This document shows positions 1 through 64,000 of a stretch of 64,000 bases of DNA, one piece after another. Numbering within the stretch: the stretch's first letter is position 1; the number at the start of each line of letters is the position of its first letter. Origin of the DNA: a virus; the IMG/VR virus record IMGVR_UViG_3300030333_003379, positions 33,524-97,523 of that record; one strand, 5' to 3'. The position numbers and the translations under genes are program-made. Under the pieces are notes generated by a model. The model made no database searches. It saw nothing but the letters and a program-made list of their open reading frames with translations, and was not told the origin of the DNA.

Positions 1-1871
1 GTATCTCTCAATGTTGAGCCATCCATAAACAAAAACGGCTCACCGACTGTAAGCCATTGTGTTGGATCTGGATTGGCGACAGTAGCCCCGCCTGTGAAAT
101 TGTAACCTTGAAGGATATATTCATTGCCACTACCACTTGCAACTTGTAATCCAATACCACCATGTGCTGTTGTAGATAGATAATCTGCGTGATCAAAATC
201 TGCTCTAAGTGCCTGTTGCGTGGCTTCTGTTGCAATACGGAATCTTTCTATTTGAGATTGTGATTTGGTTCGCAAAATATCTCCTTGATTGAAAATATAT
301 GATGCTCTTGCCTCACCTTTCAGAAGCACACGATTTGTGTAATACTGTGGTTGATATGACGGTAAAGACCATTGTAATCCTGTTTTTCGATATTGTGGCC
401 CATTTGCTATTACTGTTGTAGATACGATATTTGCACTAATTTCAGCCACTACACCAATACTTTGCCCACTTGCATTATACACGGTATCTCCGACTTTGTA
501 ATAATCTTCTATGTTGTCGTTAGGAACAACCACTTCCAAATTAGTCCTTGCACCAGCAGTTAGAGTGCCACCTTTTGTGGCGATATAATCACTATTATGA
601 TAGATGCCTGTTGGATAAGGCCCCATTCCATCCATTTTAGTGCCATGCTCTGGTTCTTCAACAGGTAATGTCTTGGTTGTATCGTTGTAAGCGTAATTTT
701 TGCTTGCAGGTGCTGCGTGACCCATCACGGCTGGCCCTTTGGCAACTAGATCTGGGGGTGGCATATCGGGCAATTGGCAACTATTCAAACCTTCAATACT
801 GAATCGAGAGAATCCACGCTGCAAAGCATGAGAACTTGCAGGGTCGCCATCTTTGACGGGTATTGCCCCTCGTGATTCGTGGTTAATCGCAGGTAATCCC
901 ATATTACCACCATCCATAGGCTTCGCAGTAAGATACCATACGGGTAATTCGCTACCAAGACCTTGCACCACAGGGCCACCGTTTGCTGTTCCCCAATACC
1001 CACCACCTGTTGGTGTATCGGACTCCCACGACACAATTACAGTATGCTGTTCCTCCGTTTCGTTTTGAACCGCAATTTCTTGATTAACCGGTAAGTCCAC
1101 GGATCCTGTATCATGGGTAATATGAAAATCAACATAAAATTGTGATGAGAGTGTGGTTTCACTTGCAACTGACCAACTATCATAAGTCATAGTTCTGGTT
1201 CCAGCGTTTGATGTGATAGTGCCTCTTTGTGGTATATCAGAAGGTAAGCATTCTTGGGCGCATCCTTCTCTTTTGGTTAAGGTTTGTGCGCCATCTGCGC
1301 CCATTTGCGCTCTCACAAAGGCATGACCCGTTAATGGGTGAGTCCAATTACCAACACCGGGCATTGTGGAGGATGTTGATAGCACCTTTCCAAGATACTC
1401 CTTAGCACCACTCATCTTTTTGTATGTGGCTCGTAAATACCGTGTTTGACCATGAATCCCTGCTTGATGGCTTCGACTTGAATTGATTGCAGAAGCAATC
1501 ATCCTTGCTGCTTCTTCTGTGCCTAAGTCATAAGTCAAAACAGGCAAAACGGCAGACAAACCAGCATTATCTGTTCGTGTTTTTTGATTTGCTTCTGCTG
1601 CTCTTTTCAAATCAATAACCACAAAGTTAGTGCCGTTAGCAGTAACTGCTGATGTTAGATCACCTGCCTGTGGTGTGCGTATGAGAAAGTGCATACCTTG
1701 TTGATTACCACCTGCTGCCCATGTAGTGTCCACAGGATCTTCGTATTTGGTATCTGGATAAGTAAAATGGAGGCTGAAATACCCGCTTTTGGGGCGGGTT
1801 GGTGTAGTTCCAAAGGTTTGAGCAGATATAGCAGCAAAGGCTCTCTGCGAGAAAACACTCTTTACCGTCAT
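1..1871 (-). CDS. Large virion/tail-associated protein, runs off the left window edge (>=623 aa; MTVKSVFSQRAFAAISAQ...)
   Basis: Manual translation: ATG at 1871, 4 nt after the stop of the 1970-aa gene, with no stop before position 1. Absent from the ORF track. G/T/S-rich, in the tail-tip region. Confidence 0.75.
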   Translation of the reverse strand, partial: MTVKSVFSQRAFAAISAQTFGTTPTRPKSGYFSLHFTYPDTKYEDPVDTTWAAGGNQQGMHFLIRTPQAGDLTSAVTANGTNFVVIDLKRAAEANQKTRTDNAGLSAVLPVLTYDLGTEEAARMIASAINSSRSHQAGIHGQTRYLRATYKKMSGAKEYLGKVLSTSSTMPGVGNWTHPLTGHAFVRAQMGADGAQTLTKREGCAQECLPSDIPQRGTITSNAGTRTMTYDSWSVASETTLSSQFYVDFHITHDTGSVDLPVNQEIAVQNETEEQHTVIVSWESDTPTGGGYWGTANGGPVVQGLGSELPVWYLTAKPMDGGNMGLPAINHESRGAIPVKDGDPASSHALQRGFSRFSIEGLNSCQLPDMPPPDLVAKGPAVMGHAAPASKNYAYNDTTKTLPVEEPEHGTKMDGMGPYPTGIYHNSDYIATKGGTLTAGARTNLEVVVPNDNIEDYYKVGDTVYNASGQSIGVVAEISANIVSTTVIANGPQYRKTGLQWSLPSYQPQYYTNRVLLKGEARASYIFNQGDILRTKSQSQIERFRIATEATQQALRADFDHADYLSTTAHGGIGLQVASGSGNEYILQGYNFTGGATVANPDPTQWLTVGEPFLFMDGSTLRD

Positions 1872-1875
1872 ACTA

Positions 1876-4800
1876 TCAATCCCAATTCTTAGCCCCTATT
1901 ACGCCGGCTTCGGATGCGCTAAGGGCTTTCTTCCAAAGACCTATCTCCGCCAAACAACCCTTGAAATGGATTTTTCCATTGGTATTGGCCCCATTCGACT
2001 GTCCAATGTTACCATGCCCGTAACCCAGAGTGCCAGCATTGATCATGGTATTTTCGTGGGTCAAACGATAAGTTCCACCTGCGCCCCCATTAAAGGTAGC
2101 ATCTGTTACATATGGAACAGAGTGTAAAGCGCAACCAATCAAAATCAAATTATGATGCCTACCAGCATAACCATTTCCATAATCTGAACCGGGATCAGCA
2201 TTCAAACCAATACCCAATTTTGGTGGTAATCTTGGGTGCTTATGAACAGTTCCGCCACCCGCAATATCGTTTCCATCTTTGTAATCCGTATCATTACTCA
2301 TAGGATATCCTACTGTATCATACACCTTATCCTCTGCCGTTGTAACAGAAACCGCAACACCATTGATGTAAATGATTGGGGCAGCATCTAATGGCTTCAC
2401 CACGGTGATTTGTTGGTATAGTGATTTACTTTGATATCCTTGATAACTGTGAGATGTGTATGTGGCTTGAATCTGACCACCAGCAGCACTATTCACATGA
2501 TGTGCTACAACACGGAAATTGTAAGCAATGTTTGTTCCACCACTTGCTTGATCATGTTGTCGAGAATAGAAGGAAACACCCCATGGCTTACCATTAGAGT
2601 CAATTCCTTGCAATATAGGGCCATTACCATGTGTCCCTACACCCCATGCGTCACTTGTGTTGTCTGGTTTTACGCAAAATGTTACACTCCAAGGCCCATT
2701 TGCTACGATGTTTTTCGCATCAGGAGGGCTTGTTTCTAATGCCTGTCTAGCAGCATCATTGGTTAAGGTCGCTTTATCGGCTATTTTGGTTAGACAAATA
2801 CCCTGTGCATCATTCCAATCATTCATTTTCACCCCTCTAGCGGATATATCTCCATGATTGCTTGCACTCACATAGAGTGGCTTTATGGACTGATCGGTAA
2901 TGGCGTTGTTACCATCTTCACCTTTCTGTAAATCACCCACACCTACTAAGTCATTTGACCAATCACCGCATAATCCCATTGGCAAACCATATTTGTTTTC
3001 TATTGGCCTCCATTGTGGCAATCCCATACTTGTTCCGTAATTGAGAGTAGTGTAGCCATTGTGGTCTGAAATGTGTTCTGCTGCAAACTTGTTTAATCGG
3101 ATGTATGCTATACAATCATCATCCTTGTAGTGCATTCCAGCATATGAGTTATCCTTAGCAGTATCTTCATTCTTAACTTGTGAAAAGTCCAATACTGCTG
3201 CTGATGTTTGAATCTCTTGAAGATTCTGCAAACCACTATACCCTGTTGGCCCCTTAGAGTAATGATGCGTATAGAAGTCGCTATAATCATTGGCTGTTCC
3301 ATCACTTATGTCGAAAGTCACGCCTGTGTGTCCTCCACCGAAGAATATGATGCCATTAGCATCCAATAGTGGATCTAACAATTGTATTTCGACCCTTTGG
3401 AACTTGTTATCTTTACCATAAAACACGGACTTGAACTTATCTCTCAATTTAGGATTCAAAGGTTGAACATCCACTAAACCACAACAAGCACCTACACCGC
3501 TTTGCTTACAATGAGGGGATGTTGTGTGGAAAGTATCAACACCTGCAAATGTTGCTAAGTGCTTGTTATCCACCAAAATTAACCCTCTATTGGTTGATGA
3601 AAGGAGTTTATTGATTCTCTTAGGAATATCTAGAGCCTTTCTCTCAACCCAAAGATTTGGTTGAGAAATGGGATCATAATCTGGTAGCAACGGCTCAATA
3701 TCAGTCCCTGCTGCACCGTAATTTGACGCATATCTTGGGAACTTTACAGTATTGAAAGTCATTGCCTGTCCAACTCCATCGTATAATCTCAATTCATCAT
3801 CTAATTCAACCGCACCATGCACAGCACCTTGGAAAGTAGTAATTGGAACATGGGTTTCACCATCTGCACCTAATGGTAATGGGGCAGGGAATGAGTTCAA
3901 TTGGTATGACCTACTGTTCGTGGTCAAAAGCCCACCAAACCCAACCGCTTGGGTTGGTCTGTATGGATACGGGCTATTGTTGTTCAACCATATTGCAAAA
4001 TTACGGCTTGAAGCACCCGGAATGGTGCTATGGATGACTATACTTGTTCCACTTTCACCATCTCGACTTTCAACATCACCCCCAAGGAATGCTCTCACAT
4101 ATCCCATGTGACTACCTGTATCGGTTGATGTTGTTGATTCTGTAAATAGTGGAGGGGGATTGAATGCACTACCCCCATTTGCATTAAGAGCATCTGGATG
4201 CCCTGCTTGATTGATTCTGCGTATCAATTCATTAACGGCTTCTTTGAAATTACTAGCAGCATTGGCTACATCTCCCAATTTGATTCTTTGTGGTCGCACC
4301 CATTCCAATGTTTCATTATCATTCTTGATGCCTTTTAATCCCAAATAACTTGCATTTACCTCAAGAGAAGGCATTAGTGGTTTATCGTCTGTTCCCCAAA
4401 AGTGTTGTTTTGGATCAACTGTAATACCTTCCATTGAAGGCCCTCTAAGAATCAAAACACGGTTTTCATCGTCTGGGTCTATGATGACTCTAGGTGGCCT
4501 AGTGTTTGATCTAGGAACAGCACCAAACAATTTCTTTAGGCCAACGGTGATTTTATCTCTTACACTTGTAATGCTTGTGCCTGAAATGTATAGTTCATCG
4601 GCTAAATCGCTGTATAATGGTGCAATTGCAGGGTTTGTGGTTTCTGTGGTGAAATATGAAGAAGGGGTAAGCCATCCACCCATCACAACAGGCAGACCAC
4701 TTGTGATGAAATGCCCAAGCCACATAGCGTCATCTTCATCCCATGAAGTGGTGTCGAGAAGTGGGTTGCTAAAACGACCAAAATACAACCGATGAGAATT

Positions 4801-7788
4801 ACCATTGATCTCCATTTTATGGATGTGTAGCCTTATTCCAACTTCACCCAATATACCTTCTCCAACTGTAACTACAAATCCATTACCTGTATTGATAGCA
4901 GTAGCGATAGGCTCTGGTGCGCTAATATCGAAATCCCATATGGCATCACCACCAGAATACGGAACAGCACCCGTATCTTCATTTTTTGTGAACATATTGA
5001 TTTTGCTATTTGTCGCAGCATAAGCCCCGCCTCCTGACGGTGCGGTTGTTAGCCAACCACCTTCATAGACAAAAGGTAAAACAGAATCCACTTCGATGTA
5101 AGCACCAGCCGTTTTCCAATTATCAGAGGATGATACTACCGCAGTATCTTCATTTGCAGACCAAGATGCAGATGGTTTGGTAAAGGTGGCAGCATTTTCA
5201 CGCATACACCTAATCGGTGGTATGCTATTGAAATCACGCACCTTGATAGCAGAAACCTCACTACGAAGCCCCCAATCAATCGCATAACGGCTTTCATAAT
5301 CTTGCATTTGAGGGCGATTTACTGCCATCATAGTGCAATCCACTACCATTTCCATTGATTTGTCGCTTGGTAATGGTGATCTCTTGTTGGTGCTAGTATC
5401 CAATCTCTTTTCCACATCAAAAAACATGGAAGGGAACAGAGGCAACTCAACCAAAGCACGAGTAGAAGCATAATATGTTGATGTTTGTTTATCATTCCTT
5501 ACAGATGGATTATTTGTGCCAATGATTGTATCTTTCCATCCCGGCAACACAGGGTGTTCCTGTCGTGTTGCCTTGATATCTAGACCACCTTGCCCTAAAC
5601 CTCCCATTGTGAGGCTTACCACAGGACTCCCAATATCCCCAATCTCTTTCATTGGATATCCTTCGGATATATTGAAATCACGCTCAACTACTGAATCACC
5701 TACATCCATTAACACAGATCTGCCACGAAGGGCTACACCTTGCGCTTCACCATCTTCGCCACTTGTTGGGGCTATTTCCTCAACACGGCCACGCATTAAC
5801 ATCAATTCAATTACACATTTACTATACGGCTTATTTCCACTTTTCTTAGCAAAGTGTTGCAAAGTAGCACTTCTTTCTCTATCTTTTGGTTGAACTAAAA
5901 TGTAGTGGCGATCAGCCTTGACTTCATTATCAATAATATCAAATTGCTCTAATGCTAATGGTGAAAAATTGGTATGTGTGGCATCGGCATTAACGGAGGC
6001 TAAAGAACGCTTTCCATCAATTTTCATGTTGAGCATATGATATGCCCCTTTACTTTGTGTAACAGGAGTTCTGGTATTGGGTATTGCCACAGGCAACCCA
6101 TATGCTTGCTCTTTACTTCGATTTCCAACACCGGGTTTGAGTGTTTCAATGAGATAATTAAGCATATGACTTCGGGGGGTATGCTCTAAATTGATGAATG
6201 GTGCTTGGGTCATATCCCCCGTTGGATTGACTTTGAGAGTATGATTCTTGATAGATGAGTCAATATCCTTAGCGGGTAAGGAAATGATACCACCCGGTGC
6301 GTGAATAGTGAATGGTGTCCATGTTTGATTTGCATCTGCTTCAAGATATGGTCGTCTTAGGAAATCGGCTAAGGAACGAGTAGCAACACCATCCCAATAC
6401 TGTGTATTGGCATCAGGAACGGTGCGTTCTACCACCAACCACCCAGAAGTATCCTCTTTTCTTTGATTTTCTGGAAGGTCTGTTTGATCCACATAATCAT
6501 CAAAATGACTAAACAAAAGATTAGCGTCATTCAAAGAATTGGTATTTGCATTGAGTGCTGTAAAGGCAAATGGTGGGTTGTGATCCAAACCCGCCATAAC
6601 TTCTCCTGTCTTATCAATAGCCGAATAATACACCTTAATCTTGCTAGGTATGCCAACATCAATCAAAGCCTGTGGCATATCCACTATTGCAAGGCGTGGT
6701 TGCTTTTCAGGCGTAAGATGGCGTATGTATTCTCGATTAGTGGGCTTCAATGGATTGGTGAAATCCCATTCCGCTTCATGGTCAATATCCATCCCTTTGA
6801 GGGCGAATGGCCGAACATCATCTACTCGCAATGCTACGATAGTGTTGGCGGTTGAACTCAATTGTGCTGCACCTAACGAATCCAAATGTCCTGTTCCACC
6901 TTGGATGATGATAGAACTTTTCTTGGTAACTCCAAGATTGTATGTGCTTACCGTGGATTTTGTGATAACATCTAGACCTTCTCCTTGATATACGATGTTA
7001 GTCACATCAACTTTATCGTTGGTATCAATAAGAGATTCAATGCCAATATCTTCGTATTTTGACTCAAAACTATCGTTGATACCTTGCACCGTTTTAGTGA
7101 TTTTTTCATCTGTTGGCATAGGTAAAGCCTTGAGGAAGAAGTTACCCTCCACAACATTGTATGAAGTAACACCGCACATACCCGGATAATCTTCATCAGG
7201 CTCAAGCATTTGTGTAACTGTGGTTGAAATAGAAGGGTTTCCATACCATGTTTGGTTACTCATTGCCATACCTGTTCCGGCAGGTGGTGGGGGTGGTGCG
7301 CCTCCGGGGATTGAACCTGTGGTAATCGTCTGTTGAAGATGGGTGGCTGTAATACCCAATACGCTCTCAATTTGTGCGACAGTATGGTTTGCTTTATCCA
7401 TTGGATCTGGTGCGAACCAATTCGCATCATACGGCCAACCACCAACTGCGCTAGTGTGTCGAGCCTGTTCAGCACCTGCCAAAACGAAAGCACCTGCACC
7501 TAATCCCACAGGGCTTGCTACTACTATATCGGTAGCCACGACCTCTGGCACACCCAAAGCAGTTCTTATGTGTGCTACAATACGCAGATAACTCAATGCT
7601 GCATCTGCTCTGCTTTCTACAAGAATGGGCGCACCTGCCGCACTAACAGGGGCTAATGAGGCATCAAATGGCATTGGATAAGCATCCAAAGCAAATGGCC
7701 CCGCACCCAACATCAATTTATTCAACATCATCATGGCGGTTTCTTCATCGTATGTTGCAACATCAGAAGTCGAAAGTGCTACCATCAA
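1876..7788 (-). CDS. Very large tail-tip/baseplate-type protein (1970 aa) with C-terminal LamG/ConA-like domain
   Basis: Position after tape measure. C-terminus has WSVTFCVKP...QQITVV...IIYINGVAV...FKGCLAEIGLWKKALSASE, typical of LamG-like jelly rolls. Confidence 0.7.
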   Translation of the reverse strand: MMVALSTSDVATYDEETAMMMLNKLMLGAGPFALDAYPMPFDASLAPVSAAGAPILVESRADAALSYLRIVAHIRTALGVPEVVATDIVVASPVGLGAGAFVLAGAEQARHTSAVGGWPYDANWFAPDPMDKANHTVAQIESVLGITATHLQQTITTGSIPGGAPPPPPAGTGMAMSNQTWYGNPSISTTVTQMLEPDEDYPGMCGVTSYNVVEGNFFLKALPMPTDEKITKTVQGINDSFESKYEDIGIESLIDTNDKVDVTNIVYQGEGLDVITKSTVSTYNLGVTKKSSIIIQGGTGHLDSLGAAQLSSTANTIVALRVDDVRPFALKGMDIDHEAEWDFTNPLKPTNREYIRHLTPEKQPRLAIVDMPQALIDVGIPSKIKVYYSAIDKTGEVMAGLDHNPPFAFTALNANTNSLNDANLLFSHFDDYVDQTDLPENQRKEDTSGWLVVERTVPDANTQYWDGVATRSLADFLRRPYLEADANQTWTPFTIHAPGGIISLPAKDIDSSIKNHTLKVNPTGDMTQAPFINLEHTPRSHMLNYLIETLKPGVGNRSKEQAYGLPVAIPNTRTPVTQSKGAYHMLNMKIDGKRSLASVNADATHTNFSPLALEQFDIIDNEVKADRHYILVQPKDRERSATLQHFAKKSGNKPYSKCVIELMLMRGRVEEIAPTSGEDGEAQGVALRGRSVLMDVGDSVVERDFNISEGYPMKEIGDIGSPVVSLTMGGLGQGGLDIKATRQEHPVLPGWKDTIIGTNNPSVRNDKQTSTYYASTRALVELPLFPSMFFDVEKRLDTSTNKRSPLPSDKSMEMVVDCTMMAVNRPQMQDYESRYAIDWGLRSEVSAIKVRDFNSIPPIRCMRENAATFTKPSASWSANEDTAVVSSSDNWKTAGAYIEVDSVLPFVYEGGWLTTAPSGGGAYAATNSKINMFTKNEDTGAVPYSGGDAIWDFDISAPEPIATAINTGNGFVVTVGEGILGEVGIRLHIHKMEINGNSHRLYFGRFSNPLLDTTSWDEDDAMWLGHFITSGLPVVMGGWLTPSSYFTTETTNPAIAPLYSDLADELYISGTSITSVRDKITVGLKKLFGAVPRSNTRPPRVIIDPDDENRVLILRGPSMEGITVDPKQHFWGTDDKPLMPSLEVNASYLGLKGIKNDNETLEWVRPQRIKLGDVANAASNFKEAVNELIRRINQAGHPDALNANGGSAFNPPPLFTESTTSTDTGSHMGYVRAFLGGDVESRDGESGTSIVIHSTIPGASSRNFAIWLNNNSPYPYRPTQAVGFGGLLTTNSRSYQLNSFPAPLPLGADGETHVPITTFQGAVHGAVELDDELRLYDGVGQAMTFNTVKFPRYASNYGAAGTDIEPLLPDYDPISQPNLWVERKALDIPKRINKLLSSTNRGLILVDNKHLATFAGVDTFHTTSPHCKQSGVGACCGLVDVQPLNPKLRDKFKSVFYGKDNKFQRVEIQLLDPLLDANGIIFFGGGHTGVTFDISDGTANDYSDFYTHHYSKGPTGYSGLQNLQEIQTSAAVLDFSQVKNEDTAKDNSYAGMHYKDDDCIAYIRLNKFAAEHISDHNGYTTLNYGTSMGLPQWRPIENKYGLPMGLCGDWSNDLVGVGDLQKGEDGNNAITDQSIKPLYVSASNHGDISARGVKMNDWNDAQGICLTKIADKATLTNDAARQALETSPPDAKNIVANGPWSVTFCVKPDNTSDAWGVGTHGNGPILQGIDSNGKPWGVSFYSRQHDQASGGTNIAYNFRVVAHHVNSAAGGQIQATYTSHSYQGYQSKSLYQQITVVKPLDAAPIIYINGVAVSVTTAEDKVYDTVGYPMSNDTDYKDGNDIAGGGTVHKHPRLPPKLGIGLNADPGSDYGNGYAGRHHNLILIGCALHSVPYVTDATFNGGAGGTYRLTHENTMINAGTLGYGHGNIGQSNGANTNGKIHFKGCLAEIGLWKKALSASEAGVIGAKNWD

Positions 7789-10526
7789 GCATCAACTCCG
7801 TATTTGTCCTCAAGATATTGACGAACATTATGATCTTCTGCATCGGTCAATAATCGGTTATACATCAACACTTCATGGACAATGAAGCCCGGAGGGGCTA
7901 AATCAGCAATTGCATTTTCTGTGGCACTTGCAGATGTTACCTTGCAAAACAATTCCATTCCTGTATTTTTGTCTGTTCCACCGCCATCTCCAATACGCAA
8001 TGGGTTGGTAGAAGTCCAACCAGCATAAGTCCTATTGTCGAAATTAACGCTATCATACATACCCCAATAGATATTTGCTGCCGTTTCATCTATTCTGATA
8101 GATGTAACTGTTATTACATCGGCTGTGGGTTTTGAGTGTGGATAAGTGCCAATAGGTGTCGCTACACCCGTAGTCGTAAGAGTGCAGTTAGTGCCACCAT
8201 TGTTGAGTGTGATATTGAAAGCATCAAAAGCCTCACTATTGATAAGTGAAACTTTATCAGAACCAGAATACTTTGGGGTCATTACGAAATACATTGACCA
8301 ATTCCCATCCGAATGAGAAGCACCTGCCATAGTGGTTTGGTGTGTTGCGTGAGAAAACGCAGGGTTTGGTATCAGATTTGCTACCCAATTAACTCTACTC
8401 GATTGTGGTAATGTAGCATTACCCCACCCATTGACCCATCCTGAACCACCCCAATGGTATGTTCCCGCAGCAGGGTAATTTGGTTGCACAGTATTGGGTT
8501 GCATATTGGGGTTTCCACCGGGCGCATTCATAGGCCCGAATTGTTGATGAAGGCTAGGTATTACTGCTTCTAATCCAGATCTGCCATTAGCATTGGTTGC
8601 AAACTCTTTGAACTTCCAACCATCACCCCAAGCATAGAATCCGTAATCTGCGGGTGGAGTCAATTGGGTAGATGGGGCTTTATTCTTCCACCAAAATACC
8701 CATTCCCCATCACCAACTACGGGTGTTCCGTCATCACGCAATAAGGTGGATTTGTCGTTAGCATCTAGCCACAAGGCTAGTCCTTCTGGTATAGGAGGGT
8801 ATTCGGGTATTGTGTTTGATATCGGTGCTGCCGCAGTAAGCATATTTTGTTGCATACGAGATTTAGGTGCGAACCAATAAGCATCATTATTACCACCACT
8901 AACATCTTTGAAACGCTGCCCTTGAGTAAATCTCGCTCTAGTAAATTGCCCTCTAGGTCTTTGGATTTTAGATCCAGAAGGGTCTGCACCATTATCAATT
9001 AGCAAATCACCGTTGCCAAGTGTGAACCAAACAGGTGTGTCGTCTGCATGATTGAATAGGAATCCTTGAGTGAATGGCTCGTTGGCGTTACTTGCCAAAC
9101 TTGTGTTCGATTGTAATAACACACTATCAACCACTACTCCGGGTGGTCTGTTTGTATATCCACCTTGAACCTCATATGGTGATAGTGTTGTTTGGTAATC
9201 AGAAGTTCCCATAGCACCCTTGAAATCTATTGCTAAGATACGGACTCTTTCAATTGGATTAGCCATCGGATCAAGATTTGTTCCACCCTGTGATATATTG
9301 TCTGTGCGAGTAAATGGGTTACGCCTTAGCCCTGTAATCGGTGATGTTCCTGATACATTGATTACTGCATTTAATGGTGATTGGTGCATACCATGTCCAT
9401 AGACACCATACCTATTGATTCGGCCTAAATCGAGTATTCCTGTTTCATACCATGGTTGTTGCTTGACTTCATTAACAGGTATATTGAGAATAAATGCAGC
9501 CAACTTTTCAAGAGCAGAAGGGCCATTGTAAGAACCATCTGCATCCGAAAAATCACGAATACGAAAATACCCATATCCATTACCTGCGAGTCGTGTTATG
9601 GGGTCTGTGTTGGGCGCAGTAGCACCAGAAGGGTTAGGGAATGTTCGGAAATCGTAACCAAGGCAAACCATTGGTAATGGCATTAGGCCATCACCAGCAC
9701 CATCAACCCCCGAATAGGAGTGACTTGGGTTTTTATTGTTGAAGAAGTATAGATCGGGAATATCCACTTCATCTTCAAAGTTCCATAGCCCTGCTGTGTC
9801 GGGATTGGAAGTGAATGGTCGCAGAATAGGTTCAACTACTCCACGGCTGATTCTCACACTCTCAATTATACCACGAAACTCTCCGCCCATTCCACCGATA
9901 AACACATCCGATGAAAATGACCTCACTATCCGTTCTTCACCACCAAAGTCCATATCTGCCACTAAATCAGTATTGATGTAAATACGCATCCTTTTCCCTG
10001 TAAATTGAGCATTCACATAGAGTAATTCACGAGATTGTAATGAAATATCATCTGGCAAATAATCAGCAGTAACCCCGTATTTGTGATTGTGTGAGGGGTT
10101 TTCTGCGGGGAATTGGACTGATGATACTACACGCTGACTAGCAACTTCTCCACTTGGATCTAAAGTGTGAACATCAAAAGAGGCATATCCCTTTTGGCGC
10201 ACTTCACCCACCTTTAGTGTGTAACAATTAGGTTTGTGTAGCACTACACCACCCATATCTGGAATGATAAATGCTTCAAGTGTGAAAGCACCGATCATAT
10301 TGTTTAGAGCGTTGCCTTCTTGTGGGATGTGATAGCGACCTATTTTCGTTTCATTGCTTTCATAGGATGATACAAAATTGGCAACACCTGTTTTTTCTGG
10401 ATGTTCCGCAGCAAACATATCCACTCCCGTTTCTCGATATGCCCCTGTCGGCACAACCAAACCATCGGTGTAACCATTAAGGCGAACAGCCTTTGAATGA
10501 AAGGAGTGTAACGGCATTGGTATCAA
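7785..10526 (-). CDS. Tail protein with two LamG/ConA-like domains (913 aa), putative receptor binding
   Basis: N-term FTLEAFIIP...MRIYINTDLV...FIGG...FRGIIESVRISRG...GLWNFED; C-term LALWLDAND...HEVLMYNRLLTDAE...QYLEDKYG. Confidence 0.75.
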   Translation of the reverse strand: MIPMPLHSFHSKAVRLNGYTDGLVVPTGAYRETGVDMFAAEHPEKTGVANFVSSYESNETKIGRYHIPQEGNALNNMIGAFTLEAFIIPDMGGVVLHKPNCYTLKVGEVRQKGYASFDVHTLDPSGEVASQRVVSSVQFPAENPSHNHKYGVTADYLPDDISLQSRELLYVNAQFTGKRMRIYINTDLVADMDFGGEERIVRSFSSDVFIGGMGGEFRGIIESVRISRGVVEPILRPFTSNPDTAGLWNFEDEVDIPDLYFFNNKNPSHSYSGVDGAGDGLMPLPMVCLGYDFRTFPNPSGATAPNTDPITRLAGNGYGYFRIRDFSDADGSYNGPSALEKLAAFILNIPVNEVKQQPWYETGILDLGRINRYGVYGHGMHQSPLNAVINVSGTSPITGLRRNPFTRTDNISQGGTNLDPMANPIERVRILAIDFKGAMGTSDYQTTLSPYEVQGGYTNRPPGVVVDSVLLQSNTSLASNANEPFTQGFLFNHADDTPVWFTLGNGDLLIDNGADPSGSKIQRPRGQFTRARFTQGQRFKDVSGGNNDAYWFAPKSRMQQNMLTAAAPISNTIPEYPPIPEGLALWLDANDKSTLLRDDGTPVVGDGEWVFWWKNKAPSTQLTPPADYGFYAWGDGWKFKEFATNANGRSGLEAVIPSLHQQFGPMNAPGGNPNMQPNTVQPNYPAAGTYHWGGSGWVNGWGNATLPQSSRVNWVANLIPNPAFSHATHQTTMAGASHSDGNWSMYFVMTPKYSGSDKVSLINSEAFDAFNITLNNGGTNCTLTTTGVATPIGTYPHSKPTADVITVTSIRIDETAANIYWGMYDSVNFDNRTYAGWTSTNPLRIGDGGGTDKNTGMELFCKVTSASATENAIADLAPPGFIVHEVLMYNRLLTDAEDHNVRQYLEDKYGVDA

Positions 10527-11776
10527 ATCCCGATAAGTTGCTCACAAGCATTGAATCCTAACTCATATGTCCATACAGAGTCACCTGCGGCATATGCTGG
10601 ATTAAATGTCTGCACAACACCGGGAATGGCGATACCTTGACGGAAGAATGGATTTGGCCTAACTGTTTCACCATCTATTACATCAACAGGGTCAAACGGC
10701 TCTATGTTTTTATGTGAAGCATAATCTGTTCCGGGGCCAGAAGGGATGATGAATTGCCTCAATTCTTCTGATACGCCTGTGGCTGTAATCAATGACTCGT
10801 ATGGTATTCTCATACCAACAATGTATTTTGATACACTATCGGATTGATCAATACGAAGTAATTTAGACACATCAAAATTGGCTAAAGAATCAGGCATTTC
10901 AATCAAATCACCTGTAAAGGACTGTGGTGATAGCATACCACCACCTGCTGACGCATTCACAGTCATATTGATGAGATCTTGCACCTTGTCGCCCTTTGTT
11001 TTGCGACTACCTGTTACTCCACCTGTGAAGTTCGACACAAAGAATGGAGAGGCAAACTCTTGGGTTGTTACAGAAGCATCTCCTGATACCAAGGTTCTAG
11101 TGTTGCCGTTGGATGATTTTACGAGATTGGTGAAAGTCAATTTTTCACTCGTAACAGAGGACAATCCTTGATCGGAGGCACTTGTGCTTGCAGAACCCGC
11201 ACTTAACGATGTGGAAAATATCGTGCTATTTGCCACGGTCACAGTATTCACCTTCACACTCGCTGCATCAAATGCGGTTTTGATGGCCGTAGCAATAGAG
11301 CCTGTATGTGGTATAGCACCTGTAAGATTCACAGGTATGATGCTATTTGTTGCCACGGTTGCTGCTGGAACTACACCAGATGAATAGAATTGAAGGGTGA
11401 TATCCTCACCCAAACCTGCATCTATTTGCCCTGCTGAACTAAATGTAATTCTTTTGCCGTGAAGTGCCGTAACCACTTTAGCAATTGTGTTATTTCCAAT
11501 AGCATCCTGTTGAGCAAACCATGAATTAGACACATTGGTGGCACGAGAAAGGTCAATGTGAGCAGTAGCCCCATTTGAGCCACTAACATTCGTATCATCT
11601 GTTAAAATACCTGATACTGTAACAGAAAATAAATTAGCATTGGTATCAAACCCTGCCCTAACACCAAACACAGGGATAGCCCATACTGCAACGCTTCTCG
11701 TGACGCTAAAGGCAACATTGGTCGCCTCCAACTCAATGATATCACCATCTCTCCGAATCAATTGTATCATTGGCAT
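10523..11776 (-). CDS. Minor tail protein (distal-tail-like, 417 aa)
   Basis: Immediately downstream of tape measure; beta-rich S/T/G composition. Function by synteny only. Confidence 0.55.
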   Translation of the reverse strand: MPMIQLIRRDGDIIELEATNVAFSVTRSVAVWAIPVFGVRAGFDTNANLFSVTVSGILTDDTNVSGSNGATAHIDLSRATNVSNSWFAQQDAIGNNTIAKVVTALHGKRITFSSAGQIDAGLGEDITLQFYSSGVVPAATVATNSIIPVNLTGAIPHTGSIATAIKTAFDAASVKVNTVTVANSTIFSTSLSAGSASTSASDQGLSSVTSEKLTFTNLVKSSNGNTRTLVSGDASVTTQEFASPFFVSNFTGGVTGSRKTKGDKVQDLINMTVNASAGGGMLSPQSFTGDLIEMPDSLANFDVSKLLRIDQSDSVSKYIVGMRIPYESLITATGVSEELRQFIIPSGPGTDYASHKNIEPFDPVDVIDGETVRPNPFFRQGIAIPGVVQTFNPAYAAGDSVWTYELGFNACEQLIGI

Positions 11777-11779
11777 TTA

Positions 11780-13510
11780 TCATAACCCCCTTGATATACC
11801 GCTTCCACGAGATCTAGAACGGAATGCTCTGGCGACTTCTTCCGATATCTGCCTTGCTAACTTCCGACCATCTCCACTCACACCATTTACATTGATAGTG
11901 ATATTGGTGTCTCCACCCATACCGCCTCCCATTGCTTTCATGGTTACAGGTATGCTACGGCCATCAGGCAGAGGCACAATAGCCTCTGTTCCGTGTAATT
12001 CAGCAGTATATCCTGTTTCTGGCCCAGATGCGATACCACCTTTAGCGAATTGTGGCTTCTTCATTTCCAACTTCTTGACCCAACCAAGACCCGGAACCTT
12101 AGATGCCAATCGAATACCCTTGTTGATTAACTCAAATAGCGGCCAAACTAGATTGATGAAGCCATTGATGAAGCCTTTAGCGTAATTCCACATGGCTTGG
12201 AATGAGCCAATGATCATATCCTTGAGTCCAGAGAAGATTTTACCTGCTTTCTCTGTGTTTCCTGTTAAAAGAGCCATAACAATACGGACAATACCGATGA
12301 ATATACGGACAACCATCATCACATAGGTAACAACAAAACCAATAGCATTGAGTAACATCTGATAATATGGCTTAACATACGGCCAAGCCCATGATACAAA
12401 CTTGATAATTAAAGATATGATTGCTGCAACTACCACAATAATAAATCCAATCAATTCACCAACAAAACGCATCAATTCGGCAATAAATCCGAATACACCA
12501 GAACTAACCAAGAAGTCAATTAGCATAGTCCACAAATCAACCACAAATGAGATGATATCACTTACGGTTGTGCCGCCATCACCAAATGCACCCATAATGA
12601 GATCCCATCCCATCATAAATCCTTCATAGATAGCAATCCATCCGTCAATGAATGCTTGAACAATACCTGCTTCAATGACCGCTTCAAGGAAGATGAATAT
12701 GGCTTCATATACAGCATTATACAACTCAAAGAATATCTCAACGGCCATAGTCATGGCTTCTGCTATACCACCAAAGAACTCTTCTGCGTTAAACTCTGGA
12801 AGTGATACATTTGCCTTGAGGGTTTCCCAAAGTCCTGTAATTCTATCCATTTGTGCTTGGACTGTATCACCTAAACCACCCACTAAAGCATCCCATGTTG
12901 GCCCAAATGCTTCACCTGCGGTTGTTGCTATACCACCTATTGAAGATTTAGCACCACCCCAATCAATAGCACTCAACGCACCTTTGGCTTTATCCACACC
13001 TGCTTGAACCACGCCAAAGGCATCACCTATCAACGGCAGATCTTCAAGCCATGCCCGTAACGAGCCACCCCCTTGGTCGAATACAGCAACAAGTAGCATA
13101 ACTGCTGCCATAACACCAAAAACGATACCAATCATAGGTAACATAGTCACAATAATACCCGAAAATAACCCCTTTGTAGCACCAAGAACGGCTACAAGGG
13201 GGCCGAAAGTCATTCCAAGCAAACCAACACTCTTAACCATCCCACCAAGCGTTTTATCGGTCTTAGCAGCACCTTTGGCTACATCCTCCGTAGCCTTTGT
13301 GCCATCTTTACCCATGCCACCAAATGCTTTTTTGACGCTTTCAAGGGAAAAGTTCAACTTGATGTATTGATCATACATTGGCCCCAGAAACTTCATCATC
13401 ATTCGATGCTTATCTGGGATAAGATTGAGGGTATCACCATACTTTTCAAGGGTCTTGATGTGTTCAGCGAACTGATAATCCATCCCTGCAATTGTTTTGG
13501 AATCACCCAT
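11780..13510 (-). CDS. Tape measure protein (576 aa)
   Basis: Long hydrophobic helical repeats; C-terminal QFAKGGIASGP...AELHGTEAIVPL motif typical of TMPs; follows the chaperone pair. Confidence 0.85.
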   Translation of the reverse strand: MGDSKTIAGMDYQFAEHIKTLEKYGDTLNLIPDKHRMMMKFLGPMYDQYIKLNFSLESVKKAFGGMGKDGTKATEDVAKGAAKTDKTLGGMVKSVGLLGMTFGPLVAVLGATKGLFSGIIVTMLPMIGIVFGVMAAVMLLVAVFDQGGGSLRAWLEDLPLIGDAFGVVQAGVDKAKGALSAIDWGGAKSSIGGIATTAGEAFGPTWDALVGGLGDTVQAQMDRITGLWETLKANVSLPEFNAEEFFGGIAEAMTMAVEIFFELYNAVYEAIFIFLEAVIEAGIVQAFIDGWIAIYEGFMMGWDLIMGAFGDGGTTVSDIISFVVDLWTMLIDFLVSSGVFGFIAELMRFVGELIGFIIVVVAAIISLIIKFVSWAWPYVKPYYQMLLNAIGFVVTYVMMVVRIFIGIVRIVMALLTGNTEKAGKIFSGLKDMIIGSFQAMWNYAKGFINGFINLVWPLFELINKGIRLASKVPGLGWVKKLEMKKPQFAKGGIASGPETGYTAELHGTEAIVPLPDGRSIPVTMKAMGGGMGGDTNITINVNGVSGDGRKLARQISEEVARAFRSRSRGSGISRGL

Positions 13511-13847
13511 CTTCTTTCAGCCTCGCATTCATTTTATCAAAGAAATCAGCATCACTTGTCGTGCGAACTTGTCTCCCCTTTGTAGCACCCAAGTTCTGCT
13601 CACGCTTCAATTTGTCCATCATTTCGGCCTGTTGCTCTTGATATACCGTCATCATAAGGTAATCCAAAACCACCCTTTCAGGGGGTTGATTATCCCAAGA
13701 ATGAGGGGGGCATTTGAAGAAGTGACCCAAAAAGAATGTAACAATTGATGTTCCCAACACTATGGTCTTATCATAGGGAATTGGTAGTTCCCCCTCTCCT
13801 TCATAGGTGATGAACGCTCTGATATCGTCAAGGGTTATGCCAAAGGG
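13503..13847 (-). CDS. -1 frame extension of the tail assembly chaperone (gpT-like part of a gpGT-type fusion)
   Basis: The -1 frame is open from the slippery site to the stop at 13503 (…PFGITLDDIRAFITYEGEGELPIPYDKTIVLGTSIV…RLKEDG*). The track ORF 13503..13760 has no convincing start of its own. Confidence 0.7.
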   Translation of the reverse strand, partial: PFGITLDDIRAFITYEGEGELPIPYDKTIVLGTSIVTFFLGHFFKCPPHSWDNQPPERVVLDYLMMTVYQEQQAEMMDKLKREQNLGATKGRQVRTTSDADFFDKMNARLKEDG

Positions 13848-14203
13848 CCGGTAATACCACCTTGCATCCCGGCCATCAACGAATCAAACGAAGGCAATAA
13901 CTTCTGAACTTCAACACCAACCTCTGGCTTCAATGCCAATAGTTGTTCTAGAGTCAAATCTGGATCCGTCTTGGTAATACAACGCTTAAACACGAATCTC
14001 CAATAACCACCAAAGTCAATGTTAGGGGTCATGTTGCCATCCCCGTCAGATCCAAGAGATACGAATTGGCTTAGAGCCTCTTGACGCTCTATCCAAGACA
14101 GGTCTTTCACCCATACACTCAATTCACCCACCGGGGTTTCAATCGTGTGTTTTTCTGAATCACTACTTACCGTTAAATCACTCGCTGTCGCTTTCTCCGC
14201 CAT
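13835..14203 (-). CDS. Tail assembly chaperone (gpG-like, 122 aa; MAEKATASD...)
   Basis: Between tail tube and tape measure. ATG at 14203 preceded by GGTGA SD; start revised from the track's 14254. Confidence 0.75.
   Translation of the reverse strand: MAEKATASDLTVSSDSEKHTIETPVGELSVWVKDLSWIERQEALSQFVSLGSDGDGNMTPNIDFGGYWRFVFKRCITKTDPDLTLEQLLALKPEVGVEVQKLLPSFDSLMAGMQGGITGPLA
13841..13847 (-). other. Candidate -1 programmed frameshift heptamer C CCT TTG
   Basis: X XXY YYZ pattern in frame, with one codon (GCA) between it and the TAA of the chaperone gene; the -1 frame is open downstream. Confidence 0.7.
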
Positions 14204-14567
14204 TTCCGTCACCTTCTGTGGATGGCTCGGCTTCTGCCTCTCCTTCCGCTTCACCTGCCGTTAGGCGAGCCAACAAGTCGGCTTTTGTGCCTGTTGTTGG
14301 TAGTCCACGAGTGCTACACTCGACTTGCAATTCTGTTTTGTTCATATCCTCAAAGGATTTTGGTTCAACAGGTGCAGGTGCAGGTGTTTCCTCCGCAGGT
14401 GCTTCTGGTGTCGGGGTTGGAGAAGGTGCAACAGGTGCTTCATCTACCTTGATCGTGATGCCATGTGAACTCAAACCTGCGCCTTCAATAATGCGCCCAT
14501 CTGCAATTGTCCAATCTAGCAATTCACGCCTTCCAGCGATTTCAACATACCCTGTTAGCCTTACCAT
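14178..14567 (-). CDS. SAP-domain protein with P/E/A-rich linker (129 aa)
   Basis: FEDMNKTELQVECSTRGLPTTGTKADLLARL matches the SAP motif; GGGGTGA SD upstream. Confidence 0.7.
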   Translation of the reverse strand: MVRLTGYVEIAGRRELLDWTIADGRIIEGAGLSSHGITIKVDEAPVAPSPTPTPEAPAEETPAPAPVEPKSFEDMNKTELQVECSTRGLPTTGTKADLLARLTAGEAEGEAEAEPSTEGDGNGGESDSE

Positions 14568-14607
14568 TCATATCACCCCTATCATACCTATTCTTTAATC
14601 GTTTTGT

Positions 14608-15504
14608 TTAATATCCGCCTTGCAATAGCCGATCTTTATCCCTATCATATCGTGGAACTCGCAATTCTGGCATCGTTGGGCCAGCCAATCTTTGCATACC
14701 TGCTCGGTGTCCTTCTTGTGTGAAAAGCGGTTGATCCAAAGATGAAGGGCCGTATTTTCGGTTATACATCTCTACTGCATCCTCTAGTTCCTTACCATAC
14801 GGCACTTCTCCTAGAGAATCGTATCCCATTGCTGGCAAATCTCTAAGTCGTTTCCTTGCCCTCATTTGGCCTCTTGTTGGTCGGCCTCTTAATGGATTAT
14901 CAATATCTCCTTGCCCATACATAATTCGCTCTGCTGTAATCTCTGCATCTGGGTCGTATCTTAATTCACCAGATTCTTTTGCCCATTGAGCAGCAGACCT
15001 ATCATCTACTTGATGAGCGTGGTCTTGTAAATCGCTATATTCTCCATATTGGCACATAGGACAAGCAACACGATCATAGCCCATTCTGTCGGACAATTCT
15101 TCGTGATATCTATCGGGGTCTATATCTTTCAATTCAGCATAACTTGCCTCATCGTGTCCACAATGTTCACAGTAGTATGTATCTTCACCCATCTCTGCTT
15201 CCGTGTTTTCCAACATATCTCTCATATCATCTTCGATTTGACCCATGTTGATATCAGGGTATCCTTCGGGTTGATGTGCGTATTCAATTTCTGGGCCGTA
15301 ATCTAAGTTCCAACTATGAGGCTCAAACTCACCCTGACCGTCACAATAAGGGCAATTCATGCCATAGCCACCTATATCTTTTGCTTCTTTTCCTGTGCGG
15401 TATTTGACGATAGCACCACAGCAATCAAATCGTGCTTGTGTAACACGCAAAGCGTCAAAGCCGATGTTTCCAGCCTTTAGCATAATCATTCTGTCGTTCA
15501 TCAC
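14608..15504 (-). CDS. Cys-rich (CxxC zinc-ribbon) protein with a variant of the shared N-terminal tag (MLK-AGNIGFDALR)
   Basis: CPYC, CEHC and CPMC motifs; acidic composition; inserted between tail tube and SAP gene. Confidence 0.55.
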   Translation of the reverse strand: MMNDRMIMLKAGNIGFDALRVTQARFDCCGAIVKYRTGKEAKDIGGYGMNCPYCDGQGEFEPHSWNLDYGPEIEYAHQPEGYPDINMGQIEDDMRDMLENTEAEMGEDTYYCEHCGHDEASYAELKDIDPDRYHEELSDRMGYDRVACPMCQYGEYSDLQDHAHQVDDRSAAQWAKESGELRYDPDAEITAERIMYGQGDIDNPLRGRPTRGQMRARKRLRDLPAMGYDSLGEVPYGKELEDAVEMYNRKYGPSSLDQPLFTQEGHRAGMQRLAGPTMPELRVPRYDRDKDRLLQGGY

Positions 15505-15511
15505 AAATCAC

Positions 15512-17743
15512 TCACAATATGAAGTAAGGGTTGGTTTCTTTTGCTTTGATATGCCTAACGGCAAACTCAACTTCTGCGGTAACAGGCCCCTTATCGTCTG
15601 GCATTGGATGTGCCGCCTTTGTTACAGTATAATCTTCGATTGTGATGAGTGCATTCTGCCTTGTTGAAGCAGAACCGGGTTTAATCATGGTCATTGTGAT
15701 ATCATTGGTATTGATGTGGTGCTTTCTCTTTCGCAATTCATCAAACCATCGGCTATCTTCAACCAATGCGCTAAACTTGAAGGTATATTCACGAGCAGCC
15801 TCTGTAATCTCTGTGGCATACTGTGTAGCCCCTTCTTGCACTTGATCGGTATCAGAATAAGCACCATCTGTGCCTTTGATATACCAACGAGCCGTATTGG
15901 TGTTAGTAATACCGAACTCTGCTGCCGTAGCACGAAGTAATGGTGCGCCAAACGCTTCCATGCTGATATGCTGGAATAGATACGGTTTTTCACCATCTAC
16001 TGCGATACCAGATACCCTTCGATTGACTTGACTGTTTGCTGTGTTCTCAAACATCCTGTGTGGCGTGATGAACTTGCTTTCAGTATCGGTGAACATTCGA
16101 CCTGCTTCATAATCTCCGCTAATCTTGACTTCACCTTCGCTGTCTGCCTTTAGTGTTAAGGCATTGACCTTACAACCAGAGAATACTCGTAGCAACTGCT
16201 CTGCACCCGGTGTAATGTCTGTTTGACGGAATGATTGCTCTAGTGAGAAGGTTGGTAGATATGAGTAGCCAAAGAAGTTATGCTCAACACCATACTTCAA
16301 TTCATTTGTTCCACTAATGATAGCAGGGGATCCTCTTTCCCATGCCACACTATTTGCACTATCCCATGTGTATTGTAGCCTTTCAACACCACATGAAGTA
16401 GCGGTGTGTCCGAATAGGAATGGTTCTTCCACATACACATACTCTGCATCAGCACCATCTGAACTACCAACTGCAAGAACTCTGCGGATTTCATGCTTGT
16501 TTAATGTCGGTGCGGTAACATCTGCACCGGGAATCTGAACTGTGTCTTTGTCGAAGATTTGAATGTAATCACCTGCGCTGAACTTGGCTGCGGTTGTTGC
16601 ACCAAGATTGATTCTCAAATCACCTGCGGTAATGTTTGCTGCGGGTGTGACGAGAACATAGATCGGGATATCCACGGTTTGCGCTCTTGCTAATGCACCA
16701 GAATCAATATCTGTGCAACCTCCAAGAACTGCTGCACCACCATAGGTTGTGTAGTGTCCAAGTAATGGCACACCATCGGCTGAAAGAACCTTGAATATAC
16801 CACCTGCTGTTACTACATCAAATACTGTATTTGTTTGATCTGTGGTTGTAATATCCGTTCCTGTATCAGCAACGCTCAATGCACCAATCAATACATCAGA
16901 GCCAACTGTGCTACCAAGCCCAGAAACGGTTGTTCCAGATGTTGCCGTAATGGTGGCATCAACTGTGGATGTGCCAAACTCTTGTGCTGCAAGTGATTTG
17001 GTCATTGTCGTTTTCAAGTTAAGTGGTAAAGCACCCACGATTGTGTTTGCACTTGCCACATTAGCATACTCACCCATACTCTTAGCAGTATGACCACCAA
17101 GACCATATTTCAAGAATCGAAGTGAGTGAGCATTGAGATCATAAGCACCACCTGCAAGGGTTTCCTTGCCTGTGGTCAAGACATTCACATCACGACCCAT
17201 GCCGACAATGTGTTGTTTTCTAACATCCAATTCTGGCTCTGGTAATGTAAATGAGTTCAATAGACCTAAGAATTGGTCTGTTTTGACTCTTTCATCTGAT
17301 GTTGCGGTCATAGCCGAATCAAATGTCGGAACACGAAGTCCAAAAATAGTGAAAAAGGCATCAGCAGTTCCGGGGTTATCAGCCGAAGCCAATCTTGGTT
17401 GAATTGTAATTGTATCAGCATCATTTGCTGTGATTGTGTAAGAACGCTTTGTTGTTGGATAGTGGTCATTTTGGTGATTGCCTGATGCGTCTGTAAAGCG
17501 GAGGGTTGCGCCTACAAGCATATTCTTTGGCACGAGCATATTACCAGAAGTATCTACCCAATACATTCCTTCACCTACATGAATAGTAGATGTATTTGCG
17601 GTTGGCCCAACTTTCACCGTTTTCCATCCATCGGTAGTCGTTGTTCCATCCACCCATGATCCTGTTGCGTGGCCGATTAGCCCTGTTTCCTTACCCAAGG
17701 AAACTTCTGCTAAATCTCCCTTGAACACTTGATTTATTGCCAT
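15512..17743 (-). CDS. Major tail tube protein with large insertions (743 aa)
   Basis: FTLPEPEL..., YLPTFSLEQ..., RVFSGCKVNALTLKA..GEVKISGDYEA are tail-tube-like; follows the terminator gene. Confidence 0.75.
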   Translation of the reverse strand: MAINQVFKGDLAEVSLGKETGLIGHATGSWVDGTTTTDGWKTVKVGPTANTSTIHVGEGMYWVDTSGNMLVPKNMLVGATLRFTDASGNHQNDHYPTTKRSYTITANDADTITIQPRLASADNPGTADAFFTIFGLRVPTFDSAMTATSDERVKTDQFLGLLNSFTLPEPELDVRKQHIVGMGRDVNVLTTGKETLAGGAYDLNAHSLRFLKYGLGGHTAKSMGEYANVASANTIVGALPLNLKTTMTKSLAAQEFGTSTVDATITATSGTTVSGLGSTVGSDVLIGALSVADTGTDITTTDQTNTVFDVVTAGGIFKVLSADGVPLLGHYTTYGGAAVLGGCTDIDSGALARAQTVDIPIYVLVTPAANITAGDLRINLGATTAAKFSAGDYIQIFDKDTVQIPGADVTAPTLNKHEIRRVLAVGSSDGADAEYVYVEEPFLFGHTATSCGVERLQYTWDSANSVAWERGSPAIISGTNELKYGVEHNFFGYSYLPTFSLEQSFRQTDITPGAEQLLRVFSGCKVNALTLKADSEGEVKISGDYEAGRMFTDTESKFITPHRMFENTANSQVNRRVSGIAVDGEKPYLFQHISMEAFGAPLLRATAAEFGITNTNTARWYIKGTDGAYSDTDQVQEGATQYATEITEAAREYTFKFSALVEDSRWFDELRKRKHHINTNDITMTMIKPGSASTRQNALITIEDYTVTKAAHPMPDDKGPVTAEVEFAVRHIKAKETNPYFIL

Positions 17744-17753
17744 ATTTTTTCCC

Positions 17754-18185
17754 TCATACTGCTTCTAATGGTTGTGCGAATAATACGACCTCGGCTTGCA
17801 TTGTGTAGCGGAATAGCCTCTTGCTACGGTCAGACAAGTCGGTTCGGGTCTTGAAGATTACCCTGTCGAAATTAACACCGTCACCTTTTCGATATTTGTG
17901 AAGTATCCTCCGCACTTCATCACGAAGGACACCCAATCTATCTCTGCCTTTGACTGTTCTAATGTCTATGGTGAGATTTACATGGATATTCACATAATCG
18001 AAAAGGAGTTCTGGTTGTGCTTCATTGTGTGCTGTTTCAAACACACGGATAATATCGTGATCTTGCAATCTAGTGCGCTTGCCTTCGCCAGCATCCAAAT
18101 TAGCAATGTCCAAAATAGACGGTTTTGGTGACTTATTCCATTGCGAATCAAGCAAATCCACAATATGTTTGATAGAGTCCGTCAT
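17754..18185 (-). CDS. Tail terminator/completion protein (143 aa)
   Basis: Size, position before the tube gene and beta/alpha pattern (VNLTIDIRT...RDEVRRIL...YTMQAEVV). Confidence 0.6.
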   Translation of the reverse strand: MTDSIKHIVDLLDSQWNKSPKPSILDIANLDAGEGKRTRLQDHDIIRVFETAHNEAQPELLFDYVNIHVNLTIDIRTVKGRDRLGVLRDEVRRILHKYRKGDGVNFDRVIFKTRTDLSDRSKRLFRYTMQAEVVLFAQPLEAV

Positions 18186-18448
18186 TCAATCACCACCGCT
18201 AAATACTTCGCTTGCGCTTCCGCTACATCTAAGGCGAATGGACTATTTGCTTTATGTGCTTCCATTGTTGCGGCCAATTCTTCATCATTTAGAGGCATAT
18301 CGTCTGCTTCGGCCATCTCTTTCTCTTTAATGAGCATAGCCTCAAGATGAGCAGGTTCAGCACTCGCTTTTGCTACCGCTTCTTTGTATTGTTGAAGCAC
18401 TTTGGCTCGCTTTTCCAAATACTTCTGCATTTCAGGAAGATCCGCCAT
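18182..18448 (-). CDS. Hypothetical helical protein (88 aa)
   Basis: In operon, overlapping both neighbours. Confidence 0.6.
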   Translation of the reverse strand: MADLPEMQKYLEKRAKVLQQYKEAVAKASAEPAHLEAMLIKEKEMAEADDMPLNDEELAATMEAHKANSPFALDVAEAQAKYLAVVIE

Positions 18449-18632
18449 TTCCGCCTCCCCTCATTGCATCAATACCTGCCTTTGTAGCCTTCTTTTTGCC
18501 ATCACAATCACGGCAAAACTGCCCTTGACTTTGAGAGCCAGACCAAATAACACCATATTTGTCGCAATCGCTACAATGATCTATGATTTTACCTGATGGT
18601 AATTGTTGCCTTTGTGGTGCTTTCTCAACCAT
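18432..18632 (-). CDS. Small zinc-ribbon protein (66 aa)
   Basis: CSDC and CRDC pairs; in operon. Confidence 0.55.
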   Translation of the reverse strand: MVEKAPQRQQLPSGKIIDHCSDCDKYGVIWSGSQSQGQFCRDCDGKKKATKAGIDAMRGGGNGGSS

Positions 18633-18636
18633 AATT

Positions 18637-20250
18637 CTAACCTCCCATACCTGCTACAATAATGCTCTCTTGGAACGGAACTAGCAACTTTGCGACCTCC
18701 GCTTCTAACTTCTGATGTTTGGATGCTAAATCAACATTTTGTGTTCCTTCGGGGAATAACACCGAATAATCATCGGACATTATGATATCCATGACCACTA
18801 ATTTGGTGCAAGCATCAATGATATTTTTATCCACATACCTTTCACCATAAATGTAAGACATTCTAAGTGAATGGTTCTCAAAGAATGGGTATTCATTGTT
18901 GAATAATATCTGGCCGTTTTCCTCAATTGACCACCACGATTTTTGCCTTTCCTCATCATCAATATCGCATAAGAATCGAACTTGCTTTAGTGTAGCACCA
19001 GATACATTGTTATCAAAGTCGTTTGCTAGATCCGATACAACGGTGAATGTATTACCATTACGACTACACAAGGCTATTCGATTGGATGTTCCATTCTCAA
19101 TATACACCAATCCATGCCCATTTACGAAGGCAGAGCCGTCAGCAACCGTAAAGGAAGTCACAGGTGTCCCTGTCGTGCCTGTAACGGTTGTTTCTACCAT
19201 GGTATGCAAATTACCCACATATGTGAGTCCACCACTATGTGAAACTGCTATGGAGGCGTTCTGCCCTCCCTCTGTGCTTCGCATAGATGAAATCTCAATA
19301 ACACCATCACCTGCATCACTATTGCCAAGAGCCATGAACTCGTGATTTACATTCAAAACCGCAGATGCCGATGATGATGTTTCAACGGTCAATGAGCCGA
19401 TTTGAATGGCAGATTTGTTAAAATCTGGATCTTGATTGATTAGTGCTGCGATATTTTCTGCGGTGGATTTGTGGTCAAACTCTGACCTCCACTTTGTTTG
19501 AGCATCATTTCCTTCTGTAAGTGTGGCAACACCGTTAGCACCGGGGCATAGATAGATTGCCTCTCCACTTAGTGCCGTATGATCAGCAACCCTAATCGCT
19601 GCTCTTGCGGCAGCCATTTCACGGTAGTAATCACCTTGCCACGCACCCATTTTGAGAATACGCTGAACCGCACCATGTTTCAAGAATACTGCACCAACAT
19701 AGTCGGTGTAGTATCTCCTTCGGAATGGCTTGAATGTAGTGAAGTTCACATATTCTTCTGCTACAAGGCGTGGTCGCCATGCGTGTCGAGTTACAGTATC
19801 AACATAATCTTGACGGATTTTGATTAAATCCTCCACATGGCTCTTTTTTACACCACGCTCTTTGCTATTGGTAAATGCGGATTGGTGTTGAAGATATGCG
19901 TTATTTGCAGTAGTGAACGACTCTGCGCCTTCTTTTGCTGCAATGAGATAGATTTGCCCGTCTGACCCCACCGAAGCGGTTGAAGTAATGGTATATGTCT
20001 TACCAATAGCGTCAGCATCGTCATAGACGAGAATAGTGTCTGTTGCCTCAAAACCCCATCTGCGGAAATCCGCCCCGGTAATTGGAAACTTGATATCAGA
20101 ACCATCAATGGTGCTATTCCCTGCTAAAGCCACAGGGTCTGGTAAAGGCAATTGAAGATATTCCGCCACTTTTGCTGCGGTTGTATAGACCAATTCATCT
20201 GGGTATAGTGGCGCATCTGGCCTATGTCCGGGCGAATAGGTTCGTGGCAT
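18637..20250 (-). CDS. Head-tail adaptor-like protein with large insertions (537 aa)
   Basis: YTTAAKVAEYL...VEDLIK..QDYVDTVT..AW...YIYGERYVDKNIIDACTKLV is the pattern of gp15/gp6-type adaptors; position fits. Confidence 0.7.
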   Translation of the reverse strand: MPRTYSPGHRPDAPLYPDELVYTTAAKVAEYLQLPLPDPVALAGNSTIDGSDIKFPITGADFRRWGFEATDTILVYDDADAIGKTYTITSTASVGSDGQIYLIAAKEGAESFTTANNAYLQHQSAFTNSKERGVKKSHVEDLIKIRQDYVDTVTRHAWRPRLVAEEYVNFTTFKPFRRRYYTDYVGAVFLKHGAVQRILKMGAWQGDYYREMAAARAAIRVADHTALSGEAIYLCPGANGVATLTEGNDAQTKWRSEFDHKSTAENIAALINQDPDFNKSAIQIGSLTVETSSSASAVLNVNHEFMALGNSDAGDGVIEISSMRSTEGGQNASIAVSHSGGLTYVGNLHTMVETTVTGTTGTPVTSFTVADGSAFVNGHGLVYIENGTSNRIALCSRNGNTFTVVSDLANDFDNNVSGATLKQVRFLCDIDDEERQKSWWSIEENGQILFNNEYPFFENHSLRMSYIYGERYVDKNIIDACTKLVVMDIIMSDDYSVLFPEGTQNVDLASKHQKLEAEVAKLLVPFQESIIVAGMGG

Positions 20251-20576
20251 TATCTGCCACCCCTAATGTGAGATCCAAGGTTGTAGTGCATAGTATCACC
20301 ACAAACACCACACTTTGGAGTCCAACAGAAGTGTAACGCACCACATGAAAGGCAACGAGTTCCAGAACCAATGTTCTGTATATCTCTGCGTTCCTTCTTT
20401 TTGATTTGAACCCGCTTCGTAGTAGCGTGTTTCATATTTTCACTAGAAAACGGTGAGTCATCTTCTGCAATTGAAGATTGACGAGCATTGGCGATCTCCG
20501 CCATGCGAACCTTGCGTCTGCGTTGAATGTCGTATGACTCTTGGAAATCCAATGTTTCAACTTTCATCCGAGCCAT
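20250..20576 (-). CDS. Zinc-ribbon protein (108 aa)
   Basis: C-terminal RCLSCG...CGVCG. Confidence 0.6.
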   Translation of the reverse strand: MARMKVETLDFQESYDIQRRRKVRMAEIANARQSSIAEDDSPFSSENMKHATTKRVQIKKKERRDIQNIGSGTRCLSCGALHFCWTPKCGVCGDTMHYNLGSHIRGGR

Positions 20577-20603
20577 TTGGAGTCACCCCGTAAGGCAACT
20601 ACC

Positions 20604-20957
20604 TCAAGCCCTGCCACCAGAAATAATCAAATCCACAGAAAGTGTGGATAGGTTTGTCGTGTCTGCGACTTCTGCAAGTGGTGCTGCCGCAATATCGGCA
20701 GTTGGTGTTTGGTCAGATGCTGCTACTTCAAACACTTTCAATTTCTTGTTTGTTGCATCATATCGGACAACATATCCTAGAGCAGAATCGTTAGTCACAC
20801 GGACTTCATCGGGTGTTTTCACATAAGAAGTTGCATCAAACGATTCTCCACCTGTTGGGTATGAAGAATCGAAGGTTACAGTCACATAACTCGTGACTTT
20901 TGTGCCTGTTACATTGTTTCTCTTGGTCTGCGCTAGTGTAAGTGCCATGTCGCTCAT
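20604..20957 (-). CDS. Small virion structural protein (117 aa)
   Basis: Beta-rich with VTFDSSYPTGGES; lies in the head-completion region. Confidence 0.55.
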   Translation of the reverse strand: MSDMALTLAQTKRNNVTGTKVTSYVTVTFDSSYPTGGESFDATSYVKTPDEVRVTNDSALGYVVRYDATNKKLKVFEVAASDQTPTADIAAAPLAEVADTTNLSTLSVDLIISGGRA

Positions 20958-20975
20958 CCTCTCTGTGCCTGTTTT

Positions 20976-20988
20976 CCTCTTTAACCTT
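20976..20988 (-). promoter_or_regulatory. Putative BRE/TATA internal promoter AAGGTTAAAGAGG
   Basis: About 20-30 nt upstream of the start at 20957; resembles the elements at 22715 and 25223. Confidence 0.45.
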
Positions 20989-20990
20989 GT

Positions 20991-21581
20991 CTATGAATAC
21001 AATATGGTTAGCCTAATTTTATCTGTGTCTGCTGCCCATTGGACACCCGCCCCGGGATCTATGGATAAAGTGAACTTAACTGTGCCACAAACTCTACCTG
21101 TCCATGGCTGATTCTTGGCGATTGCTGTTGCTGTCCCTGCTGTGTTTAGCACCTTTGGCGCAGCAGGGGTTGTGCCATGTGCGCTTAATCCGGGCTGAAC
21201 ACTCAAAGCGTGTTCCATTGTTCCCATTGCTGCCCCTTCATTGGTTTGGAATCTATACACGATGTTCCCTTTGTTGGTGAAATCAAGTGCTGAAATAATA
21301 GAGCAGTAAAAGTTCTCTCCGCCAGAAACTGATGTATAATCTCCACAACTTATGCCAAAAGACCCATGAACGGTATCACCATTTGTGTTTGAAGATAATT
21401 TACTACCACTTACATCAAGCCAGATTGTATGAATCTCTCCATTCATTTGAATTAGAGCAGGGGCAATTATCCCTCCATCTAAATCTGCGGTTTCCCACTC
21501 ATAGACGATTCGATTAACACGAGTGCGTGAGCCATAACGCCCTGCACCATCATCAATAGTATGACTGACTATACCTGCCAT
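20991..21581 (-). CDS. Putative virion structural protein (~196 aa)
   Basis: In the head module; beta-rich; start revised to MAGIVSH. Confidence 0.55.
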   Translation of the reverse strand: MAGIVSHTIDDGAGRYGSRTRVNRIVYEWETADLDGGIIAPALIQMNGEIHTIWLDVSGSKLSSNTNGDTVHGSFGISCGDYTSVSGGENFYCSIISALDFTNKGNIVYRFQTNEGAAMGTMEHALSVQPGLSAHGTTPAAPKVLNTAGTATAIAKNQPWTGRVCGTVKFTLSIDPGAGVQWAADTDKIRLTILYS

Positions 21582-21874
21582 TTCTTGCCATCCTCCCATT
21601 GATCACCTGTAATGTGTGAGTCAAGTTGGCTTCTGCAAGCAGACAGTCCTTCGTATGCTGCTTCTTGTTCACAATCTAAGCAGAAAAAGAAGTGAACGCC
21701 ACCACCGTCAAACGATTCTAATTCGGTTTCATAGGCATCTCTGCCACAGAAAGCACATTCGGGTGCATCCCCTCTGCCTTGATACAGACGACCCGGTGAA
21801 CGGAACTCATCTCCCGGCCGGATTGCACCCATCTTTAGAATGCGAAAACCTGCTTTGGCTGCGTCTTGACTCAT
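21569..21874 (-). CDS. Small zinc-finger protein with a variant tag (MSQDAAKAGFRILK)
   Basis: CAFC and CLDC pairs; TGATG overlap with the upstream gene. Confidence 0.55.
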   Translation of the reverse strand: MSQDAAKAGFRILKMGAIRPGDEFRSPGRLYQGRGDAPECAFCGRDAYETELESFDGGGVHFFFCLDCEQEAAYEGLSACRSQLDSHITGDQWEDGKKWQV

Positions 21875-22332
21875 CACTCATCACCCTCGCTACCTTCGGC
21901 AGCAGGGTTCAATAGTGCCTCTGCCCTTGCGGTTAGAGATGCTTTAGTTGCAGTTCTTGGTGTGGTAATGCCACGAGCCGAGAACCACTTGATCATCTCA
22001 CCACGAGTCCAATTAGGGTCAAATGGTTCTGCATCTTCTGCCTCTGCTTCTTCAACAGGTGCTTCTTCAACAGGTGCTTCTTCAACCACAGGTTCTTCGA
22101 CTACGACTTCTTCAACCACAGGTGCTTCAATGACTTCTTTCATTGCTTCTGTCTTAGAAACGGAATCATCTTCAACAAGCCAATAATTGGATTTGTCTGC
22201 TCTGAACTTTGCGGCAAGATCCTCTGGAATGTTCTCAACTCTTCGTTGTCGAGTCCAACCATAGGTTACACCATCAATGCTTGATGTGTATTCAACATAA
22301 GACCTATCGCCCTTGTAAGTGACGGTTGCCAT
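21874..22332 (-). CDS. Acidic protein with C-terminal HeH/LEM/SAP-like domain (152 aa)
   Basis: EEPVVEEAPVEEAP repeat linker, then WTRGEMIKWFSARGITTPRTATKASLTARA. Confidence 0.6.
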   Translation of the reverse strand: MATVTYKGDRSYVEYTSSIDGVTYGWTRQRRVENIPEDLAAKFRADKSNYWLVEDDSVSKTEAMKEVIEAPVVEEVVVEEPVVEEAPVEEAPVEEAEAEDAEPFDPNWTRGEMIKWFSARGITTPRTATKASLTARAEALLNPAAEGSEGDE

Positions 22333-22344
22333 CTAGCAACCCCC

Positions 22345-22692
22345 TCAAACATATAGAAGGCTCAATCTAACAACATCGGCTGTTGCTGCTGTCCAAGTAA
22401 CTGTGCCACCAGAGATGGTGTAATCAGTTGCTGCCGCAGGTGAGGCACCGGGGTTGGTTGCACCTAGAAGTGCTACTACCTTAGTTCCTGAAATACCTGC
22501 GATTTCACCTGAATCTAGTGAGAATACTGTGGATACTGTTGCTGCCTGTTTTAGATCCACAATTAGAAGATGCAATGCACCCTCTGCTGTGCCACTAATC
22601 CATGCGGTGCTGTTAGGGTCAGACCCTGCCCACATTCTGTTGTCCAATACTACTGCGCTGTCTCCGGCTGTTATGTTCGTGTTCGCTACCAT
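22345..22692 (-). CDS. Putative capsid decoration protein (115 aa)
   Basis: Directly downstream of MCP; A/T/G/V-rich; CAGGTGA SD before the ATG at 22692. Confidence 0.5.
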   Translation of the reverse strand: MVANTNITAGDSAVVLDNRMWAGSDPNSTAWISGTAEGALHLLIVDLKQAATVSTVFSLDSGEIAGISGTKVVALLGATNPGASPAAATDYTISGGTVTWTAATADVVRLSLLYV

Positions 22693-22714
22693 TGTAATCA
22701 CCTGTTATAATTCT

Positions 22715-22727
22715 CCTATTTAACCTC
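22715..22727 (-). promoter_or_regulatory. Putative BRE/TATA internal promoter GAGGTTAAATAGG
   Basis: Overlaps the MCP stop and sits upstream of the SD of the next gene. Confidence 0.5.
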
Positions 22728-23874
22728 AACTCAAGTCCCGAATCTTTCCGCTTGCTTTGAAGAAAGTGCAGATCAATTCACCCATTGTGTGGAACATACC
22801 CATTTGACCTAGACGGTTAATTCCGAATGGGTCTCCTGTTTCAATACCTGACTCGTGATATAGGGTTGGCTTTGCTGTTGTGAACCAACTGTAATCTGTG
22901 TCGAGGAAATACATACGGCTGCTTCCGTCTTTGACTACATCTTTGGATGGGATGATTGGCACACCGTTGTAAGTTGCAACCATGAATCCACCTTGGATAC
23001 CCGGAACACCCTTTACACCATTTACACCCGGAACAACTCTCTTCATCTCTACGAAGCGTTGTTGTGGCTGCAATAGTTGCTGAATGGTTTCTAGTGTATC
23101 ATAGCCTGTTAGAATGACTTTAGGCTGACCACCATCTTCCCATACGCTCTTGAACATACCGTCAAGAATGTTGAGAGTTAGAGGGCGATCTGCACCTGCT
23201 GCACCTGCATCAACATTACCATCATACCAATTTGTTGCTGTGCCAGCAGCACGAGTCAAGTTGTAGATATCGTGGTCTGTTGCATCAGAAACGAAGTTAG
23301 TTGCTGTTTCAACGAATGCACTTGAAGTAATACGGTCAAGTGAGTTGAAGTTGTTACCAGATACAGTATCAACATCAGTCAAAAGCATCTGATTGATGTG
23401 TTCTGTGTGGTGTTTTGCCATTTCCATCTTCATAACTGCACGAGCATCACCAAGACCATCATCCTTGTCTGCAAGGAACATTGCTGTTTCAGACAGATCG
23501 AATGTGTGAGCCACAGTTCGTGGCTTGGTGCTTACATGAGCAAATGTTGGCTTGGTGGTCTCTGGTAGAGTTGCGTTCTCACCAACACCGCCACCTTTCG
23601 TAAAGTCAGGCTTTGCTGTGGTTACACGCCATCCACTCTTCTCCCATGGCTTCTTAGGCAAGATAGAGAAGGCATTGAACTCTTGGTTCAACTGTGACCA
23701 AACCTTACGACCAAAGATCGCTTGGTAAGTTCCTGTGGTGCTGCTCATCAATGGACTGTCTGCCTTGAGCAAATCAGTTCCAGAGTATGCCCATGCGTTC
23801 TGTCCTGTTCCAGCCCCATAGTAAAGGCGTTCCATATCTTCAATTGTGCGAATATATCCTGTGCTTCCACTCAT
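22726..23874 (-). CDS. Major capsid protein, HK97 fold (382 aa)
   Basis: Follows protease/scaffold. FSILPKKPW, ENATLPET, HTEHINQMLL, YNGVPIIPSKDV, MYFLDT segments fit HK97-type MCPs. Candidate propeptide ends DLLK37|A. Confidence 0.9.
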   Translation of the reverse strand: MSGSTGYIRTIEDMERLYYGAGTGQNAWAYSGTDLLKADSPLMSSTTGTYQAIFGRKVWSQLNQEFNAFSILPKKPWEKSGWRVTTAKPDFTKGGGVGENATLPETTKPTFAHVSTKPRTVAHTFDLSETAMFLADKDDGLGDARAVMKMEMAKHHTEHINQMLLTDVDTVSGNNFNSLDRITSSAFVETATNFVSDATDHDIYNLTRAAGTATNWYDGNVDAGAAGADRPLTLNILDGMFKSVWEDGGQPKVILTGYDTLETIQQLLQPQQRFVEMKRVVPGVNGVKGVPGIQGGFMVATYNGVPIIPSKDVVKDGSSRMYFLDTDYSWFTTAKPTLYHESGIETGDPFGINRLGQMGMFHTMGELICTFFKASGKIRDLS

Positions 23875-23891
23875 ATCATCATCTCCTTAAT

Positions 23892-25199
23892 TCAGTTGCC
23901 CCCAAACAAGGCTCTTTGGCCTAGTTCTTCCAATGCTCTCCAGCCTTCGATACCATCACCAAGGGCTGCAAACTCTTCGTGTGTTGGAACACGAATGTCG
24001 GATGTGGAGGGAATAGGTGCTGCTGACTTCTGAATCTCTGCGTTAGTGTTTCGCAGGGATTCAATTTCAGCCTTCAATGCTGCAATTTGAGAACCGTGAT
24101 CATTCTGCTTCTGAATCTCCAACGCTCGGTTGGTTTCTGCTTCATAGCGGTCATGCCATTCTTTCTCAACAAGTGCTTTTACTGCTTCTTCATCACGAAT
24201 TGCAGAGTATGCTGCATATCCACGCTCAAGGGATTGTGGAGATAGGTCAAGACCTTGCTTGATGACTTGCCTGTTACCCTTAGCCGGGTTCATTGCCATC
24301 TGCTTTGGCTGCTTGATTACATATTTGTTGGACTTAGCGTTTGGAAGGCTAGGTGCAGATGCTAGTGTTGCATCTTCTCCACTACCAATCAAATCACCTT
24401 GTCCACGGTGAGTGTATCCGTGAGAACCATCAACGCCAACCATGTATGCCTTTCCAAGACCAAAGTGGCCTCTTAGTCCATCTAGATCGACACCTTGCTG
24501 GTGTGCAAACTTCTCAAGAGAATCAATGTATGCAATTGCTGCTTGTTCCTCTTGTTTCTGCATCACAGGCGGTGCTGCTGGTGCTTCTGCGTTCTCATTA
24601 GCCATGTGCTTGTTAATTCGGCTCAAGGCATCTCGTATTTCAGTCAATGTTTCAGTTGTTTCTGCGCTCATGTTATCATCATCCATTTTCAATAGGGTGT
24701 ATGTGCTTTCTGGGTTAATCCCCTTCTTGCACAAAGTAATTTCATGCAATTCCATATCCGTGATTTCACGGTGAGAGCCATGTTCTTCTGTGGTCTTGGA
24801 CACACGGAAAAGGGCTTGGCCCCCTATGGAAAATGCTCGCAATTCGCCAGAGCGAACTTGCTTTTGGACTTCACGAGCCTTCTCAATGTCGTCACGAATA
24901 CGGCAGACGACAAACAGGCCGTGATCATCAACGGTGGATTTCCAAACCCTGCCTTCACTATCTGTATAGGAAGGGAGAACTTCTCCAACCTGAATACCGC
25001 TATGTGCTAGTTGCACATTACGGTAAGATGGGTTCGCCATAAACCCACTAAATGCCTTCTTTAGTGCTGAAACAGGGATTCTGTCGCCCTGTTTGTCCAC
25101 CATATCAACGGAGGCATAGCCAGCAATAACTAGGTCGCCATTAACATCGGCTTTCAGAATGAACTCTGAACCCGTTGCTGACCATGTTGCGCTTGCCAT
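23892..25199 (-). CDS. Prohead protease (HK97 type) fused to scaffold (435 aa)
   Basis: LVIAGYASVDMVDKQGDRI...VQLAHS...LRAFSIGG...ELHEITLCKKGINP, then a coiled-coil C-terminus. Start revised using the GGAGTGA SD. Confidence 0.9.
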   Translation of the reverse strand: MASATWSATGSEFILKADVNGDLVIAGYASVDMVDKQGDRIPVSALKKAFSGFMANPSYRNVQLAHSGIQVGEVLPSYTDSEGRVWKSTVDDHGLFVVCRIRDDIEKAREVQKQVRSGELRAFSIGGQALFRVSKTTEEHGSHREITDMELHEITLCKKGINPESTYTLLKMDDDNMSAETTETLTEIRDALSRINKHMANENAEAPAAPPVMQKQEEQAAIAYIDSLEKFAHQQGVDLDGLRGHFGLGKAYMVGVDGSHGYTHRGQGDLIGSGEDATLASAPSLPNAKSNKYVIKQPKQMAMNPAKGNRQVIKQGLDLSPQSLERGYAAYSAIRDEEAVKALVEKEWHDRYEAETNRALEIQKQNDHGSQIAALKAEIESLRNTNAEIQKSAAPIPSTSDIRVPTHEEFAALGDGIEGWRALEELGQRALFGGN

Positions 25200-25222
25200 T
25201 GAATCACTCCAACTCATGTTAT

Positions 25223-25235
25223 GGTATTTAACCCG
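25223..25235 (-). promoter_or_regulatory. Putative BRE/TATA promoter CGGGTTAAATACC for protease-MCP
   Basis: TTAAATA about 25-30 nt upstream of the protease start; overlaps the TAA of the upstream gene. Confidence 0.5.
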
Positions 25236-28200
25236 TTTGGGCAGGGTCGGGCATAGGTGGTGGTATTTCAGGGGGTTCTTCTTCTTCCATAGGAACGCTA
25301 ATTTCTGCTTCTTTTCGCTGTTCCCGCATCGTTTTACGGGGATAACTCAATTTTGCATCACCCTGTTGAACATCTAATTCTCCTTCGACTTCTTCTCCAA
25401 CCCCATCTGTGGTTTGCAACGAAATGTGGAGGGGTTGTGGAATCTCTTGTCCATCCTCTTGTTGGAATGGATCAAACATAGGTGTCGCTTCTTCATCAAC
25501 CAATTCTGTTGGCCCTCTTGGTGCAGTTAGCATATCCATTTCACCAGACCAACCGCCCCCGGTCATACTACCAGATACACGAGCCATGTTCATTCCTTGT
25601 TTTTCCTGTATTTCGTGGTCAATTGCCTCATTTACAGTCCATTCACCCAAATCTGTGCGCTCAATACCGTATTCTGCACCCCTTTCATTTAGCAAATCTT
25701 CGGTTAATCCATTTACTGCTGCAAGAAGGTCATCCGTAGTGAATGACTTATCACTCTCTTTGATATGTTGTCTTGCATTGACTAGAATTGTATCGTTTGG
25801 CTTCAATTCACCCGTTGGTTCTAGCATAGAACGGGTAAAAATTAGTGAAGATTCACTCTCAATATAGGGTGGATAAGGGGTAATTTCACGGATATCATAC
25901 TTGTATAGGTGTGCTGCGACAGGCCCCCACAGGCTTACCTGCCTTTCAGCATGAATCGCCAAAGGACTTTCATCTTCTATGTCTAGATCTAATCCATTAC
26001 CATCCCATTCTGCCTTTACAACCAATGGAGGCAATTCTGGATATTCCAATACAATGTTACCATTAACACGAGATACATAGGGTAATGCACTCTTGGTAAT
26101 ATCACCATTTGGTGCATACAATACCCACTTATGGTGTGATTCTTTACCTTTCATAAATGTTGAAGTGGCATCTCTAAGCCATACTTCGCCACCTATTGCT
26201 TCGATATTCTTCATCAAACCATCACGGTCTGTGAACTTGCAATCTTTCGGCATTGGGAAAGATATACCTTCATCGGTTTCGTAAAGTGTGCGGAGAATTG
26301 CCAATCTATCTTCTAATGGATCCATATGGATATCTTCACCTTTATGCACCAACAAATCAATTGCTCGATAGTGATTATCTTTCAATACACCATCAAAGGT
26401 GCAATCACCAGATTGCTTTCGCAATCCTTCTTTGACTTGTTTTGGTAGTGATACATCCTGTCCTTTGCCATTATGCGCTGATATATGGCTACCACTCTTT
26501 GCTACGATAACCCTCTTACCTTCGGGTCGGCTTTGAACTACCCAATTACCTGTAAATCCTTTGAGATCATCAACAGAGCCGATATCATAGATAGTATGTG
26601 CTGGATTGATAACGGTCTTGAATACCCCTGTTGCCTCATAATCATCATCGGATTTGTGCAAATCACCACTAACGATGGGTGAAAGACCCTGTTCGTTTTG
26701 AGTGAATAGTGCTGGAACATCCTCTTGCTTAGGTTGCATTGGATGGTTTAGAATGGATGGATTGATTAGATTTACATGATCTTCGTGAACTGTGGTCTGT
26801 AATGTTTCAAACGGCTTATCTTTGACTTCAAACTTGATGCTTTTACTCGGTCTATCCCATTTCCAAGCAAGTGTTGCTGGCATTTTATGCCCCCAAGCAT
26901 CAAGATTGCCCGGTAAATGAATAGCGGGATGGGTAGCCTGTGATAAGGGATGAACCGCACCTAATTGCACTTCTTGTGGTGCATAACCACCTGCCGTTGG
27001 CATTGGTGCTTGTGTAGTGTAAGGGTTTTCACCCCTCATTAAATGGTAATTTGCTGCCTGTGCTAATTGTTGGATATTACCACGAGCAATCGAAAGTCCA
27101 CGGATATCTCCGGGTTTTGTGCTGAATAACTCTGGATGTTGTTCCATTAACTTGAGAGCCATCTCTTGCATCATTCTTCCTTGATTGAGATCTGATGCTT
27201 CATAATGTGGATTGTGATACGCCCAATACTCTTCATCACCGGGATGGCGTTCTTGGAATCTGCCCATTCGTGGCTGACCCATATCAGAGTGCATTTGCAC
27301 GATGTTGCCGATTGGCTCTTGACGCAATGCTTCAGATGGAACACTCATACGACCACCTTGACCACCGATTTCAGCAGGGTGAAGATGGTGATGGTTTGCG
27401 ATTGCGTTCCATGTTCCTCTGCGAGCATTGATTGTTCTAACTCGTGGATGTTCCGAACCTGCTTCCCACCCTGTTTTCACCGCAAATCTGTGAGGATGCT
27501 CTGCCATTGTTTCATCGTTTGCTGATACAGGGAAGAATGATGAACCACTACTATGATATCCATCTTCTGGATCATTGATAGGGTGTTCTTCATGTTCTAG
27601 CGTTCCAAGTAATTTATCTCCCAACCAACCACTAAATGCTTCTGGATAAGAGTCACGCATCAAATGAACAAATGATTTGATATCTCTACCCACACCACCC
27701 CAATGTTGGAACGGTTGCCACCAATGATGTGAAAATGAAGGTAATAGTGTTCCGGGTTCTGCATCTTTCATCCATCCCTTTACCCAAGGTGATTTTAGAT
27801 GTGCAAGGCTATCATCCTCATTAGGACTAGAAACGGGGCCATGCCTATGTTGTGGTCTTGCCCACCATCGAGCCATTGGAATCATACGCTCATACCAATT
27901 ACGCTTTGCTCTCTCCCAAGACATTCCTGTTGCTGCCTTGAAATCATTCATAATTTTCTTTGCTTCGGGGCTATCATGCCTTTCTGTTCCGCCTAATTTT
28001 CGCAATGCGCCCATGAAAGCATCTGTTTGCTCTGGTGTTTGCCATTCTGTTCCGAATAAATATGAAAGCAAACCTAAACGAGAAGTGCGCCCGTTCCATT
28101 GCTCACGCTTCAAATCTTCATATTCCTCTTGAGAAAGGAACTCATGCCGACTACGATCTGCTACATACAAATCTTTGAGTGTTTCAGCAGGTCGGCCAAC

Positions 28201-28701
28201 AAACTCTTCCATATCTCGTGGAATAAGACCCATTCGCTCATTTTCGTGCATCTGATGAATAATACTCTGTCCATCTTCATCTTCTTCAATTAAGTGCATC
28301 AAGTGATCAACAAAGTGTGGGTCGCCCCATTGCGCCCCATGTAATAATGGGCATGAAGGCAATTCCCATGATAACGGATGCCTATCCCCAAACGGGTTGT
28401 CGTCATGTGCTTGCGGCCAATCTTGTGCATAACTTGTGGTAAATCTCCTATTTGGAATATAGGACATATCATTTGGTAATTTGATATTGGCAAGTGGGTT
28501 AGGGCGATTCAAATCTCGCATCTTATACTGTTTAGGAGGGGCAACCATCCCCGCCATTAGTGCAGCATCCTCTTTTTCTAATTTGGTATAATCATCGTAG
28601 TATAGTGCTACGGCCTTAACGAAATCATCACGAATCTCTTGGTTTGTGATGAAAGACAGAGCCGTATCGGTTCTTATTCTGATAAACTCTGCTCTGTCCA
28701 T
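25228..28701 (-). CDS. Large head-module protein (1157 aa) containing an ATP-dependent DNA ligase-like nucleotidyltransferase domain (~26090-26660)
   Basis: WVVQSRPEGKRV (motif I variant), CTFDGVL (III), YRAIDLL (IIIa), GEVWLRD (IV), KWVLY (V). Confidence 0.7.
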   Translation of the reverse strand: MDRAEFIRIRTDTALSFITNQEIRDDFVKAVALYYDDYTKLEKEDAALMAGMVAPPKQYKMRDLNRPNPLANIKLPNDMSYIPNRRFTTSYAQDWPQAHDDNPFGDRHPLSWELPSCPLLHGAQWGDPHFVDHLMHLIEEDEDGQSIIHQMHENERMGLIPRDMEEFVGRPAETLKDLYVADRSRHEFLSQEEYEDLKREQWNGRTSRLGLLSYLFGTEWQTPEQTDAFMGALRKLGGTERHDSPEAKKIMNDFKAATGMSWERAKRNWYERMIPMARWWARPQHRHGPVSSPNEDDSLAHLKSPWVKGWMKDAEPGTLLPSFSHHWWQPFQHWGGVGRDIKSFVHLMRDSYPEAFSGWLGDKLLGTLEHEEHPINDPEDGYHSSGSSFFPVSANDETMAEHPHRFAVKTGWEAGSEHPRVRTINARRGTWNAIANHHHLHPAEIGGQGGRMSVPSEALRQEPIGNIVQMHSDMGQPRMGRFQERHPGDEEYWAYHNPHYEASDLNQGRMMQEMALKLMEQHPELFSTKPGDIRGLSIARGNIQQLAQAANYHLMRGENPYTTQAPMPTAGGYAPQEVQLGAVHPLSQATHPAIHLPGNLDAWGHKMPATLAWKWDRPSKSIKFEVKDKPFETLQTTVHEDHVNLINPSILNHPMQPKQEDVPALFTQNEQGLSPIVSGDLHKSDDDYEATGVFKTVINPAHTIYDIGSVDDLKGFTGNWVVQSRPEGKRVIVAKSGSHISAHNGKGQDVSLPKQVKEGLRKQSGDCTFDGVLKDNHYRAIDLLVHKGEDIHMDPLEDRLAILRTLYETDEGISFPMPKDCKFTDRDGLMKNIEAIGGEVWLRDATSTFMKGKESHHKWVLYAPNGDITKSALPYVSRVNGNIVLEYPELPPLVVKAEWDGNGLDLDIEDESPLAIHAERQVSLWGPVAAHLYKYDIREITPYPPYIESESSLIFTRSMLEPTGELKPNDTILVNARQHIKESDKSFTTDDLLAAVNGLTEDLLNERGAEYGIERTDLGEWTVNEAIDHEIQEKQGMNMARVSGSMTGGGWSGEMDMLTAPRGPTELVDEEATPMFDPFQQEDGQEIPQPLHISLQTTDGVGEEVEGELDVQQGDAKLSYPRKTMREQRKEAEISVPMEEEEPPEIPPPMPDPAQTG

Positions 28702-28712
28702 GTGTTCACCCC

Positions 28713-29345
28713 TTACGAGAGGCGACCCATCAACACTTCTAATTCCGAAGCGATTTCCTCAACCAATCCGGGGTTGCCATATCCACCCGCCTTCTTCAAT
28801 TGCATCATTGCATCTGTAATTGGGGCATTCCATTGATAAGTTCCGCCTTTATCATTCAAGTGCATATGCAAACTACTACCCTTTTCATCATATCCTGTTT
28901 GCGATACTGATGGGATTTTTGCCTTTTCTGTGATGAAGGTCTTTTTGGTATTCACATCATTCCAATCTGGAATTGTTTGATTAGTGTGATAATTGATTGC
29001 TTCAACTGCTGTGCCTCCACTATGATCCATAAATGTTGGAACGGAGTTCTCGACACTTGGCTCTTGCTCGTATTTGACTACAATTCCTTTTTCACGAAGG
29101 AACTCTGTGGTTTTACAAGTAGAACCCATTTTATCATCTTCACCCTTCTTTGGTTTGTTATGCTTCTGCTTTTTGGACTTAGGTAATTCTGGTGGTGCTT
29201 TCTGTCCACGGTCAGATTTGTAATCTGCTGTTTCTGCACCATGGTCAGAATAATCTGAACATCCGATATTCTTCTCAAGTTCTTTGACTATTGCCAATAA
29301 TTCGCCTTCTGGCGTATCCATAGGGTCTTTCCATCTTGGTTGCAT
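28713..29345 (-). CDS. Head-module hypothetical protein (210 aa), scaffold/internal-protein-like
   Basis: Start revised to MQPRWKD using GGTGA; several hydrophobic-x-K motifs (IVK, LEK, VVK, LKK). Confidence 0.6.
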   Translation of the reverse strand: MQPRWKDPMDTPEGELLAIVKELEKNIGCSDYSDHGAETADYKSDRGQKAPPELPKSKKQKHNKPKKGEDDKMGSTCKTTEFLREKGIVVKYEQEPSVENSVPTFMDHSGGTAVEAINYHTNQTIPDWNDVNTKKTFITEKAKIPSVSQTGYDEKGSSLHMHLNDKGGTYQWNAPITDAMMQLKKAGGYGNPGLVEEIASELEVLMGRLS

Positions 29346-29350
29346 TGTAA

Positions 29351-29698
29351 TCACCTGTATGTTTTTCCTGATGGTGAAGATGGTGTTGGAATTGCTTCCT
29401 CCATCTGTTGCCATTCTCTTAATTCCTCATCACGACTTTTACTGATGATATCTTGATTGAATCCGAATAATTGCTCATCGTTACCAGATCTGTTTAGTGG
29501 GTCATATGCTTCTTCTGCTAATGGTGTAATAGCCTTGAGCCACCCTGCCTTCTTCATCATGGTTTCAGGGTCATCAACGGCTTTGATAAGTGAATTGTTG
29601 TTTGATTCTAGTTGCTCGACACGCTTACGCAGAGTGCGAATCTCTTCAACCATCTCTTTTAGCAAATCTGCTGTGGCTTCTCCGATTTCCTCACTCAT
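29351..29698 (-). CDS. Coiled-coil scaffold-like protein (115 aa)
   Basis: LLKEMVEEIRTLRKRVEQLE heptads; LIK|A and ISK|S motifs. Confidence 0.6.
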   Translation of the reverse strand: MSEEIGEATADLLKEMVEEIRTLRKRVEQLESNNNSLIKAVDDPETMMKKAGWLKAITPLAEEAYDPLNRSGNDEQLFGFNQDIISKSRDEELREWQQMEEAIPTPSSPSGKTYR

Positions 29699-29699
29699 A

Positions 29700-30314
29700 T
29701 CACATACCTCCCATCATTGGGCCGGGCATTGGCATTCCGCCCGGTGGCATACCTGCTGGCCCCGGTGCTGGCATATTTTGTGGTGGCATTTCACCTTGTG
29801 ATGCCATCATGGGATCCATACCCATATCTGCACCCGGTGCGCCATGGCCTACCATTTCGGGGTTTTGACTACGAATTACTTTGATAATTTTACAAAGTCC
29901 TTCAACACGGTTTCTCAATTCTGTGATGTGTTCTCCGAATCTATCAGGCAAATCCATTTGCAAATTATCCATAGTGGCTTGCATATCAATTGTGCCAAGA
30001 TGATTGGTTAAATCAACTGCAATGTCTGTAAGCCTTGAGTGTGCGTCTGCTAATGCTTCTTCATTTGAACCATATACTTGGGCATTTTGTGCTGCCATCA
30101 TATCATCTGGTGATGGTTCAGCACCGCCCATTGGTGGTGCAGGTGGTGATTCGATTGGAGGGCTTACACCTGCTGGCATAGCAGCAGTTCCTGTTTGACC
30201 TTCTTCACCATCTTGCTTACGCAATAATGAAGCCTTGAAATCCAAGACCCTCATGCGGTCTGCTATTGATGGGTTTCCTCTATACATCTTAATCACTCGG
30301 ATTGTGGTCGCCAT
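29700..30314 (-). CDS. Hypothetical protein with P/M/G-rich tails (204 aa)
   Basis: Helical core flanked by low-complexity segments; in the head operon. Confidence 0.6.
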   Translation of the reverse strand: MATTIRVIKMYRGNPSIADRMRVLDFKASLLRKQDGEEGQTGTAAMPAGVSPPIESPPAPPMGGAEPSPDDMMAAQNAQVYGSNEEALADAHSRLTDIAVDLTNHLGTIDMQATMDNLQMDLPDRFGEHITELRNRVEGLCKIIKVIRSQNPEMVGHGAPGADMGMDPMMASQGEMPPQNMPAPGPAGMPPGGMPMPGPMMGGM

Positions 30315-30661
30315 ACATTTCTGCGACCATACCGAGATACACCGAGAACTACTGCCCCTTCTGTGCCGTCATAATCGCTTGATGTTTGATTGTGTTGTGA
30401 AATGTTACCCATTGGTAATCCTTCACCTTGAATGACTACTTCTTCACTCTTTTTCAATGCAGCATTTTCAAATGACTTTGCTAGATTCATATCTCGTTCA
30501 AGCACAGCAAGCGCATTTTTTGCTTCTTCAATGTGCTTTGCAACATCATCTAAATTATTGTGGGTAATAGCCGAGTGCATTGCTTCAATACTTGCTTGCG
30601 CCCTTCTCGCCATAGGATCCATTTTTGCTAAGATTCCAAAATCCATGAAACTGTCCGTCAT
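30293..30661 (-). CDS. Hypothetical helical head-module protein (~122 aa)
   Basis: ILAK|M, LAK|S and LKK|S motifs; follows portal. Confidence 0.6.
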   Translation of the reverse strand: MTDSFMDFGILAKMDPMARRAQASIEAMHSAITHNNLDDVAKHIEEAKNALAVLERDMNLAKSFENAALKKSEEVVIQGEGLPMGNISQHNQTSSDYDGTEGAVVLGVSRYGRRNVWRPQSE

Positions 30662-30707
30662 GCCAATCAACCTATCCGATACATTCCCTCTTATTGAGCA
30701 TTCCCCT

Positions 30708-32510
30708 TCAATCTATCCCAAGACGGTCATCTAAGTCCCTAATCTTGCTATCCGCATTTACTTCTTCGGGTGAGCGAAAATCACGGTCATCTCCAAGGCT
30801 ACCTGCTTGCTTAGGTGCGCCTGTATGACGCTTCACATGATCTGGTGATTGACCTGCCCCTCTACGATTCAAAGCAAGTTGAGCGTTAAGCCCAAGCCGT
30901 CTAAGAGGCGGTAACTCTGTTCCCATAGTAGTCCTTACTGATTCAGGCACAGGGCCACTATCGCCACGATTTGAATCCATTACAGTTCTTTTGAGAATAT
31001 CATCCATGGTCGGAGGCATATTCCAATCACTTGTTTGGACAGGTGCGCCCCCTGCGCCCCCTGCGGGTGCGGGTGCTGCATTAGGTGGTGGTGCAGGTGG
31101 TGCAGGTGGTGCTTCTTTGTAATCGAATTGGATACCTGCACTTGTATCATCACGCATGGTCGCCTCAAACCCTGCTTGCTTCATCTGCATCATGTTACGA
31201 ATCATCATCTCATCCTTACGCATCATCATAATTTCATCTTCTTCCTCATGTGGTGCTAATTTGATATGCCATTCAGTAATCTGTAATGCTTCCAAAAGAA
31301 GTGGGAATAATCTGCCATTGTATAGGTTCTGACTTGCAGCCAAAGCACGATTGGTAACTACGATCTGCATACCTTCATTATTCAAACCGCCTCCAGATAC
31401 ATCATTCATAAACACATTTGATACACCAAAGAAGGATGAAATACGCTGACGGATATCATCTTTGATAGGGATATACTGCAATTCTTCAAGTGTATCCATC
31501 ATACGGACATACTCAAGACCACCACGACCACTCTCTGTTTCAACACCAACTGTGGGAATATATTGAGGGTCACGCTCAAGATGTTCCTGTATATTTCGTG
31601 CTGTCCTCTCCACAGTTTCAAGGTTGGATGATTTAATGACCATTACACCCCTTGGCATTCTGCGCTTTTGATATGCAGCATACACATAATTGTCCATAGC
31701 AATGAGAGTATTGACCTGTCGCCATAATGTTGCTACGGGTGAACGGCCATACAATTTAGATGGCGACCATTTGCTGATATGAATTACTTCTCCTTCGGTA
31801 TAGACCTGTCCAGATCCCACACCAGCCAAATTGATGTAATGCACAGGCACAACAGGCAATCCTGTCTTTGGACACTTCTCATCTTTATCTCCTGTTCGGA
31901 ATGACCTATCCAACAGGCTCGTGTATTGCTTGCCACCCTTCATACCACGCTTATCTGCTACGATACGCATGAAGATAGGGTCAGCACGAGTTATCTCCTT
32001 GATACGGTAAAATTGTGGCTTGCCACTACTTGGATCAACAAAGTATTCCTTAGTGAGAATGATGTAAGCATCATCCACGATATTCAAATCCATTTCCACT
32101 TCACGAAGCACTTCAAGGAATGATTGCCCCATTCTATTTTCATTTTCAAATAACATTTCAGCATACTCAAGTTGCTCTTTATCTGGTGGTCGGACTTCTC
32201 CACCACAATCCTTGCAAACATCCACTTCTTTTTGGTATTCGGTTTCACAATCTCTGCATTTTACCACAAAGTTTGGTTTCCAATCCCAACCCTTACGGAA
32301 ACATTCAGTAGCAAGATGATTAAGAATAGAACGCAAAACAAGGCACTCATAGGCTGCTGCATACAATGCGGGGATAGTAATACCCTGCAACAATGGTGGT
32401 TCTTGCACACCAGAAGTGAATAATGGCATCTCTGGAGTCGGTGTGCTATGCCTCTCCATATCCATGCCAAGAGCAGAGAATAATCGCTCAATTCGTTTCT
32501 TATCAGCCAT
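30708..32510 (-). CDS. Portal protein (600 aa) with inserted zinc ribbon and P/A-rich C-tail
   Basis: DLNIVDDAYIIL, EVIHI..SPSKLYGRSPV, RRMPRGVMVI, RQRISSFFGVSNVF are portal-like; CRDC/CKDC insertion. Confidence 0.9.
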   Translation of the reverse strand: MADKKRIERLFSALGMDMERHSTPTPEMPLFTSGVQEPPLLQGITIPALYAAAYECLVLRSILNHLATECFRKGWDWKPNFVVKCRDCETEYQKEVDVCKDCGGEVRPPDKEQLEYAEMLFENENRMGQSFLEVLREVEMDLNIVDDAYIILTKEYFVDPSSGKPQFYRIKEITRADPIFMRIVADKRGMKGGKQYTSLLDRSFRTGDKDEKCPKTGLPVVPVHYINLAGVGSGQVYTEGEVIHISKWSPSKLYGRSPVATLWRQVNTLIAMDNYVYAAYQKRRMPRGVMVIKSSNLETVERTARNIQEHLERDPQYIPTVGVETESGRGGLEYVRMMDTLEELQYIPIKDDIRQRISSFFGVSNVFMNDVSGGGLNNEGMQIVVTNRALAASQNLYNGRLFPLLLEALQITEWHIKLAPHEEEDEIMMMRKDEMMIRNMMQMKQAGFEATMRDDTSAGIQFDYKEAPPAPPAPPPNAAPAPAGGAGGAPVQTSDWNMPPTMDDILKRTVMDSNRGDSGPVPESVRTTMGTELPPLRRLGLNAQLALNRRGAGQSPDHVKRHTGAPKQAGSLGDDRDFRSPEEVNADSKIRDLDDRLGID

Positions 32511-33927
32511 TTACAATCGCCTCCACCCATGTATCTATTTTTTCTTCTGATACATTCCATTGCTTCAACAATTCGACTTGTATCTCTGGATTATGTCTAT
32601 ACTGTAATATCCGTTCTGCATTGATATTACCATCAAGTGCTGAAAGGAAAATAGTAGCATCTTCACGCTTATTCGTGAGATATGGCAAGGCTTCACTTGC
32701 TGCCTTAGTGAAAGATCTAGAACCTTCAATCACGAACTTATCTCCCTCCCAAGTAATACCCTCCACACCCAATCTCTGTTTTAGCACTACGGTATAGTCC
32801 TCCCCACGCTTGGTGTTAAAAGGCAGAATAAGACGGGGTGCGCCTGTTGGTGTTAAGTCCAAAGAACCCTCTACTTCCCATAGGTTTCCTATGAAAGAAT
32901 CAACTGTTTTGAGGAAAATGGGTGGTTTTGGTGTTCCGTAGTATAGTGTGCGATCATCATGCTTCGTGCCTTTACCAACTACTGTTACATCAAACAAATA
33001 CCCATATGATTTGATTAAGGCCCCAATTTCCGATGAGGATGCCTTTACACCATACGATGAAAGGGTTTGTGAGTTCATTGTGCCATGTTTGAGTAAAGTG
33101 TTATGGCAATCTGCTAAAATGTTCCTCTCTCTTCGACTCAAGCGGTTTTCAGCATCAAGACGGCTATGCCAGCCTTTCCAGATTTCACTTCTTTCATCTT
33201 CTCCTTTTGCCTTCTTAACTCCAACAATTGTCTGCCTCAAAGGTAATTCCAATCTATCTGGGAATAAGGCAATTAGATTGTAATCGTTGTCTTTCAACTC
33301 AAGCATATTCCAATCAGTATCTTCCCACCAATCGAATTGTTTGAGAACCGCTTTCTGCTCTTGATGTAATAGTGCGATTACTGAATCTAGAATGGTATCT
33401 TCGCCAGCCTTTTCCAAAACATCAAGAAGTTCAGCACCAGATATACCAAAATTGTCCACAAAGAATGTTTTGGTAACAGGTGTTTCTGCGGTTGGTGGTG
33501 CGGTAGCATCCGTTCCCGGTTGCTCTGTGGGTGCGCCTCCACCTTCATTACCATCCATGCCACCAATTGCTTTACCTGCGGTAGCCTCGGCTGGCATGGC
33601 AGGGGCTTCGGCAGGGGGTTCTTGAATTGGTTGTTGTTCAGCCTGTCCTTGAAGTGCTTCTAACTCCTGTTGAGCAGTAGCCAACTCCTGTTCCTTCTGT
33701 TTTACATTTTGTTCTGCCGTAGCAATAGCGGGATCTGGTTGTTGATTGCCACCATTTTGACCAATACCCAACTTACCTGCTATTGCACCAACTGCTTTAC
33801 CAGCAAGTTTTGCAGCACCAACAACAGGTGCTGCCAACGCTTTACCTGCTACCTTTGCAGCAGGTGCAAGGAACTTTTCAATAGAGTCGTCTATTGTCCG
33901 AATCTCTGGATTATATTCAACTCTCAT
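32503..33927 (-). CDS. Multidomain protein (474 aa): A/G-rich helix, disordered linker, HTH-like region and C-terminal LAGLIDADG-like domain
   Basis: FIGNLWEVEGSL...FVIEG...ALPYLTNKREDA resembles degenerate LAGLIDADG domains. Confidence 0.5.
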   Translation of the reverse strand: MRVEYNPEIRTIDDSIEKFLAPAAKVAGKALAAPVVGAAKLAGKAVGAIAGKLGIGQNGGNQQPDPAIATAEQNVKQKEQELATAQQELEALQGQAEQQPIQEPPAEAPAMPAEATAGKAIGGMDGNEGGGAPTEQPGTDATAPPTAETPVTKTFFVDNFGISGAELLDVLEKAGEDTILDSVIALLHQEQKAVLKQFDWWEDTDWNMLELKDNDYNLIALFPDRLELPLRQTIVGVKKAKGEDERSEIWKGWHSRLDAENRLSRRERNILADCHNTLLKHGTMNSQTLSSYGVKASSSEIGALIKSYGYLFDVTVVGKGTKHDDRTLYYGTPKPPIFLKTVDSFIGNLWEVEGSLDLTPTGAPRLILPFNTKRGEDYTVVLKQRLGVEGITWEGDKFVIEGSRSFTKAASEALPYLTNKREDATIFLSALDGNINAERILQYRHNPEIQVELLKQWNVSEEKIDTWVEAIVNG

Positions 33928-35348
33928 ACATCAGCCCAACCTATTCGCTTTGTCCACGCCTCACCATCAAGCACTACAATGTTATCCCTGTATTCCTTGG
34001 TAGCCTGAACCGCCAAAGCCAGAGCGATAACTGTATCATCGTGCCGGCCAAGGGACTCCATTTTACCATTCGGAAGCATGGTGAACATAGACAACTCATT
34101 CAAAAGCGTATTCATGTGTCTATGGGTTGCCCCCTCATCTTTGTAAGGAATTATCAGATGCCGTTGTTCAAAATGTAACTGTAATGCGTGGATAACTGCC
34201 TCCTTACGCATACGACTCATAGTGAATGGTTTTATTGGCAGATCACTAATCTCTTTCAACACTTGATGGAATGCTTGAGCGAAATTGTTTGTTTCAAGTT
34301 CTACGATTACAGGATTGTATCTCGCATTGAGTTCGATTATCTTATCAATTTGTGATGAAAAGTCCATACCTTTCTCGTGGTGCATCCACACTATGCGCTT
34401 ATGGCGATTCTCATCCATAGCCAAAACAACCATGCAAGTATAGTCGGCTTTTCTATCTGGGCTAATCGCTGGATCCCAACCAATGTAGTAATTCACATCT
34501 TCTTCAATTGGTGGTTGGAACTCCAATTTGTATTCTTCATCTTTGCATGGGTCGGTCATTTCCACAGGGAATAGGCTTGAATCGCTTGCAATTGGTTTGC
34601 ATAGATATTCACGAGTAAATGCAATTGAAGTCATTTCACCCCTACGGGTTTGTAGTGCCTCTAATGACCACCTTTCAGGCCACAATGGTTTCCCGGTTTC
34701 CTCATTGATAGCAGGGTATTCATTAACCCAATATCCTTTCAACCCCTTCAATTCTTGATACAAATCAGTATATGAGAACGGTGTTCCAACGATGCACAAC
34801 TGTGCTGTGTGGTGAAGCACAGGTAACAAAGCAGTATAGAACCAAGTGGCAATATGAGTCATCTGTGATTCTGCTTCACTAGAAAGAATATCGTCAAGCA
34901 CTACAATATCAGGGTGCGCCCCACGCACCGCTTTTCCAACGGACATAGCAGCAATAGATGATTTGTTGGTGAACTTGAACTTCTGCTTCGCCCATCCTCT
35001 CTTGGGTTTTAGGTGTTGAAGTGCAGGTGTTGTTTCAATCAACTCATTCATTTTACCCATGTGTTCGATGGATTGATGCTGACTGTGTGAAAAGAATAGA
35101 ACTTCTGTGCCATCATTGTATGCCATTTTCCATAGTAAATACACACGATAAAACACAGATTTGCCGTGGTCACGAGAAGCAATTACGCAGGTCTTGTTAT
35201 GGTTCTCCGAAGCATCATACCATTCTTGGTGAAAGTCGGCTAATTGGAACTTGCAAATATCTTCAAAGAAGTATTTGAAATCCCTGCGACCCATCTCCCA
35301 ATCCACTTTGGATGCTAGATCAAGAACTGCTTCACTCACGATAACCAC
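33924..35348 (-). CDS. terL: Terminase large subunit (474 aa)
   Basis: Walker A ASRDHGKS, Walker B IVVLDDI, coupling motif IVGTP, RNase H nuclease IGWDPA...DYT...HDDTVIALALA. Confidence 0.95.
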   Translation of the reverse strand: MVIVSEAVLDLASKVDWEMGRRDFKYFFEDICKFQLADFHQEWYDASENHNKTCVIASRDHGKSVFYRVYLLWKMAYNDGTEVLFFSHSQHQSIEHMGKMNELIETTPALQHLKPKRGWAKQKFKFTNKSSIAAMSVGKAVRGAHPDIVVLDDILSSEAESQMTHIATWFYTALLPVLHHTAQLCIVGTPFSYTDLYQELKGLKGYWVNEYPAINEETGKPLWPERWSLEALQTRRGEMTSIAFTREYLCKPIASDSSLFPVEMTDPCKDEEYKLEFQPPIEEDVNYYIGWDPAISPDRKADYTCMVVLAMDENRHKRIVWMHHEKGMDFSSQIDKIIELNARYNPVIVELETNNFAQAFHQVLKEISDLPIKPFTMSRMRKEAVIHALQLHFEQRHLIIPYKDEGATHRHMNTLLNELSMFTMLPNGKMESLGRHDDTVIALALAVQATKEYRDNIVVLDGEAWTKRIGWADV

Positions 35349-35785
35349 CCACTTAGGTAATTACCACAGTTAGGGCAACTGATTTCGGTGTAATAGCCCG
35401 ATTGATCACGCCTACCGGGGCTTTCAGATATTTGGAAATTGCACATATGTGGCCCTTCACCTTCACCACCCATCATGTTAGCACACCACGGTTGCAGACC
35501 ATTAGCACATCTCCTACAACAAAATTGATCATCATACACATCATCCATAGTGGTGTCTGTCCTCTTTCCACAATTAGCGCATTCATGCACCACACCCCCT
35601 TCGGAATATGGCTTTGAATATGCTTCTTCCCGTTGTCGTTGTATTTCAGCAAAAAAGGGATTATTCCTTACTGCCGCACCAAAAGCAATAGTGGGATTTG
35701 GATCATTCAATCGGTGGAAATCATCATCGGGTTCAATATCATCCTCTATTTTGAGGATTTTCCAAGCCCGGTTGAATGCACTCAC
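35336..35785 (-). CDS. Tagged zinc-finger protein (149 aa; MSAFNRAWKILK)
   Basis: N-terminal tag; CANC, CCRRC and CPNC motifs. Confidence 0.65.
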   Translation of the reverse strand: MSAFNRAWKILKIEDDIEPDDDFHRLNDPNPTIAFGAAVRNNPFFAEIQRQREEAYSKPYSEGGVVHECANCGKRTDTTMDDVYDDQFCCRRCANGLQPWCANMMGGEGEGPHMCNFQISESPGRRDQSGYYTEISCPNCGNYLSGWLS

Positions 35786-37686
35786 TCAACCACACCCTCT
35801 TGCCATCCCTGCGGCAAGAGGCTGTAATCGGCATCTGCCTGTTGTTGGCCTTGCATCTGTTTCAGCATACCTTGAGGCAATAATGAGAGATTGGCTGATG
35901 CCAATTTTTCATCTTTGGGTTTATCTGACGGCCATGGCCTACCTTGTTGAACAGCATAATAGTGTTCCATACTCTCATAACCCAAAGGTGCATTTCTCGG
36001 CATACCCGCATGATGTGGTATTGGATCTGGACTTACTGAAAGTGCCTCACCGACCCCTCTAATGCTATTCATTTCTGTTTCAGATGGTAGCCTTCTTGCC
36101 TTATCTATGTTGAAATTATCATGGATAGCAAACGCATTCGGATTATCGAATGGATTTGCGAATGGGTCTTTCAGCACAGACCATGCAGAATTGAAAGCAT
36201 CATGGCTTTTCTTTTTGTCCTTTTTCGGTTTTTTCGGCATTGGTGGTGTCTTATCTTCTGCCTTCTTACCCTTTTTCGGCTTTTTTGGTGACTCGGCTTC
36301 ACTAGATCCGCCCTTTGCATCTATTGCATCTTGGATACGCTTTGGTAATCCGTCACTATGAAATCTCGCTACTGATGCGGGATTGCTTGCAAGCCAATCC
36401 AAAGATTGCTCACTACCTTGTGAGGCTGCTTGAATGTGTTTAGTGTATTCACCGTATGGAACTGCTTCACCTGATGGTGCAGGTGCTTCTGCTTTTGGTG
36501 GTGCATCAAACAATGTTTGCTGACTTTGTGGTATTGACTCACGCTTCGCCTTTCGCCCTTTCGCCCTTTGTGTCGCTGATTCAACATCTGTCGGTGCATT
36601 TGGTGCAGGTGCTTCTGCCTCTGGTGCTGGCGCAGATGGTGGTTTGTTGTATTCATTCAATCGCTCTTGATTCATTACCGTTTCATTTCCACCTTCACCC
36701 ACTATGGGGCTTGGGGGTAATGGTGCTTGTTCCTTTGATTTTTCTCTACCTTCAATACCCGCCTCAATCATCTCATCTTCTGCGGAAGGGATTGGCTCAA
36801 GTAGCCCTTGGTCATCATTTTCTAACGAAGCATAGTATGCTGCCATAGCCTTTCCTTTAGCAGATCTCGCCCCCCATGGTTTTCGTGTTCGATAATTCCA
36901 ATCTTCATCACGGCTACCCGGCCCACTTTCAGCCAAAGTCGGCTTCCATGGCAATCCGACACGAGATTCTTCTGCGGGTGGTTCTTCTGCGGGTGGTGTG
37001 GGGTGGGGGTGGTGTGGTGGCATATCCTCCACATTACCCCATTCATCTGCGGTATTGGTCGCATCTCTGCGTTGTGAAACACTCCAACCTTGTTCAAATG
37101 CTGACGGTGGTGATTGTGCGCCAACATCTTGACTTGGTGCAGGTAATTGTCTATTTTCAGGTGCTGTATTAGCACCGCCCCATGGCCCTTGTGCGCCAAC
37201 ATTCTCAAAGAAGCCGGGCTTGTTAATATGTTGCCAATCCTTACCTTCTACTAAATCAATAGGTTCGTTTTCTGAAAGGTGAGGAACTTCTGTTGATGAA
37301 CCACTAAAGGTGTTTTCTGGTAACATCCTTGAATTATCTGTAATTGGTTGTTGAGCCGATTGTTCTGATAACATTCTCGACTCATCTGTAATTGGTGATG
37401 CAGGTGCTTTTGGTTTTCGTGGGCCTCGTGTCCTCTTTGGTTTAGGGCCACGCATTTGTTCATAAATACTCATTTGGTCATCAGTTAAATGACCAGATCT
37501 ACCCGGCATTCTCCTTTTAGCGTTGTAACCACGCTTTGCACCGCCCCAAAATCCCTTTTGTAATCCATCCCAGACATATTCAAATACTGCATCTGTGGAT
37601 GGTTCAGCACGAAGCGTGTGCTTTCCAAGCATCTCTGCTCGTGCTTTGATAAGAAGGTCATCGAATCGGTCAGTCATTTCACTCAC
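35782..37686 (-). CDS. Large disordered P/E/A-rich protein (634 aa) with an internal tag (AFNSAWSVLK)
   Basis: Low complexity; LLIK|A and LQK|G near the N-terminus; tag at 36169-36198. Confidence 0.65.
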   Translation of the reverse strand: MSEMTDRFDDLLIKARAEMLGKHTLRAEPSTDAVFEYVWDGLQKGFWGGAKRGYNAKRRMPGRSGHLTDDQMSIYEQMRGPKPKRTRGPRKPKAPASPITDESRMLSEQSAQQPITDNSRMLPENTFSGSSTEVPHLSENEPIDLVEGKDWQHINKPGFFENVGAQGPWGGANTAPENRQLPAPSQDVGAQSPPSAFEQGWSVSQRRDATNTADEWGNVEDMPPHHPHPTPPAEEPPAEESRVGLPWKPTLAESGPGSRDEDWNYRTRKPWGARSAKGKAMAAYYASLENDDQGLLEPIPSAEDEMIEAGIEGREKSKEQAPLPPSPIVGEGGNETVMNQERLNEYNKPPSAPAPEAEAPAPNAPTDVESATQRAKGRKAKRESIPQSQQTLFDAPPKAEAPAPSGEAVPYGEYTKHIQAASQGSEQSLDWLASNPASVARFHSDGLPKRIQDAIDAKGGSSEAESPKKPKKGKKAEDKTPPMPKKPKKDKKKSHDAFNSAWSVLKDPFANPFDNPNAFAIHDNFNIDKARRLPSETEMNSIRGVGEALSVSPDPIPHHAGMPRNAPLGYESMEHYYAVQQGRPWPSDKPKDEKLASANLSLLPQGMLKQMQGQQQADADYSLLPQGWQEGVVE

Positions 37687-39208
37687 CTAGATTCTTTCTT
37701 GATTCCGCATTCTTGGCTTTAATCCGTTCTAGCATATCGCCCTCATTTTCTTCGGTGCGTTTTGTTGCTTCTTCGGATTGACCGGTAGAAGGTGTGGTGG
37801 AAACCCTTTTCATTTCAGGAGAAGGAACATCAACCTCACCCCTTGCTATTGCCAATATGTGTTGTTTTTCGTGTTCACTCATGCTTTGTAGCATTTGTAT
37901 GATTTCTTCTTCTGATGCACCTTCACGCCAAGCCATTTCTCTTAATTCATCATCTCCTTCTCTTAGATGTGCATCGTAGTCATAAGGTGGGTCTAACTCA
38001 TCTCCCAATGGTTTTGACCAATCCACTTCTTCATTTTTTGAAATTGATTGTCTTATGCTGATATGTGAAATAGCCTTGTGAATACGATCATGTGAATGAA
38101 GCATATCCTCCATGCCTTCTCTTGACCTTTGGAAATTACCTTGAGCCATCTGGTTCAATTGGTTTCTACCTCTCCTTCGCTGATTCCATGCCCATAGGTT
38201 GCTTAGACCACCTGTGGCAAGACCACCGAGAATACCTCCACCGCTTTGATTAGCCATTGCTTGTGCGTTGGCTACTTGCGACATTTGTGCTGCTTCTTGT
38301 GCAGCACCCATTTGGTTGTTGCCTTGGTTGTTGCCTTGGTTGTTGCCTCGGTTGCCACCTTGACCACCACCGCCCCAACCACCCATGTTGAATGAGAATT
38401 GTGGATTATTTTGCATCATATTTTGATTGCCACCGCCAGCCATGTTCTGTCCGGGTGCGCCACCTGCTGGTGCTTGACCACCACCTGCTGGTGCTTGACC
38501 ACCACCTGCTGGTGCGGGTGCGGGTGCGCCACCTGCTGGTGCTGGTGCGGGTGCGCCACCTGCTGCTGGTGCATCTGGTTGTCCATCACCATCGGCATCT
38601 CCACCTGCGGGTGCTTGTGCAGGTGCTGCGTTTGCAGGGGGATCTGGTTGCCCATCTCCGTCTGCATCTGGTGGTGCGCCACCTGCGTCTGCGCCTCCAC
38701 CTGCGGGTGCAGGGGCATCTGGTTGTCCATCACCATCTGCGTCTGCGCCTCCACCTGCTGGTGGTTGCTGATTATTTGGATTAACATCTGCCTGTCCAGC
38801 ACCGGGTGTTGGTGCGCCCGGAGTTAGCGACATTTTGCCCTCCATTCTCCTAGCATCTCTTACAGCGTTTTGATTCATGTGCATTGTTCCGCCTTCGCCA
38901 TACATCTGTGCAACCCAATCACCTTTTGCGCCACCCCTTGAGCCAGCACCTGCGCTTGGGTTGTTTGCTTGCCCCCCTGCTGCTTCTCTAAATGCCTTTT
39001 GACCTTCGGGTGATAATTTCTTGTATTGCCCTGCTTGCTTATTGCGAGACATTAAATCTCGACCTGCTGCGGTGAAGATATTTCCTCTACCTCCACCTGC
39101 TGCACCTTTACCCCATTTCTCAAGATCGAACTCGCCTTTTGCGATTGCTTCTCTTTCCATCAGAAGCCTTTGACGGGCTATCAAATCTGCACTAAATTGG
39201 GGTTTCAT
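37679..39208 (-). CDS. G/A/P/Q/N-rich protein (509 aa) with DADGDGQPD repeats and a glycine-zipper-like segment
   Basis: Three DADGDGQPD units, PAGGGQA repeats, NQGN repeats and GGILGGLATGGLSNLWAW. Confidence 0.7.
   Translation of the reverse strand: MKPQFSADLIARQRLLMEREAIAKGEFDLEKWGKGAAGGGRGNIFTAAGRDLMSRNKQAGQYKKLSPEGQKAFREAAGGQANNPSAGAGSRGGAKGDWVAQMYGEGGTMHMNQNAVRDARRMEGKMSLTPGAPTPGAGQADVNPNNQQPPAGGGADADGDGQPDAPAPAGGGADAGGAPPDADGDGQPDPPANAAPAQAPAGGDADGDGQPDAPAAGGAPAPAPAGGAPAPAPAGGGQAPAGGGQAPAGGAPGQNMAGGGNQNMMQNNPQFSFNMGGWGGGGQGGNRGNNQGNNQGNNQMGAAQEAAQMSQVANAQAMANQSGGGILGGLATGGLSNLWAWNQRRRGRNQLNQMAQGNFQRSREGMEDMLHSHDRIHKAISHISIRQSISKNEEVDWSKPLGDELDPPYDYDAHLREGDDELREMAWREGASEEEIIQMLQSMSEHEKQHILAIARGEVDVPSPEMKRVSTTPSTGQSEEATKRTEENEGDMLERIKAKNAESRKNLGE
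38459..38765 (-). repeat. Coding tandem repeats (PAGGGQA / DADGDGQPD units)
   Basis: Repeated ccacctgctggtgc units and three gcatctggttgtccatc-like units, all in frame in the 509-aa gene. Confidence 0.8.
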
Positions 39209-41058
39209 CTAAAGGCCACCTTTACTAATTGTATTACTTCTAACGGAACATCCATTGATTTCGACATTTCTCGCCAATCCCCTTTACTATTTAGGATTGT
39301 TACTACATCAGAGGATGGTCTTTGGATTTGACCTGCCATAAATGCAATATCGGAACTTTTTGTTGAATCCATTTGAATGTGAGGCATCATTTTGATAATT
39401 GTCTCTTCTTGGAGAGCCATATCTATCTGAACCGTTTCAAGGGCATTTTGTATTTCTTCACGAGTGAAAAGATTGGCGACAGACGCTGCCCCGCTACCCA
39501 ATGCTTCACCAATTCTATCCATAATACCTCTCCTTTCAGATTGCAAGGCTTCGCCCGATTGTTGAGGCGGAGGCATTTGCACTTGATTAGCATTTAGGTC
39601 TTGTGGTGCTTCTCGTTGCGGAATTGGCGGTGGTTGCTCTCGTTGCGGGACAGGTGGTGCTGGTTGTCTTTGAGGAACAGGATTAGCAGGTGGTTGTGGC
39701 TGTGGTGCAGGTCGTGGTGCAACAGGTGGTGCTTCTTCTATTGGTTGAATTGGTTGTTGTGGTGGTGGTTGCTCTTGAGGCAACGGTGCTTGTGGTGGTG
39801 CGTCACCTGTAAGAATGCCATGACCACCCCTCATTACCCGTTCAAGGAATGAACCACCGGGATTTGCATCCACGAGTTCTTGGATGCTTGGCACAGTCAT
39901 CCCCTGTTCCTCTGCTTTTGCTCTGATATTGTTGTATAATGCCAACGCTTGTGCTTTGTTAGACCAACCGCCCCCATATTTCATGCGATTATCTCTACTA
40001 TAAGAGCCGAGAAGGTTTTTGCCGTGTTTGGATTGTGCTAGTTCGGGATTATCCAAGAAGTAATTGATGTGAGCAAGTGGATCTTCTTGCATTGGAACAC
40101 CTGCTTGAGCCTCAACCATTGCTTCTGCTGGATCTTGCTCAACCGCATTAGGTGGTGCTTCTCTATTACGAACACCAAACATATGGCGATTTACAATATC
40201 TAATTGCCGGCCGTCTGCCTGTGGCAAAGGTGCTGAACCGAAGTGAGGCATTTTATTCCTTAGAGTTGAGTGTTGAACCCACGCTTGTTTGAACTTTTCA
40301 GGTGTGTTAAGTGGAGTGCCGTTTGCTGCTGCTGCATCCATCATATCAAGAATAGCCTTATGACCTTCATTATCAATATAGACAGAATTAGGATGTAGTC
40401 GGTGGCTCTCGATATATTCTCTTGTATTACCACCGCCCCTTATCTCTTTGAGTCCTTCTGCATATGGCCTTGCCCAAGATTCTGGGCTACGATTATACTG
40501 ATCACGATTGATGGTTCGGAGTTGAACCGTTCCATCTTGCATTACTTCAAACGGATTTTTTTTGTCCATTTTTGCTGCTACACCATTTCTCCACATAGGA
40601 GTCAATTGGCCGTTTGCATCAAAAGCAGGGTCAATTTTCATAGGCATGGCCTGTGGCTTTCCTCTCGCTAATGCTTCGTTGTATTTTTCCATCATTTTGT
40701 TATTGGTAATTTCAATGGCTTGATTGATAGTAGCAGCACCACATTGGATTGCGTGATTTTTTGCTGCGATAAACGCTTCTTCTCCCCATGGCCCATGTGG
40801 GCCAGAGTAAATTATGTCTGCTTCTTCTTTTGAAAGTCCAGAGGCTTCACCTTGATAGATAGCCTCCCACATAGCATCGGCTTCAACACCCGTCATGTGC
40901 GCCCCACCAATATCCTCTGTGGCTCGTGGCATAGCACCAAATGAACCATCTGGTTGTGCGTAACCAATGAGGCTGTTGATTAGTTCATCCCAATCATAAT
41001 GACCCAGACCTTTCTGAATCACGAATTGGTCAAGAACCGCCCAACCAGCAATACTCAT
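39205..41058 (-). CDS. Hypothetical 617-aa protein with P/Q-rich linker (MSIAGWAVLDQFVIQK|G)
   Basis: Long ORF with overlaps at both ends; N-terminus resembles a partial tag. Confidence 0.65.
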   Translation of the reverse strand: MSIAGWAVLDQFVIQKGLGHYDWDELINSLIGYAQPDGSFGAMPRATEDIGGAHMTGVEADAMWEAIYQGEASGLSKEEADIIYSGPHGPWGEEAFIAAKNHAIQCGAATINQAIEITNNKMMEKYNEALARGKPQAMPMKIDPAFDANGQLTPMWRNGVAAKMDKKNPFEVMQDGTVQLRTINRDQYNRSPESWARPYAEGLKEIRGGGNTREYIESHRLHPNSVYIDNEGHKAILDMMDAAAANGTPLNTPEKFKQAWVQHSTLRNKMPHFGSAPLPQADGRQLDIVNRHMFGVRNREAPPNAVEQDPAEAMVEAQAGVPMQEDPLAHINYFLDNPELAQSKHGKNLLGSYSRDNRMKYGGGWSNKAQALALYNNIRAKAEEQGMTVPSIQELVDANPGGSFLERVMRGGHGILTGDAPPQAPLPQEQPPPQQPIQPIEEAPPVAPRPAPQPQPPANPVPQRQPAPPVPQREQPPPIPQREAPQDLNANQVQMPPPQQSGEALQSERRGIMDRIGEALGSGAASVANLFTREEIQNALETVQIDMALQEETIIKMMPHIQMDSTKSSDIAFMAGQIQRPSSDVVTILNSKGDWREMSKSMDVPLEVIQLVKVAFR

Positions 41059-42896
41059 CTCTTAGACACCCCATGCACTACATCACGAATCGTGGGATCT
41101 TCAAAGCGATATGGTGCTTGTAGTTCATCATCTAATTCTGTTCCACCTTGTGGGTCGCTACATCCACCTGCCTTGTTACCCCTCTTGGCTTTATCATCAA
41201 GTTCGGGATTACTCTTGGTTAATTTCTCCACGGCTTGTAACAAACGCTTGAGATCCTTCTTCATATCTAACAATTGACTTCGATTGAATCCCTGCAAATC
41301 TTTTCCAGATACCTGCAAGGTTGCTCTTTTGCTAATATCCATCTTCACAGTTAGAGGGTCGCCTCCTAATGGCTCACCTGCTAATGCTGCCTCTCTTGCG
41401 GCAGCCTTGTTTGGTTTGAATTGTGAAAGTGATGTTCCCTTCGGTGCGCCAGCACCAAAATGGGGGTTATGTGGTAATTTTGTGCCTTTACCACCGATAC
41501 CGATGGTTTGCACTTTATCGCCAGAAAGACCACGAGTATCAGCGTGAGCAGAATGCCCTCTCGGTAGCGCACCCATCTGTCTGCGGAACTTCTCGGCAGC
41601 CAATTTACGCTGATATGCTACGGGATCACGGATTCTCAATGGAATACCAGATGCCCTTGGATTTGCACCCAACATCCTTCTTGGGGAGAATGCTTGTTCT
41701 CTTGGATTGCGTGAAATGTTCTGTTCGATATTTTTCTCACGCCTCTTGGTTTTACCCTTGATATCACGGCTGGCTTCCTTCTTACCACGCTTCATCTCAC
41801 GCTTACGCTTGCGCTTGCGCTTGATCTTGCTTTTCTTTTCCTCCGCCTCACCTTCTTCATCTTCCTCATACTTACGCCCACGCTTCTTGCGTTTGCCTTT
41901 TACGATATCAGACAAGAATAAAGTTGGTGGCATTTGAGATTTGTTTGCATCTTGCCATAATTTTGATTCTTCTGGACTGTAACCGAACTCACCCACGCTA
42001 TCATGGAGGATATTTTCATATTGACTTGGATCATCACTATACCTTTCATCATCCATCGGGAATGCTGCCCCTCTTGCTGCTATATCGTGTGCAGGGGTAT
42101 GCACAAGTGGTGTTAGATCTTCAACACCATATGGTGCATCACTCATGGGGTCATTTTCCACTTTCTCTTCAAGCATTTGGTGAAACCATTCCTGTGGTGG
42201 CATAGCACCGTCATTTGCTGCTTGATATGCTCGGATATCTTGAGCGTCTATGATTTCATGTAAAGGAACACCAACTGCTGCCTTTTCCCCTGTTTCCCTA
42301 TGTATTCCAAGACCTGCTAAACCACCTACAAATCCTTGAGCAAGCCAACCCGGTTCTTCTTGATTCATTTCATCAATATCTTGGGCAGCCTGTTCAATTG
42401 CTCTCCGCCTAACTTCGTCAAATGGATCATTCTTCAACATTGACCACGCATCTTCAAATGCTTCTTTACTTCGACTAAAAATCAATCCCGGCCCTTCTCT
42501 ACGAACCGGGCCAACCCCTGCGCCTTGTGATATACCAATGCCGTCAGAAGCATGACCCATATCCACACCCATGGCGGATTCAAGTAATTCGCTTTCATTC
42601 TCCATCATTGGAGTATTGTTGATTGTTTCAGCCATTTCCTCTGGCTTTATGCTGATATGAGGCAATTCACCCTCCATTTCACGCATTGCTCTCTTTTTTC
42701 GTTGCTTCGGATCTAACTGCTCTCGCATTTCCTCACTAGCGGTTGATTGGCGGTTGTAATGAGATAATCCATCAGAATCCTCATTAGGATTCACATCATA
42801 ATCCCCTAGCATCTCTCGTGGTCGAAAACCACCTGTATGCTCTTGGATGCGAACTGCTTCTTCGTTCACACCCCTTCGGGGATTTGCCATAGGCAC
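41055..42896 (-). CDS. Hypothetical 613-aa protein with an internal tag (AFEDAWSMLK) and a highly basic K/R tract
   Basis: Tag at 42432-42461; KKRGRK...KIKRKRKRKREMKRGKK suggests DNA binding or condensation. Confidence 0.65.
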   Translation of the reverse strand: MPMANPRRGVNEEAVRIQEHTGGFRPREMLGDYDVNPNEDSDGLSHYNRQSTASEEMREQLDPKQRKKRAMREMEGELPHISIKPEEMAETINNTPMMENESELLESAMGVDMGHASDGIGISQGAGVGPVRREGPGLIFSRSKEAFEDAWSMLKNDPFDEVRRRAIEQAAQDIDEMNQEEPGWLAQGFVGGLAGLGIHRETGEKAAVGVPLHEIIDAQDIRAYQAANDGAMPPQEWFHQMLEEKVENDPMSDAPYGVEDLTPLVHTPAHDIAARGAAFPMDDERYSDDPSQYENILHDSVGEFGYSPEESKLWQDANKSQMPPTLFLSDIVKGKRKKRGRKYEEDEEGEAEEKKSKIKRKRKRKREMKRGKKEASRDIKGKTKRREKNIEQNISRNPREQAFSPRRMLGANPRASGIPLRIRDPVAYQRKLAAEKFRRQMGALPRGHSAHADTRGLSGDKVQTIGIGGKGTKLPHNPHFGAGAPKGTSLSQFKPNKAAAREAALAGEPLGGDPLTVKMDISKRATLQVSGKDLQGFNRSQLLDMKKDLKRLLQAVEKLTKSNPELDDKAKRGNKAGGCSDPQGGTELDDELQAPYRFEDPTIRDVVHGVSKR

Positions 42897-43315
42897 TATC
42901 TGCCCCTCCGCAACCTACTGTATGTTCCCGCTACACGCATAGGAATGGAAAGATACCATTGAGCGAGCATAGGGGTTCTTGAATAAGCACGAGCCAGAGG
43001 CATAAACGAAGTTGTGAATAGTGCAAGTGTTTCCTGTGCCTCTTTTTTGGAAACCTCTGGCACTCGATTTTCTAGATCTGCAAACATCATACGGATACAC
43101 ATGATTTGCCCATATGCTACACCTGCTGCATCTTCTTGAGAAGTGAGATTAAACGCATCCATGCCCTCTGTCCAGACCTTTACTACTTCTTCAAGGCCAT
43201 CACACATCAAAAGTGCATCTTCAATAGAAAACACTACATTTTCTCCATTTAGCAAAGAACCGTAATCTGTGTCCTTTAGCATCAAAGATGGAATAGTGCG
43301 GTAATCATCAGTCAC
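42896..43315 (-). CDS. Hypothetical protein (139 aa)
   Basis: In operon; GGATGTGA-like SD upstream. Confidence 0.6.
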   Translation of the reverse strand: MTDDYRTIPSLMLKDTDYGSLLNGENVVFSIEDALLMCDGLEEVVKVWTEGMDAFNLTSQEDAAGVAYGQIMCIRMMFADLENRVPEVSKKEAQETLALFTTSFMPLARAYSRTPMLAQWYLSIPMRVAGTYSRLRRGR

Positions 43316-43319
43316 AGTA

Positions 43320-43706
43320 TCACATCCCTTGTTTCATCGGGCAACCCGTAATTGATAGAGTATCGTCATCTAATCCACAAGTCGGGCATATTTTCCCACC
43401 CTTTTCGATTGCACATGGTGATTTCACCACAGACCAACCTGTGCGGAATGCTCGGTCATTGGGTGCAGATTTATTCAACAACTGTGTCGTTTCCATTAGA
43501 GTAAGATTTTCAATTTGATCACCATTCATACCTTCATACATAAGGTGTTGGTAAATGGGTCCTAACCGAATGCCGTCATTTTCAAATGAATATGTGGGCG
43601 AATCGTTTATCATATTCTCCACTTCTCTTAGAGTAAGATTTTCGATATCATTACCACTCATGCCCTGCGCCATAAAAAATCGGTAAATAGGGTCTAAATC
43701 AGCCAT
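43320..43706 (-). CDS. Small protein with an internal duplication, an internal tag (AFRTGWSVVK) and C-terminal Cys cluster (128 aa)
   Basis: PIYRFFMAQGMSGNDIENLTL and PIYQHLMYEGMNGDQIENLTL repeats; tag at 43422-43451; CPTC. Confidence 0.6.
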   Translation of the reverse strand: MADLDPIYRFFMAQGMSGNDIENLTLREVENMINDSPTYSFENDGIRLGPIYQHLMYEGMNGDQIENLTLMETTQLLNKSAPNDRAFRTGWSVVKSPCAIEKGGKICPTCGLDDDTLSITGCPMKQGM

Positions 43707-44409
43707 CTTCAAGCACCCCCGCTTCGGATAATGCTTGACGCAGAACACGCCATTCTTCTGGTGATTTTTCGGAGAAGTGTGCTTGGATTACAGTCAAGAC
43801 GCTCACCTGCTCGTTAGACCCAATGGCTTCGGCTCTTTCAAGATATTCCCCAATATCACTCAAAGTATCCCTAATTTCCTTGTGTAACTTAACTGCCGTG
43901 TCTAAACCTTTGTAATCCAAAGTGCCTTCTTCATTCTGTTCCTCTCGTAGTAAATCCACATGATCATTGAACAGGCTATTCAGCCGTTGAAGATTATTTT
44001 CTGTTTGGCGCATAGCACCTTGAACGGTGCTAATCGTCTGTGGTAATGTTTCGATTGCCACTTGACGCTGAATAATAGGTTGCACATGGTTTTGCATATG
44101 ATGTGATAAGGCATCAGTAGTAATTTCTAGATCATCAGCCATAGCATCGAGTGGAACTATGTGATTGAGAATACTTTCCTCAATTGTCGCTCTTTCAGGA
44201 TGAGTGCATAGAGGGCATTCGGAATTACTGTTATTGTGATACTCACCTGCGTGTCGCCTCATGTGCCTGTGAGCAGTTCCTTCTGCCCAACCTTGTTGAG
44301 CATCTAATTCGGCTTCTTCAAGAAGTCCAAGACGGATATTTCGCTCAAAGGCATCTCTGTCTGGATGTTGGCAGAATACACAGTTCCGTCTAGTCCTACG
44401 ACCCACCAT
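43699..44409 (-). CDS. Double zinc-finger/HTH protein, possible terminase small subunit (236 aa)
   Basis: Two CxxCxHPxR...HxxxH repeats, then HTH-like and coiled-coil segments. TerS role is inference. Confidence 0.5.
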   Translation of the reverse strand: MVGRRTRRNCVFCQHPDRDAFERNIRLGLLEEAELDAQQGWAEGTAHRHMRRHAGEYHNNSNSECPLCTHPERATIEESILNHIVPLDAMADDLEITTDALSHHMQNHVQPIIQRQVAIETLPQTISTVQGAMRQTENNLQRLNSLFNDHVDLLREEQNEEGTLDYKGLDTAVKLHKEIRDTLSDIGEYLERAEAIGSNEQVSVLTVIQAHFSEKSPEEWRVLRQALSEAGVLEDG

Positions 44410-44421
44410 GAAGGTGCGATA

Positions 44422-44652
44422 TCATTCATCCTTATGTGTTTTCTCATATATCTTGCGGTGAAGGTTGCAATATGGTGATGGTTTCTGAACCGCCTTCTTA
44501 CAACGGTTGCCTGATTTTGCTATTGCTTTACACCTGTGTGGTTCGTGGTCAATCACAGGCTTGACCTGCGGTTGTGCCACTACATACGCTTGTGGTTGCG
44601 GGGCTACTATTCGCCCGTTAATACCGAAAGGCAGCATACTGCCGAATGGCAA
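44422..44652 (-). CDS. Small C3H-type zinc-binding protein (~76 aa)
   Basis: RCKAIAKSGNRCKKAVQKPSPYCNLH; start uncertain. Confidence 0.55.
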   Translation of the reverse strand: MPFGSMLPFGINGRIVAPQPQAYVVAQPQVKPVIDHEPHRCKAIAKSGNRCKKAVQKPSPYCNLHRKIYEKTHKDE

Positions 44653-44878
44653 TAGTCATCGTGAGTAATAGCCCGAAAAACATAGCCATCATTTCACCTG
44701 TTCCAAGTGATGGCCCTTTCCAGATTAACATGGTCAATGAAAATAACATGAAAGCAATAATGAAAATCATTGTGGCACTTTCAACCAACATTACTTTCGG
44801 GCTAAACATATCCACCATTGCTGATGACCAATTAACCTCTCCTTGCATAGCATTCTGTTCTCGATCTCTATCCGACAT
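44618..44878 (-). CDS. Two-TM membrane protein (86 aa)
   Basis: Hydrophobic helices ATMIFIIAFMLFSLTMLIW and MMAMFFGLLLTMTIAI; GGTGA SD before the ATG at 44878. Confidence 0.65.
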   Translation of the reverse strand: MSDRDREQNAMQGEVNWSSAMVDMFSPKVMLVESATMIFIIAFMLFSLTMLIWKGPSLGTGEMMAMFFGLLLTMTIAIRQYAAFRY

Positions 44879-44897
44879 ATTTTCACCTTCCATGTTA

Positions 44898-45575
44898 TCA
44901 TAGTCCAACTGCTGCACCCTTCGCAGCCATGTTCATACCTTGCCCAACAGTAGCACCAAAGCCACCGTTCTGTTGAACCGCATTGCCCATCATGCCACCA
45001 AGAAGGCTACCGAAAAAGCCCGGTTGGGATGCAGGGTTCTGCATTTGATTCATCATCATACCTTGTTGGTGTGCTGCAAGGAACATCTGTAATTGTTGTT
45101 GGTTTGCATTTAGGGTGTTTTGTGCTGCACCCTGTGCTTTTTGTAGAGTAAGAGCAAGATTTTCTGCTGATAGTGTTGCTAGATCCGATGGTAATGACCC
45201 CGCATCCAAAGTCAAAACATCGTTTTCTATCTTGAATGATACATTAGCAAAGAACTCCTTGACTGATAGCATCATAATTTCTCCAATTAAATCAAGAACT
45301 AGAGCCATATTCTGTGAAATCACGAACATTGATACCGGGTCATGTAAAGCCAATAATTGAGATGTTGCCAGAACGGGATCATTTGCAGCCTGTTGCATCA
45401 TAGGGTTCTGTGCCTGTTGCATCATACCCATAGCACCCAAGCCACCCATTTGTTGTGGTTGTTGCATACCATAGCCACCCATTTGCCCATATCCTTGCTG
45501 TGCTGCCAAAGAAGGCGCACCAAACTGCTGTGCCGTTTGTGTTTTATTTCCGCCTCCGAATCCAAATAGCCCCAT
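44898..45575 (-). CDS. Q/G/M-rich protein with a helical core (225 aa; MGLFGFGGG...)
   Basis: Low-complexity termini; GGTGA SD before the ATG at 45575. Confidence 0.65.
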   Translation of the reverse strand: MGLFGFGGGNKTQTAQQFGAPSLAAQQGYGQMGGYGMQQPQQMGGLGAMGMMQQAQNPMMQQAANDPVLATSQLLALHDPVSMFVISQNMALVLDLIGEIMMLSVKEFFANVSFKIENDVLTLDAGSLPSDLATLSAENLALTLQKAQGAAQNTLNANQQQLQMFLAAHQQGMMMNQMQNPASQPGFFGSLLGGMMGNAVQQNGGFGATVGQGMNMAAKGAAVGL

Positions 45576-45588
45576 ATCATTCACCTTC

Positions 45589-46497
45589 CTATTGTTGTAT
45601 CTGTCCTTGTTCCATTTGCGCTTGCATTTGCGCCTGTGCTTGGGGGTTTATTCCCATTTGACTCTGCTGTGATAGTAATTCCATCTGCATAGCCCTTAAA
45701 TCGAAAGTCACCGTAACCAAATCCGCTATACCCGTCATCGGGTTTGGATGCTGCGTCATAGTAACTCCTTTTGAGTATTGTGCGTCTTGTTGCACCATTC
45801 GGAAGAATGGCTCATACTTCATCAATGATTCAGGAGTGGATCTGTTCTTAGCGGTGTTTTTACCTGTAATACCGGGAACTCGTAAAAATCGTGTTCCTTT
45901 TGCAACCTTCTTTCCAAACCCTTCTTCTGCCATTTCCTGTTCTTCAAGCATACAGCGTAAAGTATGGTAGATGTGTAAGTGAGCAGGGCATAAGGTGCTA
46001 TTCATCTCATCACCATGATCCCCATGTGTGCGAGCATGAGGCTTCTGTGCCTGTCCTGTATCCTCATTGAACCAATAGATATCTGCCAATGATAGTCCTG
46101 TTCGGTCATCAACGATATGAGAATAAGCATTGTCGCCTTCTAAGAATCTGCGAACATCTACACCGCAACAGGCACACTCGTGTGCTGCATTGTAGCGATA
46201 TACCTTGAATAACCCAAGGTTGTAATTCGGTGGTCGCAATGCCTTGCGAAGCATTTTGATATTCTTTCTCCGAGCCTTAGCGGGATTCTTGTGGTTGGTC
46301 TTGAGATTTATCTCAACCGTTGGTATCATTTGCTCATCTCCCATATCACCAGATGAACCTGCGCTTGCCATTTCTGCTCTCTGTTGCGCTTTCAACAACT
46401 CGTATGCTATACCTGTTTGTTGCGATAAAACACGCAACTGCTCGTCAGGAACACCATTGAGCGAGATCCCGCCACCACCAAAGAAGGGTATGCCCAT
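45589..46497 (-). CDS. Putative zinc-binding protein (302 aa; MGIPFFGGGG...)
   Basis: HECACCG and TLCPAHLH; Q-rich C-terminus. Confidence 0.6.
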   Translation of the reverse strand: MGIPFFGGGGISLNGVPDEQLRVLSQQTGIAYELLKAQQRAEMASAGSSGDMGDEQMIPTVEINLKTNHKNPAKARRKNIKMLRKALRPPNYNLGLFKVYRYNAAHECACCGVDVRRFLEGDNAYSHIVDDRTGLSLADIYWFNEDTGQAQKPHARTHGDHGDEMNSTLCPAHLHIYHTLRCMLEEQEMAEEGFGKKVAKGTRFLRVPGITGKNTAKNRSTPESLMKYEPFFRMVQQDAQYSKGVTMTQHPNPMTGIADLVTVTFDLRAMQMELLSQQSQMGINPQAQAQMQAQMEQGQIQQ

Positions 46498-46536
46498 ATG
46501 ACCATGTGAGGGCTAACAGGATGATAAAACCTCTCA

Positions 46537-47262
46537 TCAAATTAAGTGAATAGTGTCCACTATCGCTCTTTCGACATTAAGGCCGTATTGTGCCGCAATA
46601 GCCTCAACATTTGTTGGGATACCTGCTCGCCTTAATCTTCTCAATTCTTCTTGGAAAGGTAATACCATCCTATACTGCCTTTTCAAACCCATAGACCACA
46701 TAGCATCAGCCTCTGGTGTCCACCACACATCCATTTTGTTTAACAAGAGGCAAACTACCTTCGGTTTCCACCCCTTTGCCTTTTTCCGCATTTTGCGACT
46801 AAATGTGGAAGGATATTTGGTGTTCGTCACTAAATCCACTATGTATTGAAACCCTGCAACTGCATCCATGGCTGCCTGTGGCGAAAGAAGTATTCTTTCA
46901 TCAACCACATAGAAAATCACATCTCTGTGGTTCTCAACAATATCTTCTGCCCACATATTTCGATATTGTTGCTGACCGCCAATATCAGCAGATGTAATAG
47001 GAACACGATCCCCTTTCCAGCGAACCTGCTTCTTTGTGCTTCTTGGCATTTTGAATGAGCCGTTTTGCACAGCATGGCTAGTTCGCAATTCTAAGGGTAT
47101 GGGGTCAATATCACCGGGAACGGTAAGATATTGATCTAATGTGGTCTTTCCTGTAAGGCTTGGGCCGTATATTCCGACTTTATGTGGCCTTAGCAATCTA
47201 TACACATAGGTCGCAATCTGGGCAGACCCTAGCAATAAATGCCCTGCAAACATCCAAGACAT
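46537..47262 (-). CDS. Small GTPase, Arf/Sar1-like (241 aa)
   Basis: G1 GPSLTGKT, G3 DIGGQQQYRNMW, VIFYVVD, G4 LLNKMD, G5-like AIAAQYG; hydrophobic N-terminal helix. Confidence 0.85.
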   Translation of the reverse strand: MSWMFAGHLLLGSAQIATYVYRLLRPHKVGIYGPSLTGKTTLDQYLTVPGDIDPIPLELRTSHAVQNGSFKMPRSTKKQVRWKGDRVPITSADIGGQQQYRNMWAEDIVENHRDVIFYVVDERILLSPQAAMDAVAGFQYIVDLVTNTKYPSTFSRKMRKKAKGWKPKVVCLLLNKMDVWWTPEADAMWSMGLKRQYRMVLPFQEELRRLRRAGIPTNVEAIAAQYGLNVERAIVDTIHLI

Positions 47263-47267
47263 TCACT

Positions 47268-47489
47268 TCACTTCCCCCGAATCCAATTCCATGCGTTTTC
47301 GGGGCTGATATTGGCCCAGATATCCAATCCGACCATTACCAAAAAGGTGAGGGATACGCTACCTATGAGAACTAAAATCAATTTGATATTGTTTGTGGCT
47401 CTTTCTAATCGCCTTTCATATGCGTTTTCAGCAAGAATCATACTCATTGCTTCTGCCTGTCGCTCATTGGCGGTGCTAAACGGCCACAT
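47268..47489 (-). CDS. Small single-TM membrane protein (73 aa)
   Basis: IKLILVLIGSVSLTFLVMVGL; GGGGAA upstream. Confidence 0.65.
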   Translation of the reverse strand: MWPFSTANERQAEAMSMILAENAYERRLERATNNIKLILVLIGSVSLTFLVMVGLDIWANISPENAWNWIRGK

Positions 47490-47500
47490 TCATGTTCCCC

Positions 47501-47974
47501 TCATGGTGTGAGCATTGGTGCTTCTTCTTCATCCTTTTGCTCGGAATGTGGTTCATTCGGCAAACCAAAGGTCTGTTGCCCCATAGCCTGTGCATACATT
47601 TGTTGTTGTTGCATCTTACCATATTGATACTGTTGGTCTTTACGCATTCTGCGTTCTTGTAGCCTTTGTTGGGATCTTAGCCACTTATCATAGCGATTCT
47701 CTTGAGCAAACTCTGCTCGCATTGCTAGAGAGTCACGAATACCACCAACATGGAATAATACCATTGAAAGACAGAGGAAGCCGAATGCAATCAAACCATA
47801 CTGTAATCCCATTTCACCTGCACCTGCGGCTGGTAAATACCATCCCATGTGCGATACTGATACTGCTACACCTGTAAGTAGCGATTGCCATAGTAGCATA
47901 GCAATCAAATTGATATCAATTCGGTTTTCGTCTGGGCCACCAAATGGTGGCATTTTTCCCGGTTGTTGTGGCAT
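47501..47974 (-). CDS. Two-TM membrane protein with Q-rich cytoplasmic tail (157 aa)
   Basis: Hydrophobic helices; start revised to MPQQPGK after the GGGAGTGA SD. Confidence 0.65.
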   Translation of the reverse strand: MPQQPGKMPPFGGPDENRIDINLIAMLLWQSLLTGVAVSVSHMGWYLPAAGAGEMGLQYGLIAFGFLCLSMVLFHVGGIRDSLAMRAEFAQENRYDKWLRSQQRLQERRMRKDQQYQYGKMQQQQMYAQAMGQQTFGLPNEPHSEQKDEEEAPMLTP

Positions 47975-47981
47975 TCTTCTC

Positions 47982-48131
47982 TCACTCCCCTGTGTTTTGT
48001 CGAGCCTGTTCCTGTTCAAAATACTTCTTCAATACGAAATTAACGAAAGAGGACTTAGATTCTCTACCTCTCGCTGCTTCCATTTTGGCAAATAAATCAT
48101 CCGGCATTACTACGGACACATGACGGCTCAT
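47982..48131 (-). CDS. Ribbon-helix-helix (CopG/Arc/MetJ-like) regulator, 49 aa (not in the ORF track)
   Basis: Manual translation MSRHVSVVMPDDLFAKMEAARGRESKSSFVNFVLKKYFEQEQARQNTGE*: alternating beta strand, then two helices with SxFV. Confidence 0.75.
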   Translation of the reverse strand: MSRHVSVVMPDDLFAKMEAARGRESKSSFVNFVLKKYFEQEQARQNTGE

Positions 48132-48135
48132 GTGT
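48116..48135. promoter_or_regulatory. Perfect inverted repeat ACACATGA-N4-TCATGTGT, candidate operator
   Basis: 8-bp arms overlapping the RHH start codon in the divergent promoter region. Confidence 0.55.
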
Positions 48136-48170
48136 AAATCCCACTACTGTTAGGGCTATGAAGGTTGTGA

Positions 48171-48178
48171 TTAAATAG
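48171..48178 (+). promoter_or_regulatory. Putative TATA box TTAAATAG for a leaderless plus-strand transcript
   Basis: 22 nt upstream of the ATG at 48201; no SD before that ATG. Confidence 0.5.
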
Positions 48179-48200
48179 CAGGGCGGTATCGGGTTTGTAT

Positions 48201-48719
48201 ATGAGCGCACCCAATCTCGCAGAAGCCGTAACTGCTATGAGATCGTATCAAGATGTTTTGAGAGCGAATCCCTCTAACCCGAATATGATGGCTGCGTGGA
48301 TACAACGCAATACAGACGAGGCTCTTGCAGGTGATTTCTCACATAATGCTGGTATTGCAATTCTTCATTATTATGGACACCCGCTATACGGCAATATCAG
48401 CAATGTGCCACAAGATGCACAACAATGGATATCTCTTATCCAACCCGCAGAGGGCATCATAGCAGATGAGGAAACATGGATTGATATGCAAATTGCAGGG
48501 CAAACAGGTAGTGTAGCCACTCGATTATTCATTTCAGACCATTCGTGGCTTACTCAATGGGCTAACGCAAACAATTTCCCACCTAACACTCCAATGTCCT
48601 ATATTGTGAATTACTTGATTAGCAGATTAAGATCCTGTGAAGGTAACAATGGCCCAACAGGTGCAAACGGTATTTCGCATGAGGAATATGAACTACCAAA
48701 TCAAGAGGAAATCCCCTGA
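48201..48719 (+). CDS. Hypothetical protein (172 aa)
   Basis: Clean ORF after a TATA-like element; no recognisable motif. Confidence 0.65.
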   Translation: MSAPNLAEAVTAMRSYQDVLRANPSNPNMMAAWIQRNTDEALAGDFSHNAGIAILHYYGHPLYGNISNVPQDAQQWISLIQPAEGIIADEETWIDMQIAGQTGSVATRLFISDHSWLTQWANANNFPPNTPMSYIVNYLISRLRSCEGNNGPTGANGISHEEYELPNQEEIP

Positions 48720-48765
48720 TTTCAACAAAACCATCAAAAGATAAGGAACATTAGATGGCAAACAC

Positions 48766-49608
48766 ATGAAACCCATTGAGATATATGAAGTTGGCCCAAG
48801 GGATGGCTTACAAGCACTTTCTCATACTGTTTCTATTGAAGATAAGGTTGATTTAATCGAATCTCTGGTCAATGGTGGGTTGATTGATATTGAAGTGGGT
48901 TCTTTTGTTCACCCCAAATTAGTTCCAAGTATGGCGGATTCGGATGAAGTATTCAAGGCAGTATGGCACTTAGATGCCTGTCTTGGAGTCCTTGTGCCAA
49001 ATCACAGGGGAATTGAGAGAGCCAAAAAGGTCGGTGCAAAATACTACAACATATTCTTCTCCCCTACTCATTCATTCAATGTAGCCAATCACGGTAAATC
49101 ATACCAAGAAGTGGTTGATCACTATTATCAAGCACTAGAAGGAATACCAAAAGAGAATATCCGAGTATATCTTTCAATGGCATTCAGATCTAACAAAAAG
49201 GAAATGAGTAGAGCAATGAAAGATGCTTGCGCCCTTGGCACTACTGTGGTATTATGCGACACAGATGGAACGGCAACCAATGAACAAGTGTATCACACTA
49301 TACGCAGAGCAAAGCAACATACCGACAATATAGCCCTTCATCTTCACAAAAGCACCAAGTTATTCCAACATATTGCTACTGCATACGAAATGGGGGTCAC
49401 TCAATTCGATAGTAGCATAGGAGGCATGGGTGGTTGCCCCTTCGTCAAGGGGTCAGAAGCAAACCTTGCAACAGAAGCATTAGTCAAGTGGTGCAACCAA
49501 ATGCACATCCCTTGTGGTGTATCTCTGGAGGATTTAGAACCTGCTTTAGAAATTGTAAAGCGAATCAAAGTCCCTCATCAACCCGTCTTGGTTGAATCCC
49601 CAAATTAA
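48766..49608 (+). CDS. hmgL: Hydroxymethylglutaryl-CoA lyase (DRE-TIM family, 280 aa)
   Basis: IYEVGPRDGLQ, IEVGSFVHPKLVPSMADS, LCDTDG, ALHLH, FDSSIGGMGGCPF...ANLATE. Confidence 0.9.
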   Translation: MKPIEIYEVGPRDGLQALSHTVSIEDKVDLIESLVNGGLIDIEVGSFVHPKLVPSMADSDEVFKAVWHLDACLGVLVPNHRGIERAKKVGAKYYNIFFSPTHSFNVANHGKSYQEVVDHYYQALEGIPKENIRVYLSMAFRSNKKEMSRAMKDACALGTTVVLCDTDGTATNEQVYHTIRRAKQHTDNIALHLHKSTKLFQHIATAYEMGVTQFDSSIGGMGGCPFVKGSEANLATEALVKWCNQMHIPCGVSLEDLEPALEIVKRIKVPHQPVLVESPN

Positions 49609-51970
49609 AAGGCAATATAGGGGTCATTGTTTCATCATCATATCCTAAAGTGCCTCCACCAAATAACTGAACGGGTCTATTTTTCTTACCATGTGCATGA
49701 GGGTTGAATGATATCGGGACACCACCCCAACAAGCACCACAACCCCTATCTTGGCAACTACCACCTAATTGAGAAGTGGGGCAAATGTGAATACCTTCAC
49801 CAGAAGCACCTACAAACGAAGGTGCTATCTGTGGGTGAGATGTTAATTCACGGAATCTATCTGTTAGGGCTGGCAAACCTGCTGCTTCATTTGCATCATC
49901 ATCTAACCCTTGACCGACATATGGTGCGCTCAATGATACTTTGAGGCTTTCAGGTATTGCGGTATCCCAATCTCTTACTTTCATATATTCATGGAGGGCG
50001 TTTTCCTCACGAGTTGGCAGCCAAACATCAGATTTGATGGGGCTTCTTGCCATAATGTGTTTGACGGCATCGGCAATTAACGATAAGTGTCTGGCTCTAT
50101 CCTTTACTTTTCTTCCTTGTAAATCACCTGAATCTAACATTCTAAATCTTGGATCTCCAAAGTCCAAAACAGATGCAGGTATTCGGTTTGCTAATGCAGA
50201 AGCATATTCAATTGTTCCTTCTTCATCAGGCATTCGTAACGCAGCAGCATTACGCCAATGTGCAATTTGCTTGTTGTTCAAACGATATTTACCTTGATCG
50301 TGAGCATAGCAATTCTCACAGGTCGAACCAGCACATCTCCGTAAAGTGCTACCAACCCTACATAATTGAGTTGGGAATCCTTGAGAACCACCCGGCATTT
50401 TAGATGTTGAACCAAACGGACTACCAAGTATTCTGTGACCTTCTGAACGGAGATTTTTTCCACCTGTAATGTCCTTGAAATCAGGTAATAACTCATCTAA
50501 CCCCTCAAGAGGGTAACTTACATTGTGTTCTCGGTCAAATCGTGCAATGGGTTCAGGGTTTGCCTCATTCCAAAGGTAAATCTGGTCTTTGTTGTCTTTG
50601 TATGGTGTTCCACCAAACCTCTTATCCCAATGCAATAAATCATCAGGGTCGCCTAATGCTTTGTTGAGAGTATCGGCCAATTCCGTTAAGTCATTGACGA
50701 TAGATCTGCGGATAATGCCTTGTGGGTCTATCTCATCGGGGAAGAATGCAGCCTTTCCTAACCACAAAGATGGGTCAAAGGACTCATCGAATCTTTCCTC
50801 CCATTTTTGCTGTTCGCCTTCTGTGCCTACAAATTGCTTATCTGGATGGTGTTGAAACCACCTTGCAGCATCCATATCGGGTATGTTAGCAATAGCAATT
50901 AGTTCTGGTTTAATACCACGACTTGCTGCTCTTGTTCCAGCAGTATCCATCCTACGATTCAACAATGTTTTGAATCCTCTATCACGATACATTTCAGCAA
51001 CATTAGGACTGTTGAATGCTACAATAGGCAAACCATCTTCTGCTAATTCACCTAATTGATTTGCCAATGCTTCTTGACCTGCATCCCCCATATTGATACC
51101 ATAAGATGCTGCCTCACCCGCATATGGTGGATCAACGGCAGCAAGGTCTTTTCTCGGATTCAAATCTAGATTCTCAAAGAACTCATCAACAGGGCCGGGC
51201 TTCATTGTCCAATCCTCCATCAAAGGCTGATAATGCTGATAGTTCCACACATCAGCATAAGGGCCAAAAGCCCCTCTTGTTTGTGTATAACGACCTGTTT
51301 CTGGATTATATCGAGTAAAGGCATTGGTTGATGTTTGTTGAGTCATTAACCATAATTGGGCTAATCTTTGCCAACCATCTAAATCTAATTCTCCACTATT
51401 CGCCATATCAATCATGTAATTGAGGCTACCTTCTTGTGGGTCTTTTGTGCTACCACGCAGAGTCGGGCCGGTGTAAGTGCTAAAGTCAGCACCACCGTGA
51501 GTAAAATCATCTCCAAAGAATGTGGGTTTAGATACTTCTCCCGGTGTTGCAACTTGCTCTCGCTCTTTACCACCCTTTACTGCACTTGCATCAATACCGT
51601 GGCCTGTGAACTCATGCCAAGGCAATTCTAGTCCACCGGGTGTATCACGCATTTCCTCATACGCATTCATCAAATGAGTATCAGCATCACCAACTACAAC
51701 TTCTTTTGCTGGCATATTGAGAGCGATATTCGCCCCACCAAGCGCAGGGTCAAGAAGTCGCTGTGCGCCAACTGATTGCATTGCATCTCTTAATGGCCCA
51801 AGGTAATGTGACTTCGCTTTACTACCTGCCCACTTTAATGGTGAAGGGATACGAGTTTTACCTGTAATATCCCCCCCTACTTTACGAGCAATCGCTGGCG
51901 TTATGCCTAAACCACGAACCCCCATGGCTTTTGCGATCTCTATCTCATCTTTAACAGGATCATTGCTCAT
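49565..51970 (-). CDS. Fusion: Dam-like N6-adenine DNA methyltransferase + GP88-like Cys-rich domain (~801 aa)
   Basis: SPLKWAGSK, DPALGGANI, DADTHLMNAY, DPPY; then STSKMPG..FP..LC..GS...CENCYA...FRMLDSGDLQ...WLPTRE...C..CGACW. Confidence 0.8.
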   Translation of the reverse strand: MSNDPVKDEIEIAKAMGVRGLGITPAIARKVGGDITGKTRIPSPLKWAGSKAKSHYLGPLRDAMQSVGAQRLLDPALGGANIALNMPAKEVVVGDADTHLMNAYEEMRDTPGGLELPWHEFTGHGIDASAVKGGKEREQVATPGEVSKPTFFGDDFTHGGADFSTYTGPTLRGSTKDPQEGSLNYMIDMANSGELDLDGWQRLAQLWLMTQQTSTNAFTRYNPETGRYTQTRGAFGPYADVWNYQHYQPLMEDWTMKPGPVDEFFENLDLNPRKDLAAVDPPYAGEAASYGINMGDAGQEALANQLGELAEDGLPIVAFNSPNVAEMYRDRGFKTLLNRRMDTAGTRAASRGIKPELIAIANIPDMDAARWFQHHPDKQFVGTEGEQQKWEERFDESFDPSLWLGKAAFFPDEIDPQGIIRRSIVNDLTELADTLNKALGDPDDLLHWDKRFGGTPYKDNKDQIYLWNEANPEPIARFDREHNVSYPLEGLDELLPDFKDITGGKNLRSEGHRILGSPFGSTSKMPGGSQGFPTQLCRVGSTLRRCAGSTCENCYAHDQGKYRLNNKQIAHWRNAAALRMPDEEGTIEYASALANRIPASVLDFGDPRFRMLDSGDLQGRKVKDRARHLSLIADAVKHIMARSPIKSDVWLPTREENALHEYMKVRDWDTAIPESLKVSLSAPYVGQGLDDDANEAAGLPALTDRFRELTSHPQIAPSFVGASGEGIHICPTSQLGGSCQDRGCGACWGGVPISFNPHAHGKKNRPVQLFGGGTLGYDDETMTPILPFNLGIQPRRVDEGL

Positions 51971-52496
51971 CGGGATTATCCCCCATTTCATCAAGAAGTT
52001 TCTGGTTGGCTTCTTGGACTATACGCATTTGCTCTGCAAACGCTTCGTTATACATGGGATTATCATATACTGTGATACCCGGACTACCTGCTGACTTATC
52101 TTCATTAGATGGTGTTCCACTTGGCAACATATGGGGCAAAATGTCCTCTGGTGGTATATTTTCATTGGATACCCAAGAAGCATCTGCACTCACTTCATCG
52201 GGATTCATACCCAATATAGCAAGCATCATTGGACTATGATCCATTCCCGGTTTCATTCTTGGGTCGCCTTCATCACGCCAGAATGGAACAGTAGCGATTT
52301 TAGGAGAACCCATTCTACCAAAGGAAACCCACCTTCGGGCTATTTCGGGGTCTTTTGAAGCATATACTTCACCAAAATTACTCTTGATGCCTTCGTGGAG
52401 AATGCCACCTTTACCGTGAAGATTTTCTTCGGGAGTAGCATGGTAATACCACGGTGCTTTCACAACCGCCCAACCTGCATCAAATGCTCTACTCAT
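51960..52496 (-). CDS. Tagged ADP-ribosyltransferase-fold protein (MSRAFDAGWAVVK; 178 aa)
   Basis: YYHATPEENL...ILHEGIK...VYASKD...IPPEDIL (KptA/DarT/DUF952-like pattern). Confidence 0.7.
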   Translation of the reverse strand: MSRAFDAGWAVVKAPWYYHATPEENLHGKGGILHEGIKSNFGEVYASKDPEIARRWVSFGRMGSPKIATVPFWRDEGDPRMKPGMDHSPMMLAILGMNPDEVSADASWVSNENIPPEDILPHMLPSGTPSNEDKSAGSPGITVYDNPMYNEAFAEQMRIVQEANQKLLDEMGDNPDEQ

Positions 52497-55400
52497 CCTT
52501 CTCCCCCTTCGGTTTCCTGTAAAACGCATCTGTTAAGAATTGTGGGTCAATTTCCTTTTCATCATCATTTTTTAACCTACGATTCGCTATTTCGCTTAAA
52601 ATATCATTGAGGGTTTTCCTTTTCCGACCCATATTTGCATCATCTGTTGGTTTTTTCAAATGTTTCATGTATTCATCCAAATCCCATTTTGCTCTGTTAT
52701 GCCCACTTCTGGATACATTTTTGTATTCCGAACTAAATGGTTTATCACCAAACCAACCGCCTTCATATGCCATTTCCTCATCTTCTAATGGAACACCTAT
52801 GTCGTGCTGGCTTTCATCTTCATCAACAACTCGATGCGTATCTAAATCCATAAATGCCTGTGCTATGGCACGAGTTACAGGATCATATTCGTGCTTTTCT
52901 CGTGGAATAGGCTTTGATGGTCTTTCTCTTTTGCCCTTTGAACCTCTCCTTTTCATCCATATACCTTTAGGCATATCTTCATCTGCGTAGTAAGATTCGT
53001 GATCACCACCGATTAGATATTTGTATTGTGCTTCTGGTATTGAAATACCTTCTTTTTCTGCTATATCTCTAATGAAAGCCCAATCACTAATTTCAGGGTT
53101 AGTTACACCTGCTCTTGGCCCGACTCTATGTGTTTCACCATATTTGCTTTTACTCCTAAATGCCTTATCTGGATCATCCAATACATTCCATATTGACGGG
53201 TCTTTCATCCCTCTAGCAACCCTTCGCATTATTGGCTTACCTGCCAATGGGTGAGGCACTAATTCCTCTTTTGGATAAAGCCCTTCTTCTGGCTTCCTCC
53301 AATCAGAAATCCGATCAAGTGTGCTTTGTATTTCGCCATGGGGGTCATCGAAAGATTGTTCCTCCATATCATCATCTCCCCAACTTTCATGGCGTTTCCA
53401 TTTGCGGGTAACGCCCGGATATCGGTAATCTCTAGGGTTGTTAGGAACTCTTTCTAATGCTTGTGTTGGTATTAAACCATAATACAAAGAAGGGAATATA
53501 TTCTCTGCAAACCTTTCGCCTCGTGGTCGGGGTTCATTGTAGTAACTTTGTGCTTCTTTTTGCCAATACTCTAATGCTGCTTGATGTTCTGGATTATCAG
53601 GCTCAAACTCTGTGAAACTGTAATCACTCAACATTTTATCAGGATACACTTTAGGGCGACTGATAGAATCAGCATCAGTAATTCCTAACTTTTCTGCCAA
53701 ATCACTAATCTGTTGCTTCATAGCAGCCTTTTCTGCTGCTACACCTTCTGCCCATGCCCGTTCATTTGGGCCGGCTTCTGTGTAATCATCGTTGCCCCAC
53801 CATATTCTATGGTCATCCCAATCTTTCTCTGCTGCTGCGGTGAATACATCATTGTATCTAGATCTCTCCCAATCACCAGCCCATCTGCTTTTCTCATCCC
53901 ATGTATCTTTCAATTTGTTATACAAATTGAATAACTGCTCATACTCATCTTTTTGATCACCGAACATTGAAAAATTAGGTCTTTTGCTTCTAGGTATTTC
54001 CAAATTAGTATGGAAAGGCCACCTAGATTGTTGTTCGGGCATCCAATCATATGTTAATTCTGTATCTGGATCCACCCAATCAGGATTTATGCTTGTTCCA
54101 TAACTACTTGTTGGCATTTTTATTTGGTCAGCCACCATTGACGCTAGTATTCTTCTCAATTCAAGACGACCAATCTCGCCTTTGATGTTTTCAGGTAAAT
54201 CCGCAATAGTGCGTGGTAATGGTGCATTACCTGCAACTACTTCATCAAAATGAGCATCTAATGCTCTTAACGCATCACCAGATAATTCCAACGCAGCCTT
54301 TCTGCGCCCTGCGGGTCTATCTGGGCGGTTGAGATAACCTTCTGGGTCTGTTTCATACATTGCTGAATCTGATAATATCCCTGCCCCTTGATTGATAATT
54401 GCATTCCTCAAATTACGATAAATACGCTCTTGAGGGGGCAACAGTAACTTTTCTGCTTCTGGCTCTGGAGTTGGTGTCCAACCCTCATCCATACCAATAG
54501 GTGGCCTTCTTTCTGGTGGAATACCCATAATGCGCCTTAATTCATGTGTGTTCATACCCCATTTATTACTTGGTTTAAGCGCACTTGCCATCCTTTTTGC
54601 GTTAATCGGATCTTCAATACCCCACTTCTTCTGTGCAGCCTCTACCATTTCCAAATGCTTACGCCTTTGTTCCTGTTCTACATCTCGATGGTGTAACCAT
54701 TTACCCATGGCATAACCGGGATTTTGAGGATATTCCGCAGTATATGCCGCCTTTTCATGCCAAGCCGAAGGGCTTTGACCCCACTTTTTGGTTTGGCCTT
54801 GTGTTGGATTAAGAATAGCGGGTTCTCGTAAAATGTGCTTCATGGCCGCAGGGTTATCCATGAGAAAAGCCATTTTATCGCTAATTTTATCAGAACGAGT
54901 AGTTGGATTATCGAAATCCCTATCGAATCTCGTATTAGAAGCGTATCTTGGATCTAATTTGATACGATTCAAAGCACCCTGTGTTGCTCTATGACCCATC
55001 TCATGCACAATAGTATCAATAATATCAGGCTCAACATCATCTAGCCATTCACTATACCTTCTATTGTAATCTTCCATTGCTTCTTCATAACTTTCCCGAC
55101 CCATAGAAGCCTCTTGCACTATATCCCCATCTTCATCTAACACCTCTAACTCATTTCTCCATTTACCTGCTATTCCGTAATCTTCATCATATGCGCTAGG
55201 GTCTGCCCATGGCCTTTCATTCTCACCACCTTTCCATTGGAAAAAACTCTTATCTGGTTTTTCAGGCGCACGACCTGTTCTCCACCCTGAACCTTCTGCA
55301 AAAGGTGAAAGATACACGGCTTGTGCTAATTCTCTCGGTGTAAGATAGCGAGTTACTTCTTGACCGTCAATAACATCAGTCCTTGTTTCGCCTTCAAAGT

Positions 55401-55560
55401 TATCAGGATCAAAGTCATCAGGTAATGTTTGAACCATGTTTATTGTGTCTGGATGAAATGACGACCAACCGAGATAATCCCCCTTATCCCGTCTGCCTGT
55501 GGGTTTGAGAATGAAATCGGCTTTCATTATTTTCGCCAAGGCTTGTGGTGTAAGACCCAT
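52489..55560 (-). CDS. Large protein (1023 aa) with a zincin-like HEXXH metalloprotease domain
   Basis: DTIVHEMGH at 54991-55005, downstream AWHEKAAY; N-terminal IMK|A and ILK|P motifs. Confidence 0.6.
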   Translation of the reverse strand: MGLTPQALAKIMKADFILKPTGRRDKGDYLGWSSFHPDTINMVQTLPDDFDPDNFEGETRTDVIDGQEVTRYLTPRELAQAVYLSPFAEGSGWRTGRAPEKPDKSFFQWKGGENERPWADPSAYDEDYGIAGKWRNELEVLDEDGDIVQEASMGRESYEEAMEDYNRRYSEWLDDVEPDIIDTIVHEMGHRATQGALNRIKLDPRYASNTRFDRDFDNPTTRSDKISDKMAFLMDNPAAMKHILREPAILNPTQGQTKKWGQSPSAWHEKAAYTAEYPQNPGYAMGKWLHHRDVEQEQRRKHLEMVEAAQKKWGIEDPINAKRMASALKPSNKWGMNTHELRRIMGIPPERRPPIGMDEGWTPTPEPEAEKLLLPPQERIYRNLRNAIINQGAGILSDSAMYETDPEGYLNRPDRPAGRRKAALELSGDALRALDAHFDEVVAGNAPLPRTIADLPENIKGEIGRLELRRILASMVADQIKMPTSSYGTSINPDWVDPDTELTYDWMPEQQSRWPFHTNLEIPRSKRPNFSMFGDQKDEYEQLFNLYNKLKDTWDEKSRWAGDWERSRYNDVFTAAAEKDWDDHRIWWGNDDYTEAGPNERAWAEGVAAEKAAMKQQISDLAEKLGITDADSISRPKVYPDKMLSDYSFTEFEPDNPEHQAALEYWQKEAQSYYNEPRPRGERFAENIFPSLYYGLIPTQALERVPNNPRDYRYPGVTRKWKRHESWGDDDMEEQSFDDPHGEIQSTLDRISDWRKPEEGLYPKEELVPHPLAGKPIMRRVARGMKDPSIWNVLDDPDKAFRSKSKYGETHRVGPRAGVTNPEISDWAFIRDIAEKEGISIPEAQYKYLIGGDHESYYADEDMPKGIWMKRRGSKGKRERPSKPIPREKHEYDPVTRAIAQAFMDLDTHRVVDEDESQHDIGVPLEDEEMAYEGGWFGDKPFSSEYKNVSRSGHNRAKWDLDEYMKHLKKPTDDANMGRKRKTLNDILSEIANRRLKNDDEKEIDPQFLTDAFYRKPKGEKDE

Positions 55561-57107
55561 TAAGCAACCCTCCTTGGTTGAACATTGCGGAATATGTTTT
55601 CCATGATATTTGGATTTAGGGTATTACCTAGTTGAGTATCAATGATATTCTGTCGCTTCTTCTTAGGTGGATTGACTTGGAATCCTTGATTATCCCTTTG
55701 AGGGAAATTGAATGCTTTTGCTTCTTCTGGTGTCCAGCCCTGTATTTGCATGACTTCGGGGCGAGTTAATTTACGAACATGGGTTAAAGCAGGTCTGTGA
55801 TGGGTTACAGATTCAGATGGGCCACTAAGTGGATTGATATGTTTCCATGCAAAACCTCGCTTTTCATCATTCCACGGTGATCCGCCTCTCCCCGGATTGA
55901 TTGAACCTCCCATACTCAATGTTGGAACGGATAGTAAATCCATTGCATTAGGGGCATTGCCTTGTTGAAGTAAGTAATCAATTTGCGCTTGGCGATCACC
56001 TTCTTCCCACTCTTGTTGCATATACGGGAAGTGGTCGTTTATGCTACGATAATTTCCTCTACCCATGATTTGTGGTGTAGCCTTAGAGCCGTGAACCGCA
56101 TACATTCGTTGTCTTACGGTTGGAGAACCAAACATACCCGATTCAAGAAGTGGACTTTCTCTCGCCATGGTTTTGAACTCTTGTGAGATGTTTTTATCAC
56201 GGAGTAAAGGTTTGAGGATTTCAGGTGATTGTTCCACCGACATAACCACAGGGGCATTCTCCCATCCCATTACTTCACTCATAATATCGTCAGCAAAGCG
56301 CATACCTTCCATTGCACCACTCACATCAACATCTTTCGATTGATTAGAGCGAGCGATTTTCTTGCATGATGGTGATTGATGTAATGCCCAACTATCCAAT
56401 CCTGTGGTGGCATCGTGAATATGACCTAATGTATCGTCAAGTGTTTCTGGACTAAACCATTGTTGTATATGCTTACCCGGTAGATTCTCATTGAGTGTGC
56501 GAATTGACTCATCCCAACCATCCATAGCCAACACAGGATTCGCCCCAACTCGCATAGCAGCCGTTTCGGGCGCACCCATACCAGAAAATAGAGTTACCAA
56601 TCCTTCAAAGGGGGCATCATCGGGCTTATCTTCATACATTGAATACTTCAAAATAGCATCCCAACCCGCTTCAAATGCGTCACTAGAGGCTAAATGCCCC
56701 ATTGACCTTGACGAACAGGCATCCCATGTATCCAATACCATTTGGGCTACTTTCTTCTCTTGATCACTACCTTGTCGTAACCATAATTCCATTTTCTCTT
56801 GTAATTCAGCACAAGACCACCCCTCATCACCATTGGCTACCGCTTCTGCTAAATCAAACAACATTTGAGTGAAGAAGGGGTCTGAAAGGGGATTTGAGCC
56901 TTCTTGCTTGGCATACTCAAACATCCATGACGATAATTCCTCTCGTGCCTCTGCACAACAGGGATCTTCAATTTCATCAGTAAGGGTATCCAAATCTTCT
57001 ATGGTTCGCTCTGGCTCATACATCACAAAAGGTTGAGATGGCTCTGGATTTACATTGATTCTTGGTGAGCCGTCAGGTCGTTTAAGACCAAAGTTATCAC
57101 TCACCAT
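55560..57107 (-). CDS. C5 cytosine DNA methyltransferase-like protein with N-terminal extension and an internal tag (515 aa)
   Basis: LFSGMG (I), SPSCK (IV variant), RQRMY (VIII), RKLTRPEVMQIQGW (IX), QLGN (X); AFEAGWDAILK at 56646-56678. Confidence 0.75.
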   Translation of the reverse strand: MVSDNFGLKRPDGSPRINVNPEPSQPFVMYEPERTIEDLDTLTDEIEDPCCAEAREELSSWMFEYAKQEGSNPLSDPFFTQMLFDLAEAVANGDEGWSCAELQEKMELWLRQGSDQEKKVAQMVLDTWDACSSRSMGHLASSDAFEAGWDAILKYSMYEDKPDDAPFEGLVTLFSGMGAPETAAMRVGANPVLAMDGWDESIRTLNENLPGKHIQQWFSPETLDDTLGHIHDATTGLDSWALHQSPSCKKIARSNQSKDVDVSGAMEGMRFADDIMSEVMGWENAPVVMSVEQSPEILKPLLRDKNISQEFKTMARESPLLESGMFGSPTVRQRMYAVHGSKATPQIMGRGNYRSINDHFPYMQQEWEEGDRQAQIDYLLQQGNAPNAMDLLSVPTLSMGGSINPGRGGSPWNDEKRGFAWKHINPLSGPSESVTHHRPALTHVRKLTRPEVMQIQGWTPEEAKAFNFPQRDNQGFQVNPPKKKRQNIIDTQLGNTLNPNIMENIFRNVQPRRVA

Positions 57108-57111
57108 GTTT

Positions 57112-57126
57112 CACCCCGAAGGGGTG
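57112..57126. other. GC-rich hairpin CACCCC-GAA-GGGGTG covering the SD of the cytosine MTase gene
   Basis: Perfect 6-bp stem; the minus-strand GGGGTGA SD forms its 3' arm. Confidence 0.5.
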
Positions 57127-57237
57127 TGAATCCAAAAGTGTTGCCGTAATCGGCAATAATCAAACACCCGTTTTACATGGATGTTAGGGTTGCCAATGAT
57201 GATAAGGTTGATAGGTTAGATTGTATGCCCTCGTAAT

Positions 57238-58782
57238 ATGCAGGGGCAACCAATCTTCATCATGCAGCAAGGCACGACACAAGAACAAGGCAAAACGGCA
57301 CAGTCGAATAATATCGCTGCCGCTAAAGCAGTAGCACAAGCAGTTCGGACTACACTAGGGCCAATGGGCATGGATAAGATGCTAGTGGATGAAAGTGGAG
57401 ATGTAATCATCACAAATGATGGTGCAACCATTCTTCAAGAGATTAACATTGAACACCCAACGGCTAAGATGATTATTGAAATCGCTAAAACACAGGAACA
57501 GGAATGCTATGATGGCACAACATCTGCTGTGATTGTCGCAGGTGAACTACTCAAGCGTTGTGAGGAACTTATTGATCAGAATGTTCATCCCACAGTCATT
57601 TGCCGTGGATTGCGAAAGGGAATGTCTTTCCTTCTATCAGATTTGAAAAATTATGAAATCAATGATATTGATTTGGATAAGATTGCCAAAACCGCCCTTA
57701 CAGGCAAGTCGGCTGACTCATTCAAGGACATTATCTCTGCGATTTGTGTTGAAGCGGTGGAAAACACCGACAGCCTTGAAGATATCCGTATTACCAAGGC
57801 ACTTGGTGGTTCAGCAGGGGATAGTGAGATAATCAACGGTATTATTCTCGATAAAGAGCGTTGCCACCCCGCAATGCCTTCTCATCTTCAACCATCCACC
57901 GATGGTTGGGCTATTGCCCTAATTGATAGTAATCTTGGAGTAAAGCAGACCGAAATGGAGGCAAACATCCAGATTACAGATCCCGCACAGATTGAAGCGT
58001 TCTTAGCAAAAGAAGAAGCCGAATTGCAAAAGATGGCAGAAGATTTCCATGACCATGGTGTGCAAGTGGTTCTGTGCCAGCGTGAAATTGATGATTTAGT
58101 CAAGTATCACTTTGCTAAATTGGGCATCATTGCCGTTGAGAAGGTAACAAAGAGCGATATGGAAGCCGTAGCAATGGCTTCTGGTGCCACAATTATCAAC
58201 AACATCAATGATATGAGTAACGATGCCAAAGGATTCTTTGAAGAAGTTAAACAGGAAATGATTGGTGAAATGCCTATGCTATTCCTTTACCATGGTCAAA
58301 CACCTGCCATGACTGTATTACTTCGTGGCCCTACTACACACTTCGTTGAGGAAATTGAAAGAGCCTTTGATGATGCAGCAGGTGTGGTCAAGGTCGCCAA
58401 AGATGACGGAGTTATCCTTGCAGGTGGAGGATCTACTTACGCAGGTCTATCCAATTCACTAGCAAATCATGCTAATCACCATGGTGGCAGAGAAGGAATG
58501 TCTATGCTGGCACTATCAGTAGCACTTGAGTCCATTCCACGCACTCTAGCAGAGAATGCAGGTCTAGACCCGGTTGATGAGATGATGATGCTTAACCAGA
58601 CACATTCAGCAGGTAACAAGTATATGGGTATCAACATCGAAGTCGGTGGCACTATTGATATGAGAGATCTAGGTGTCTATGAGCCAAAGCGTGTGGTTGA
58701 GCAAGCACTCAAGTCAGCAGTTGAAACTGCAATCATGGTGCTTCGTATTGACGACATAATTTCATCACGAAAGACCGACTAA
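57238..58782 (+). CDS. ths: Group II chaperonin (thermosome subunit, 514 aa)
   Basis: [26 protein letters not shown], helical protrusion region, [17 protein letters not shown]. Confidence 0.95.
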
Positions 58783-58901
58783 GGTTGGAATATCTTAGTG
58801 TAAAGCCAAGCGAATGGCAACAGTATAAGAAGAATTGGTATTGCAACCATTGCAGCCAATCCCATTAGGACTAATTGCCAAAGGGGTTTATCCTCACTCA
58901 T
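58779..58901 (-). CDS. 40-aa single-TM peptide (not in the ORF track)
   Basis: [40 protein letters not shown]; ATGA overlap with the upstream gene; stop overlaps the thermosome stop. Confidence 0.6.
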   Translation of the reverse strand: MSEDKPLWQLVLMGLAAMVAIPILLILLPFAWLYTKIFQP

Positions 58902-60685
58902 CTAAGACCACCCGTATCGGGTGGTGTTTCATCATCATCTTCGTCATAATTGATACCTGTCCATGGTAGTTCGCCTAATGAAGATACATAATCCAGAAGT
59001 TCTTTACCAGACATTGATTCCATATCTGGGCGTTCTCCTGTTTTCCATTCGACCAAATCTTCTGTATCTTCCCACGGTCTTAATTGCATATACTGATTAT
59101 TGCGAATGGCAGAATCACCAGAAGTGTAATCATCCATGAATCTTCTCTTGCCCCCACAACCCGGACATTCACCTGCCCTGCGGTGCATATCATATTTTTG
59201 TGCGCCACTATGGATAATTTCTTGTCGTGAAGGATCCCAATTCACTTCACTATACCCTGCTCTACCCGTAGCGGGGCTATAATCCACAATGTTGCGCTTT
59301 CCTGTTCCAACAAATGACGGATTCCACATACTTACAGTATCATAATATCTGGGATTGTTTTCTGGGTCGTCAATATGCTCTTGCGCTCTTGGGCTATGTG
59401 ATTCATGATCTCTCTTTTCTCTCGGTGTGTATAATGCCCTACAACTCGGACAGAAGGTGGCTCGTTGGGTATCTCTCATTGCCCCTATACCTGCTTTAAT
59501 GGCACTTCGCTGTTGTTCATCACGATCAAAGAAGAGTGGGCTATGCCTATCTGCTTCATCACCCATAACCATCCTAAATGCTGATGGGCCACCTTCCATT
59601 GGACTATACTGATGGTGGCGATATCCACCAAACGGCAATATACCATATCCTTCATCATCCCATATCTGCCCTGCATCATCTAGCACATCATCCCAGAATG
59701 AACGCCCACCCCTTTCTGCGATACCGTGTTTTTGTTGATATTCCAAATAGGGACATTCATTGGGATTGTGATGCCCATATGTGCTAGTAGCACCTTCTGG
59801 TAATGGGGCGCAATAAGGGCAGATTTGGGTTCTTTGGTTGTAATCACCCATCCAATCTTGTCGGTCTGGGTCTTTTCTCCCAAACCCTGCTTCATTTTTC
59901 TCATACTGCTTTGGGTCAGGACTTGGGGCTAGATCATTACTAAACCATCTCCCATTTTCTTCCCATGAATCATCTGCAATCAATTTACCATATCTTTCCA
60001 ACATTTCTTCTGTGGTTAAACGGGGATAAAATCGCTCAAAGGGTCGGATTTCATCACCAAACTCATCCATTTTTCCACTTCTCCTGTGGCGACCCGTATC
60101 GGGGTCATATACTCTTGATAGCATACCCGGATAGGGGTCAGGTCTTTGGTGAAGATTACCATGTTCATCAGTCCACTCGTATGGATAATTCTCTAATGGA
60201 TAGGGAACATCCTCACCATGCCTAAGATATGGTGGTGATACCCAATCCTTACCTGCGGGGGTTTGAAGTGGCTCATGCAACATACCACCAGCATTTGGGC
60301 AGAATGGTCTCGTTCTGCCCAATCTTACACTATATTGTTCATCAGGGGGATTGTCGGGAAACAATTCCATTTCTGTATCAGGGTCATAAACATCTTTCAT
60401 TGCTATTGCCCTATCCAATTGCTCTCTTGATAGATGATTAGCCGGGGTGTAGTTCTCAAGATCTCCATCCAGAATCTTATCCCTTACGATGTTATCATAT
60501 CCTCTGCTTGCAAATCTATCAAGAATATCCCTTATGATGGGGTTTCCAATGCGACTACCTCTCTCATAGTTAAACCGGGGAACAGATTGGGTTTCCCACC
60601 CATGCACATTTTCTGGAAATAATTCAAACACAGATGAGTCATAATCCTTCTGGATTATATTCCATGCTTGATTAAACGCACTCAT
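58898..60685 (-). CDS. Tagged hypothetical protein with several CxxC motifs (595 aa; MSAFNQAWNIIQK)
   Basis: N-terminal tag; CPYC, CPSC and CPGC. Confidence 0.65.
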   Translation of the reverse strand: MSAFNQAWNIIQKDYDSSVFELFPENVHGWETQSVPRFNYERGSRIGNPIIRDILDRFASRGYDNIVRDKILDGDLENYTPANHLSREQLDRAIAMKDVYDPDTEMELFPDNPPDEQYSVRLGRTRPFCPNAGGMLHEPLQTPAGKDWVSPPYLRHGEDVPYPLENYPYEWTDEHGNLHQRPDPYPGMLSRVYDPDTGRHRRSGKMDEFGDEIRPFERFYPRLTTEEMLERYGKLIADDSWEENGRWFSNDLAPSPDPKQYEKNEAGFGRKDPDRQDWMGDYNQRTQICPYCAPLPEGATSTYGHHNPNECPYLEYQQKHGIAERGGRSFWDDVLDDAGQIWDDEGYGILPFGGYRHHQYSPMEGGPSAFRMVMGDEADRHSPLFFDRDEQQRSAIKAGIGAMRDTQRATFCPSCRALYTPREKRDHESHSPRAQEHIDDPENNPRYYDTVSMWNPSFVGTGKRNIVDYSPATGRAGYSEVNWDPSRQEIIHSGAQKYDMHRRAGECPGCGGKRRFMDDYTSGDSAIRNNQYMQLRPWEDTEDLVEWKTGERPDMESMSGKELLDYVSSLGELPWTGINYDEDDDETPPDTGGLR

Positions 60686-60945
60686 TTCTTATCCCTCAAG
60701 TTTCGTGCTAATTGGCAGCCAAGCCGTATCTTTGAAGTGGATTGCTCATTCCAGAAGGAGTCATGCTCAAGACCAAATCGCTTCTCGATATGATTACATA
60801 ACTCCCTTCTAGTCATCTTGCGAAAGTCCTCATCAATATCAATACCGAGTATCACAGGTGTTTCTGGGTGTTTCAGCATAGAATCCAGAATTACATATGC
60901 CCAACCCATGAGGGTTATCAAACCACGAATAAGCCATTGAAACAT
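60682..60945 (-). CDS. Small protein with an N-terminal hydrophobic helix (87 aa), untagged
   Basis: MFQWLIRGLITLMGWAYVIL; in operon. Confidence 0.6.
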   Translation of the reverse strand: MFQWLIRGLITLMGWAYVILDSMLKHPETPVILGIDIDEDFRKMTRRELCNHIEKRFGLEHDSFWNEQSTSKIRLGCQLARNLRDKK

Positions 60946-60948
60946 TTC

Positions 60949-61500
60949 TCATCCGCCCCTGTAAAGCCCCCGTTGAAACATTATATCAAGTAAATGCCTA
61001 TTATCTTGTTTATCTTCTGGTAATGCAGCCCTATTACGAGATCCAGCAAAGTCAATGACTTCCAAATACTTGGGGTCTATTCTATCACGAGTTCGTTGGT
61101 GATCATGCGCCCATTCCCAATTTCTGACCCATCTACCTTCATTATCGGGTTTAATGGCTATCATAACGGGGTCATCAATCATATCAGCATACATTTCCAT
61201 ATCATCAAACACATCCCCATCAGCATCTATTGCCCAAGTCCAATTTCCTTCATACAAATCATCAGTATCACGATAACCTGCATTTCGTGCTATTTCATCC
61301 AATTCTTCAATGGTGAAATCGTGCATACTATGGTCTATGATAGGTTGGGATGCGGGATGGACACCCTTGCCACTACCCATTAAGGCTGGATTTAGCCCTT
61401 CACGCATAATACCGGGAACATTATCTCGGTGTGTAAAGTGGTATGCGAAGGGATAGGGTCTGCCCTTGACCACAAGCCATGCAGTATCAAAGGCGGTCAA
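60949..61500 (-). CDS. Tagged ADP-ribosyltransferase-fold protein (TTG start; [M]TAFDTAWLVVK; 183 aa)
   Basis: AYHFTHRDNVPGIMREGLNP...RIDPKYLEVI; TTGA overlap with the upstream stop. Confidence 0.7.
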   Translation of the reverse strand: MTAFDTAWLVVKGRPYPFAYHFTHRDNVPGIMREGLNPALMGSGKGVHPASQPIIDHSMHDFTIEELDEIARNAGYRDTDDLYEGNWTWAIDADGDVFDDMEMYADMIDDPVMIAIKPDNEGRWVRNWEWAHDHQRTRDRIDPKYLEVIDFAGSRNRAALPEDKQDNRHLLDIMFQRGLYRGG

Positions 61501-62096
61501 TCTTCCACCACCGTTGAAATCAATTTGCGAGGGGCGTGTATTGGGTCTAAATCGGCTTCTTTGAAGGCTTCGTTGTTCACCTTCTCCCAACCACCATAAG
61601 TCAAAGGTTCGTCAATCGGTATGTCGGGCGCATATACAACTTCAAGGTATTCTGGAGGGATGGTTTCGTTTGAATGCAACCCATAGGTATTTCGCCTCAT
61701 TGGGAATTGGTCGGACACACGGATTATCGCAGGGCGGTTGATTTCATCGGTGATAAACGGCTCTCGCATAAAATGAATATCGGCAATCCCATGCCCCGTT
61801 TTTTCTTTGGATTCTTGCCTTAACTTCCTTTTCAATTGCTGATTCCCTGCCCTTCGTGCATAATCATGGGCGGTTTCGGCAAATTGGGTCATATACACTC
61901 TCGGTAAATCACCATAATAGTCGGTATCAGGATCACGGATGAAGCGATTGCTCATTTCTTGCGCCCATTCATCGTCTTTGCGTCTATGAGTATGCGTTGG
62001 CTTCAAACCATGTTCCATAATGTCGGCAACACGGTCTTGCGTAGTGCCGTGATAAGGCATTTTGAGCAAGTCCCAAGCGGTATCGAAGGCGGTCAA
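61497..62096 (-). CDS. Tagged ADP-ribosyltransferase-fold protein (TTG start; [M]TAFDTAWDLLK; 199 aa)
   Basis: PYHGTT...IMEHGLKP...RVYMT...PAIIRV...TIPPEYLEVV; TTGA overlap. Confidence 0.75.
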   Translation of the reverse strand: MTAFDTAWDLLKMPYHGTTQDRVADIMEHGLKPTHTHRRKDDEWAQEMSNRFIRDPDTDYYGDLPRVYMTQFAETAHDYARRAGNQQLKRKLRQESKEKTGHGIADIHFMREPFITDEINRPAIIRVSDQFPMRRNTYGLHSNETIPPEYLEVVYAPDIPIDEPLTYGGWEKVNNEAFKEADLDPIHAPRKLISTVVED

Positions 62097-62920
62097 TATC
62101 CTTCCCTCCATACGGGTTTTCCATCAATAGTAAGATAATTTGGATTGGCGGAATGTGGCTCAATCGCTTCAAGGAAGTTCTGCATACCCGGTCTTTCGTG
62201 GTCTATATGGCTCATAAACTCCAACAATCTGCTTGCTGGTATTTCTATTCCCCACCTATCCAAATCCGTTTGTAATTTTTCACCGGGATCGTCTGCCGTT
62301 GCCGGCCAATAATCCGTAGGCTCGCTCAAACCCATATCAATATCAAACATTCTCCAATTGCCCGTTTGATCTACTCCCCAATTGCTATTTTGCCTATCAG
62401 CGACTATATGATTCAAAGGAATATCAGCAACGCCCTTTGTAGGGCGGTTGCTATTTTGCTCACGATACGAAGCCGCACCAACATCATCTCTCGCAAGCCA
62501 AGGTTGAAGGAAATATCTATCATCCACATTATATTCCGAAACAACAGGGAAACCCAAATCTTCTAACTCTTGAATTAGATTTTTACCATGATATTCATCA
62601 CCAAAGCGATTATCAACATCAAAAATATCTTGCCACGGATCACCTTTATCTTCACCTGTTATGCTAGAATACACAGAACGGGGGAGTTTCACCACAAAAT
62701 TATGATTATCTGGATGGGGGAGAACATATTTCATCGTTTGACCCGATGGGTAATCCTCATAACCCACATAATCTGGTTCTGTTTGCCCTGTATCTTCAAG
62801 CCATTGTTGGGATATTCGGGTTAAATCATTATCACTAAGCCTTGGTAAAGCCCTTGCCTGATACCTCCAACCCGGATTATACTCCTTGAGTAAAGCGAAA
62901 GCGGTATCGAATGCGGTCAT
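62093..62920 (-). CDS. Tagged kinase-like protein, HipA/PI3K-like catalytic motifs (275 aa; MTAFDTAFALLK)
   Basis: FVVKLP (Lys), ADRQNSNWG (DxxxxN loop, 62381-62398), MFDIDMG (Mg-binding). Confidence 0.65.
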   Translation of the reverse strand: MTAFDTAFALLKEYNPGWRYQARALPRLSDNDLTRISQQWLEDTGQTEPDYVGYEDYPSGQTMKYVLPHPDNHNFVVKLPRSVYSSITGEDKGDPWQDIFDVDNRFGDEYHGKNLIQELEDLGFPVVSEYNVDDRYFLQPWLARDDVGAASYREQNSNRPTKGVADIPLNHIVADRQNSNWGVDQTGNWRMFDIDMGLSEPTDYWPATADDPGEKLQTDLDRWGIEIPASRLLEFMSHIDHERPGMQNFLEAIEPHSANPNYLTIDGKPVWREGY

Positions 62921-63390
62921 TCGTCATCACCCCTTTGCCAGAGTGAATATCCATCTCTACCCTCATTTGGGTCAGCATTTCTTGCTAACAACCATTCTTC
63001 TATATCGTTTTGAATCCAAGCCTGATAATCATCTTCATCTTCTCCGGGTGAGATTTCCCTCCCTTGATACACAATTTCCATCATTTCGGGGGGTATTCTT
63101 TCACCATAAACCACCGACTCTGCCCCTTCTTCATCCATTATTGTGGGCATTTCATCAGAGATGTGAATAATTGCTGGCCCACCCCTATCGCTTCTTACTT
63201 GAGCGAACTCACCTGCATAGGTAGGCCCCCTTGAGGCAAAAGATACACGATCAGGATAATCGGGGTTATTCCTAAACCACGGATGGGTGTGAGGGCGTAA
63301 CCCCCCTCTCATAATCTGTTTTGCATTCCAAGCACCTGTGCCGTGAAAAGGCATTTTCAGCAACTCCCATGCGGTGTCGAAAGCATTCAT
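62917..63390 (-). CDS. Tagged ADP-ribosyltransferase-fold protein (157 aa; MNAFDTAWELLK)
   Basis: PFHGTG...IMRGGLRP...VSFAS...PAIIHI...RIPPEMMEIV. Confidence 0.75.
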   Translation of the reverse strand: MNAFDTAWELLKMPFHGTGAWNAKQIMRGGLRPHTHPWFRNNPDYPDRVSFASRGPTYAGEFAQVRSDRGGPAIIHISDEMPTIMDEEGAESVVYGERIPPEMMEIVYQGREISPGEDEDDYQAWIQNDIEEWLLARNADPNEGRDGYSLWQRGDDE

Positions 63391-63665
63391 TCGCCATCAC
63401 CCCACATTTCTAACCATTCCCACGGATCTATGTGTTGCCACATTTCTCGGTGGCGTTTTCCAAGTAGTTCAGCCAAACCATCAGGCCAATGCGAATCTTT
63501 ACCTGTCTGCATTCCTCCCGTTGGGTCATCATCAAAATGATAAGCATAAGGAGAGGCGATTAACCAACTCAAGTAGCCATCGGCATCATCCCTGTTCTCA
63601 ATGGGGTAGCGAGCAGGGGCTAATGGGTCTTTCACCACTAACCATGCGGTGTCGAAAGCGGTCAT
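63387..63665 (-). CDS. Tagged small hypothetical protein (92 aa; MTAFDTAWLVVK)
   Basis: Start revised to the ATG at 63665 (ATGA overlap). Confidence 0.7.
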   Translation of the reverse strand: MTAFDTAWLVVKDPLAPARYPIENRDDADGYLSWLIASPYAYHFDDDPTGGMQTGKDSHWPDGLAELLGKRHREMWQHIDPWEWLEMWGDGE

Positions 63666-64000
63666 TGATTCCAACCCCTTTCTGCAAGCCTTGCGTTCAA
63701 TGTTGCACCGTCTGGTAACTGTTCCCATTGATAATCAGGATTTCTATTCGCCAAATTACCCAACGATTGACCCATTAAATCTGGCTCTATCATCATAAGA
63801 CCTGTTTTCTCATCGAGAACAGGCTTTTGACTCATGTTAGCATGACGGGGTATATCGGGGTGGTCGCCCTTAATCCACCATGTATCTCCCATACCGAACT
63901 TATCCTCTGTATCAATACCGCCAAAGCCATACCAACCACCTTTACGCTTGTATGCCGGCTTTCCATCTACCATACTTCTAGAACTGCCTGTTGATTGATA
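63662..64000 (-). CDS. 3' part of a gene starting beyond the right window edge
   Basis: Frame open from 64000 to the TGA at 63662. Confidence 0.65.
   Translation of the reverse strand, partial: YQSTGSSRSMVDGKPAYKRKGGWYGFGGIDTEDKFGMGDTWWIKGDHPDIPRHANMSQKPVLDEKTGLMMIEPDLMGQSLGNLANRNPDYQWEQLPDGATLNARLAERGWNQ

What the first reader, a model, noticed from the sequence alone, without database searches (positions are those of the whole stretch)
35336..64000. Shared 10-aa tag (A-F-x-x-[AG]-W-x-x-[LVI]-K) on a dozen unrelated enzymes: candidate capsid-cargo targeting and processing system in an archaeal virus
Seen directly. N-terminal copies: MTAFDTAWLVVK (63665), MNAFDTAWELLK (63390), MTAFDTAFALLK (62920), [M]TAFDTAWDLLK (62096), [M]TAFDTAWLVVK (61500), MSAFNQAWNIIQK (60685), MSRAFDAGWAVVK (52496), MSAFNRAWKILK (35785). 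Internal copies: AFEAGWDAILK (56646, just before the MTase domain), AFRTGWSVVK (43422), AFEDAWSMLK (42432), AFNSAWSVLK (36169). That is 8 N-terminal and 4 internal copies; one N-terminal copy has F in place of W. After the final Lys the proteins are unrelated: ART folds, kinase, MTase, zinc fingers, disordered proteins. The peptide reads as an amphipathic helix ending in the hydrophobic-x-K motif also found in the MCP and protease propeptides. Established analogy: T4 internal proteins carry a 10-aa capsid-targeting sequence removed by the prohead protease, and T4 packages and injects the ART Alt. Inference: the tag docks cargo onto the scaffold or prohead and is clipped off after Lys, so any gene that acquires the tag becomes an injected effector. 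I do not know of this being described for archaeal tailed viruses, but could not check the literature.
Basis: partly seen in the sequence, partly recalled or inferred. Interest (0 to 1): 0.95.

Follow-up and report, generated by a model that had tools for sequence, protein, structure and literature searches.

The report
Shared address tag on magrovirus proteins
About one in six proteins of this ~100-kb marine archaeal virus (a magrovirus) carries the same 10-12-residue peptide, which probably marks enzymes to be loaded into the virus head and clipped by the head protease, so that they enter the next host cell with the DNA.

Summary
There is also a degenerate copy at 37072-37101 and three more N-terminal copies just outside the window (14 strict matches in the genome, 0.02 expected).

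The same tag, M-[TS]-A-F-[DE]-x-A-[WF]-x-h-h-K, heads 190 of 213 distinct tagged ORFs in related viral contigs. These ORFs fall into 84 unrelated sequence clusters. 596 Gb of cellular genomes give only 14 scattered, non-N-terminal hits, which is chance level.

Synonymous codons vary freely, so selection acts on the peptide, not on the RNA. Lys is effectively invariant and never replaced by Arg. The residue after it is Met or Ala in 58% of cases.

The same h-h-K|[A/M] motif is conserved at the capsid-protein N-terminus, the S78 protease N-terminus and the protease/scaffold junction. This fits a T4-like signal for capsid targeting and processing. Packaging and cleavage are inferred, not shown.

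The tag also occurs internally and at C-termini, so docking may matter more than removal. The cargo is not all unrelated: four proteins are Tpt1/KptA-like ADP-ribosyltransferase paralogs.

This scan had already noted related tags (MSWxDILK; AW-M-[LI]-LK) in other magrovirus-like genomes. I found no paper describing the tag.

The parts
63630..63665 (-). N-terminal tag MTAFDTAWLVVK of the 92-aa protein T4 (63387-63665)
   Evidence: 19.6 bits; ATGA overlap with the upstream gene
63355..63390 (-). N-terminal tag MNAFDTAWELLK of the 157-aa ART-like protein T5 (62917-63390)
   Evidence: 26.2 bits
62885..62920 (-). N-terminal tag MTAFDTAFALLK (F in place of W) of the 275-aa kinase-like protein T6 (62093-62920)
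62061..62096 (-). N-terminal tag (TTG start) TAFDTAWDLLK of the 199-aa ART-like protein T7 (61497-62096)
   Evidence: (28.5 bits); the AF2 model puts tag residues 3-11 in a helix directly before the H-G-T strand
61465..61500 (-). N-terminal tag (TTG start) TAFDTAWLVVK of the 183-aa ART-like protein T8 (60949-61500)
60647..60685 (-). N-terminal tag MSAFNQAWNIIQK (one-residue insertion before Lys) of the 595-aa protein T9 (58898-60685)
   Evidence: 6.7 bits
56646..56678 (-). Internal tag AFEAGWDAILK at residue 144 of the 515-aa C5-MTase-like protein (55560-57107)
   Evidence: PF00145, 21.6 bits against a cut-off of 22; same internal placement, 139-162 aa from the upstream stop, in L029, L045, L047
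52458..52496 (-). N-terminal tag MSRAFDAGWAVVK of the 178-aa ART-like protein T11 (51960-52496)
43422..43451 (-). Internal tag AFRTGWSVVK at residue 100 of a 142-aa protein; a CxxC zinc-ribbon-like tail follows
   Evidence: 9.7 bits
42432..42461 (-). Internal tag AFEDAWSMLK at residue 146 of the 613-aa low-complexity protein (41055-42896)
   Evidence: 13.8 bits
37072..37101 (-). Degenerate internal copy AFEQGWSVSQ (no Lys) at residue 196 of the 634-aa protein
   Evidence: 3.7 bits, not above noise
36169..36198 (-). Internal tag AFNSAWSVLK at residue 497 of the 634-aa protein (35782-37686)
   Evidence: 14.7 bits
35750..35785 (-). N-terminal tag (GTG start) SAFNRAWKILK of the 149-aa CxxC-rich protein immediately upstream of the terminase gene
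   Evidence: 12.9 bits
23892..25217 (-). Prohead serine protease (S78, residues ~23-177) fused to a scaffold-like C-terminal half; the proposed processing enzyme
   Evidence: PF04586 5.5e-9; phrog head maturation protease; His72 and Ser130 invariant, Glu159 near-invariant, in 58 diverse homologs
25152..25187 (-). Protease N-terminal motif TWSATGSEFILK, followed by AD (putative cut after Lys22)
   Evidence: the h-L-K|A site is kept in relatives with 58-64% identical proteases
24687..24701 (-). Protease/scaffold junction YTLLK, followed by MDDD (putative cut after Lys177)
   Evidence: (consensus F-x-I-L-K at the end of the protease domain across 58 diverse S78 homologs)
22726..23874 (-). Major capsid protein (HK97-type)
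   Evidence: PF17236; phrog_24667 9e-57
23764..23799 (-). Capsid-protein N-terminal motif NAWAYSGTDLLK, followed by ADSP (putative cut after Lys37)
   Evidence: [DE]-[LI]-L-K-[AS]-D-[AS]-P kept in capsid proteins down to 62% identity; HVTV-1 capsid protein has ...MSK followed by ADN at what I judged by eye to be the corresponding place
30623..30661 (-). Tag-like N-terminus MTDSFMDFGILAK, followed by MDP, on a small head-module protein after the portal gene
   Evidence: its homolog in G002 starts MDLLK followed by MNP

Best explanation
The tag is a portable address label used by one lineage of marine archaeal tailed viruses (magroviruses). It is a short amphipathic helix, A-F-[DE]-x-A-[WF]-x-h-h-K. 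It is usually placed right after Met-Thr/Ser, less often in an inter-domain linker or at the C-terminus. It most likely docks the protein that carries it onto a component of the assembling prohead, so that the protein is enclosed in the capsid. Its last four residues plus the next one (x-h-h-K followed by A or M, often then Pro) form the recognition site of the virus's S78 (HK97 gp4-type) prohead serine protease, which is itself fused to the scaffold. The protease would cut after the Lys. N-terminal tags would be removed, multi-domain precursors split, and C-terminal tags left in place. The cargo would then be delivered into the next host cell with the DNA. It comprises several Tpt1/KptA-like ADP-ribosyltransferases, DNA methyltransferases, a kinase-like protein, zinc-ribbon proteins and large disordered proteins. 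Shown here: the tag exists, is modular, is virus-specific and is selected as a peptide, and it shares its terminal motif with conserved sites in the capsid protein and protease. Inferred: binding to the prohead, cleavage after Lys, packaging and injection.
For: (1) Modularity. The 47 IMG/VR loci plus this genome hold 213 distinct tagged ORFs. Of these, 190 have the tag within 4 codons of a start codon, and 208 cargo parts fall into 84 BLAST clusters at E<1e-4. Eighty metagenome loci hold another 214 distinct tags, 201 of them N-terminal. (2) Virus-specific. The same DNA pattern in 596 Gb of prokaryote genomes gives 14 single hits in unrelated bacteria, none at an N-terminus, against roughly 9 expected by chance (my estimate). 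(3) Peptide-level selection. All synonymous codons are used at each tag position. (4) Protease-site signature. Without requiring it, Lys is at tag position 10 in 183 of 199 N-terminal cases. Most exceptions have Lys 1-3 residues later, and none is a plain Lys-to-Arg change. The next residue is Met (56) or Ala (55) of 190, and the one after is Pro in 84. (5) The same h-h-K|[A/M/S] motif sits at the capsid-protein N-terminus, the protease N-terminus, the protease/scaffold junction and a small head protein, and is kept in relatives with 58-64% identical proteases and 62-66% identical capsid proteins. F-x-I-L-K ends the protease domain in the consensus of 58 diverse S78 homologs, whose catalytic His and Ser are invariant. 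(6) Context. In three near-complete genomes the tagged genes lie on the same strand as the terminase-portal-protease-capsid module and, apart from one G001 copy far from the rest, upstream of it. One abuts the terminase gene. (7) Cargo resembles known packaged effectors. The ART cluster profile matches Tpt1 (4e-5) and DarT (2e-3), and the AF2 model's best PDB matches are all Tpt1/KptA. T4 packages the ART Alt, and P1 packages DarB through an N-terminal signal (PMC9024508). (8) From my own knowledge: the HK97 gp4 protease cuts its capsid protein after Lys103.
Against: There is no direct evidence that any tagged protein is in virions or is cleaved. The host and virus are uncultivated, and no proteomic data were available. 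The capsid-protein N-terminus up to Lys37 is as conserved as the rest of the protein, so it does not look like a disposable propeptide. C-terminal tags followed by only 2-4 residues, and a protein tagged at both ends, cannot be explained by propeptide removal. The related haloviruses (HVTV-1) have no such tag. The tag abuts the first catalytic strand of the ARTs with no linker, which may be awkward for a protease. About 16 tagged proteins, some over 600 aa, is a large load for a capsid that holds 100 kb.
Confidence: 0.55

Rival explanations
1. Capsid cargo-loading peptide that is not cleaved. Like encapsulin cargo-loading peptides, the tag would simply anchor proteins to the inner face of the HK97-fold shell or to the scaffold. 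Its resemblance to the h-h-K sites of the capsid protein and protease would be coincidental, or would reflect a shared binding site rather than a cut site.
For: The tag works at N-termini, in linkers and at extreme C-termini, and at both ends of one protein. This is typical of a docking peptide. It is predicted helical and moderately amphipathic.
Against: Lys is never replaced by Arg, and the following residue is strongly biased to Met/Ala then Pro across 84 unrelated families. This is more than a docking helix would need. The identical motif is conserved at domain boundaries of the protease itself.
Confidence: 0.15
2. Chaperonin-client tag. The peptide would recruit the virus-encoded thermosome (57238-58782, + strand) to fold these proteins, as the N-terminus of T4 gp23 directs proteins to GroEL (Snyder and Tarkowski 2005, cited in PMC10052503).
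For: All three near-complete tag-bearing genomes examined encode a thermosome homolog. The capsid protein carries a tag-like AW...LLK element.
Against: Only 12 of 26 magroviruses encode a chaperonin (PMC5434244). I did not test whether tags track it. Small zinc-ribbon proteins and large disordered proteins are unlikely obligate chaperonin clients. This reading does not explain the invariant Lys or the Met/Ala-Pro that follows.
Confidence: 0.1
3. A tag for some other shared partner or place in the infected cell. It could be membrane targeting by an amphipathic helix, a degron or Lys-conjugation site that times the activity of toxic enzymes, or a hub protein of a virus factory.
For: The helix is amphipathic. 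The invariant Lys could be a modification site. The tag directly abuts the ART catalytic core, so it could act as a lock.
Against: The tag is neutral to acidic (Asp/Glu at position 3, often at 7), which is poor for binding membranes. There is no hydrophobic core for secretion. This reading does not explain why the same terminal motif marks the capsid protein and the head protease, or why most tagged genes sit upstream of the head module.
Confidence: 0.1
4. No peptide function. The shared start would be a leftover of common ancestry, or a DNA homology patch that lets gene cassettes recombine.
For: Five neighbouring genes start with similar DNA. Third-codon-position identity between tags is slightly higher within a locus (0.54) than between loci (0.47).
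Against: All synonymous codons are used. There are 84 unrelated cargo clusters. The tag occurs internally and at C-termini. Residues are conserved strictly at the amino-acid level across hundreds of copies.
Confidence: 0.03

Closest known systems
Capsid targeting sequence (CTS) of phage T4 internal proteins IPI-III and Alt, removed by the gp21 prohead protease (Mullaney and Black 1996, cited in PMC9024508 and PMC10052503)
   Same: Both are about 10 residues long and N-terminal, sit on otherwise unrelated proteins, and end in the head protease's cleavage motif. In both, the cargo includes an ADP-ribosyltransferase, and the capsid protein and core proteins carry the same cut motif.
   Different: There is no sequence similarity. 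T4's motif ends in L/I-x-Glu and this one in h-h-Lys. The protease family differs (S78 HK97 gp4-type fused to a scaffold, against T4 gp21). The host is an archaeon. Far more families are tagged: about 16 per genome and at least 84 clusters in the lineage. The tag is also used internally and at C-termini.
N-terminal packaging signal of phage P1 DarB (first 30 residues sufficient to load a reporter; PMC9024508)
   Same: An N-terminal signal loads a large DNA-modifying anti-restriction enzyme into the head. Here DNA methyltransferase-like proteins carry the tag.
   Different: The P1 signal is known for one protein, needs helper Dar proteins, and is not a shared motif across many families. No cleavage motif is described for it.
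Propeptides of head and ejection proteins in giant phages (SPN3US gp245, phiKZ, 201phi2-1; PMC10052503)
   Same: Many internal head proteins are processed by one prohead protease at a short consensus. The cargo is ejected into the cell.
   Different: Those propeptides are 20-254 residues long and not a common portable tag. Their motif is [A/G/S]-x-Glu.
Encapsulin cargo-loading peptides
   Same: A short peptide, tolerant of its position, addresses diverse enzymes to the interior of an HK97-fold shell.
   Different: Encapsulins have no protease, DNA or injection. Their peptides are mostly C-terminal and have different consensus sequences.
MuF-fused polymorphic toxins and polyvalent phage proteins (named from my own knowledge; the Iyer et al. 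2017 reference is taken from an earlier scan note and was not read)
   Same: The cargo repertoire is similar (ART, methyltransferase, kinase-like, zinc-binding modules) and is presumed to be delivered with the DNA.
   Different: There the effectors are covalently fused to a head protein or chained in giant polyproteins. Here most are separate small genes, each with its own tag. The related halovirus HVTV-1 has giant proteins (1049 and 1314 aa, the latter annotated 'zeta toxin') between portal and protease, and no tag.

Membership tests
T4-type capsid targeting sequence (functional class) | The same short peptide at the N-terminus of several otherwise unrelated proteins of one virus | tested here: met
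   11 N-terminal copies in the genome. 190 of 213 distinct copies in relatives are N-terminal, in 84 clusters.
T4-type capsid targeting sequence (functional class) | The peptide ends in the cleavage motif of the virus's own prohead protease, shared with the capsid and core proteins | tested here: inconclusive
   The h-h-K|[A/M] motif is shared with conserved sites in the capsid protein, the protease and a small head protein. No cleavage site of this protease has been determined experimentally.
T4-type capsid targeting sequence (functional class) | The peptide is necessary and sufficient to load a foreign protein into the prohead | not testable with these tools
   Needs a packaging assay.
T4-type capsid targeting sequence (homology) | Sequence similarity to MKTYQEFIAE-type leaders, and a gp21-family protease cutting after Glu | tested here: not met
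   The tag consensus is AF[DE]xAWxhhK. The protease matches Pfam S78 / HK97 gp4-type.
Encapsulin cargo-loading peptide | HK97-fold shell without portal, protease or DNA packaging; a peptide, usually C-terminal, binds the shell interior | tested here: not met
   Terminase, portal, protease and tail genes are present. The tag is mostly N-terminal.
Sec/Tat signal peptide or lipobox | A hydrophobic core of 7 or more residues after a basic N-region; twin-Arg or lipobox Cys | tested here: not met
   The sequence shows this directly: the tag has Asp/Thr/Asp within 10 residues, and no twin Arg and no Cys.
ADP-ribosyltransferase superfamily, Tpt1/KptA-DarT-like (cargo T5, T7, T8, T11) | H-x-[ST] NAD-binding strand, a second [YF]-x-[ST] strand, and an ART fold | tested here: met
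   H16 and T18 are invariant in 19 members. The profile matches Tpt1 at 4.3e-5 and DarT at 2.4e-3. The AF2 model (pLDDT 76.8) has Tpt1/KptA chains as its 19 best PDB matches. Membership of Tpt1 proper is not shown: the sequence match covers only about 30 residues, and Pfam hits are below threshold.
Protein-kinase-like fold (cargo T6) | Lys (strand 3), Glu (helix C), D-x4-N catalytic loop, metal-binding Asp; bilobal kinase fold | tested here: inconclusive
   K78, E120, D175, N180 and D193 are invariant in 9 members. There is no sequence match in the PDB. The model is poor (pLDDT 60), though its best weak matches are RIO kinases and aminoglycoside/macrolide phosphotransferases.
Magrovirus (virus of Marine Group II archaea / Poseidoniales) | A ~100-kb tailed-virus genome, a capsid protein about one-third identical to Druskaviridae haloviruses, and a virus-encoded chaperonin | tested here: met
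   The contig is 99,897 bp. The capsid protein is 32.5-34% identical to those of HCTV-1, HVTV-1 and HCTV-5. A thermosome gene is present (PF00118 5e-148). This matches the description in PMC5434244. The host was not tested.

The most novel reading that the evidence does not exclude
Abundant marine archaeal viruses use one portable peptide, tolerant of its position, to load a large and fast-changing arsenal of enzymes into an HK97-type capsid. The arsenal spans at least 84 families, including nucleic-acid/protein ADP-ribosyltransferases, acetyltransferase-like and kinase-like proteins and DNA methyltransferases. A Lys-specific head protease trims the tag and perhaps unlocks the enzymes. If so, the tag is a sequence-only key for reading the injected effector repertoire of uncultivated archaeal viruses. 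It would also be a ready-made handle for loading foreign proteins into archaeal virus capsids.
Probability: 0.5. Interest if true: 0.85.

Novelty: new variant of a known kind. Interest (0 to 1): 0.75.

Why it matters
Magroviruses are among the most abundant archaeal viruses in the surface ocean, yet most of their genes have no known role and neither virus nor host is cultivated. If the tag marks capsid cargo, a simple motif search assigns a location and a likely role (proteins delivered with the DNA to take over or disarm the host) to about 15% of the genes of each genome and to hundreds of orphan families. It would be, as far as I could find, the first capsid-targeting signal described for archaeal viruses. 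It would show that the T4 strategy arose independently with a different protease family and a different motif. It would also point to ADP-ribosylation and DNA methylation as early weapons against Poseidoniales. Finally, the tag is short and portable, so it could be used to load chosen proteins into HK97-type particles.

Tried and rejected
(1) Co-folding of the protease-scaffold protein (residues 23-441, 58-row alignment) with a tag-bearing N-terminus (34 residues, 61-row alignment) gave no verdict. It counts neither for nor against binding. The capsid protein, portal and small head proteins were not tried because only one job was allowed.

(2) I looked for experimental N-termini of halovirus capsid proteins (Pietila et al. 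2013, J Virol and PNAS). Neither paper is held. Whether HVTV-1 is cut at the ...MSK|ADN site, which I aligned to Lys37 by eye, is therefore unknown.

(3) HVTV-1 was scanned for a comparable recurring N-terminus and none was seen.

(4) Pfam on ten tagged or neighbouring proteins gave no significant family. The only hits were the thermosome and near-threshold methyltransferase matches.

(5) PDB profile searches of the kinase-like cluster and of the 'APIDVYSDRGR' cluster found nothing. The largest cargo cluster gave only weak, but consistently GNAT-acetyltransferase, matches (E 0.26-1).

(6) The mRNA/DNA-element reading was rejected on codon evidence.

(7) The paralog-family reading was rejected on clustering.

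(8) Covariation was considered between the W-to-F tag variant (genomes of L030, L031, L046) and the capsid protein's 'NAW'. The capsid proteins of L030 and L031 keep W, and in the 62-66% identity group that W is Y. The capsid protein's 'AW' is therefore probably not part of the signal.

(9) Literature: no paper contains 'AFDTAW'. The magrovirus papers read or searched do not mention a shared N-terminal peptide.

Full report
WHAT THE DNA IS. The window lies in a single 99,897-bp contig. It encodes:
- a large terminase (33924-35348);
- a portal (30708-32510);
- an S78 prohead serine protease fused to a scaffold-like C-terminal half (23892-25217);
- an HK97-type major capsid protein (22726-23874);
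- a group II chaperonin (57238-58782, + strand).

The capsid protein is 32.5-34% identical to those of the ~100-kb haloviruses HCTV-1, HVTV-1 and HCTV-5. It has more than 1,600 relatives in marine metagenomes.

- Two of the N-terminal copies use TTG starts in TTGA stop-start overlaps preceded by GGAGG/GGTGG.
- A further degenerate copy lies at 37072-37101.
- Three more N-terminal copies lie just beyond the window end, so the genome opens with a run of eight consecutive tagged genes.
- The strict regex gives 14 matches, against 0.02 expected.
- An HMM trained only on other contigs separates 14 genome copies (6.7-28.5 bits) from noise (4.5 bits or less).
- About 16 of roughly 94 ORFs of 60 aa or more carry the tag.

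THE TAG IS A LINEAGE-WIDE, MODULAR PEPTIDE.
- A degenerate DNA pattern for AFDTAW-x-h-h-K found 47 stretches in IMG/VR, with up to 7 exact pattern matches in one 13-kb locus. Many lie on 60-108-kb contigs whose capsid proteins are 62-93% identical to this one.
- A looser protein regex on those loci plus this genome gives 213 distinct tagged ORFs. In 190 the tag lies within four codons of a start codon.
- After the tag is removed, 208 cargo parts fall into 84 BLAST clusters at E<1e-4.
The 80 loci kept add 214 distinct tags, 201 of them N-terminal.
- The same pattern in 596 Gb of bacterial and archaeal genomes gives 14 single hits in unrelated bacteria, none at an N-terminus. I estimate about 9 by chance. 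The motif is therefore not a host feature.
- All four Ala codons, both Phe, Asp and Lys codons and all six Leu codons are used in the tag. Third-position identity is 0.54 within loci and 0.47 between loci. Selection is on the peptide. The near-identical DNA at gene starts is mostly a consequence of that.

ANATOMY OF THE TAG.
- The consensus is M-[T/S/N]-A-F-[D/E]-x-A-[W/F]-x-[L/I/V]-[L/V/M/I]-K.
- Without requiring Lys, it is at position 10 in 183 of 199 N-terminal cases. Most exceptions carry Lys one to three residues later, and there is no plain Lys-to-Arg change.
- The residue after Lys is Met (56) or Ala (55) of 190. The next is Pro in 84 of 190, and then comes a hydrophobic residue.
- The AF2 model of the ART-like protein T7 puts residues 3-11 in a helix that runs straight into the first catalytic strand.
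- The helical hydrophobic moment is 0.39-0.73, in the top 2-16% of shuffles. The peptide is thus moderately amphipathic.

LINK TO THE HEAD PROTEASE. The same h-h-K followed by A/M/S occurs at four places in head proteins:
- capsid-protein residues 35-38 (LLK|A);
- protease residues 20-23 (ILK|A);
- the protease/scaffold junction (LLK|M, Lys177);
- the N-terminus of a small head protein (ILAK|M).

These sites are kept in relatives. [DE]-[LI]-L-K-[AS]-D-[AS]-P is invariant in capsid proteins down to 62% identity. The protease N-terminal and junction sites persist, and the small protein in a divergent genome simply starts MDLLK|MNP. Across 58 diverse S78 homologs the protease domain ends in the consensus F-x-I-L-K, and His72 and Ser130 are invariant. 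By eye, the capsid-protein and protease N-termini share a longer pattern, W-x2-[ST]-G-[ST]-[DE]-(x)-[LI]-L-K-A-D. HVTV-1's capsid protein has ...MSK|ADN at what looks like the corresponding place. From my own knowledge, the HK97 gp4 protease cuts its capsid protein after Lys103, so a Lys-specific S78 protease has a precedent. None of this proves cleavage. The capsid protein's first 37 residues are as conserved as the rest, which is not typical of a discarded propeptide.

POSITION TOLERANCE. The internal placement in the C5-MTase-like protein, 139-162 residues from the upstream stop, recurs in relatives. Relatives also have:
- a Dam-like methyltransferase ending in AFEHGWAVLK plus 3-4 residues;
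- a zinc-finger protein with a tag-like N-terminus and a C-terminal AFTSAWDVVK plus 2-4 residues.

In this genome the Dam-like 809-aa protein has a degenerate SFDPSLWLGK|AA at the junction with its Cys-rich half. A tag that works at either end behaves as a docking module. Cleavage would remove it only when it is N-terminal.

CARGO.
- T5, T7 and T8 share one ART-like cluster. T11 has the same H-x-T motif in a sister cluster.
- The ART profile matches Tpt1/KptA (4.3e-5) and DarT (2.4e-3). The AF2 model (pLDDT 76.8) has Tpt1/KptA as its 19 best PDB matches, followed by ART toxins.
- The T6 family keeps a Lys/Glu/D-x4-N/Asp pattern, and its poor model weakly resembles RIO kinases and APH-type phosphotransferases.
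- Two proteins score just under the Pfam cut-offs for the C5 and D12 DNA methyltransferase families.
- The largest cargo cluster in relatives gives weak but consistent GNAT matches.
- Four large low-complexity proteins (35782-42896) sit directly upstream of the terminase gene. Two of them carry internal tags.
- I saw no tag on any replication, tail, portal or terminase protein.

INTERPRETATION. This is a T4-CTS-like address label that docks cargo in the prohead and ends in the head protease's cut site (confidence 0.55). The known analogues are:
- the T4 CTS on IPI-III and Alt;
- the N-terminal signal of P1 DarB;
- the propeptides of giant-phage ejection proteins (PMC9024508, PMC10052503).

This tag is not a homolog of any of them. 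The motif, the protease family and the host domain all differ. The number of tagged families is far larger, and the tag also works internally and at C-termini. The remaining rivals are:
- an uncleaved encapsulin-like loading peptide (0.15);
- a chaperonin-client tag (0.10). All three near-complete genomes examined encode a thermosome, so this could not be excluded;
- another cellular address or a regulatory Lys (0.10);
- no peptide function (0.03).

NOVELTY. No paper in the library contains the motif. The magrovirus and archaeal tailed-virus papers checked do not mention a shared terminal peptide. Within this scan, related tags were already noted in other magrovirus-like genomes (MSWxDILK, and AW-M-[LI]-LK), and T4-like tags were noted in several phages. 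Notably, this virus's own protease begins MSWSD...ILK. I class the finding as a new variant of a known kind of system. Its existence and breadth are well supported. Its mechanism is still inferred.

Noticed in passing
window 57238-58782 (+): A group II chaperonin (thermosome subunit, PF00118 5e-148) lies on the opposite strand in the middle of the tagged-gene region. Homologs are present in the two other near-complete tag-bearing genomes examined (43% and 36% identity).
   Followed up: partly
window 50753-50782 (-), inside 49565-51994: The 809-aa Dam-like MTase has a degenerate tag-like SFDPSLWLGK|AA at the junction with its Cys-rich C-terminal half. In relatives (L031, L045) a stand-alone Dam-like MTase ends in a true C-terminal tag, AFEHGWAVLK.
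   Followed up: partly
L006, L037, L047 (IMG/VR relatives): A ~250-aa zinc-finger protein carries a tag-like N-terminus (MPTAFRIAWDSA..GKILK) and also a C-terminal tag (AFTSAWDVVK plus 2-4 residues).
   Followed up: partly
window 25152-25187 and 23764-23799 (-): The protease and capsid-protein N-termini share a longer pattern, W-x2-[ST]-G-[ST]-[DE]-(x)-[LI]-L-K-A-D. The protease starts MSWSD, recalling the MSWxDILK tag noted by this scan in another magrovirus.
   Followed up: partly
window 41011-41058, 37645-37686, 42896-43315, 52489-55560 (-): Several untagged neighbours have tag-like or h-h-K N-termini: MSIAGWAVLDQFVIQK (617 aa), MSEMTDRFDDLLIK (634 aa), ..IPSLMLK|D (139 aa) and ..ALAKIMKADFILK|P (1023 aa). 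None scores above noise with the tag HMM.
   Followed up: partly
relatives: alignment A5 (21 proteins from L003-L047): The largest tagged cargo family (25 members, absent from this genome by BLAST) has a YRRRGY-x-TA motif. It gives weak (E 0.26-1) matches to about a dozen GNAT acetyltransferases.
   Followed up: partly
L128 (HVTV-1, KC117377.1 38001-88000): The related halovirus has no shared tag. It has two giant proteins (1049 aa, and 1314 aa annotated 'zeta toxin') between portal and protease. This may be the fused-polyprotein alternative to separately tagged cargo.
   Followed up: no
window 25228-28701 (-): A 1157-aa protein between the small head genes and the protease is conserved in relatives (36% in G001; part of an 1809-aa protein in G002). 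It has no Pfam family.
   Followed up: no
window 60949-64000 and beyond (-): The eight tagged genes at the start of the array are chained by 4-nt ATGA/TTGA overlaps with GGAGG-like sequences upstream. This suggests translational coupling in one long transcript.
   Followed up: partly
G002 (IMGVR_UViG_3300004457_000028, 103 kb): A more distant magrovirus (capsid protein 62% identical) carries only four tags, two of them AFSDAF-type. The number of tags per genome therefore varies widely within the lineage.
   Followed up: partly

Follow-up and report, generated by a model that had tools for sequence, protein, structure and literature searches.

Arf proteins are membrane-acting GTPases, coats are recruited by Arf and Sar1, and SR-beta anchors SR-alpha at the ER. 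Viruses also encode Ras-superfamily GTPases, those of the giant viruses (for example mimivirus Rab, PDB 5XC5) having been taken up recently from eukaryotic Rab, Ran or Ras genes by viruses of eukaryotes. In phage lambda, the S-R-Rz lysis cassette stands at the start of the late operon; we know of no lysis cassette that includes a GTPase. Among archaea, Arf-related proteins include the Asgard ArfR group, for example GerdArfR1 (PDB 8OUN/8OUM; bioRxiv 10.1101/2024.02.28.582541), and ArvA, which is reported to be Arf-like by HMM comparison and whose knockout leaves Haloferax volcanii with no extracellular vesicles (PMC10927574). In MglA, switch I carries the catalytic Arg53-Thr54 pair, that is, an intrinsic arginine finger followed by the G2 threonine (PMC3199381). 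The egress machinery of head-tailed archaeal viruses has been called completely uncharacterised (PMC10791045).

Here we describe a GTPase cassette of a tailed magrovirus of about 100 kb as a candidate for action on the host membrane, perhaps for cell exit. The window analysed is a stretch of 64,000 nucleotides (positions 33,524 to 97,523 of IMG/VR record IMGVR_UViG_3300030333_003379). A preliminary description of this DNA, made from the sequence, had placed the virus in a non-Asgard archaeon, and this is borne out by a 106-kb viral contig found inside a Poseidoniales single-cell genome, which identifies Poseidoniales as the host. The archaea that this virus infects, marine group II, are abundant. 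The same description had called the module undescribed, and we found no account of it in the magrovirus or archaeal-egress literature searched. The features discussed below are the following.

48170..48177, minus strand: TATTTAAT, a TATA-box-like element of archaeal type, read directly from the sequence
47982..48131, minus strand: RHH-like protein, 49 aa, at the array head; strand-helix-helix pattern, putative regulator
47501..47974, minus strand: tmA, 157 aa from ATG; two TM helices, then a long C-terminal tail that is charged and Q-rich
47268..47489, minus strand: tmB, 73 aa; conserved N-terminal MWPF motif, charged helix and one C-terminal TM helix
46537..47262, minus strand: divergent Arf-like small GTPase, 241 aa
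47191..47259, minus strand: GTPase residues 2-24, an uncharged hydrophobic helix with a basic cluster after it; putative membrane anchor
47140..47166, minus strand: G1 (P-loop) GPSLTGKTT, residues 33-41; conservation assessed in 173 sequences
47080..47085, minus strand: R60-T61 in the elongated switch I (R in 167 and T in 169 of 173 sequences)
46951..46986, minus strand: G3 (switch II) DIGGQQQYRNMW, residues 93-104, with the spacing of Arf DVGGQxxxRxxW
46759..46824, minus strand: polybasic insert, residues 147-168, between helix 3 and strand 5
46729..46740, minus strand: G4 NKMD, residues 175-178 (N175 and K176 in 173/173, D178 in 172/173)
45589..46497, minus strand: zn302, a Cys/His protein of 302 aa; its N-terminal segment is basic and its Cys/His cluster conserved
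44898..45584, minus strand: QGM228, a Q/G/M-rich protein of 225-228 aa with an N-terminal MGLFG motif
44618..44878, minus strand: tmC, 86 aa from ATG; two TM helices
44422..44652, minus strand: zf76, a small Cys/His protein of 76 aa with a C-terminal CCCH zinc-finger-like motif, in a variable slot
43699..44409, minus strand: g236, with two tandem CxxC...HxxxH zinc-braced helix-turn-helix repeats and a C-terminal coiled coil

All eight minus-strand ORFs between 44422 and 48131 are real genes under purifying selection (dN 0.08-0.37 with saturated dS; dN/dS at most 0.23 wherever computable). This selection, the spread of the GTPase, its motif conservation and the constant gene order, all set out below, go well beyond what chance would give.

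Comparison of the GTPase profile with the PDB gave GerdArfR1 as best match (E 2.5e-9, from the N-terminal helix to strand 4) and Arl8 as second. The structural model (pLDDT 90.8) also finds its best matches in the Arf family, so sequence profile and structure agree on the Arf-like identity proposed in the preliminary description. The motifs quoted there (DIGGQQQYRNMW, VIFYVVD and NKMD) are present and the switch II spacing is as in Arf, but the protein scores below the Pfam Arf gathering cut-off. With Arf1, Arf6, Arl1, Arl8 and GerdArfR1 it has in common the DxGGQxxxRxxW spacing, the NKxD motif and a helix preceding the P-loop. The G1, G3, G4 and G5 motifs are all intact; over 173 distinct sequences G33, G38, K39, T40 and T41 are invariant or nearly so, and D93, G96 and W104 are invariant. 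These residues show a complete and strongly conserved nucleotide-binding site in a G domain of Arf type. Contrary to what the preliminary description named as grounds for rejecting its membrane-system proposal, the GTPase groups with none of MglA, Era and dynamin, and its neighbours are conserved.

The protein nevertheless departs from canonical Arf in several respects. Its switch I is about 16-20 residues longer and contains the near-invariant Arg-Thr pair. T61 is likely the Mg-coordinating G2 threonine, the alternative, T76, being variable, and R60 is a candidate arginine finger acting in cis. An adjacent Arg-Thr pair in switch I is also what MglA has, but the viral switch II is of Arf type and no MglB or Roadblock partner was detected. 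MglA is absent from the best 60 PDB profile matches and from the best 50 structural rows. Gln97 is not universal: position 97 is Q in 119 sequences, D in 35, E in 9 and H in 7. As the putative catalytic residue is thus Asp or Glu in 44/173 (about a quarter), classical Arf-type hydrolysis may not apply. The polybasic insert, which is about 20 residues long, lies ahead of strand 5 and is absent from canonical Arf, is K/R-rich across the family and forms a helix (156-164) in the structural model; it may bind a membrane or a partner. Finally, the protein comes from a tailed virus of a non-Asgard archaeon, and we detected neither an ArfGAP nor a Sec7-like partner.

The N-terminal helix is a further difference. 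A hydrophobic helix had been reported before the P-loop, and it is indeed present, with A6-G7-H8, S13 and Y21-R22 conserved. Its mean hydrophobicity (0.76-0.87), hydrophobic moment (0.07-0.18) and net charge (0) mark it as TM-like, of the SR-beta-anchor type, and not as the amphipathic helix of Arf; for the ArvA and GerdArfR1 helices the moments are 0.23-0.64 and the net charges +2 to +7. In a distant family member, L088 (23% identity), the N-terminal TM helix is unambiguous, and the gene comes after those of a 3-TM and a 4-TM protein. The viral helix also sets the protein apart from Sar1 of COPII, as does the lack of a detectable Sec23/24-like coat or Sec12-like GEF.

Searched against 301 Thermoplasmatota genomes, the viral profile had a sole match, the GTPase of the OapA-OapB-OapC operon (ArvA), in 134. 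Profile comparison newly recognises the archaeal vesiculating GTPase ArvA/OapA as the closest relative of cellular origin within the host phylum (hhalign probability 96.8%, E 2.9e-10, over the N-terminal 73 columns only). Both are small GTPases with an N-terminal membrane-interacting helix (putatively so in the virus), encoded in an operon with a zinc protein (the Zn-ribbon ArvC/OapC in the cellular case). ArvA differs in its DTPG and SALTG motifs, and its helix is amphipathic and cationic. ArvA and OapB (ArvB) were not found in 101 Poseidoniales genomes, and zn302 and QGM228 have no similarity to OapB or OapC. In contrast to the GTPases of giant viruses, the magrovirus protein belongs to an orphan family of archaeal viruses without a close cellular source, with relatives on 256 IMG/VR contigs and in more than 100 protein clusters.

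The linkage of the GTPase to membrane, zinc and Q/G/M proteins, pointed out in the preliminary description, is conserved across loci. The order tmA-tmB-GTPase-zinc protein-Q/G/M protein-tmC is the same in each of the 14 related loci examined closely and persists down to 36% GTPase identity. By tblastn, zn302 lies beside the GTPase in 80/80 fetched loci, QGM228 is present in 73/80 and g236 in 79/80; QGM228 is found by position in all inspected loci. The three membrane proteins match in position and topology in every inspected locus down to the same 36% identity, and are also present in L084 and L085. tmA is kept in the clade with 36-39% GTPase identity (dN/dS 0.08), tmC has a dN/dS of 0.13-0.23, and tmB ends 5 nt from the GTPase start codon. 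In zn302, C108, C170, H173, H175 and H178 (codons at 45964-46176) are invariant and suggest zinc binding; the protein is a candidate regulator or effector of the GTPase. It has 719 homologous clusters, none of them named, and no Pfam, PHROG, PDB or Atlas match. In QGM228 the MGLFG motif is followed by a disordered Q/G/M-rich region, then by a core of about 100 aa that is folded, and last by a tail rich in G/M/Q in which FG dipeptides occur; the protein has no family or Atlas match. For none of the partners did we detect a homologue of known function, be it among holins, PVAP, ESCRT, coat proteins, ArfGAP, ArfGEF, OapB or OapC.

The block had been described as an operon under an RHH regulator. 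ORFs, strand and gene positions are as stated. Neighbouring genes are separated, or overlap, by no more than 39 nt, which together with the absence of minus-strand terminator-like sites suggests co-transcription; the operon is however not closed, as it continues unbroken into g236 and the whole head-morphogenesis array, the long co-directional array going on to terminase, portal, protease and capsid genes. Likewise, a conserved gene does head the array (17 invariant positions among 8 homologues, dN/dS 0.11), but it is kept in only 51/80 related loci, all of the nearer clade, and its RHH assignment is one of pattern, since it has no Pfam or PDB profile match. The element TATTTAAT lies about 43 nt upstream of its start codon in a divergent intergenic region and may be the promoter. 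At the other end, g236 marks the border between cassette and morphogenesis genes. With C10, C13, H49, H53, C65, C68, H104 and H108 invariant and a weak GerE/ArsR-type HTH similarity (E 0.006), it is taken to be a DNA-binding protein, with small terminase or late regulator as candidate roles. Gene order suggests late expression of the cassette. RNA evidence consists of three short contigs from one metatranscriptome, where DNA carry-over is possible.

We tentatively favour, at somewhat less than even odds, a cassette for late-stage membrane remodelling in virion release, driven by a membrane-bound viral GTP switch. The N-terminal helix would hold the G domain to the cytoplasmic side of the host membrane in the manner of SR-beta, the polybasic insert facing the lipid. 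Once loaded with GTP, the protein would use its enlarged switch I and its switch II surface to bind zn302, the cytoplasmic tails of the membrane proteins, or both. Hydrolysis, perhaps with Arg60 acting in cis, would then determine when or where the membrane proteins come together as a lesion or as a curved patch that forms vesicles. Support comes from the Arf-like nature of the GTPase, its TM-like helix, the conserved linkage with the membrane proteins and the relationship to the vesiculating ArvA, and further by elimination. No holin, endolysin or other lysis gene had been recognised in the window, and a wider scan bears this out: no recognisable lysis enzyme or holin family turned up among the module ORFs, the large ORFs of the window or, in the rest of the 99.9-kb genome, the ORFs of 190 aa or more; moreover, the genome has almost no small membrane proteins elsewhere. 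As in lambda S-R-Rz, small membrane proteins with charged C-terminal tails follow a regulator and precede packaging genes, and the order regulator, membrane cassette, DNA-binding protein, terminase, portal resembles the lambda late operon by analogy; no endolysin was recognised in the magrovirus, and the likeness is one of layout only. If true, the cassette would do the work of a phage lysis cassette, but in a host without murein.

The site at the head of the morphogenesis array suits an assembly role equally well. An unlikely but serious alternative is a membrane-tethered assembly or replication platform: the anchored GTPase and the disordered, FG-containing Q/G/M-rich proteins would nucleate a membrane-associated compartment or condensate in which capsids assemble or DNA is packaged, with the GTPase as recruitment switch, much as Arf and Sar1 are for coats. 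The contiguity of the cassette with g236 and the whole head module speaks for such a platform, as do the low-complexity Q/G/M tracts on tmA, zn302 and QGM228, the thermosome gene immediately before the cassette in L085, and L088, where a DUF2213-family protein and further ORFs of head-gene size once more come right after the distant GTPase. However, we know of no membrane need in the head assembly of tailed viruses, and we found no tie between a cassette protein and the capsid or terminase proteins.

Less probable still is a host takeover or exclusion device altering envelope functions (transport, energy state, receptor display) against superinfection or defence. Superinfection exclusion is a frequent job of small viral membrane proteins, and the contig of a distant family member, P0123, carries Tad2-like and Acb5 anti-defence genes and an integrase. 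Such genes are nonetheless usually variable accessories, whereas the cassette keeps its order in 14/14 loci and its soluble core in 73 to 80 of 80, among late structural genes and not early ones.

We consider it improbable that the genes are mere neighbours, or that the GTPase is an inactive scaffold that binds GTP but does not hydrolyse it. Synteny is broad among magrovirus genomes, so that a constant gene order says little by itself; yet L088 and L092 keep the GTPase with small or polytopic membrane proteins while having no other detectable genes in common with the magrovirus, and the accessory genes p142, HMGL and zf76 are gained and lost around an intact core. An inactive scaffold would fit the replacement of Gln97 by Asp or Glu, but the nucleotide-binding residues are all strictly conserved. 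Equally improbable is an SR-beta-like targeting receptor whose TM-anchored GTPase docks or positions viral membrane proteins or translating ribosomes: the helix resembles the SR-beta anchor, but we detected no SRX, longin or roadblock-like partner in the neighbouring genes, the biological context is another, and SR-beta scores below Arf/Arl structures and is absent from the best 60 PDB profile matches.

The slot at the end of the cassette is variable. zf76, with a weak Pfam zf-primase match under the cut-off (E 0.0016), occupies it in 20/80 loci only, and other clades have a Cys-rich protein of 136-143 aa in the same place.

A GTPase combines a nucleotide-binding site that is intact and conserved with an Arf-type fold; its N-terminal helix is hydrophobic and it carries a polybasic insert. 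Its gene is obligately linked to those of three membrane proteins and two soluble ones, and the group heads a structural gene array. This cassette consists of tmA (157 aa, two TM segments), tmB (73 aa, one), the GTPase (241 aa), the 302-aa Cys/His protein zn302, the Q/G/M-rich QGM228 and tmC (86 aa, two TM segments). With a 49-aa RHH-like ORF and a 76-aa Cys/His protein (zf76), these are the eight ORFs that the preliminary description had named as an operon. All eight were found on the minus strand, between 44422 and 48131, and have the sizes it gave when read from ATG starts. Neighbouring ORFs in the block overlap or are separated by gaps of at most 39 nt, and a terminator scan found no minus-strand terminator-like site within it. 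Scanning for sigma-70 promoters and terminators showed no enrichment, the sigma-70 model not being applicable to an archaeal virus. One promoter-like element was read from the sequence:

TATA-like TATTTAAT, about 43 nt upstream of the first gene of the block

Three short RNA contigs from one metatranscriptome matched, too few to claim transcription. Comparison with the two nearest relatives gave a dN of 0.08-0.37 for every gene, with dS saturated, and a dN/dS of at most 0.23 wherever it was computable. These low values demonstrate that the ORFs are genuine genes, those of 73 aa and 86 aa included.

The neighbours proposed for the GTPase proved to be conserved. Among 80 related loci, tblastn recovered zn302 in 80, g236 (the ORF between the cassette and the morphogenesis genes) in 79, QGM228 in 73, and tmA, tmB and tmC in 51-53. 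When loci were inspected by ORF, the membrane proteins were in place and the order was identical in 14 out of 14, which span the family, a clade with 36-39% GTPase identity among them. Ahead of the GTPase stand a 150-200-aa protein with two TM segments and then a 75-85-aa protein with one; behind it follow, in this order, proteins of ~310 aa, ~210 aa (Q/G-rich) and ~82 aa (two TM segments). The same order was found on contigs binned with other organisms (loci L084 and L085). In L085 (4059-8967, binned as 'Methanobacteriota archaeon NP128') a thermosome gene lies directly upstream of tmA-tmB-GTPase-zn-QGM, whereas in the window it is 9 kb from the cassette and on the other strand.

The edges of the block are less constant. 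Only the nearer clade has the RHH-like gene, whose product had no match in a PDB profile search. The small zinc-finger slot, occupied here by zf76, varies among clades; in others it is filled by a 136-143-aa protein with seven Cys (loci L022, 7104-7526; L031, 8660-9091; L048, 6892-7302). At its start the L048 protein has an Asp/Gly-rich stretch that is EF-hand or dockerin-like, and those of L022 and L031 begin with similar NxDGK-type stretches, so that this position is filled by different small metal-binding proteins. Beyond g236, p142 (43320-43748, minus strand) is an accessory gene detected by tblastn in 7 of the 80 related loci; a near-identical strain, on a seawater metagenome contig, lacks it, with 43315 joined to 43709 and two other letters between. 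On the opposite strand the cassette adjoins an HMGL-like gene (48766-49608, plus strand; Pfam E 4e-25), which in some relatives (L006 and L007, ~9940-10790) stands downstream of p139 instead and is a mobile auxiliary metabolic gene.

The window covers bases 33524-97523 of a 99,897-bp IMG/VR virus record with an estimated completeness of 94%. The virus is tailed, and the following genes were located:

22726-23874, HK97-type capsid protein, structural gene
23892-25217, prohead protease, structural gene
30708-32510, portal, structural gene
33924-35348, large terminase, structural gene
57238-58782, group II chaperonin

DNA methyltransferases are also encoded, and the remaining genome holds a family B DNA polymerase, an RFC-like clamp loader, a PD-(D/E)XK nuclease, a primase large-subunit-like protein and an ERCC4 nuclease. 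This gene content, thermosome subunit included, is that of the magroviruses, which are assigned to marine group II archaea and are among the most abundant viruses of the surface ocean (PMC5434244). A 52%-identical copy of the GTPase is found on a 106-kb contig (L082) within a single-amplified genome labelled Candidatus Poseidoniales, which supports a Poseidoniales host. Gene content and contig support the non-Asgard archaeal host that had been proposed. In the tail region, a 576-aa protein (11780-13510, minus strand) is predicted to have about eight hydrophobic segments; it may serve as tape measure or in ejection, with segments that insert into membranes.

Clustered at 90% identity, the GTPase family forms more than 100 groups in marine metagenomes, and it occurs on 256 IMG/VR contigs, many of 90-110 kb. 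The protein has the Ras-superfamily (TRAFAC) motif set: G1 GxxxxGK[ST], G2 Thr, G3 DxxG, G4 NKxD and an SA-type G5. Across 173 distinct sequences, the P-loop GxxxxGKTT, D93, G96, W104, N175-K176-x-D178 and the G5-like (S/A)AQ are invariant or nearly so. Switch II (DIGGQQQYRNMW) has exactly the spacing of the Arf motif DxGGQxxxRxxW; within it, position 101 is Arg in 84 and Trp in 71 of the 173, and Q97 (46972-46974) is kept in 119, whereas 44 have Asp or Glu there and 7 have His. Switch I is ~16-20 residues longer than that of Arf and holds R60 (167/173) and T61 (169/173), while T76, the other candidate G2 threonine, is variable. A K/R-rich insert (residues 147-168) lies ahead of strand 5. Replacement of Q97 beside a near-invariant R60-T61 hints at a hydrolysis mechanism that would be independent of the switch II Gln. 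The pair recalls MglA, where Arg53, adjacent to Thr54, is an intrinsic arginine finger (PMC3199381); we take this resemblance, read from sequence, as a lead only. Grouping of the GTPase with MglA had been named as a reason to abandon the Arf proposal, and no MglA structure was among its best profile or structural matches; nor was a Roadblock-like neighbour (an MglB-type partner) detected at the cassette.

Searches of Pfam and PHROGs with all cassette proteins gave nothing above threshold, the weak Arf match of the GTPase standing alone. With the single sequence, PF00025 (Arf) scored 15.8 bits (E 0.0097), below its cut-off of 22.3. Arf was the commonest sub-threshold Pfam match of the family, returned for 18 out of 28 members (best E 8e-4). 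A profile of the 28 members searched against all PDB sequences had as its top match GerdArfR1 (8OUN; E 2.5e-9), aligned from the N-terminal helix to strand 4; this is an Arf-family protein of Asgard archaea (bioRxiv 10.1101/2024.02.28.582541). Arl8 followed (E 4e-5), then Rab33B, an Entamoeba Arf/Sar protein and G-alpha subunits. An initial structure model from 15 sequences (pLDDT 71) was poor in the switch region, and we used instead an AlphaFold2 model built from the 28-sequence alignment (pLDDT 90.8, pTM 0.86). This model resembles hundreds of small GTPases, and structure comparison placed its G domain closest to Arf or Arl, not to Rab, Ras or Rho; this structural ranking, which sets Arf apart from Rab, is new in this analysis. 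Arf proteins have an interswitch toggle, a shift of register by two residues between the GDP and GTP forms; the single predicted conformation of the viral GTPase resembles GTP-bound Arf structures. A viral structure library gave matches only to giant-virus Rab, Ran and Ras proteins, and tblastn of the GTPase against 50,697 GenBank phage records gave no match. In a six-frame search the Pfam Arf model also hit 13 of 14 control prokaryote genomes, which makes a genome-level Arf search uninformative.

A cellular relative was found in the Thermoplasmatota. The viral profile returned exactly one weak match (E 1e-4 to 2e-7) in 134 of 301 genomes, always over the part comprising strand 1, the P-loop and switch I. 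The matched GTPase is ~210 aa long, its N-terminus is cationic and amphipathic, and MMR_HSR1 is its best Pfam match. Genes for OapB (PF09846) and OapC (PF09845) follow it at the six loci with readable neighbours (within L094-L102), Pfam-confirmed in three, which identifies it as OapA, renamed ArvA. This archaeal vesiculating GTPase, itself matched best by Arf in HMM comparison, drives the formation of haloarchaeal vesicles: in Haloferax volcanii its deletion abolishes, and its overexpression raises, extracellular vesicle formation, and its zinc-ribbon neighbour ArvC has been proposed to be GAP-like (PMC10927574). Alignment of the viral family with ArvA by hhalign gave a probability of 96.8% (E 2.9e-10), but over only 73 N-terminal columns. 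In the viral cassette, OapB and OapC do not follow the GTPase. We considered the cassette as a diverged ArvABC operon and rejected this for the partners, as zn302 and QGM228 reached hhalign probabilities of at most 1% with OapB and OapC.

The viral-type GTPase was not found in 200 other genomes of the host order. Searches of 101 Poseidoniales genomes for ArvA and for OapB recovered neither, the OapB search being positive in the controls H. volcanii and M. acetivorans. Judged by the genomes searched, the virus therefore did not capture its gene recently from the host but brings a predicted Arf/ArvA-like switch to a lineage without the known archaeal one, and the vesiculation system known from archaea may be missing in marine group II. 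Both the link to ArvA and the absence of ArvA and OapB from the searched Poseidoniales genomes are new here.

The N-terminal amphipathic helix is a defining feature of Arf (bioRxiv 10.1101/2024.02.28.582541). The viral GTPase has a helix at residues 2-24, followed by a basic cluster; over residues 3-20 its mean hydrophobicity is 0.76-0.87, its hydrophobic moment 0.07-0.18 and its net charge 0. For the N-terminal helices of GerdArfR1 and ArvA the moment is higher, at 0.23-0.64, and the net charge is +2 to +7. The hydrophobic helix before the P-loop noted in the preliminary description is hence present, but it is TM-like and without Arf amphipathic character, an observation new to this analysis. 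Conserved A6-G7-H8 and S13 suggest helix-helix packing, and a distant family member (L088, 23% identity) has an outright TM segment at the same position. Assignment to the Arf family stands in part: the switch II spacing and the nearest structures favour it, while the score below the PF00025 cut-off and the helix speak against it.

The partners resist family assignment. The protein zn302 has an invariant Cys/His cluster (C108, C170, H173, H175, H178), a basic N-terminal segment and 719 homologous clusters, none of them named; Pfam, PHROGs, a PDB profile search and the ESM Atlas gave no match, the Atlas holding no usable neighbours and no stored models for zn302 or QGM228. In ArfGAP-type zinc fingers the Cys pairs are spaced by 16-17 residues. 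An ArfGAP-type finger was rejected for zn302, whose Cys pairs are ~60 residues apart and which matched no ArfGAP chain in the PDB. A complex prediction of GTPase 20-241 (with GTP and Mg) and zn302 55-272 scored 0.00, which is no evidence either way. QGM228 starts with MG[WL]F and has Q/G/M-rich disordered flanks with FG dipeptides around a ~100-residue core. A short aromatic N-terminal motif is common to tmB (47478-47489, minus strand; MWPF or MG[WR][LI]F) and QGM228 (45564-45575, minus strand; MG[WL]F or MVWPF), also in the same genes of the viral relatives L001-L080, and PF(F/M)GGG is frequent close to the N-terminus of the zinc protein. These starts could be a shared membrane-insertion or docking motif, and those of tmB and QGM228 recall the MG..F starts of Arf and ArvA proteins. 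At the cassette border, g236 (43699-44409, minus strand) has two tandem CxxC...HxxxH repeats (C10/C13/H49/H53 and C65/C68/H104/H108) and a C-terminal coiled coil. The repeats resemble zinc-braced helix-turn-helix domains, weak HTH similarity being all that the PDB profile returned, and g236 may be a DNA-binding protein, either the missing small terminase or a late-gene regulator.

What might such a cassette do? As the preliminary description had noted, no lysis gene was recognised in the window, and extending the scan to the rest of the genome revealed no lysis enzyme, endolysin or holin family among the scanned ORFs. No holin family matched the cassette proteins in Pfam or PHROGs; the predicted topology of tmA, tmB and tmC is compatible with holin-type small membrane proteins. 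We favour a role in virion release, tentatively and at somewhat less than an even chance, because almost none of the genome's small membrane proteins is encoded outside the cassette, because no lysis enzyme or holin family was found among the scanned ORFs, because its position after a small regulator and before packaging genes mirrors the gene layout of the lambda late operon, and because the nearest characterised relatives bend or bud membranes. The GTPase would be anchored in the membrane through its N-terminal helix and would engage partners in a GTP-dependent manner through its enlarged switch surface, hydrolysis possibly being helped by Arg60 in cis, and the cassette would act in late membrane remodelling. 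A fuller version, doubtful as a whole, is a release machine of head-tailed archaeal viruses in which the anchored Arf/ArvA-like GTPase times or localises assembly of the three membrane proteins, with the zinc protein as regulator and the FG/Q-rich protein as scaffold, into a lesion or a vesiculating patch.

Alternatively, the cassette may be a membrane-tethered assembly platform; the block is open-ended, with g236, several large proteins and the terminase joining it without interruption to the complete head module. It may also be an exclusion or takeover device. The GTPase itself may be an SR-beta-like targeting receptor; SR-beta (PF09439) joins an N-terminal TM anchor to an Arf-like G domain that binds an SRX/longin domain. 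The viral helix, judged from composition, looks like a permanent anchor in the style of SR-beta rather than a nucleotide-gated helix such as that of Arf, which is buried with GDP and released with GTP. Finally, the genes may be mere neighbours. Just one further small membrane ORF exists in the genome, encoding 69 aa with an N-terminal TM segment; it lies outside the window (G000:C1:23563-23772 of the viral genome, minus strand), is the last gene of the minus-strand late array, and is an alternative, putatively holin-like candidate.

Arf-type switch proteins drive vesicle budding in eukaryotes. The viral protein is a putative switch, an Arf-like small GTPase whose architecture and biological setting are both new. 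Egress of head-tailed archaeal viruses has been described as completely uncharacterised (PMC10791045), and the magrovirus papers and archaeal-egress review that we searched mention no GTPase, in keeping with the earlier claim of an undescribed module. If release were its role, it would be the first case of lysis or egress under GTPase control among all viruses of prokaryotes, and an Arf-like membrane switch would have evolved outside Asgard archaea and eukaryotes. Viruses of non-Asgard archaea carry Arf-like GTPases, predicted to be membrane-bound, without a close cellular source, which bears on the spread and diversification of such switches before or alongside eukaryogenesis. Six or seven concrete genes are open to expression tests without host culture.

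In two very distant lineages the GTPase again lies among membrane proteins, a linkage new in this analysis. On a JGI contig (L088, GC 58%) it stands behind a 3-TM and a 4-TM protein and ahead of a DUF2213-family protein and other ORFs the size of head genes, and in L092 it comes after a run of small single-TM proteins. By sequence, very distant family members occur in unrelated viruses (L088 and P0123). The P0123 contig, which looks like a bacteriophage, carries its distant GTPase with Tad2-like and Acb5 anti-defence genes and an integrase.

Follow-up and report, generated by a model that had tools for sequence, protein, structure and literature searches.

The locus described here raises the question of why consecutive genes of one virus, with largely unrelated products, begin with nearly the same dozen codons, and what this common start is for. 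It lies in a window of 64,000 nucleotides (positions 33,524 to 97,523 of IMG/VR record IMGVR_UViG_3300030333_003379). The genome is a single contig of 99,897 bp from a marine, magrovirus-like tailed archaeal virus; a large terminase, a portal, an S78 protease, an HK97-type capsid protein and a thermosome place the locus in a viral context. The hosts of magroviruses are Poseidoniales, archaea of the surface ocean with very high abundance. To our knowledge, magroviruses and their hosts are uncultured, and a role is known for a minority of magrovirus genes.

The original prediction described five consecutive genes with near-identical starts. These are indeed present, and the row is larger than claimed: eight consecutive tagged genes are followed by the untagged gene G and by the tagged gene H, which is the last of a row of ten. 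Three of the tagged genes extend beyond the window end (starts at window-equivalent positions 64126, 64920 and 65672). The starts of the five window genes have 24–36 nt in common, and the encoded consensus is M-T-A-F-D-T-A-W-x-[LV]-[LV]-K (hereafter, the tag). The pattern TGACCGCNTTYGAYACYGCWTGG with up to three mismatches has exactly five matches in the window; shuffled sequences average 0.01 matches, and none of 100 shuffles gets to five. N-terminal copies of the tag number 11 in the whole genome. The genes of the row within the window are as follows.

63662..64000, minus strand: gene A, 3' part (154 aa; tag MTAFDRAWLVVK; start outside the window, at window-equivalent 64126)
63387..63665, minus strand: gene B (92 aa; ATG start at 63665; first residues MTAFDTAWLVVK; tag at 63630-63665)
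62917..63390, minus strand: gene C (157 aa; ATG start at 63390; MNAFDTAWELLK; predicted ADP-ribosyltransferase-fold domain, family 0)
62093..62920, minus strand: gene D (275 aa; ATG start at 62920; tag variant MTAFDTAFALLK; payload family 3)
61497..62096, minus strand: gene E (199 aa from TTG at 62096; (L)TAFDTAWDLLK; predicted Tpt1/KptA-like ADP-ribosyltransferase domain)
60949..61500, minus strand: gene F (183 aa from TTG at 61500; (L)TAFDTAWLVVK; predicted ADP-ribosyltransferase-fold domain)
60682..60945, minus strand: gene G (87 aa; no tag; hydrophobic N-terminus; part of the same operon)
58898..60685, minus strand: gene H (595 aa; tag variant MSAFNQAWNIIQK; Cys-rich)

The array forms the first half of a ten-gene translationally coupled operon on the minus strand at the right genome end. 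This operon comes first after a non-coding stretch of ~700 bp at the contig end; the head genes are ~38 kb away, and the thermosome gene adjoins the array both in the window virus and in G005. The predicted 4-nt stop/start overlaps are found at each junction (7/7), with ATGA at A/B, B/C and C/D and TTGA at D/E and E/F; overall, the 4-nt overlap is exact in 55 of 92 consecutive tagged pairs. Both TTG starts proposed for the array are likely, TTG being used at the tag position in 12/127 tags of relatives and GTG in 7/127; for gene E there is an alternative, an in-frame ATG at 62111, five codons upstream of the TTG.

The tag DNA of the array was previously regarded as much more alike than that of tags elsewhere in the window, and recent duplication or exchange was deduced from this. 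The greater likeness of the array tags is due mainly to the variant peptides encoded by tags elsewhere (MSAFNQAWNIIQ, VSAFNRAWKILK); at synonymous sites the array copies differ. Their likeness does not point to recent duplication or exchange: the mean pairwise identity of seven array tags is 0.706, roughly as expected from a simulation built from the peptides and the codon usage of the genome (0.678 ± 0.014; P=0.03), and the 18-nt identical run, which is the longest between two copies as had been noticed, is unremarkable (P=0.16). Synonymous codons agree more often within a genome (identity 0.587) than between genomes (0.515; permutation P<0.001). This excess is small and could be accounted for by genome-specific codon habits rather than by conversion.

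The DNA pattern of the tag was found at 48 loci in 25 IMG/VR contigs, where less than one would be expected by chance according to our estimate. At the protein level, tags occur in 23 of 25 related contigs, with 142 matches altogether, and the 127 tagged ORFs comprise 54 payload families behind the one tag. A search of 596 Gb of cellular genomes gave five scattered single matches, none of them archaeal, which is the chance level; the tag is restricted to one virus clade. Across 112 N-termini, F4 is invariant and A3, A7, W8 and K12 are each at least 90% conserved, third codon positions vary, and replacements are conservative (D/E/N, T/S, L/V/I). Judged by this pattern, the tag is a peptide selected at the protein level, and it can be placed N-terminally, internally or C-terminally. 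Copies or tag-like motifs outside the array are listed below.

51960..52496, minus strand: tagged gene outside the array (MSRAFDAGWAVVK-APWYYHAT..., an ADP-ribosyltransferase-like start)
35336..35785, minus strand: tagged 149-aa Cys-rich protein (GTG start, VSAFNRAWKILK), immediately upstream of the large terminase gene
36169..36198, minus strand: internal copy AFNSAWSVLK within a 634-aa low-complexity protein
42432..42461, minus strand: internal copy AFEDAWSMLK within a 613-aa low-complexity protein
56646..56678, minus strand: tag-like motif AFEAGWDAILK, preceded by a 140-aa N-terminal extension and followed by a C5 DNA methylase domain

Internal copies occur in four proteins of the window. 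The methylase motif has W-x-x-I-L-K spacing, its W-to-K distance being one residue longer than in the array tag. One protein in relatives carries the motif at its N-terminus and C-terminus alike. In the main text of those magrovirus papers that were searched by term, the tag is not mentioned.

It was further predicted that recombination between tags swaps, adds or deletes C-terminal payloads, and that comparison of relatives and reads should reveal breakpoints at the tag and variable content. Both were found, the exchanged units being whole genes and not C-terminal tips. Array content varies between viruses whose flanks are conserved, and the order of families differs in nearly all related viruses. 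Between viruses with flanks 90-91% identical, the matches in the array are limited to tag stretches of 41-57 nt. For a pair of viruses with 80-89% flank identity, one cassette reaches 96.5%; its homology begins at its own ATG and stops 24 nt into the following tag. Of 411 ends of blastn alignments at least 200 bp long, 229 fall within -20..+45 nt of a tagged start, as compared with 25/411 random positions. A contig from run X2 shows the 3' end of the gene preceding A fused to the start of B, cassette A being absent by an exact tag-to-tag deletion of 461 nt; this is a single short-read contig, and the intact junction was also found in that run. Homologues from runs X3, X4 and X8 diverge from the window at 61499, in gene F. 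These observations show that cassettes are replaced, moved and deleted, both within and between virus populations, with the tag as their boundary, and the evidence for such exchange is new with the present analysis.

A likeness exists to the PeSLs of T4-type phages, short conserved sequences which also flank variable genes and serve as an exchange boundary. PMC2839356 describes the PeSL as an intergenic promoter and terminator (stem-loop) cassette that provides recombination points around non-essential genes in hyperplastic regions (modular shuffling), with insertions, deletions and replacements between close relatives as the result. In contrast, the tag repeat is coding (the first 12 codons) and the genes overlap, leaving zero intergenic space; no intergenic promoter with stem-loop terminator is found at the array.

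As to what is exchanged, payloads C, E and F are, according to sequence profiles and a structure model, ADP-ribosyltransferase domains of Tpt1/KptA-like type. The family 0 profile matches Tpt1 (E=6e-4) and DarT (0.0097) in the PDB. With the AlphaFold model of E (pLDDT 77, pTM 0.75), the top Foldseek matches are all Tpt1/KptA (E 8e-3, probability 1.0); VIA-align superposes it on the ADP-ribosyltransferase domain of Tpt1 with Z 9.9 (89 residues aligned, rmsd 2.9, 27% identity), as against Z 5-7 for ADP-ribosyltransferase toxins and DarT (about 7 for the Rhs toxins TreX and TreTu, 5-6.6 for the catalytic domains of pertussis, cholera and diphtheria toxins). The split beta-sheet NAD-binding fold is recognizable in the E model and, by prediction, in payloads C, E and F. 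Among 23 sequences, T18 and G30 never vary and conservation of H16 is at least 90%. The [YF]-H-G-[ST] motif with the first-strand His, which we take to be the mark of the H-Y-E clade, is present and aligns with Y-H-G-T of Tpt1; families 0, 10, 26, 38 and 41 have [YF]-H-G-T straight after the tag and can be aligned with one another as a single ADP-ribosyltransferase-like superfamily. The payload of F opens with a DarT-like 'YHFTH'. With Tpt1/KptA, an RNA 2'-phosphotransferase (PDB 8tg6, 8tfz, 9ldi), payloads C, E and F have the NAD-binding domain in common, and the Tpt1 motif Y-H-G-T...I...G-L aligns with payload E. The match covers no more of Tpt1 than its C-terminal lobe (residues ~88-183); the other lobe of this two-lobe enzyme, which is N-terminal and binds RNA, is absent, with the 12-residue tag in its place. 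Pfam PTS_2-RNA matches 4 of the 23 members, the best at E=0.022 and all under the gathering score.

The remaining payloads are of other types. A tagged protein of a relative contains a GNAT acetyltransferase domain (PF00583, E=1.1e-5) that passes the Pfam cut-off, and further tagged products are Zn-ribbon or Cys-rich proteins and the 595-aa protein; neither the payload of B nor gene H matched a known family. Payload D is possibly protein-kinase-like, as a lead: K78, D175...N180 and D193, presumably kinase motifs, are invariant in six sequences, and the nearest named Atlas clusters, likewise leads, are Kinase-PolyVal (0.94) and Phage_T7_kinase (0.93; 13% of members). Its structure model is too poor to use (pLDDT 50), and a search of the PDB gave zero sequence matches. 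The recognised payloads appear to be enzymes that modify protein or nucleic acid.

The most likely reading of the tag, to which we give about an even chance, is that of a label for loading into the capsid, which the head protease would clip, by analogy with phage T4. T4 carries cargo in its head, of which Alt is an ADP-ribosyltransferase. The capsid-targeting sequence (CTS) of T4 is found on the internal proteins IPI-III (PMC3012670), and also on Alt. Like the tag, it is a short N-terminal peptide which is the sole common part of diverse, fast-changing proteins; a terminal peptide common to unrelated proteins of one virus is just what the 54 families display. The CTS also matches cleavage sites in the head proteins of its own phage. 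The tag ends with two hydrophobic residues and K, followed by A, M or G, and candidate sites with such an ending are present in the head proteins of the window virus.

23761..23772, minus strand: L-L-K-A in the major capsid protein (residues 35-38), a candidate site of maturation cleavage that ends like the tag
24684..24695, minus strand: L-L-K-M in the prohead protease gene product (residues 175-178), at the end of the Pfam S78 match (177) and the start of a variable linker and scaffold-like part

A tag-like ending is present at protease residues 20-23 as well. The hydrophobic-hydrophobic-K ending is kept in 80/80 capsid relatives and 67/68 protease relatives (the remaining one was not extracted); this invariance is weak evidence, since all of them are closely related (at least 76% identical in the capsid protein). 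In untagged ORFs, 9 of 22 such motifs lie in the first 40 residues, which make up 11.5% of residues (P=4e-4). The C-terminus of the protease/scaffold in the clade (...GWRALEELGQRAL...) has no clear likeness to the tag. The differences from T4 are considerable: the host is archaeal, the 12-residue sequence is unrelated, the protease is of the HK97-type S78 family, to which T4 gp21 does not belong, internal and C-terminal copies exist, and the genes form one overlapping operon. The C-terminal and internal copies imply that N-terminal clipping is not the entire function, and the position of the array would fit genes of early host takeover as well, made ahead of the capsid, which counts against capsid loading.

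Each cassette comprises a G-rich ribosome-binding stretch within the last codons of the preceding gene, the (A/T/G)TGA stop/start overlap and the 36-nt tag, followed by an unrelated payload. If the tag is a capsid-loading label, the peptide would act as an address that docks payloads into the capsid during assembly, the S78 prohead protease would cut after K12, and a changing set of host-modifying enzymes would accompany the DNA into the cell, in the manner of the T4 internal proteins and Alt. The 36 nt, held near one DNA consensus whose codon choice (detailed below) departs from that of the genome, may at the same time offer the homology for cassette recombination. That one element serves twice, its peptide addressing the capsid and its DNA consensus being the crossover site for whole effector genes, is possible and is proposed here tentatively. 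Insertion, swap and deletion would then be seamless, since the stop codon of a gene lies within the tag of the next.

Among the alternatives, docking of the tag to a non-capsid hub early in infection, without packaging, is rather unlikely in our view. The virus thermosome, host RNA polymerase, the ribosome or the replisome might be such a hub, and the array heads an operon at the long non-coding genome end, beside the thermosome gene. The tag has the F-x-x-x-W-x-x-L spacing typical of amphipathic helices docking into a groove; internal and C-terminal copies would function without cleavage; and enzymes of the payload types act on host machinery in known phages, examples being T4 ModA and ModB and T7 gp0.7. 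It leaves unexplained, however, the likeness of the tag's ending to the conserved L-L-K sites of capsid and protease, the position of a tagged protein directly before the terminase gene and the internal copies in low-complexity proteins of the packaging module; a candidate hub was not found. Far less probable is a polymorphic toxin/immunity conflict locus, with the tag as trunk and the payloads as toxins against competitors, although this analogy was part of the original prediction. Such systems, including phage MuF-toxin fusions, place variable enzymatic payloads behind a conserved delivery part. Payload exchange through a conserved sequence is common to both, payload content differs among relatives, and the ADP-ribosyltransferase-fold payloads resemble toxin domains such as TreX and TreTu. 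The fit is nevertheless loose: the conserved part is confined to 12 N-terminal residues, every cassette is a complete gene that has a start of its own, and neither a trunk domain or other large N-terminal trafficking region nor orphan C-terminal tips are seen. No untagged, immunity-like gene is interleaved after each would-be toxin, for which the 4-nt overlaps leave zero room, and the best structural match is the Tpt1/KptA enzyme rather than a toxin.

Two further explanations dispense with an address, and we regard both as improbable. The conserved start might be mainly a nucleic-acid element, namely a re-initiation/coupling signal or a recombination site, with the peptide as by-product. The tag uses the codons ACC, GCC, GAC, ACC and GCT where the genome prefers ACA, GCA and GAT; this preference persists when neighbouring-codon context is matched, and the capsid gene shows it too, so that genome usage, context and expression level leave the codon consensus unexplained. 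The third position of codon 2 is C in 98/127 tags, and the fourth base is A in 122/127, which yields the TGA stop of the gene upstream; both window tags with Ser at residue 2 (gene H and the 149-aa gene) use AGT, and the exact overlaps in the majority of consecutive tagged pairs point the same way. The free third positions, the conservative replacements and the strongly conserved residues of the peptide argue against it, as does the recurrence of the motif inside and at the ends of proteins, distant from start codons. Just as improbable are diverged paralogues of one ancestral gene, the tag being its best-kept segment without an address or special recombination. Duplication is a common origin of tandem arrays, and five families do align after the tag; yet the payload architectures are otherwise unrelated (GNAT, Zn-ribbon/Cys-rich, the 595-aa protein and the possible kinase), the motif is also internal and C-terminal, and the blocks of inter-virus homology end at the tag, not within payloads.

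For the virus clade, the tag sorts about one fifth of the accessory genes into one functional class and predicts their nature as modifying enzymes that would be delivered or hub-targeted. The tag-bounded exchange, together with the deletion variant in a second sample, shows a route by which this repertoire is turned over, and the tag junctions are a marker for following virus-host arms races in metagenomes. Capsid loading, if true, would mean that the T4-type cargo principle holds in archaeal viruses too, and the 12-residue peptide could then serve to load foreign proteins into HK97-type capsids. If the element does serve both peptide addressing and crossover, it would constitute an integron-like gene-cassette system within coding sequence, and a virus population would possess an arsenal, shared and quickly reshuffled, of ADP-ribosyltransferases, kinases and acetyltransferases against an abundant ocean archaeon.

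Five consecutive genes of the minus-strand array (B to F) open with (A/T)TGACCGCNTTYGAYACYGCWTGG or with a copy of it carrying two mismatches, and each of them shares four bases, ATGA or TTGA, with the stop of the preceding gene. Their starts are:

63665, minus strand, start of gene B (ATG)
63390, minus strand, start of gene C (ATG)
62920, minus strand, start of gene D (ATG)
62096, minus strand, start of gene E (TTG)
61500, minus strand, start of gene F (TTG)

The original prediction of five repeat-started genes with stop/start overlaps is borne out. With up to 3 mismatches allowed, the DNA pattern has 5 matches in the 64-kb window, all at the starts of B–F (0.01 in shuffles). The repeat encodes the peptide M-T-A-F-D-T-A-W-x-[LV]-[LV]-K (the tag); the rest of each gene is referred to as the payload, and both together as a cassette. 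A G-rich stretch (GGGGTGAT, GGAGGG or GGTGGTGG), presumably the ribosome-binding site, is located 8–14 nt 5' of each start, inside the 3'-terminal codons of the gene before. The window corresponds to positions 33524–97523 of one contig of 99,897 bp. Three additional tagged genes lie upstream, outside the window (genome starts 99195, 98443 and 97649). The tagged run comprises 8 consecutive genes with every overlap being 4 nt, followed by the untagged G (87 aa) and the tagged H (595 aa, MSAFNQAWNIIQK). The array is preceded at the right end of the contig by ~700 bp without a credible ORF; this region (99196–99897 of the genome, from the head of the tagged operon to the end of the contig) contains long T/A runs and could harbor promoters, an origin or the genome terminus.

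N-terminal tags are also found elsewhere in the window:

35785, start of a tagged Cys-rich protein of 149 aa, immediately ahead of the large terminase gene
52496, start of a tagged ADP-ribosyltransferase-like gene

Internal tag copies are present in four proteins of the window, one of them with W-x-x-I-L-K spacing ahead of a C5 methylase domain. The C5 DNA methylase gene (55560–57107, minus strand) encodes an N-terminal extension of ~140 aa with the tag-like AFEAGWDAILK (56646–56678), then the methylase motif region, and its product may be a tagged or processed methylase. The Dar proteins of phage P1 are packaged anti-restriction enzymes, of which this tag-bearing methylase is reminiscent.

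A degenerate DNA pattern of the tag, ATGACNGCNTTYGAYACNGCNTGG, was found at 48 loci in 25 IMG/VR contigs, often several in tandem. The protein-level tag is present in 23 of these 25 contigs (142 matches, up to 12 per contig) and, by the search expression used, absent from the other 2. Tag-started ORFs number 127 (118 from IMG/VR and 9 from this genome), or 114 without two near-identical contig pairs that raise the count. By single-linkage blastp clustering the payloads fall into 54 families, of which 32 have a single member. All 112 distinct N-termini have F4; conservation reaches 90% or more at A3, A7, W8 and K12, and no position past residue 12 is conserved. In bacterial and archaeal genomes totalling 596 Gb, the same DNA pattern gave five scattered single matches, all in bacteria, which is approximately the number expected by chance as estimated. 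Four of the five tag-bearing contigs checked encode a capsid protein 75–88% identical to that of this genome; the fifth (61% complete) gave no capsid protein match. Relatives of H were not confirmed for any of 11 pattern matches in IMG/VR, and H is also absent from two related virus genomes, G001 and G002. G001 is the closest relative by capsid protein (93% identical); it is unusable for array comparison because its contig, collinear with ours up to the thermosome, ends there, and its first 14 kb contain no tags.

The first gene of the array in relatives encodes a ~250-aa Zn-ribbon protein (3300034374_007647, ~28.7–29.5 kb, loci L005/L016/L044; 3300021960_000065, ~64.8–65.6 kb, locus L047). 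It carries an N-terminal tag variant, MPTAFRIAW..., together with DAFTSAWDVVK 2–4 residues from the C-terminus. The tag peptide is portable, as this one protein has both an N-terminal variant and a C-terminal copy. It is possible that the two-tag protein is an adaptor.

Cassette content and order vary between relatives, with breakpoints concentrated at tagged starts, in agreement with the cassette shuffling proposed originally: the order of payload families differs in almost every virus compared, and an exact 4-nt overlap is kept in 55 of 92 consecutive tagged pairs. Three contig pairs are moderately related and informative for exchange. The flanks of 3300021960_000065 and 3300034374_007647 are 90–91% identical, and their arrays share 41–57-nt matches at tags only. 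Three homology blocks between 3300010149_000020 and 3300025769_000106 stop 34–37 nt inside tagged genes. The arrays of 3300006925_000008 and 3300021197_001557 differ between flanks of 80–89% identity, and one cassette of 249 aa has 96.5% identity across 770 nt; base by base, the two contigs are unrelated 5' of its ATG, near-identical in the gene, and lose identity 24 nt into the next tag. When all non-duplicate contig pairs are pooled, alignments of at least 200 bp have 411 ends, of which 229 fall within −20 to +45 nt of a tagged start, compared with 25 of 411 random positions; since all tags are alike, these breakpoints are placed to the junction-plus-tag interval rather than to one base. Tag-bounded cassette exchange between viruses is thus supported by the sequence comparison.

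Junctions at tags were also found in contigs of four public metagenome runs (X2, X3, X4 and X8) aligned to window positions 58800–64000, where the part holding C and D is covered by X2 alone and carries no evidence of absence. In X3, X4 and X8, pieces over 61397–61499 lose the match at the first base of the F start codon and continue unlike the window. Loose ends are located at the starts of G (60939/60945; X3, X4, X8) and B (63665/63666; X2, X8), as well as 24 nt inside the tags of B (63642, X4) and F (61477, X8). In X2, 11 of 12 aligned pieces match the window at 99% identity or more. One contig of this run departs from the window at 63665, and its next 30 letters are identical to genome positions 97650–97679, the end of the gene before A. 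This contig therefore joins the gene before A straight to B, an exact 461-nt loss of cassette A seen on this single contig; in a separate X2 contig (63352–63903) the A/B junction is intact. The A and B tags share at most 14 consecutive identical nt, and an assembly chimera is unlikely if Logan contigs use 31-letter words, as we assume from the index description. Two joints have short sides of tag length, 61502>63642 in X8 (25 letters) and 64000>63629 in X2 (37 letters). The former probably reflects ambiguous alignment between tags or a tandem tag, and the latter is probably the A tag, lying outside the aligned stretch, aligned to the B tag; both may come either from ambiguous alignment or from real contigs whose tags are tandem or chimeric.

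The recent duplication that had been read from the DNA likeness of the repeats is unsupported, because the mean identity of the 7 array tags is 0.706 versus 0.678 ± 0.014 for the same peptides back-translated with genome codon usage (P=0.03), barely above expectation, and the 18-nt identical run has P=0.16 in this simulation. Codon choice nevertheless indicates that across the clade the tag holds a DNA consensus beyond the peptide: both Thr are ACC, the first Ala GCC, Asp GAC and the second Ala GCT, whereas ACA, GCA and GAT are the preferred codons genome-wide, in the capsid gene and in identical codon-pair contexts. Base four is A in 122 of 127 tags and provides the TGA stop of the upstream gene. 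With same-family pairs left out, tags of one genome agree slightly more often in their synonymous codons (identity 0.587) than tags of different genomes do (0.515; permutation P<0.001).

The largest payload family includes C, E and F. In an alignment of 23 of its sequences [YF]-H-G-T...I...G-L follows immediately after the tag. The family profile matches PDB sequences of Tpt1 (E=6e-4) and DarT (0.0097), and individual members give sub-threshold Pfam matches to PTS_2-RNA, PARP and DarT. For the model of E (pLDDT 77) Foldseek ranks Tpt1/KptA first, although Foldseek alone gives no match at E<=0.001. The model aligns with the ADP-ribosyltransferase lobe of Tpt1 with Z 9.9 (rmsd 2.9 over 89 residues, 27% identity) and with ADP-ribosyltransferase toxins and DarT with Z 5–7. 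From the profile match, the consistent Foldseek ranking and the VIA-align Z-scores, C, E and F are therefore predicted to contain an ADP-ribosyltransferase domain and to lack Tpt1's RNA-binding lobe. The invariant K, D-x4-N and D residues of D can be read as kinase-like; its nearest named clusters in the Atlas are kinase families (leads only), a PDB profile search gave chance-level matches only, and its model (pLDDT 50) is too low for a fold search. Pfam assigned no family to the array proteins A–H of the window, and no match was obtained for A, B, G, H and two genes outside it. Among 64 further tagged proteins GNAT alone is above the curated Pfam cut-off, and one payload family in relatives is GNAT-like.

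Pfam matches in the genome comprise the large terminase, portal, S78 prohead protease, HK97-type capsid protein, group II chaperonin and two DNA methylases. This gene set fits a magrovirus, a virus type of marine group II archaea; magrovirus group A is described as having a thermosome (PMC5434244). Between the tagged operon and the methylases lies the thermosome gene (57238–58782, plus strand). Apart from it and two others (48195–48719 and 48766–49608), all credible genes of the window are on the minus strand. Upstream of the terminase (35782–42896, minus strand; local GC up to 0.50, AT skew −0.29) four large proteins of 613, 617, 509 and 634 aa are rich in P/A/G/Q low-complexity sequence with G-D-G-Q-P-D-A-P-like repeats; 2 of the 4 contain internal tag copies, and all may be internal virion or ejection proteins. 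A 1157-aa protein without a Pfam match (25228–28701, minus strand) may, judging from its size and its place between portal region and prohead protease, belong to the virion or act in morphogenesis. On the tail side of the structural arm, a small protein (14178–14567, minus strand) has a SAP DNA-binding domain (PF02037, E=2e-11). Mimicry of the scaffold/protease C-terminus by the tag was considered and set aside, as such likeness is not evident in this clade.

The tag ends with two hydrophobic residues and K, followed by A, M or G. The same ending is found in the capsid protein (residues 35–38) and in the protease (residues 20–23 and 175–178, the latter coinciding exactly with the end of the S78 domain match). 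All 80 capsid relatives and 67 of the 68 protease relatives, which are close ones, retain these sites. Of 22 motifs of this kind in untagged ORFs, 9 are among the first 40 residues (P=4e-4). The diverse internal proteins of T4 have just a capsid-targeting sequence in common (PMC3012670), and the likeness consists in a short peptide being the sole common part of diverse proteins. Because of this parallel and the recurrence of the tag ending in head proteins, we tentatively favor, at somewhat less than even chances, a capsid-loading label: the tag would load the payloads into the capsid and would then be clipped off by the head protease. The main rival is a docking tag for another hub. The thermosome could be such a receptor, and its co-occurrence with the tag does not discriminate, because the tag-bearing relatives all belong to one chaperonin-bearing clade. 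Complex prediction for the capsid protein and protease/scaffold with a 34-residue tag alignment scored 0.00, which speaks neither for nor against binding. Seven more proteins, all untagged, have hydrophobic-hydrophobic-K plus A/M/G in their first 40 residues (14608–15504, 21569–21877, 29351–29698, 29700–30314, 35782–37686, 45589–46497 and 52489–55560, all on the minus strand) and are candidate prohead protease substrates.

In the main texts of the magrovirus papers searched by term, an N-terminal motif, a tandem array and an ADP-ribosyltransferase are unmentioned. New here are this longer variant of the tag, the strict overlapping array, the predicted payload assignments and the DNA consensus, as well as cassette exchange and deletion bounded by the tag.
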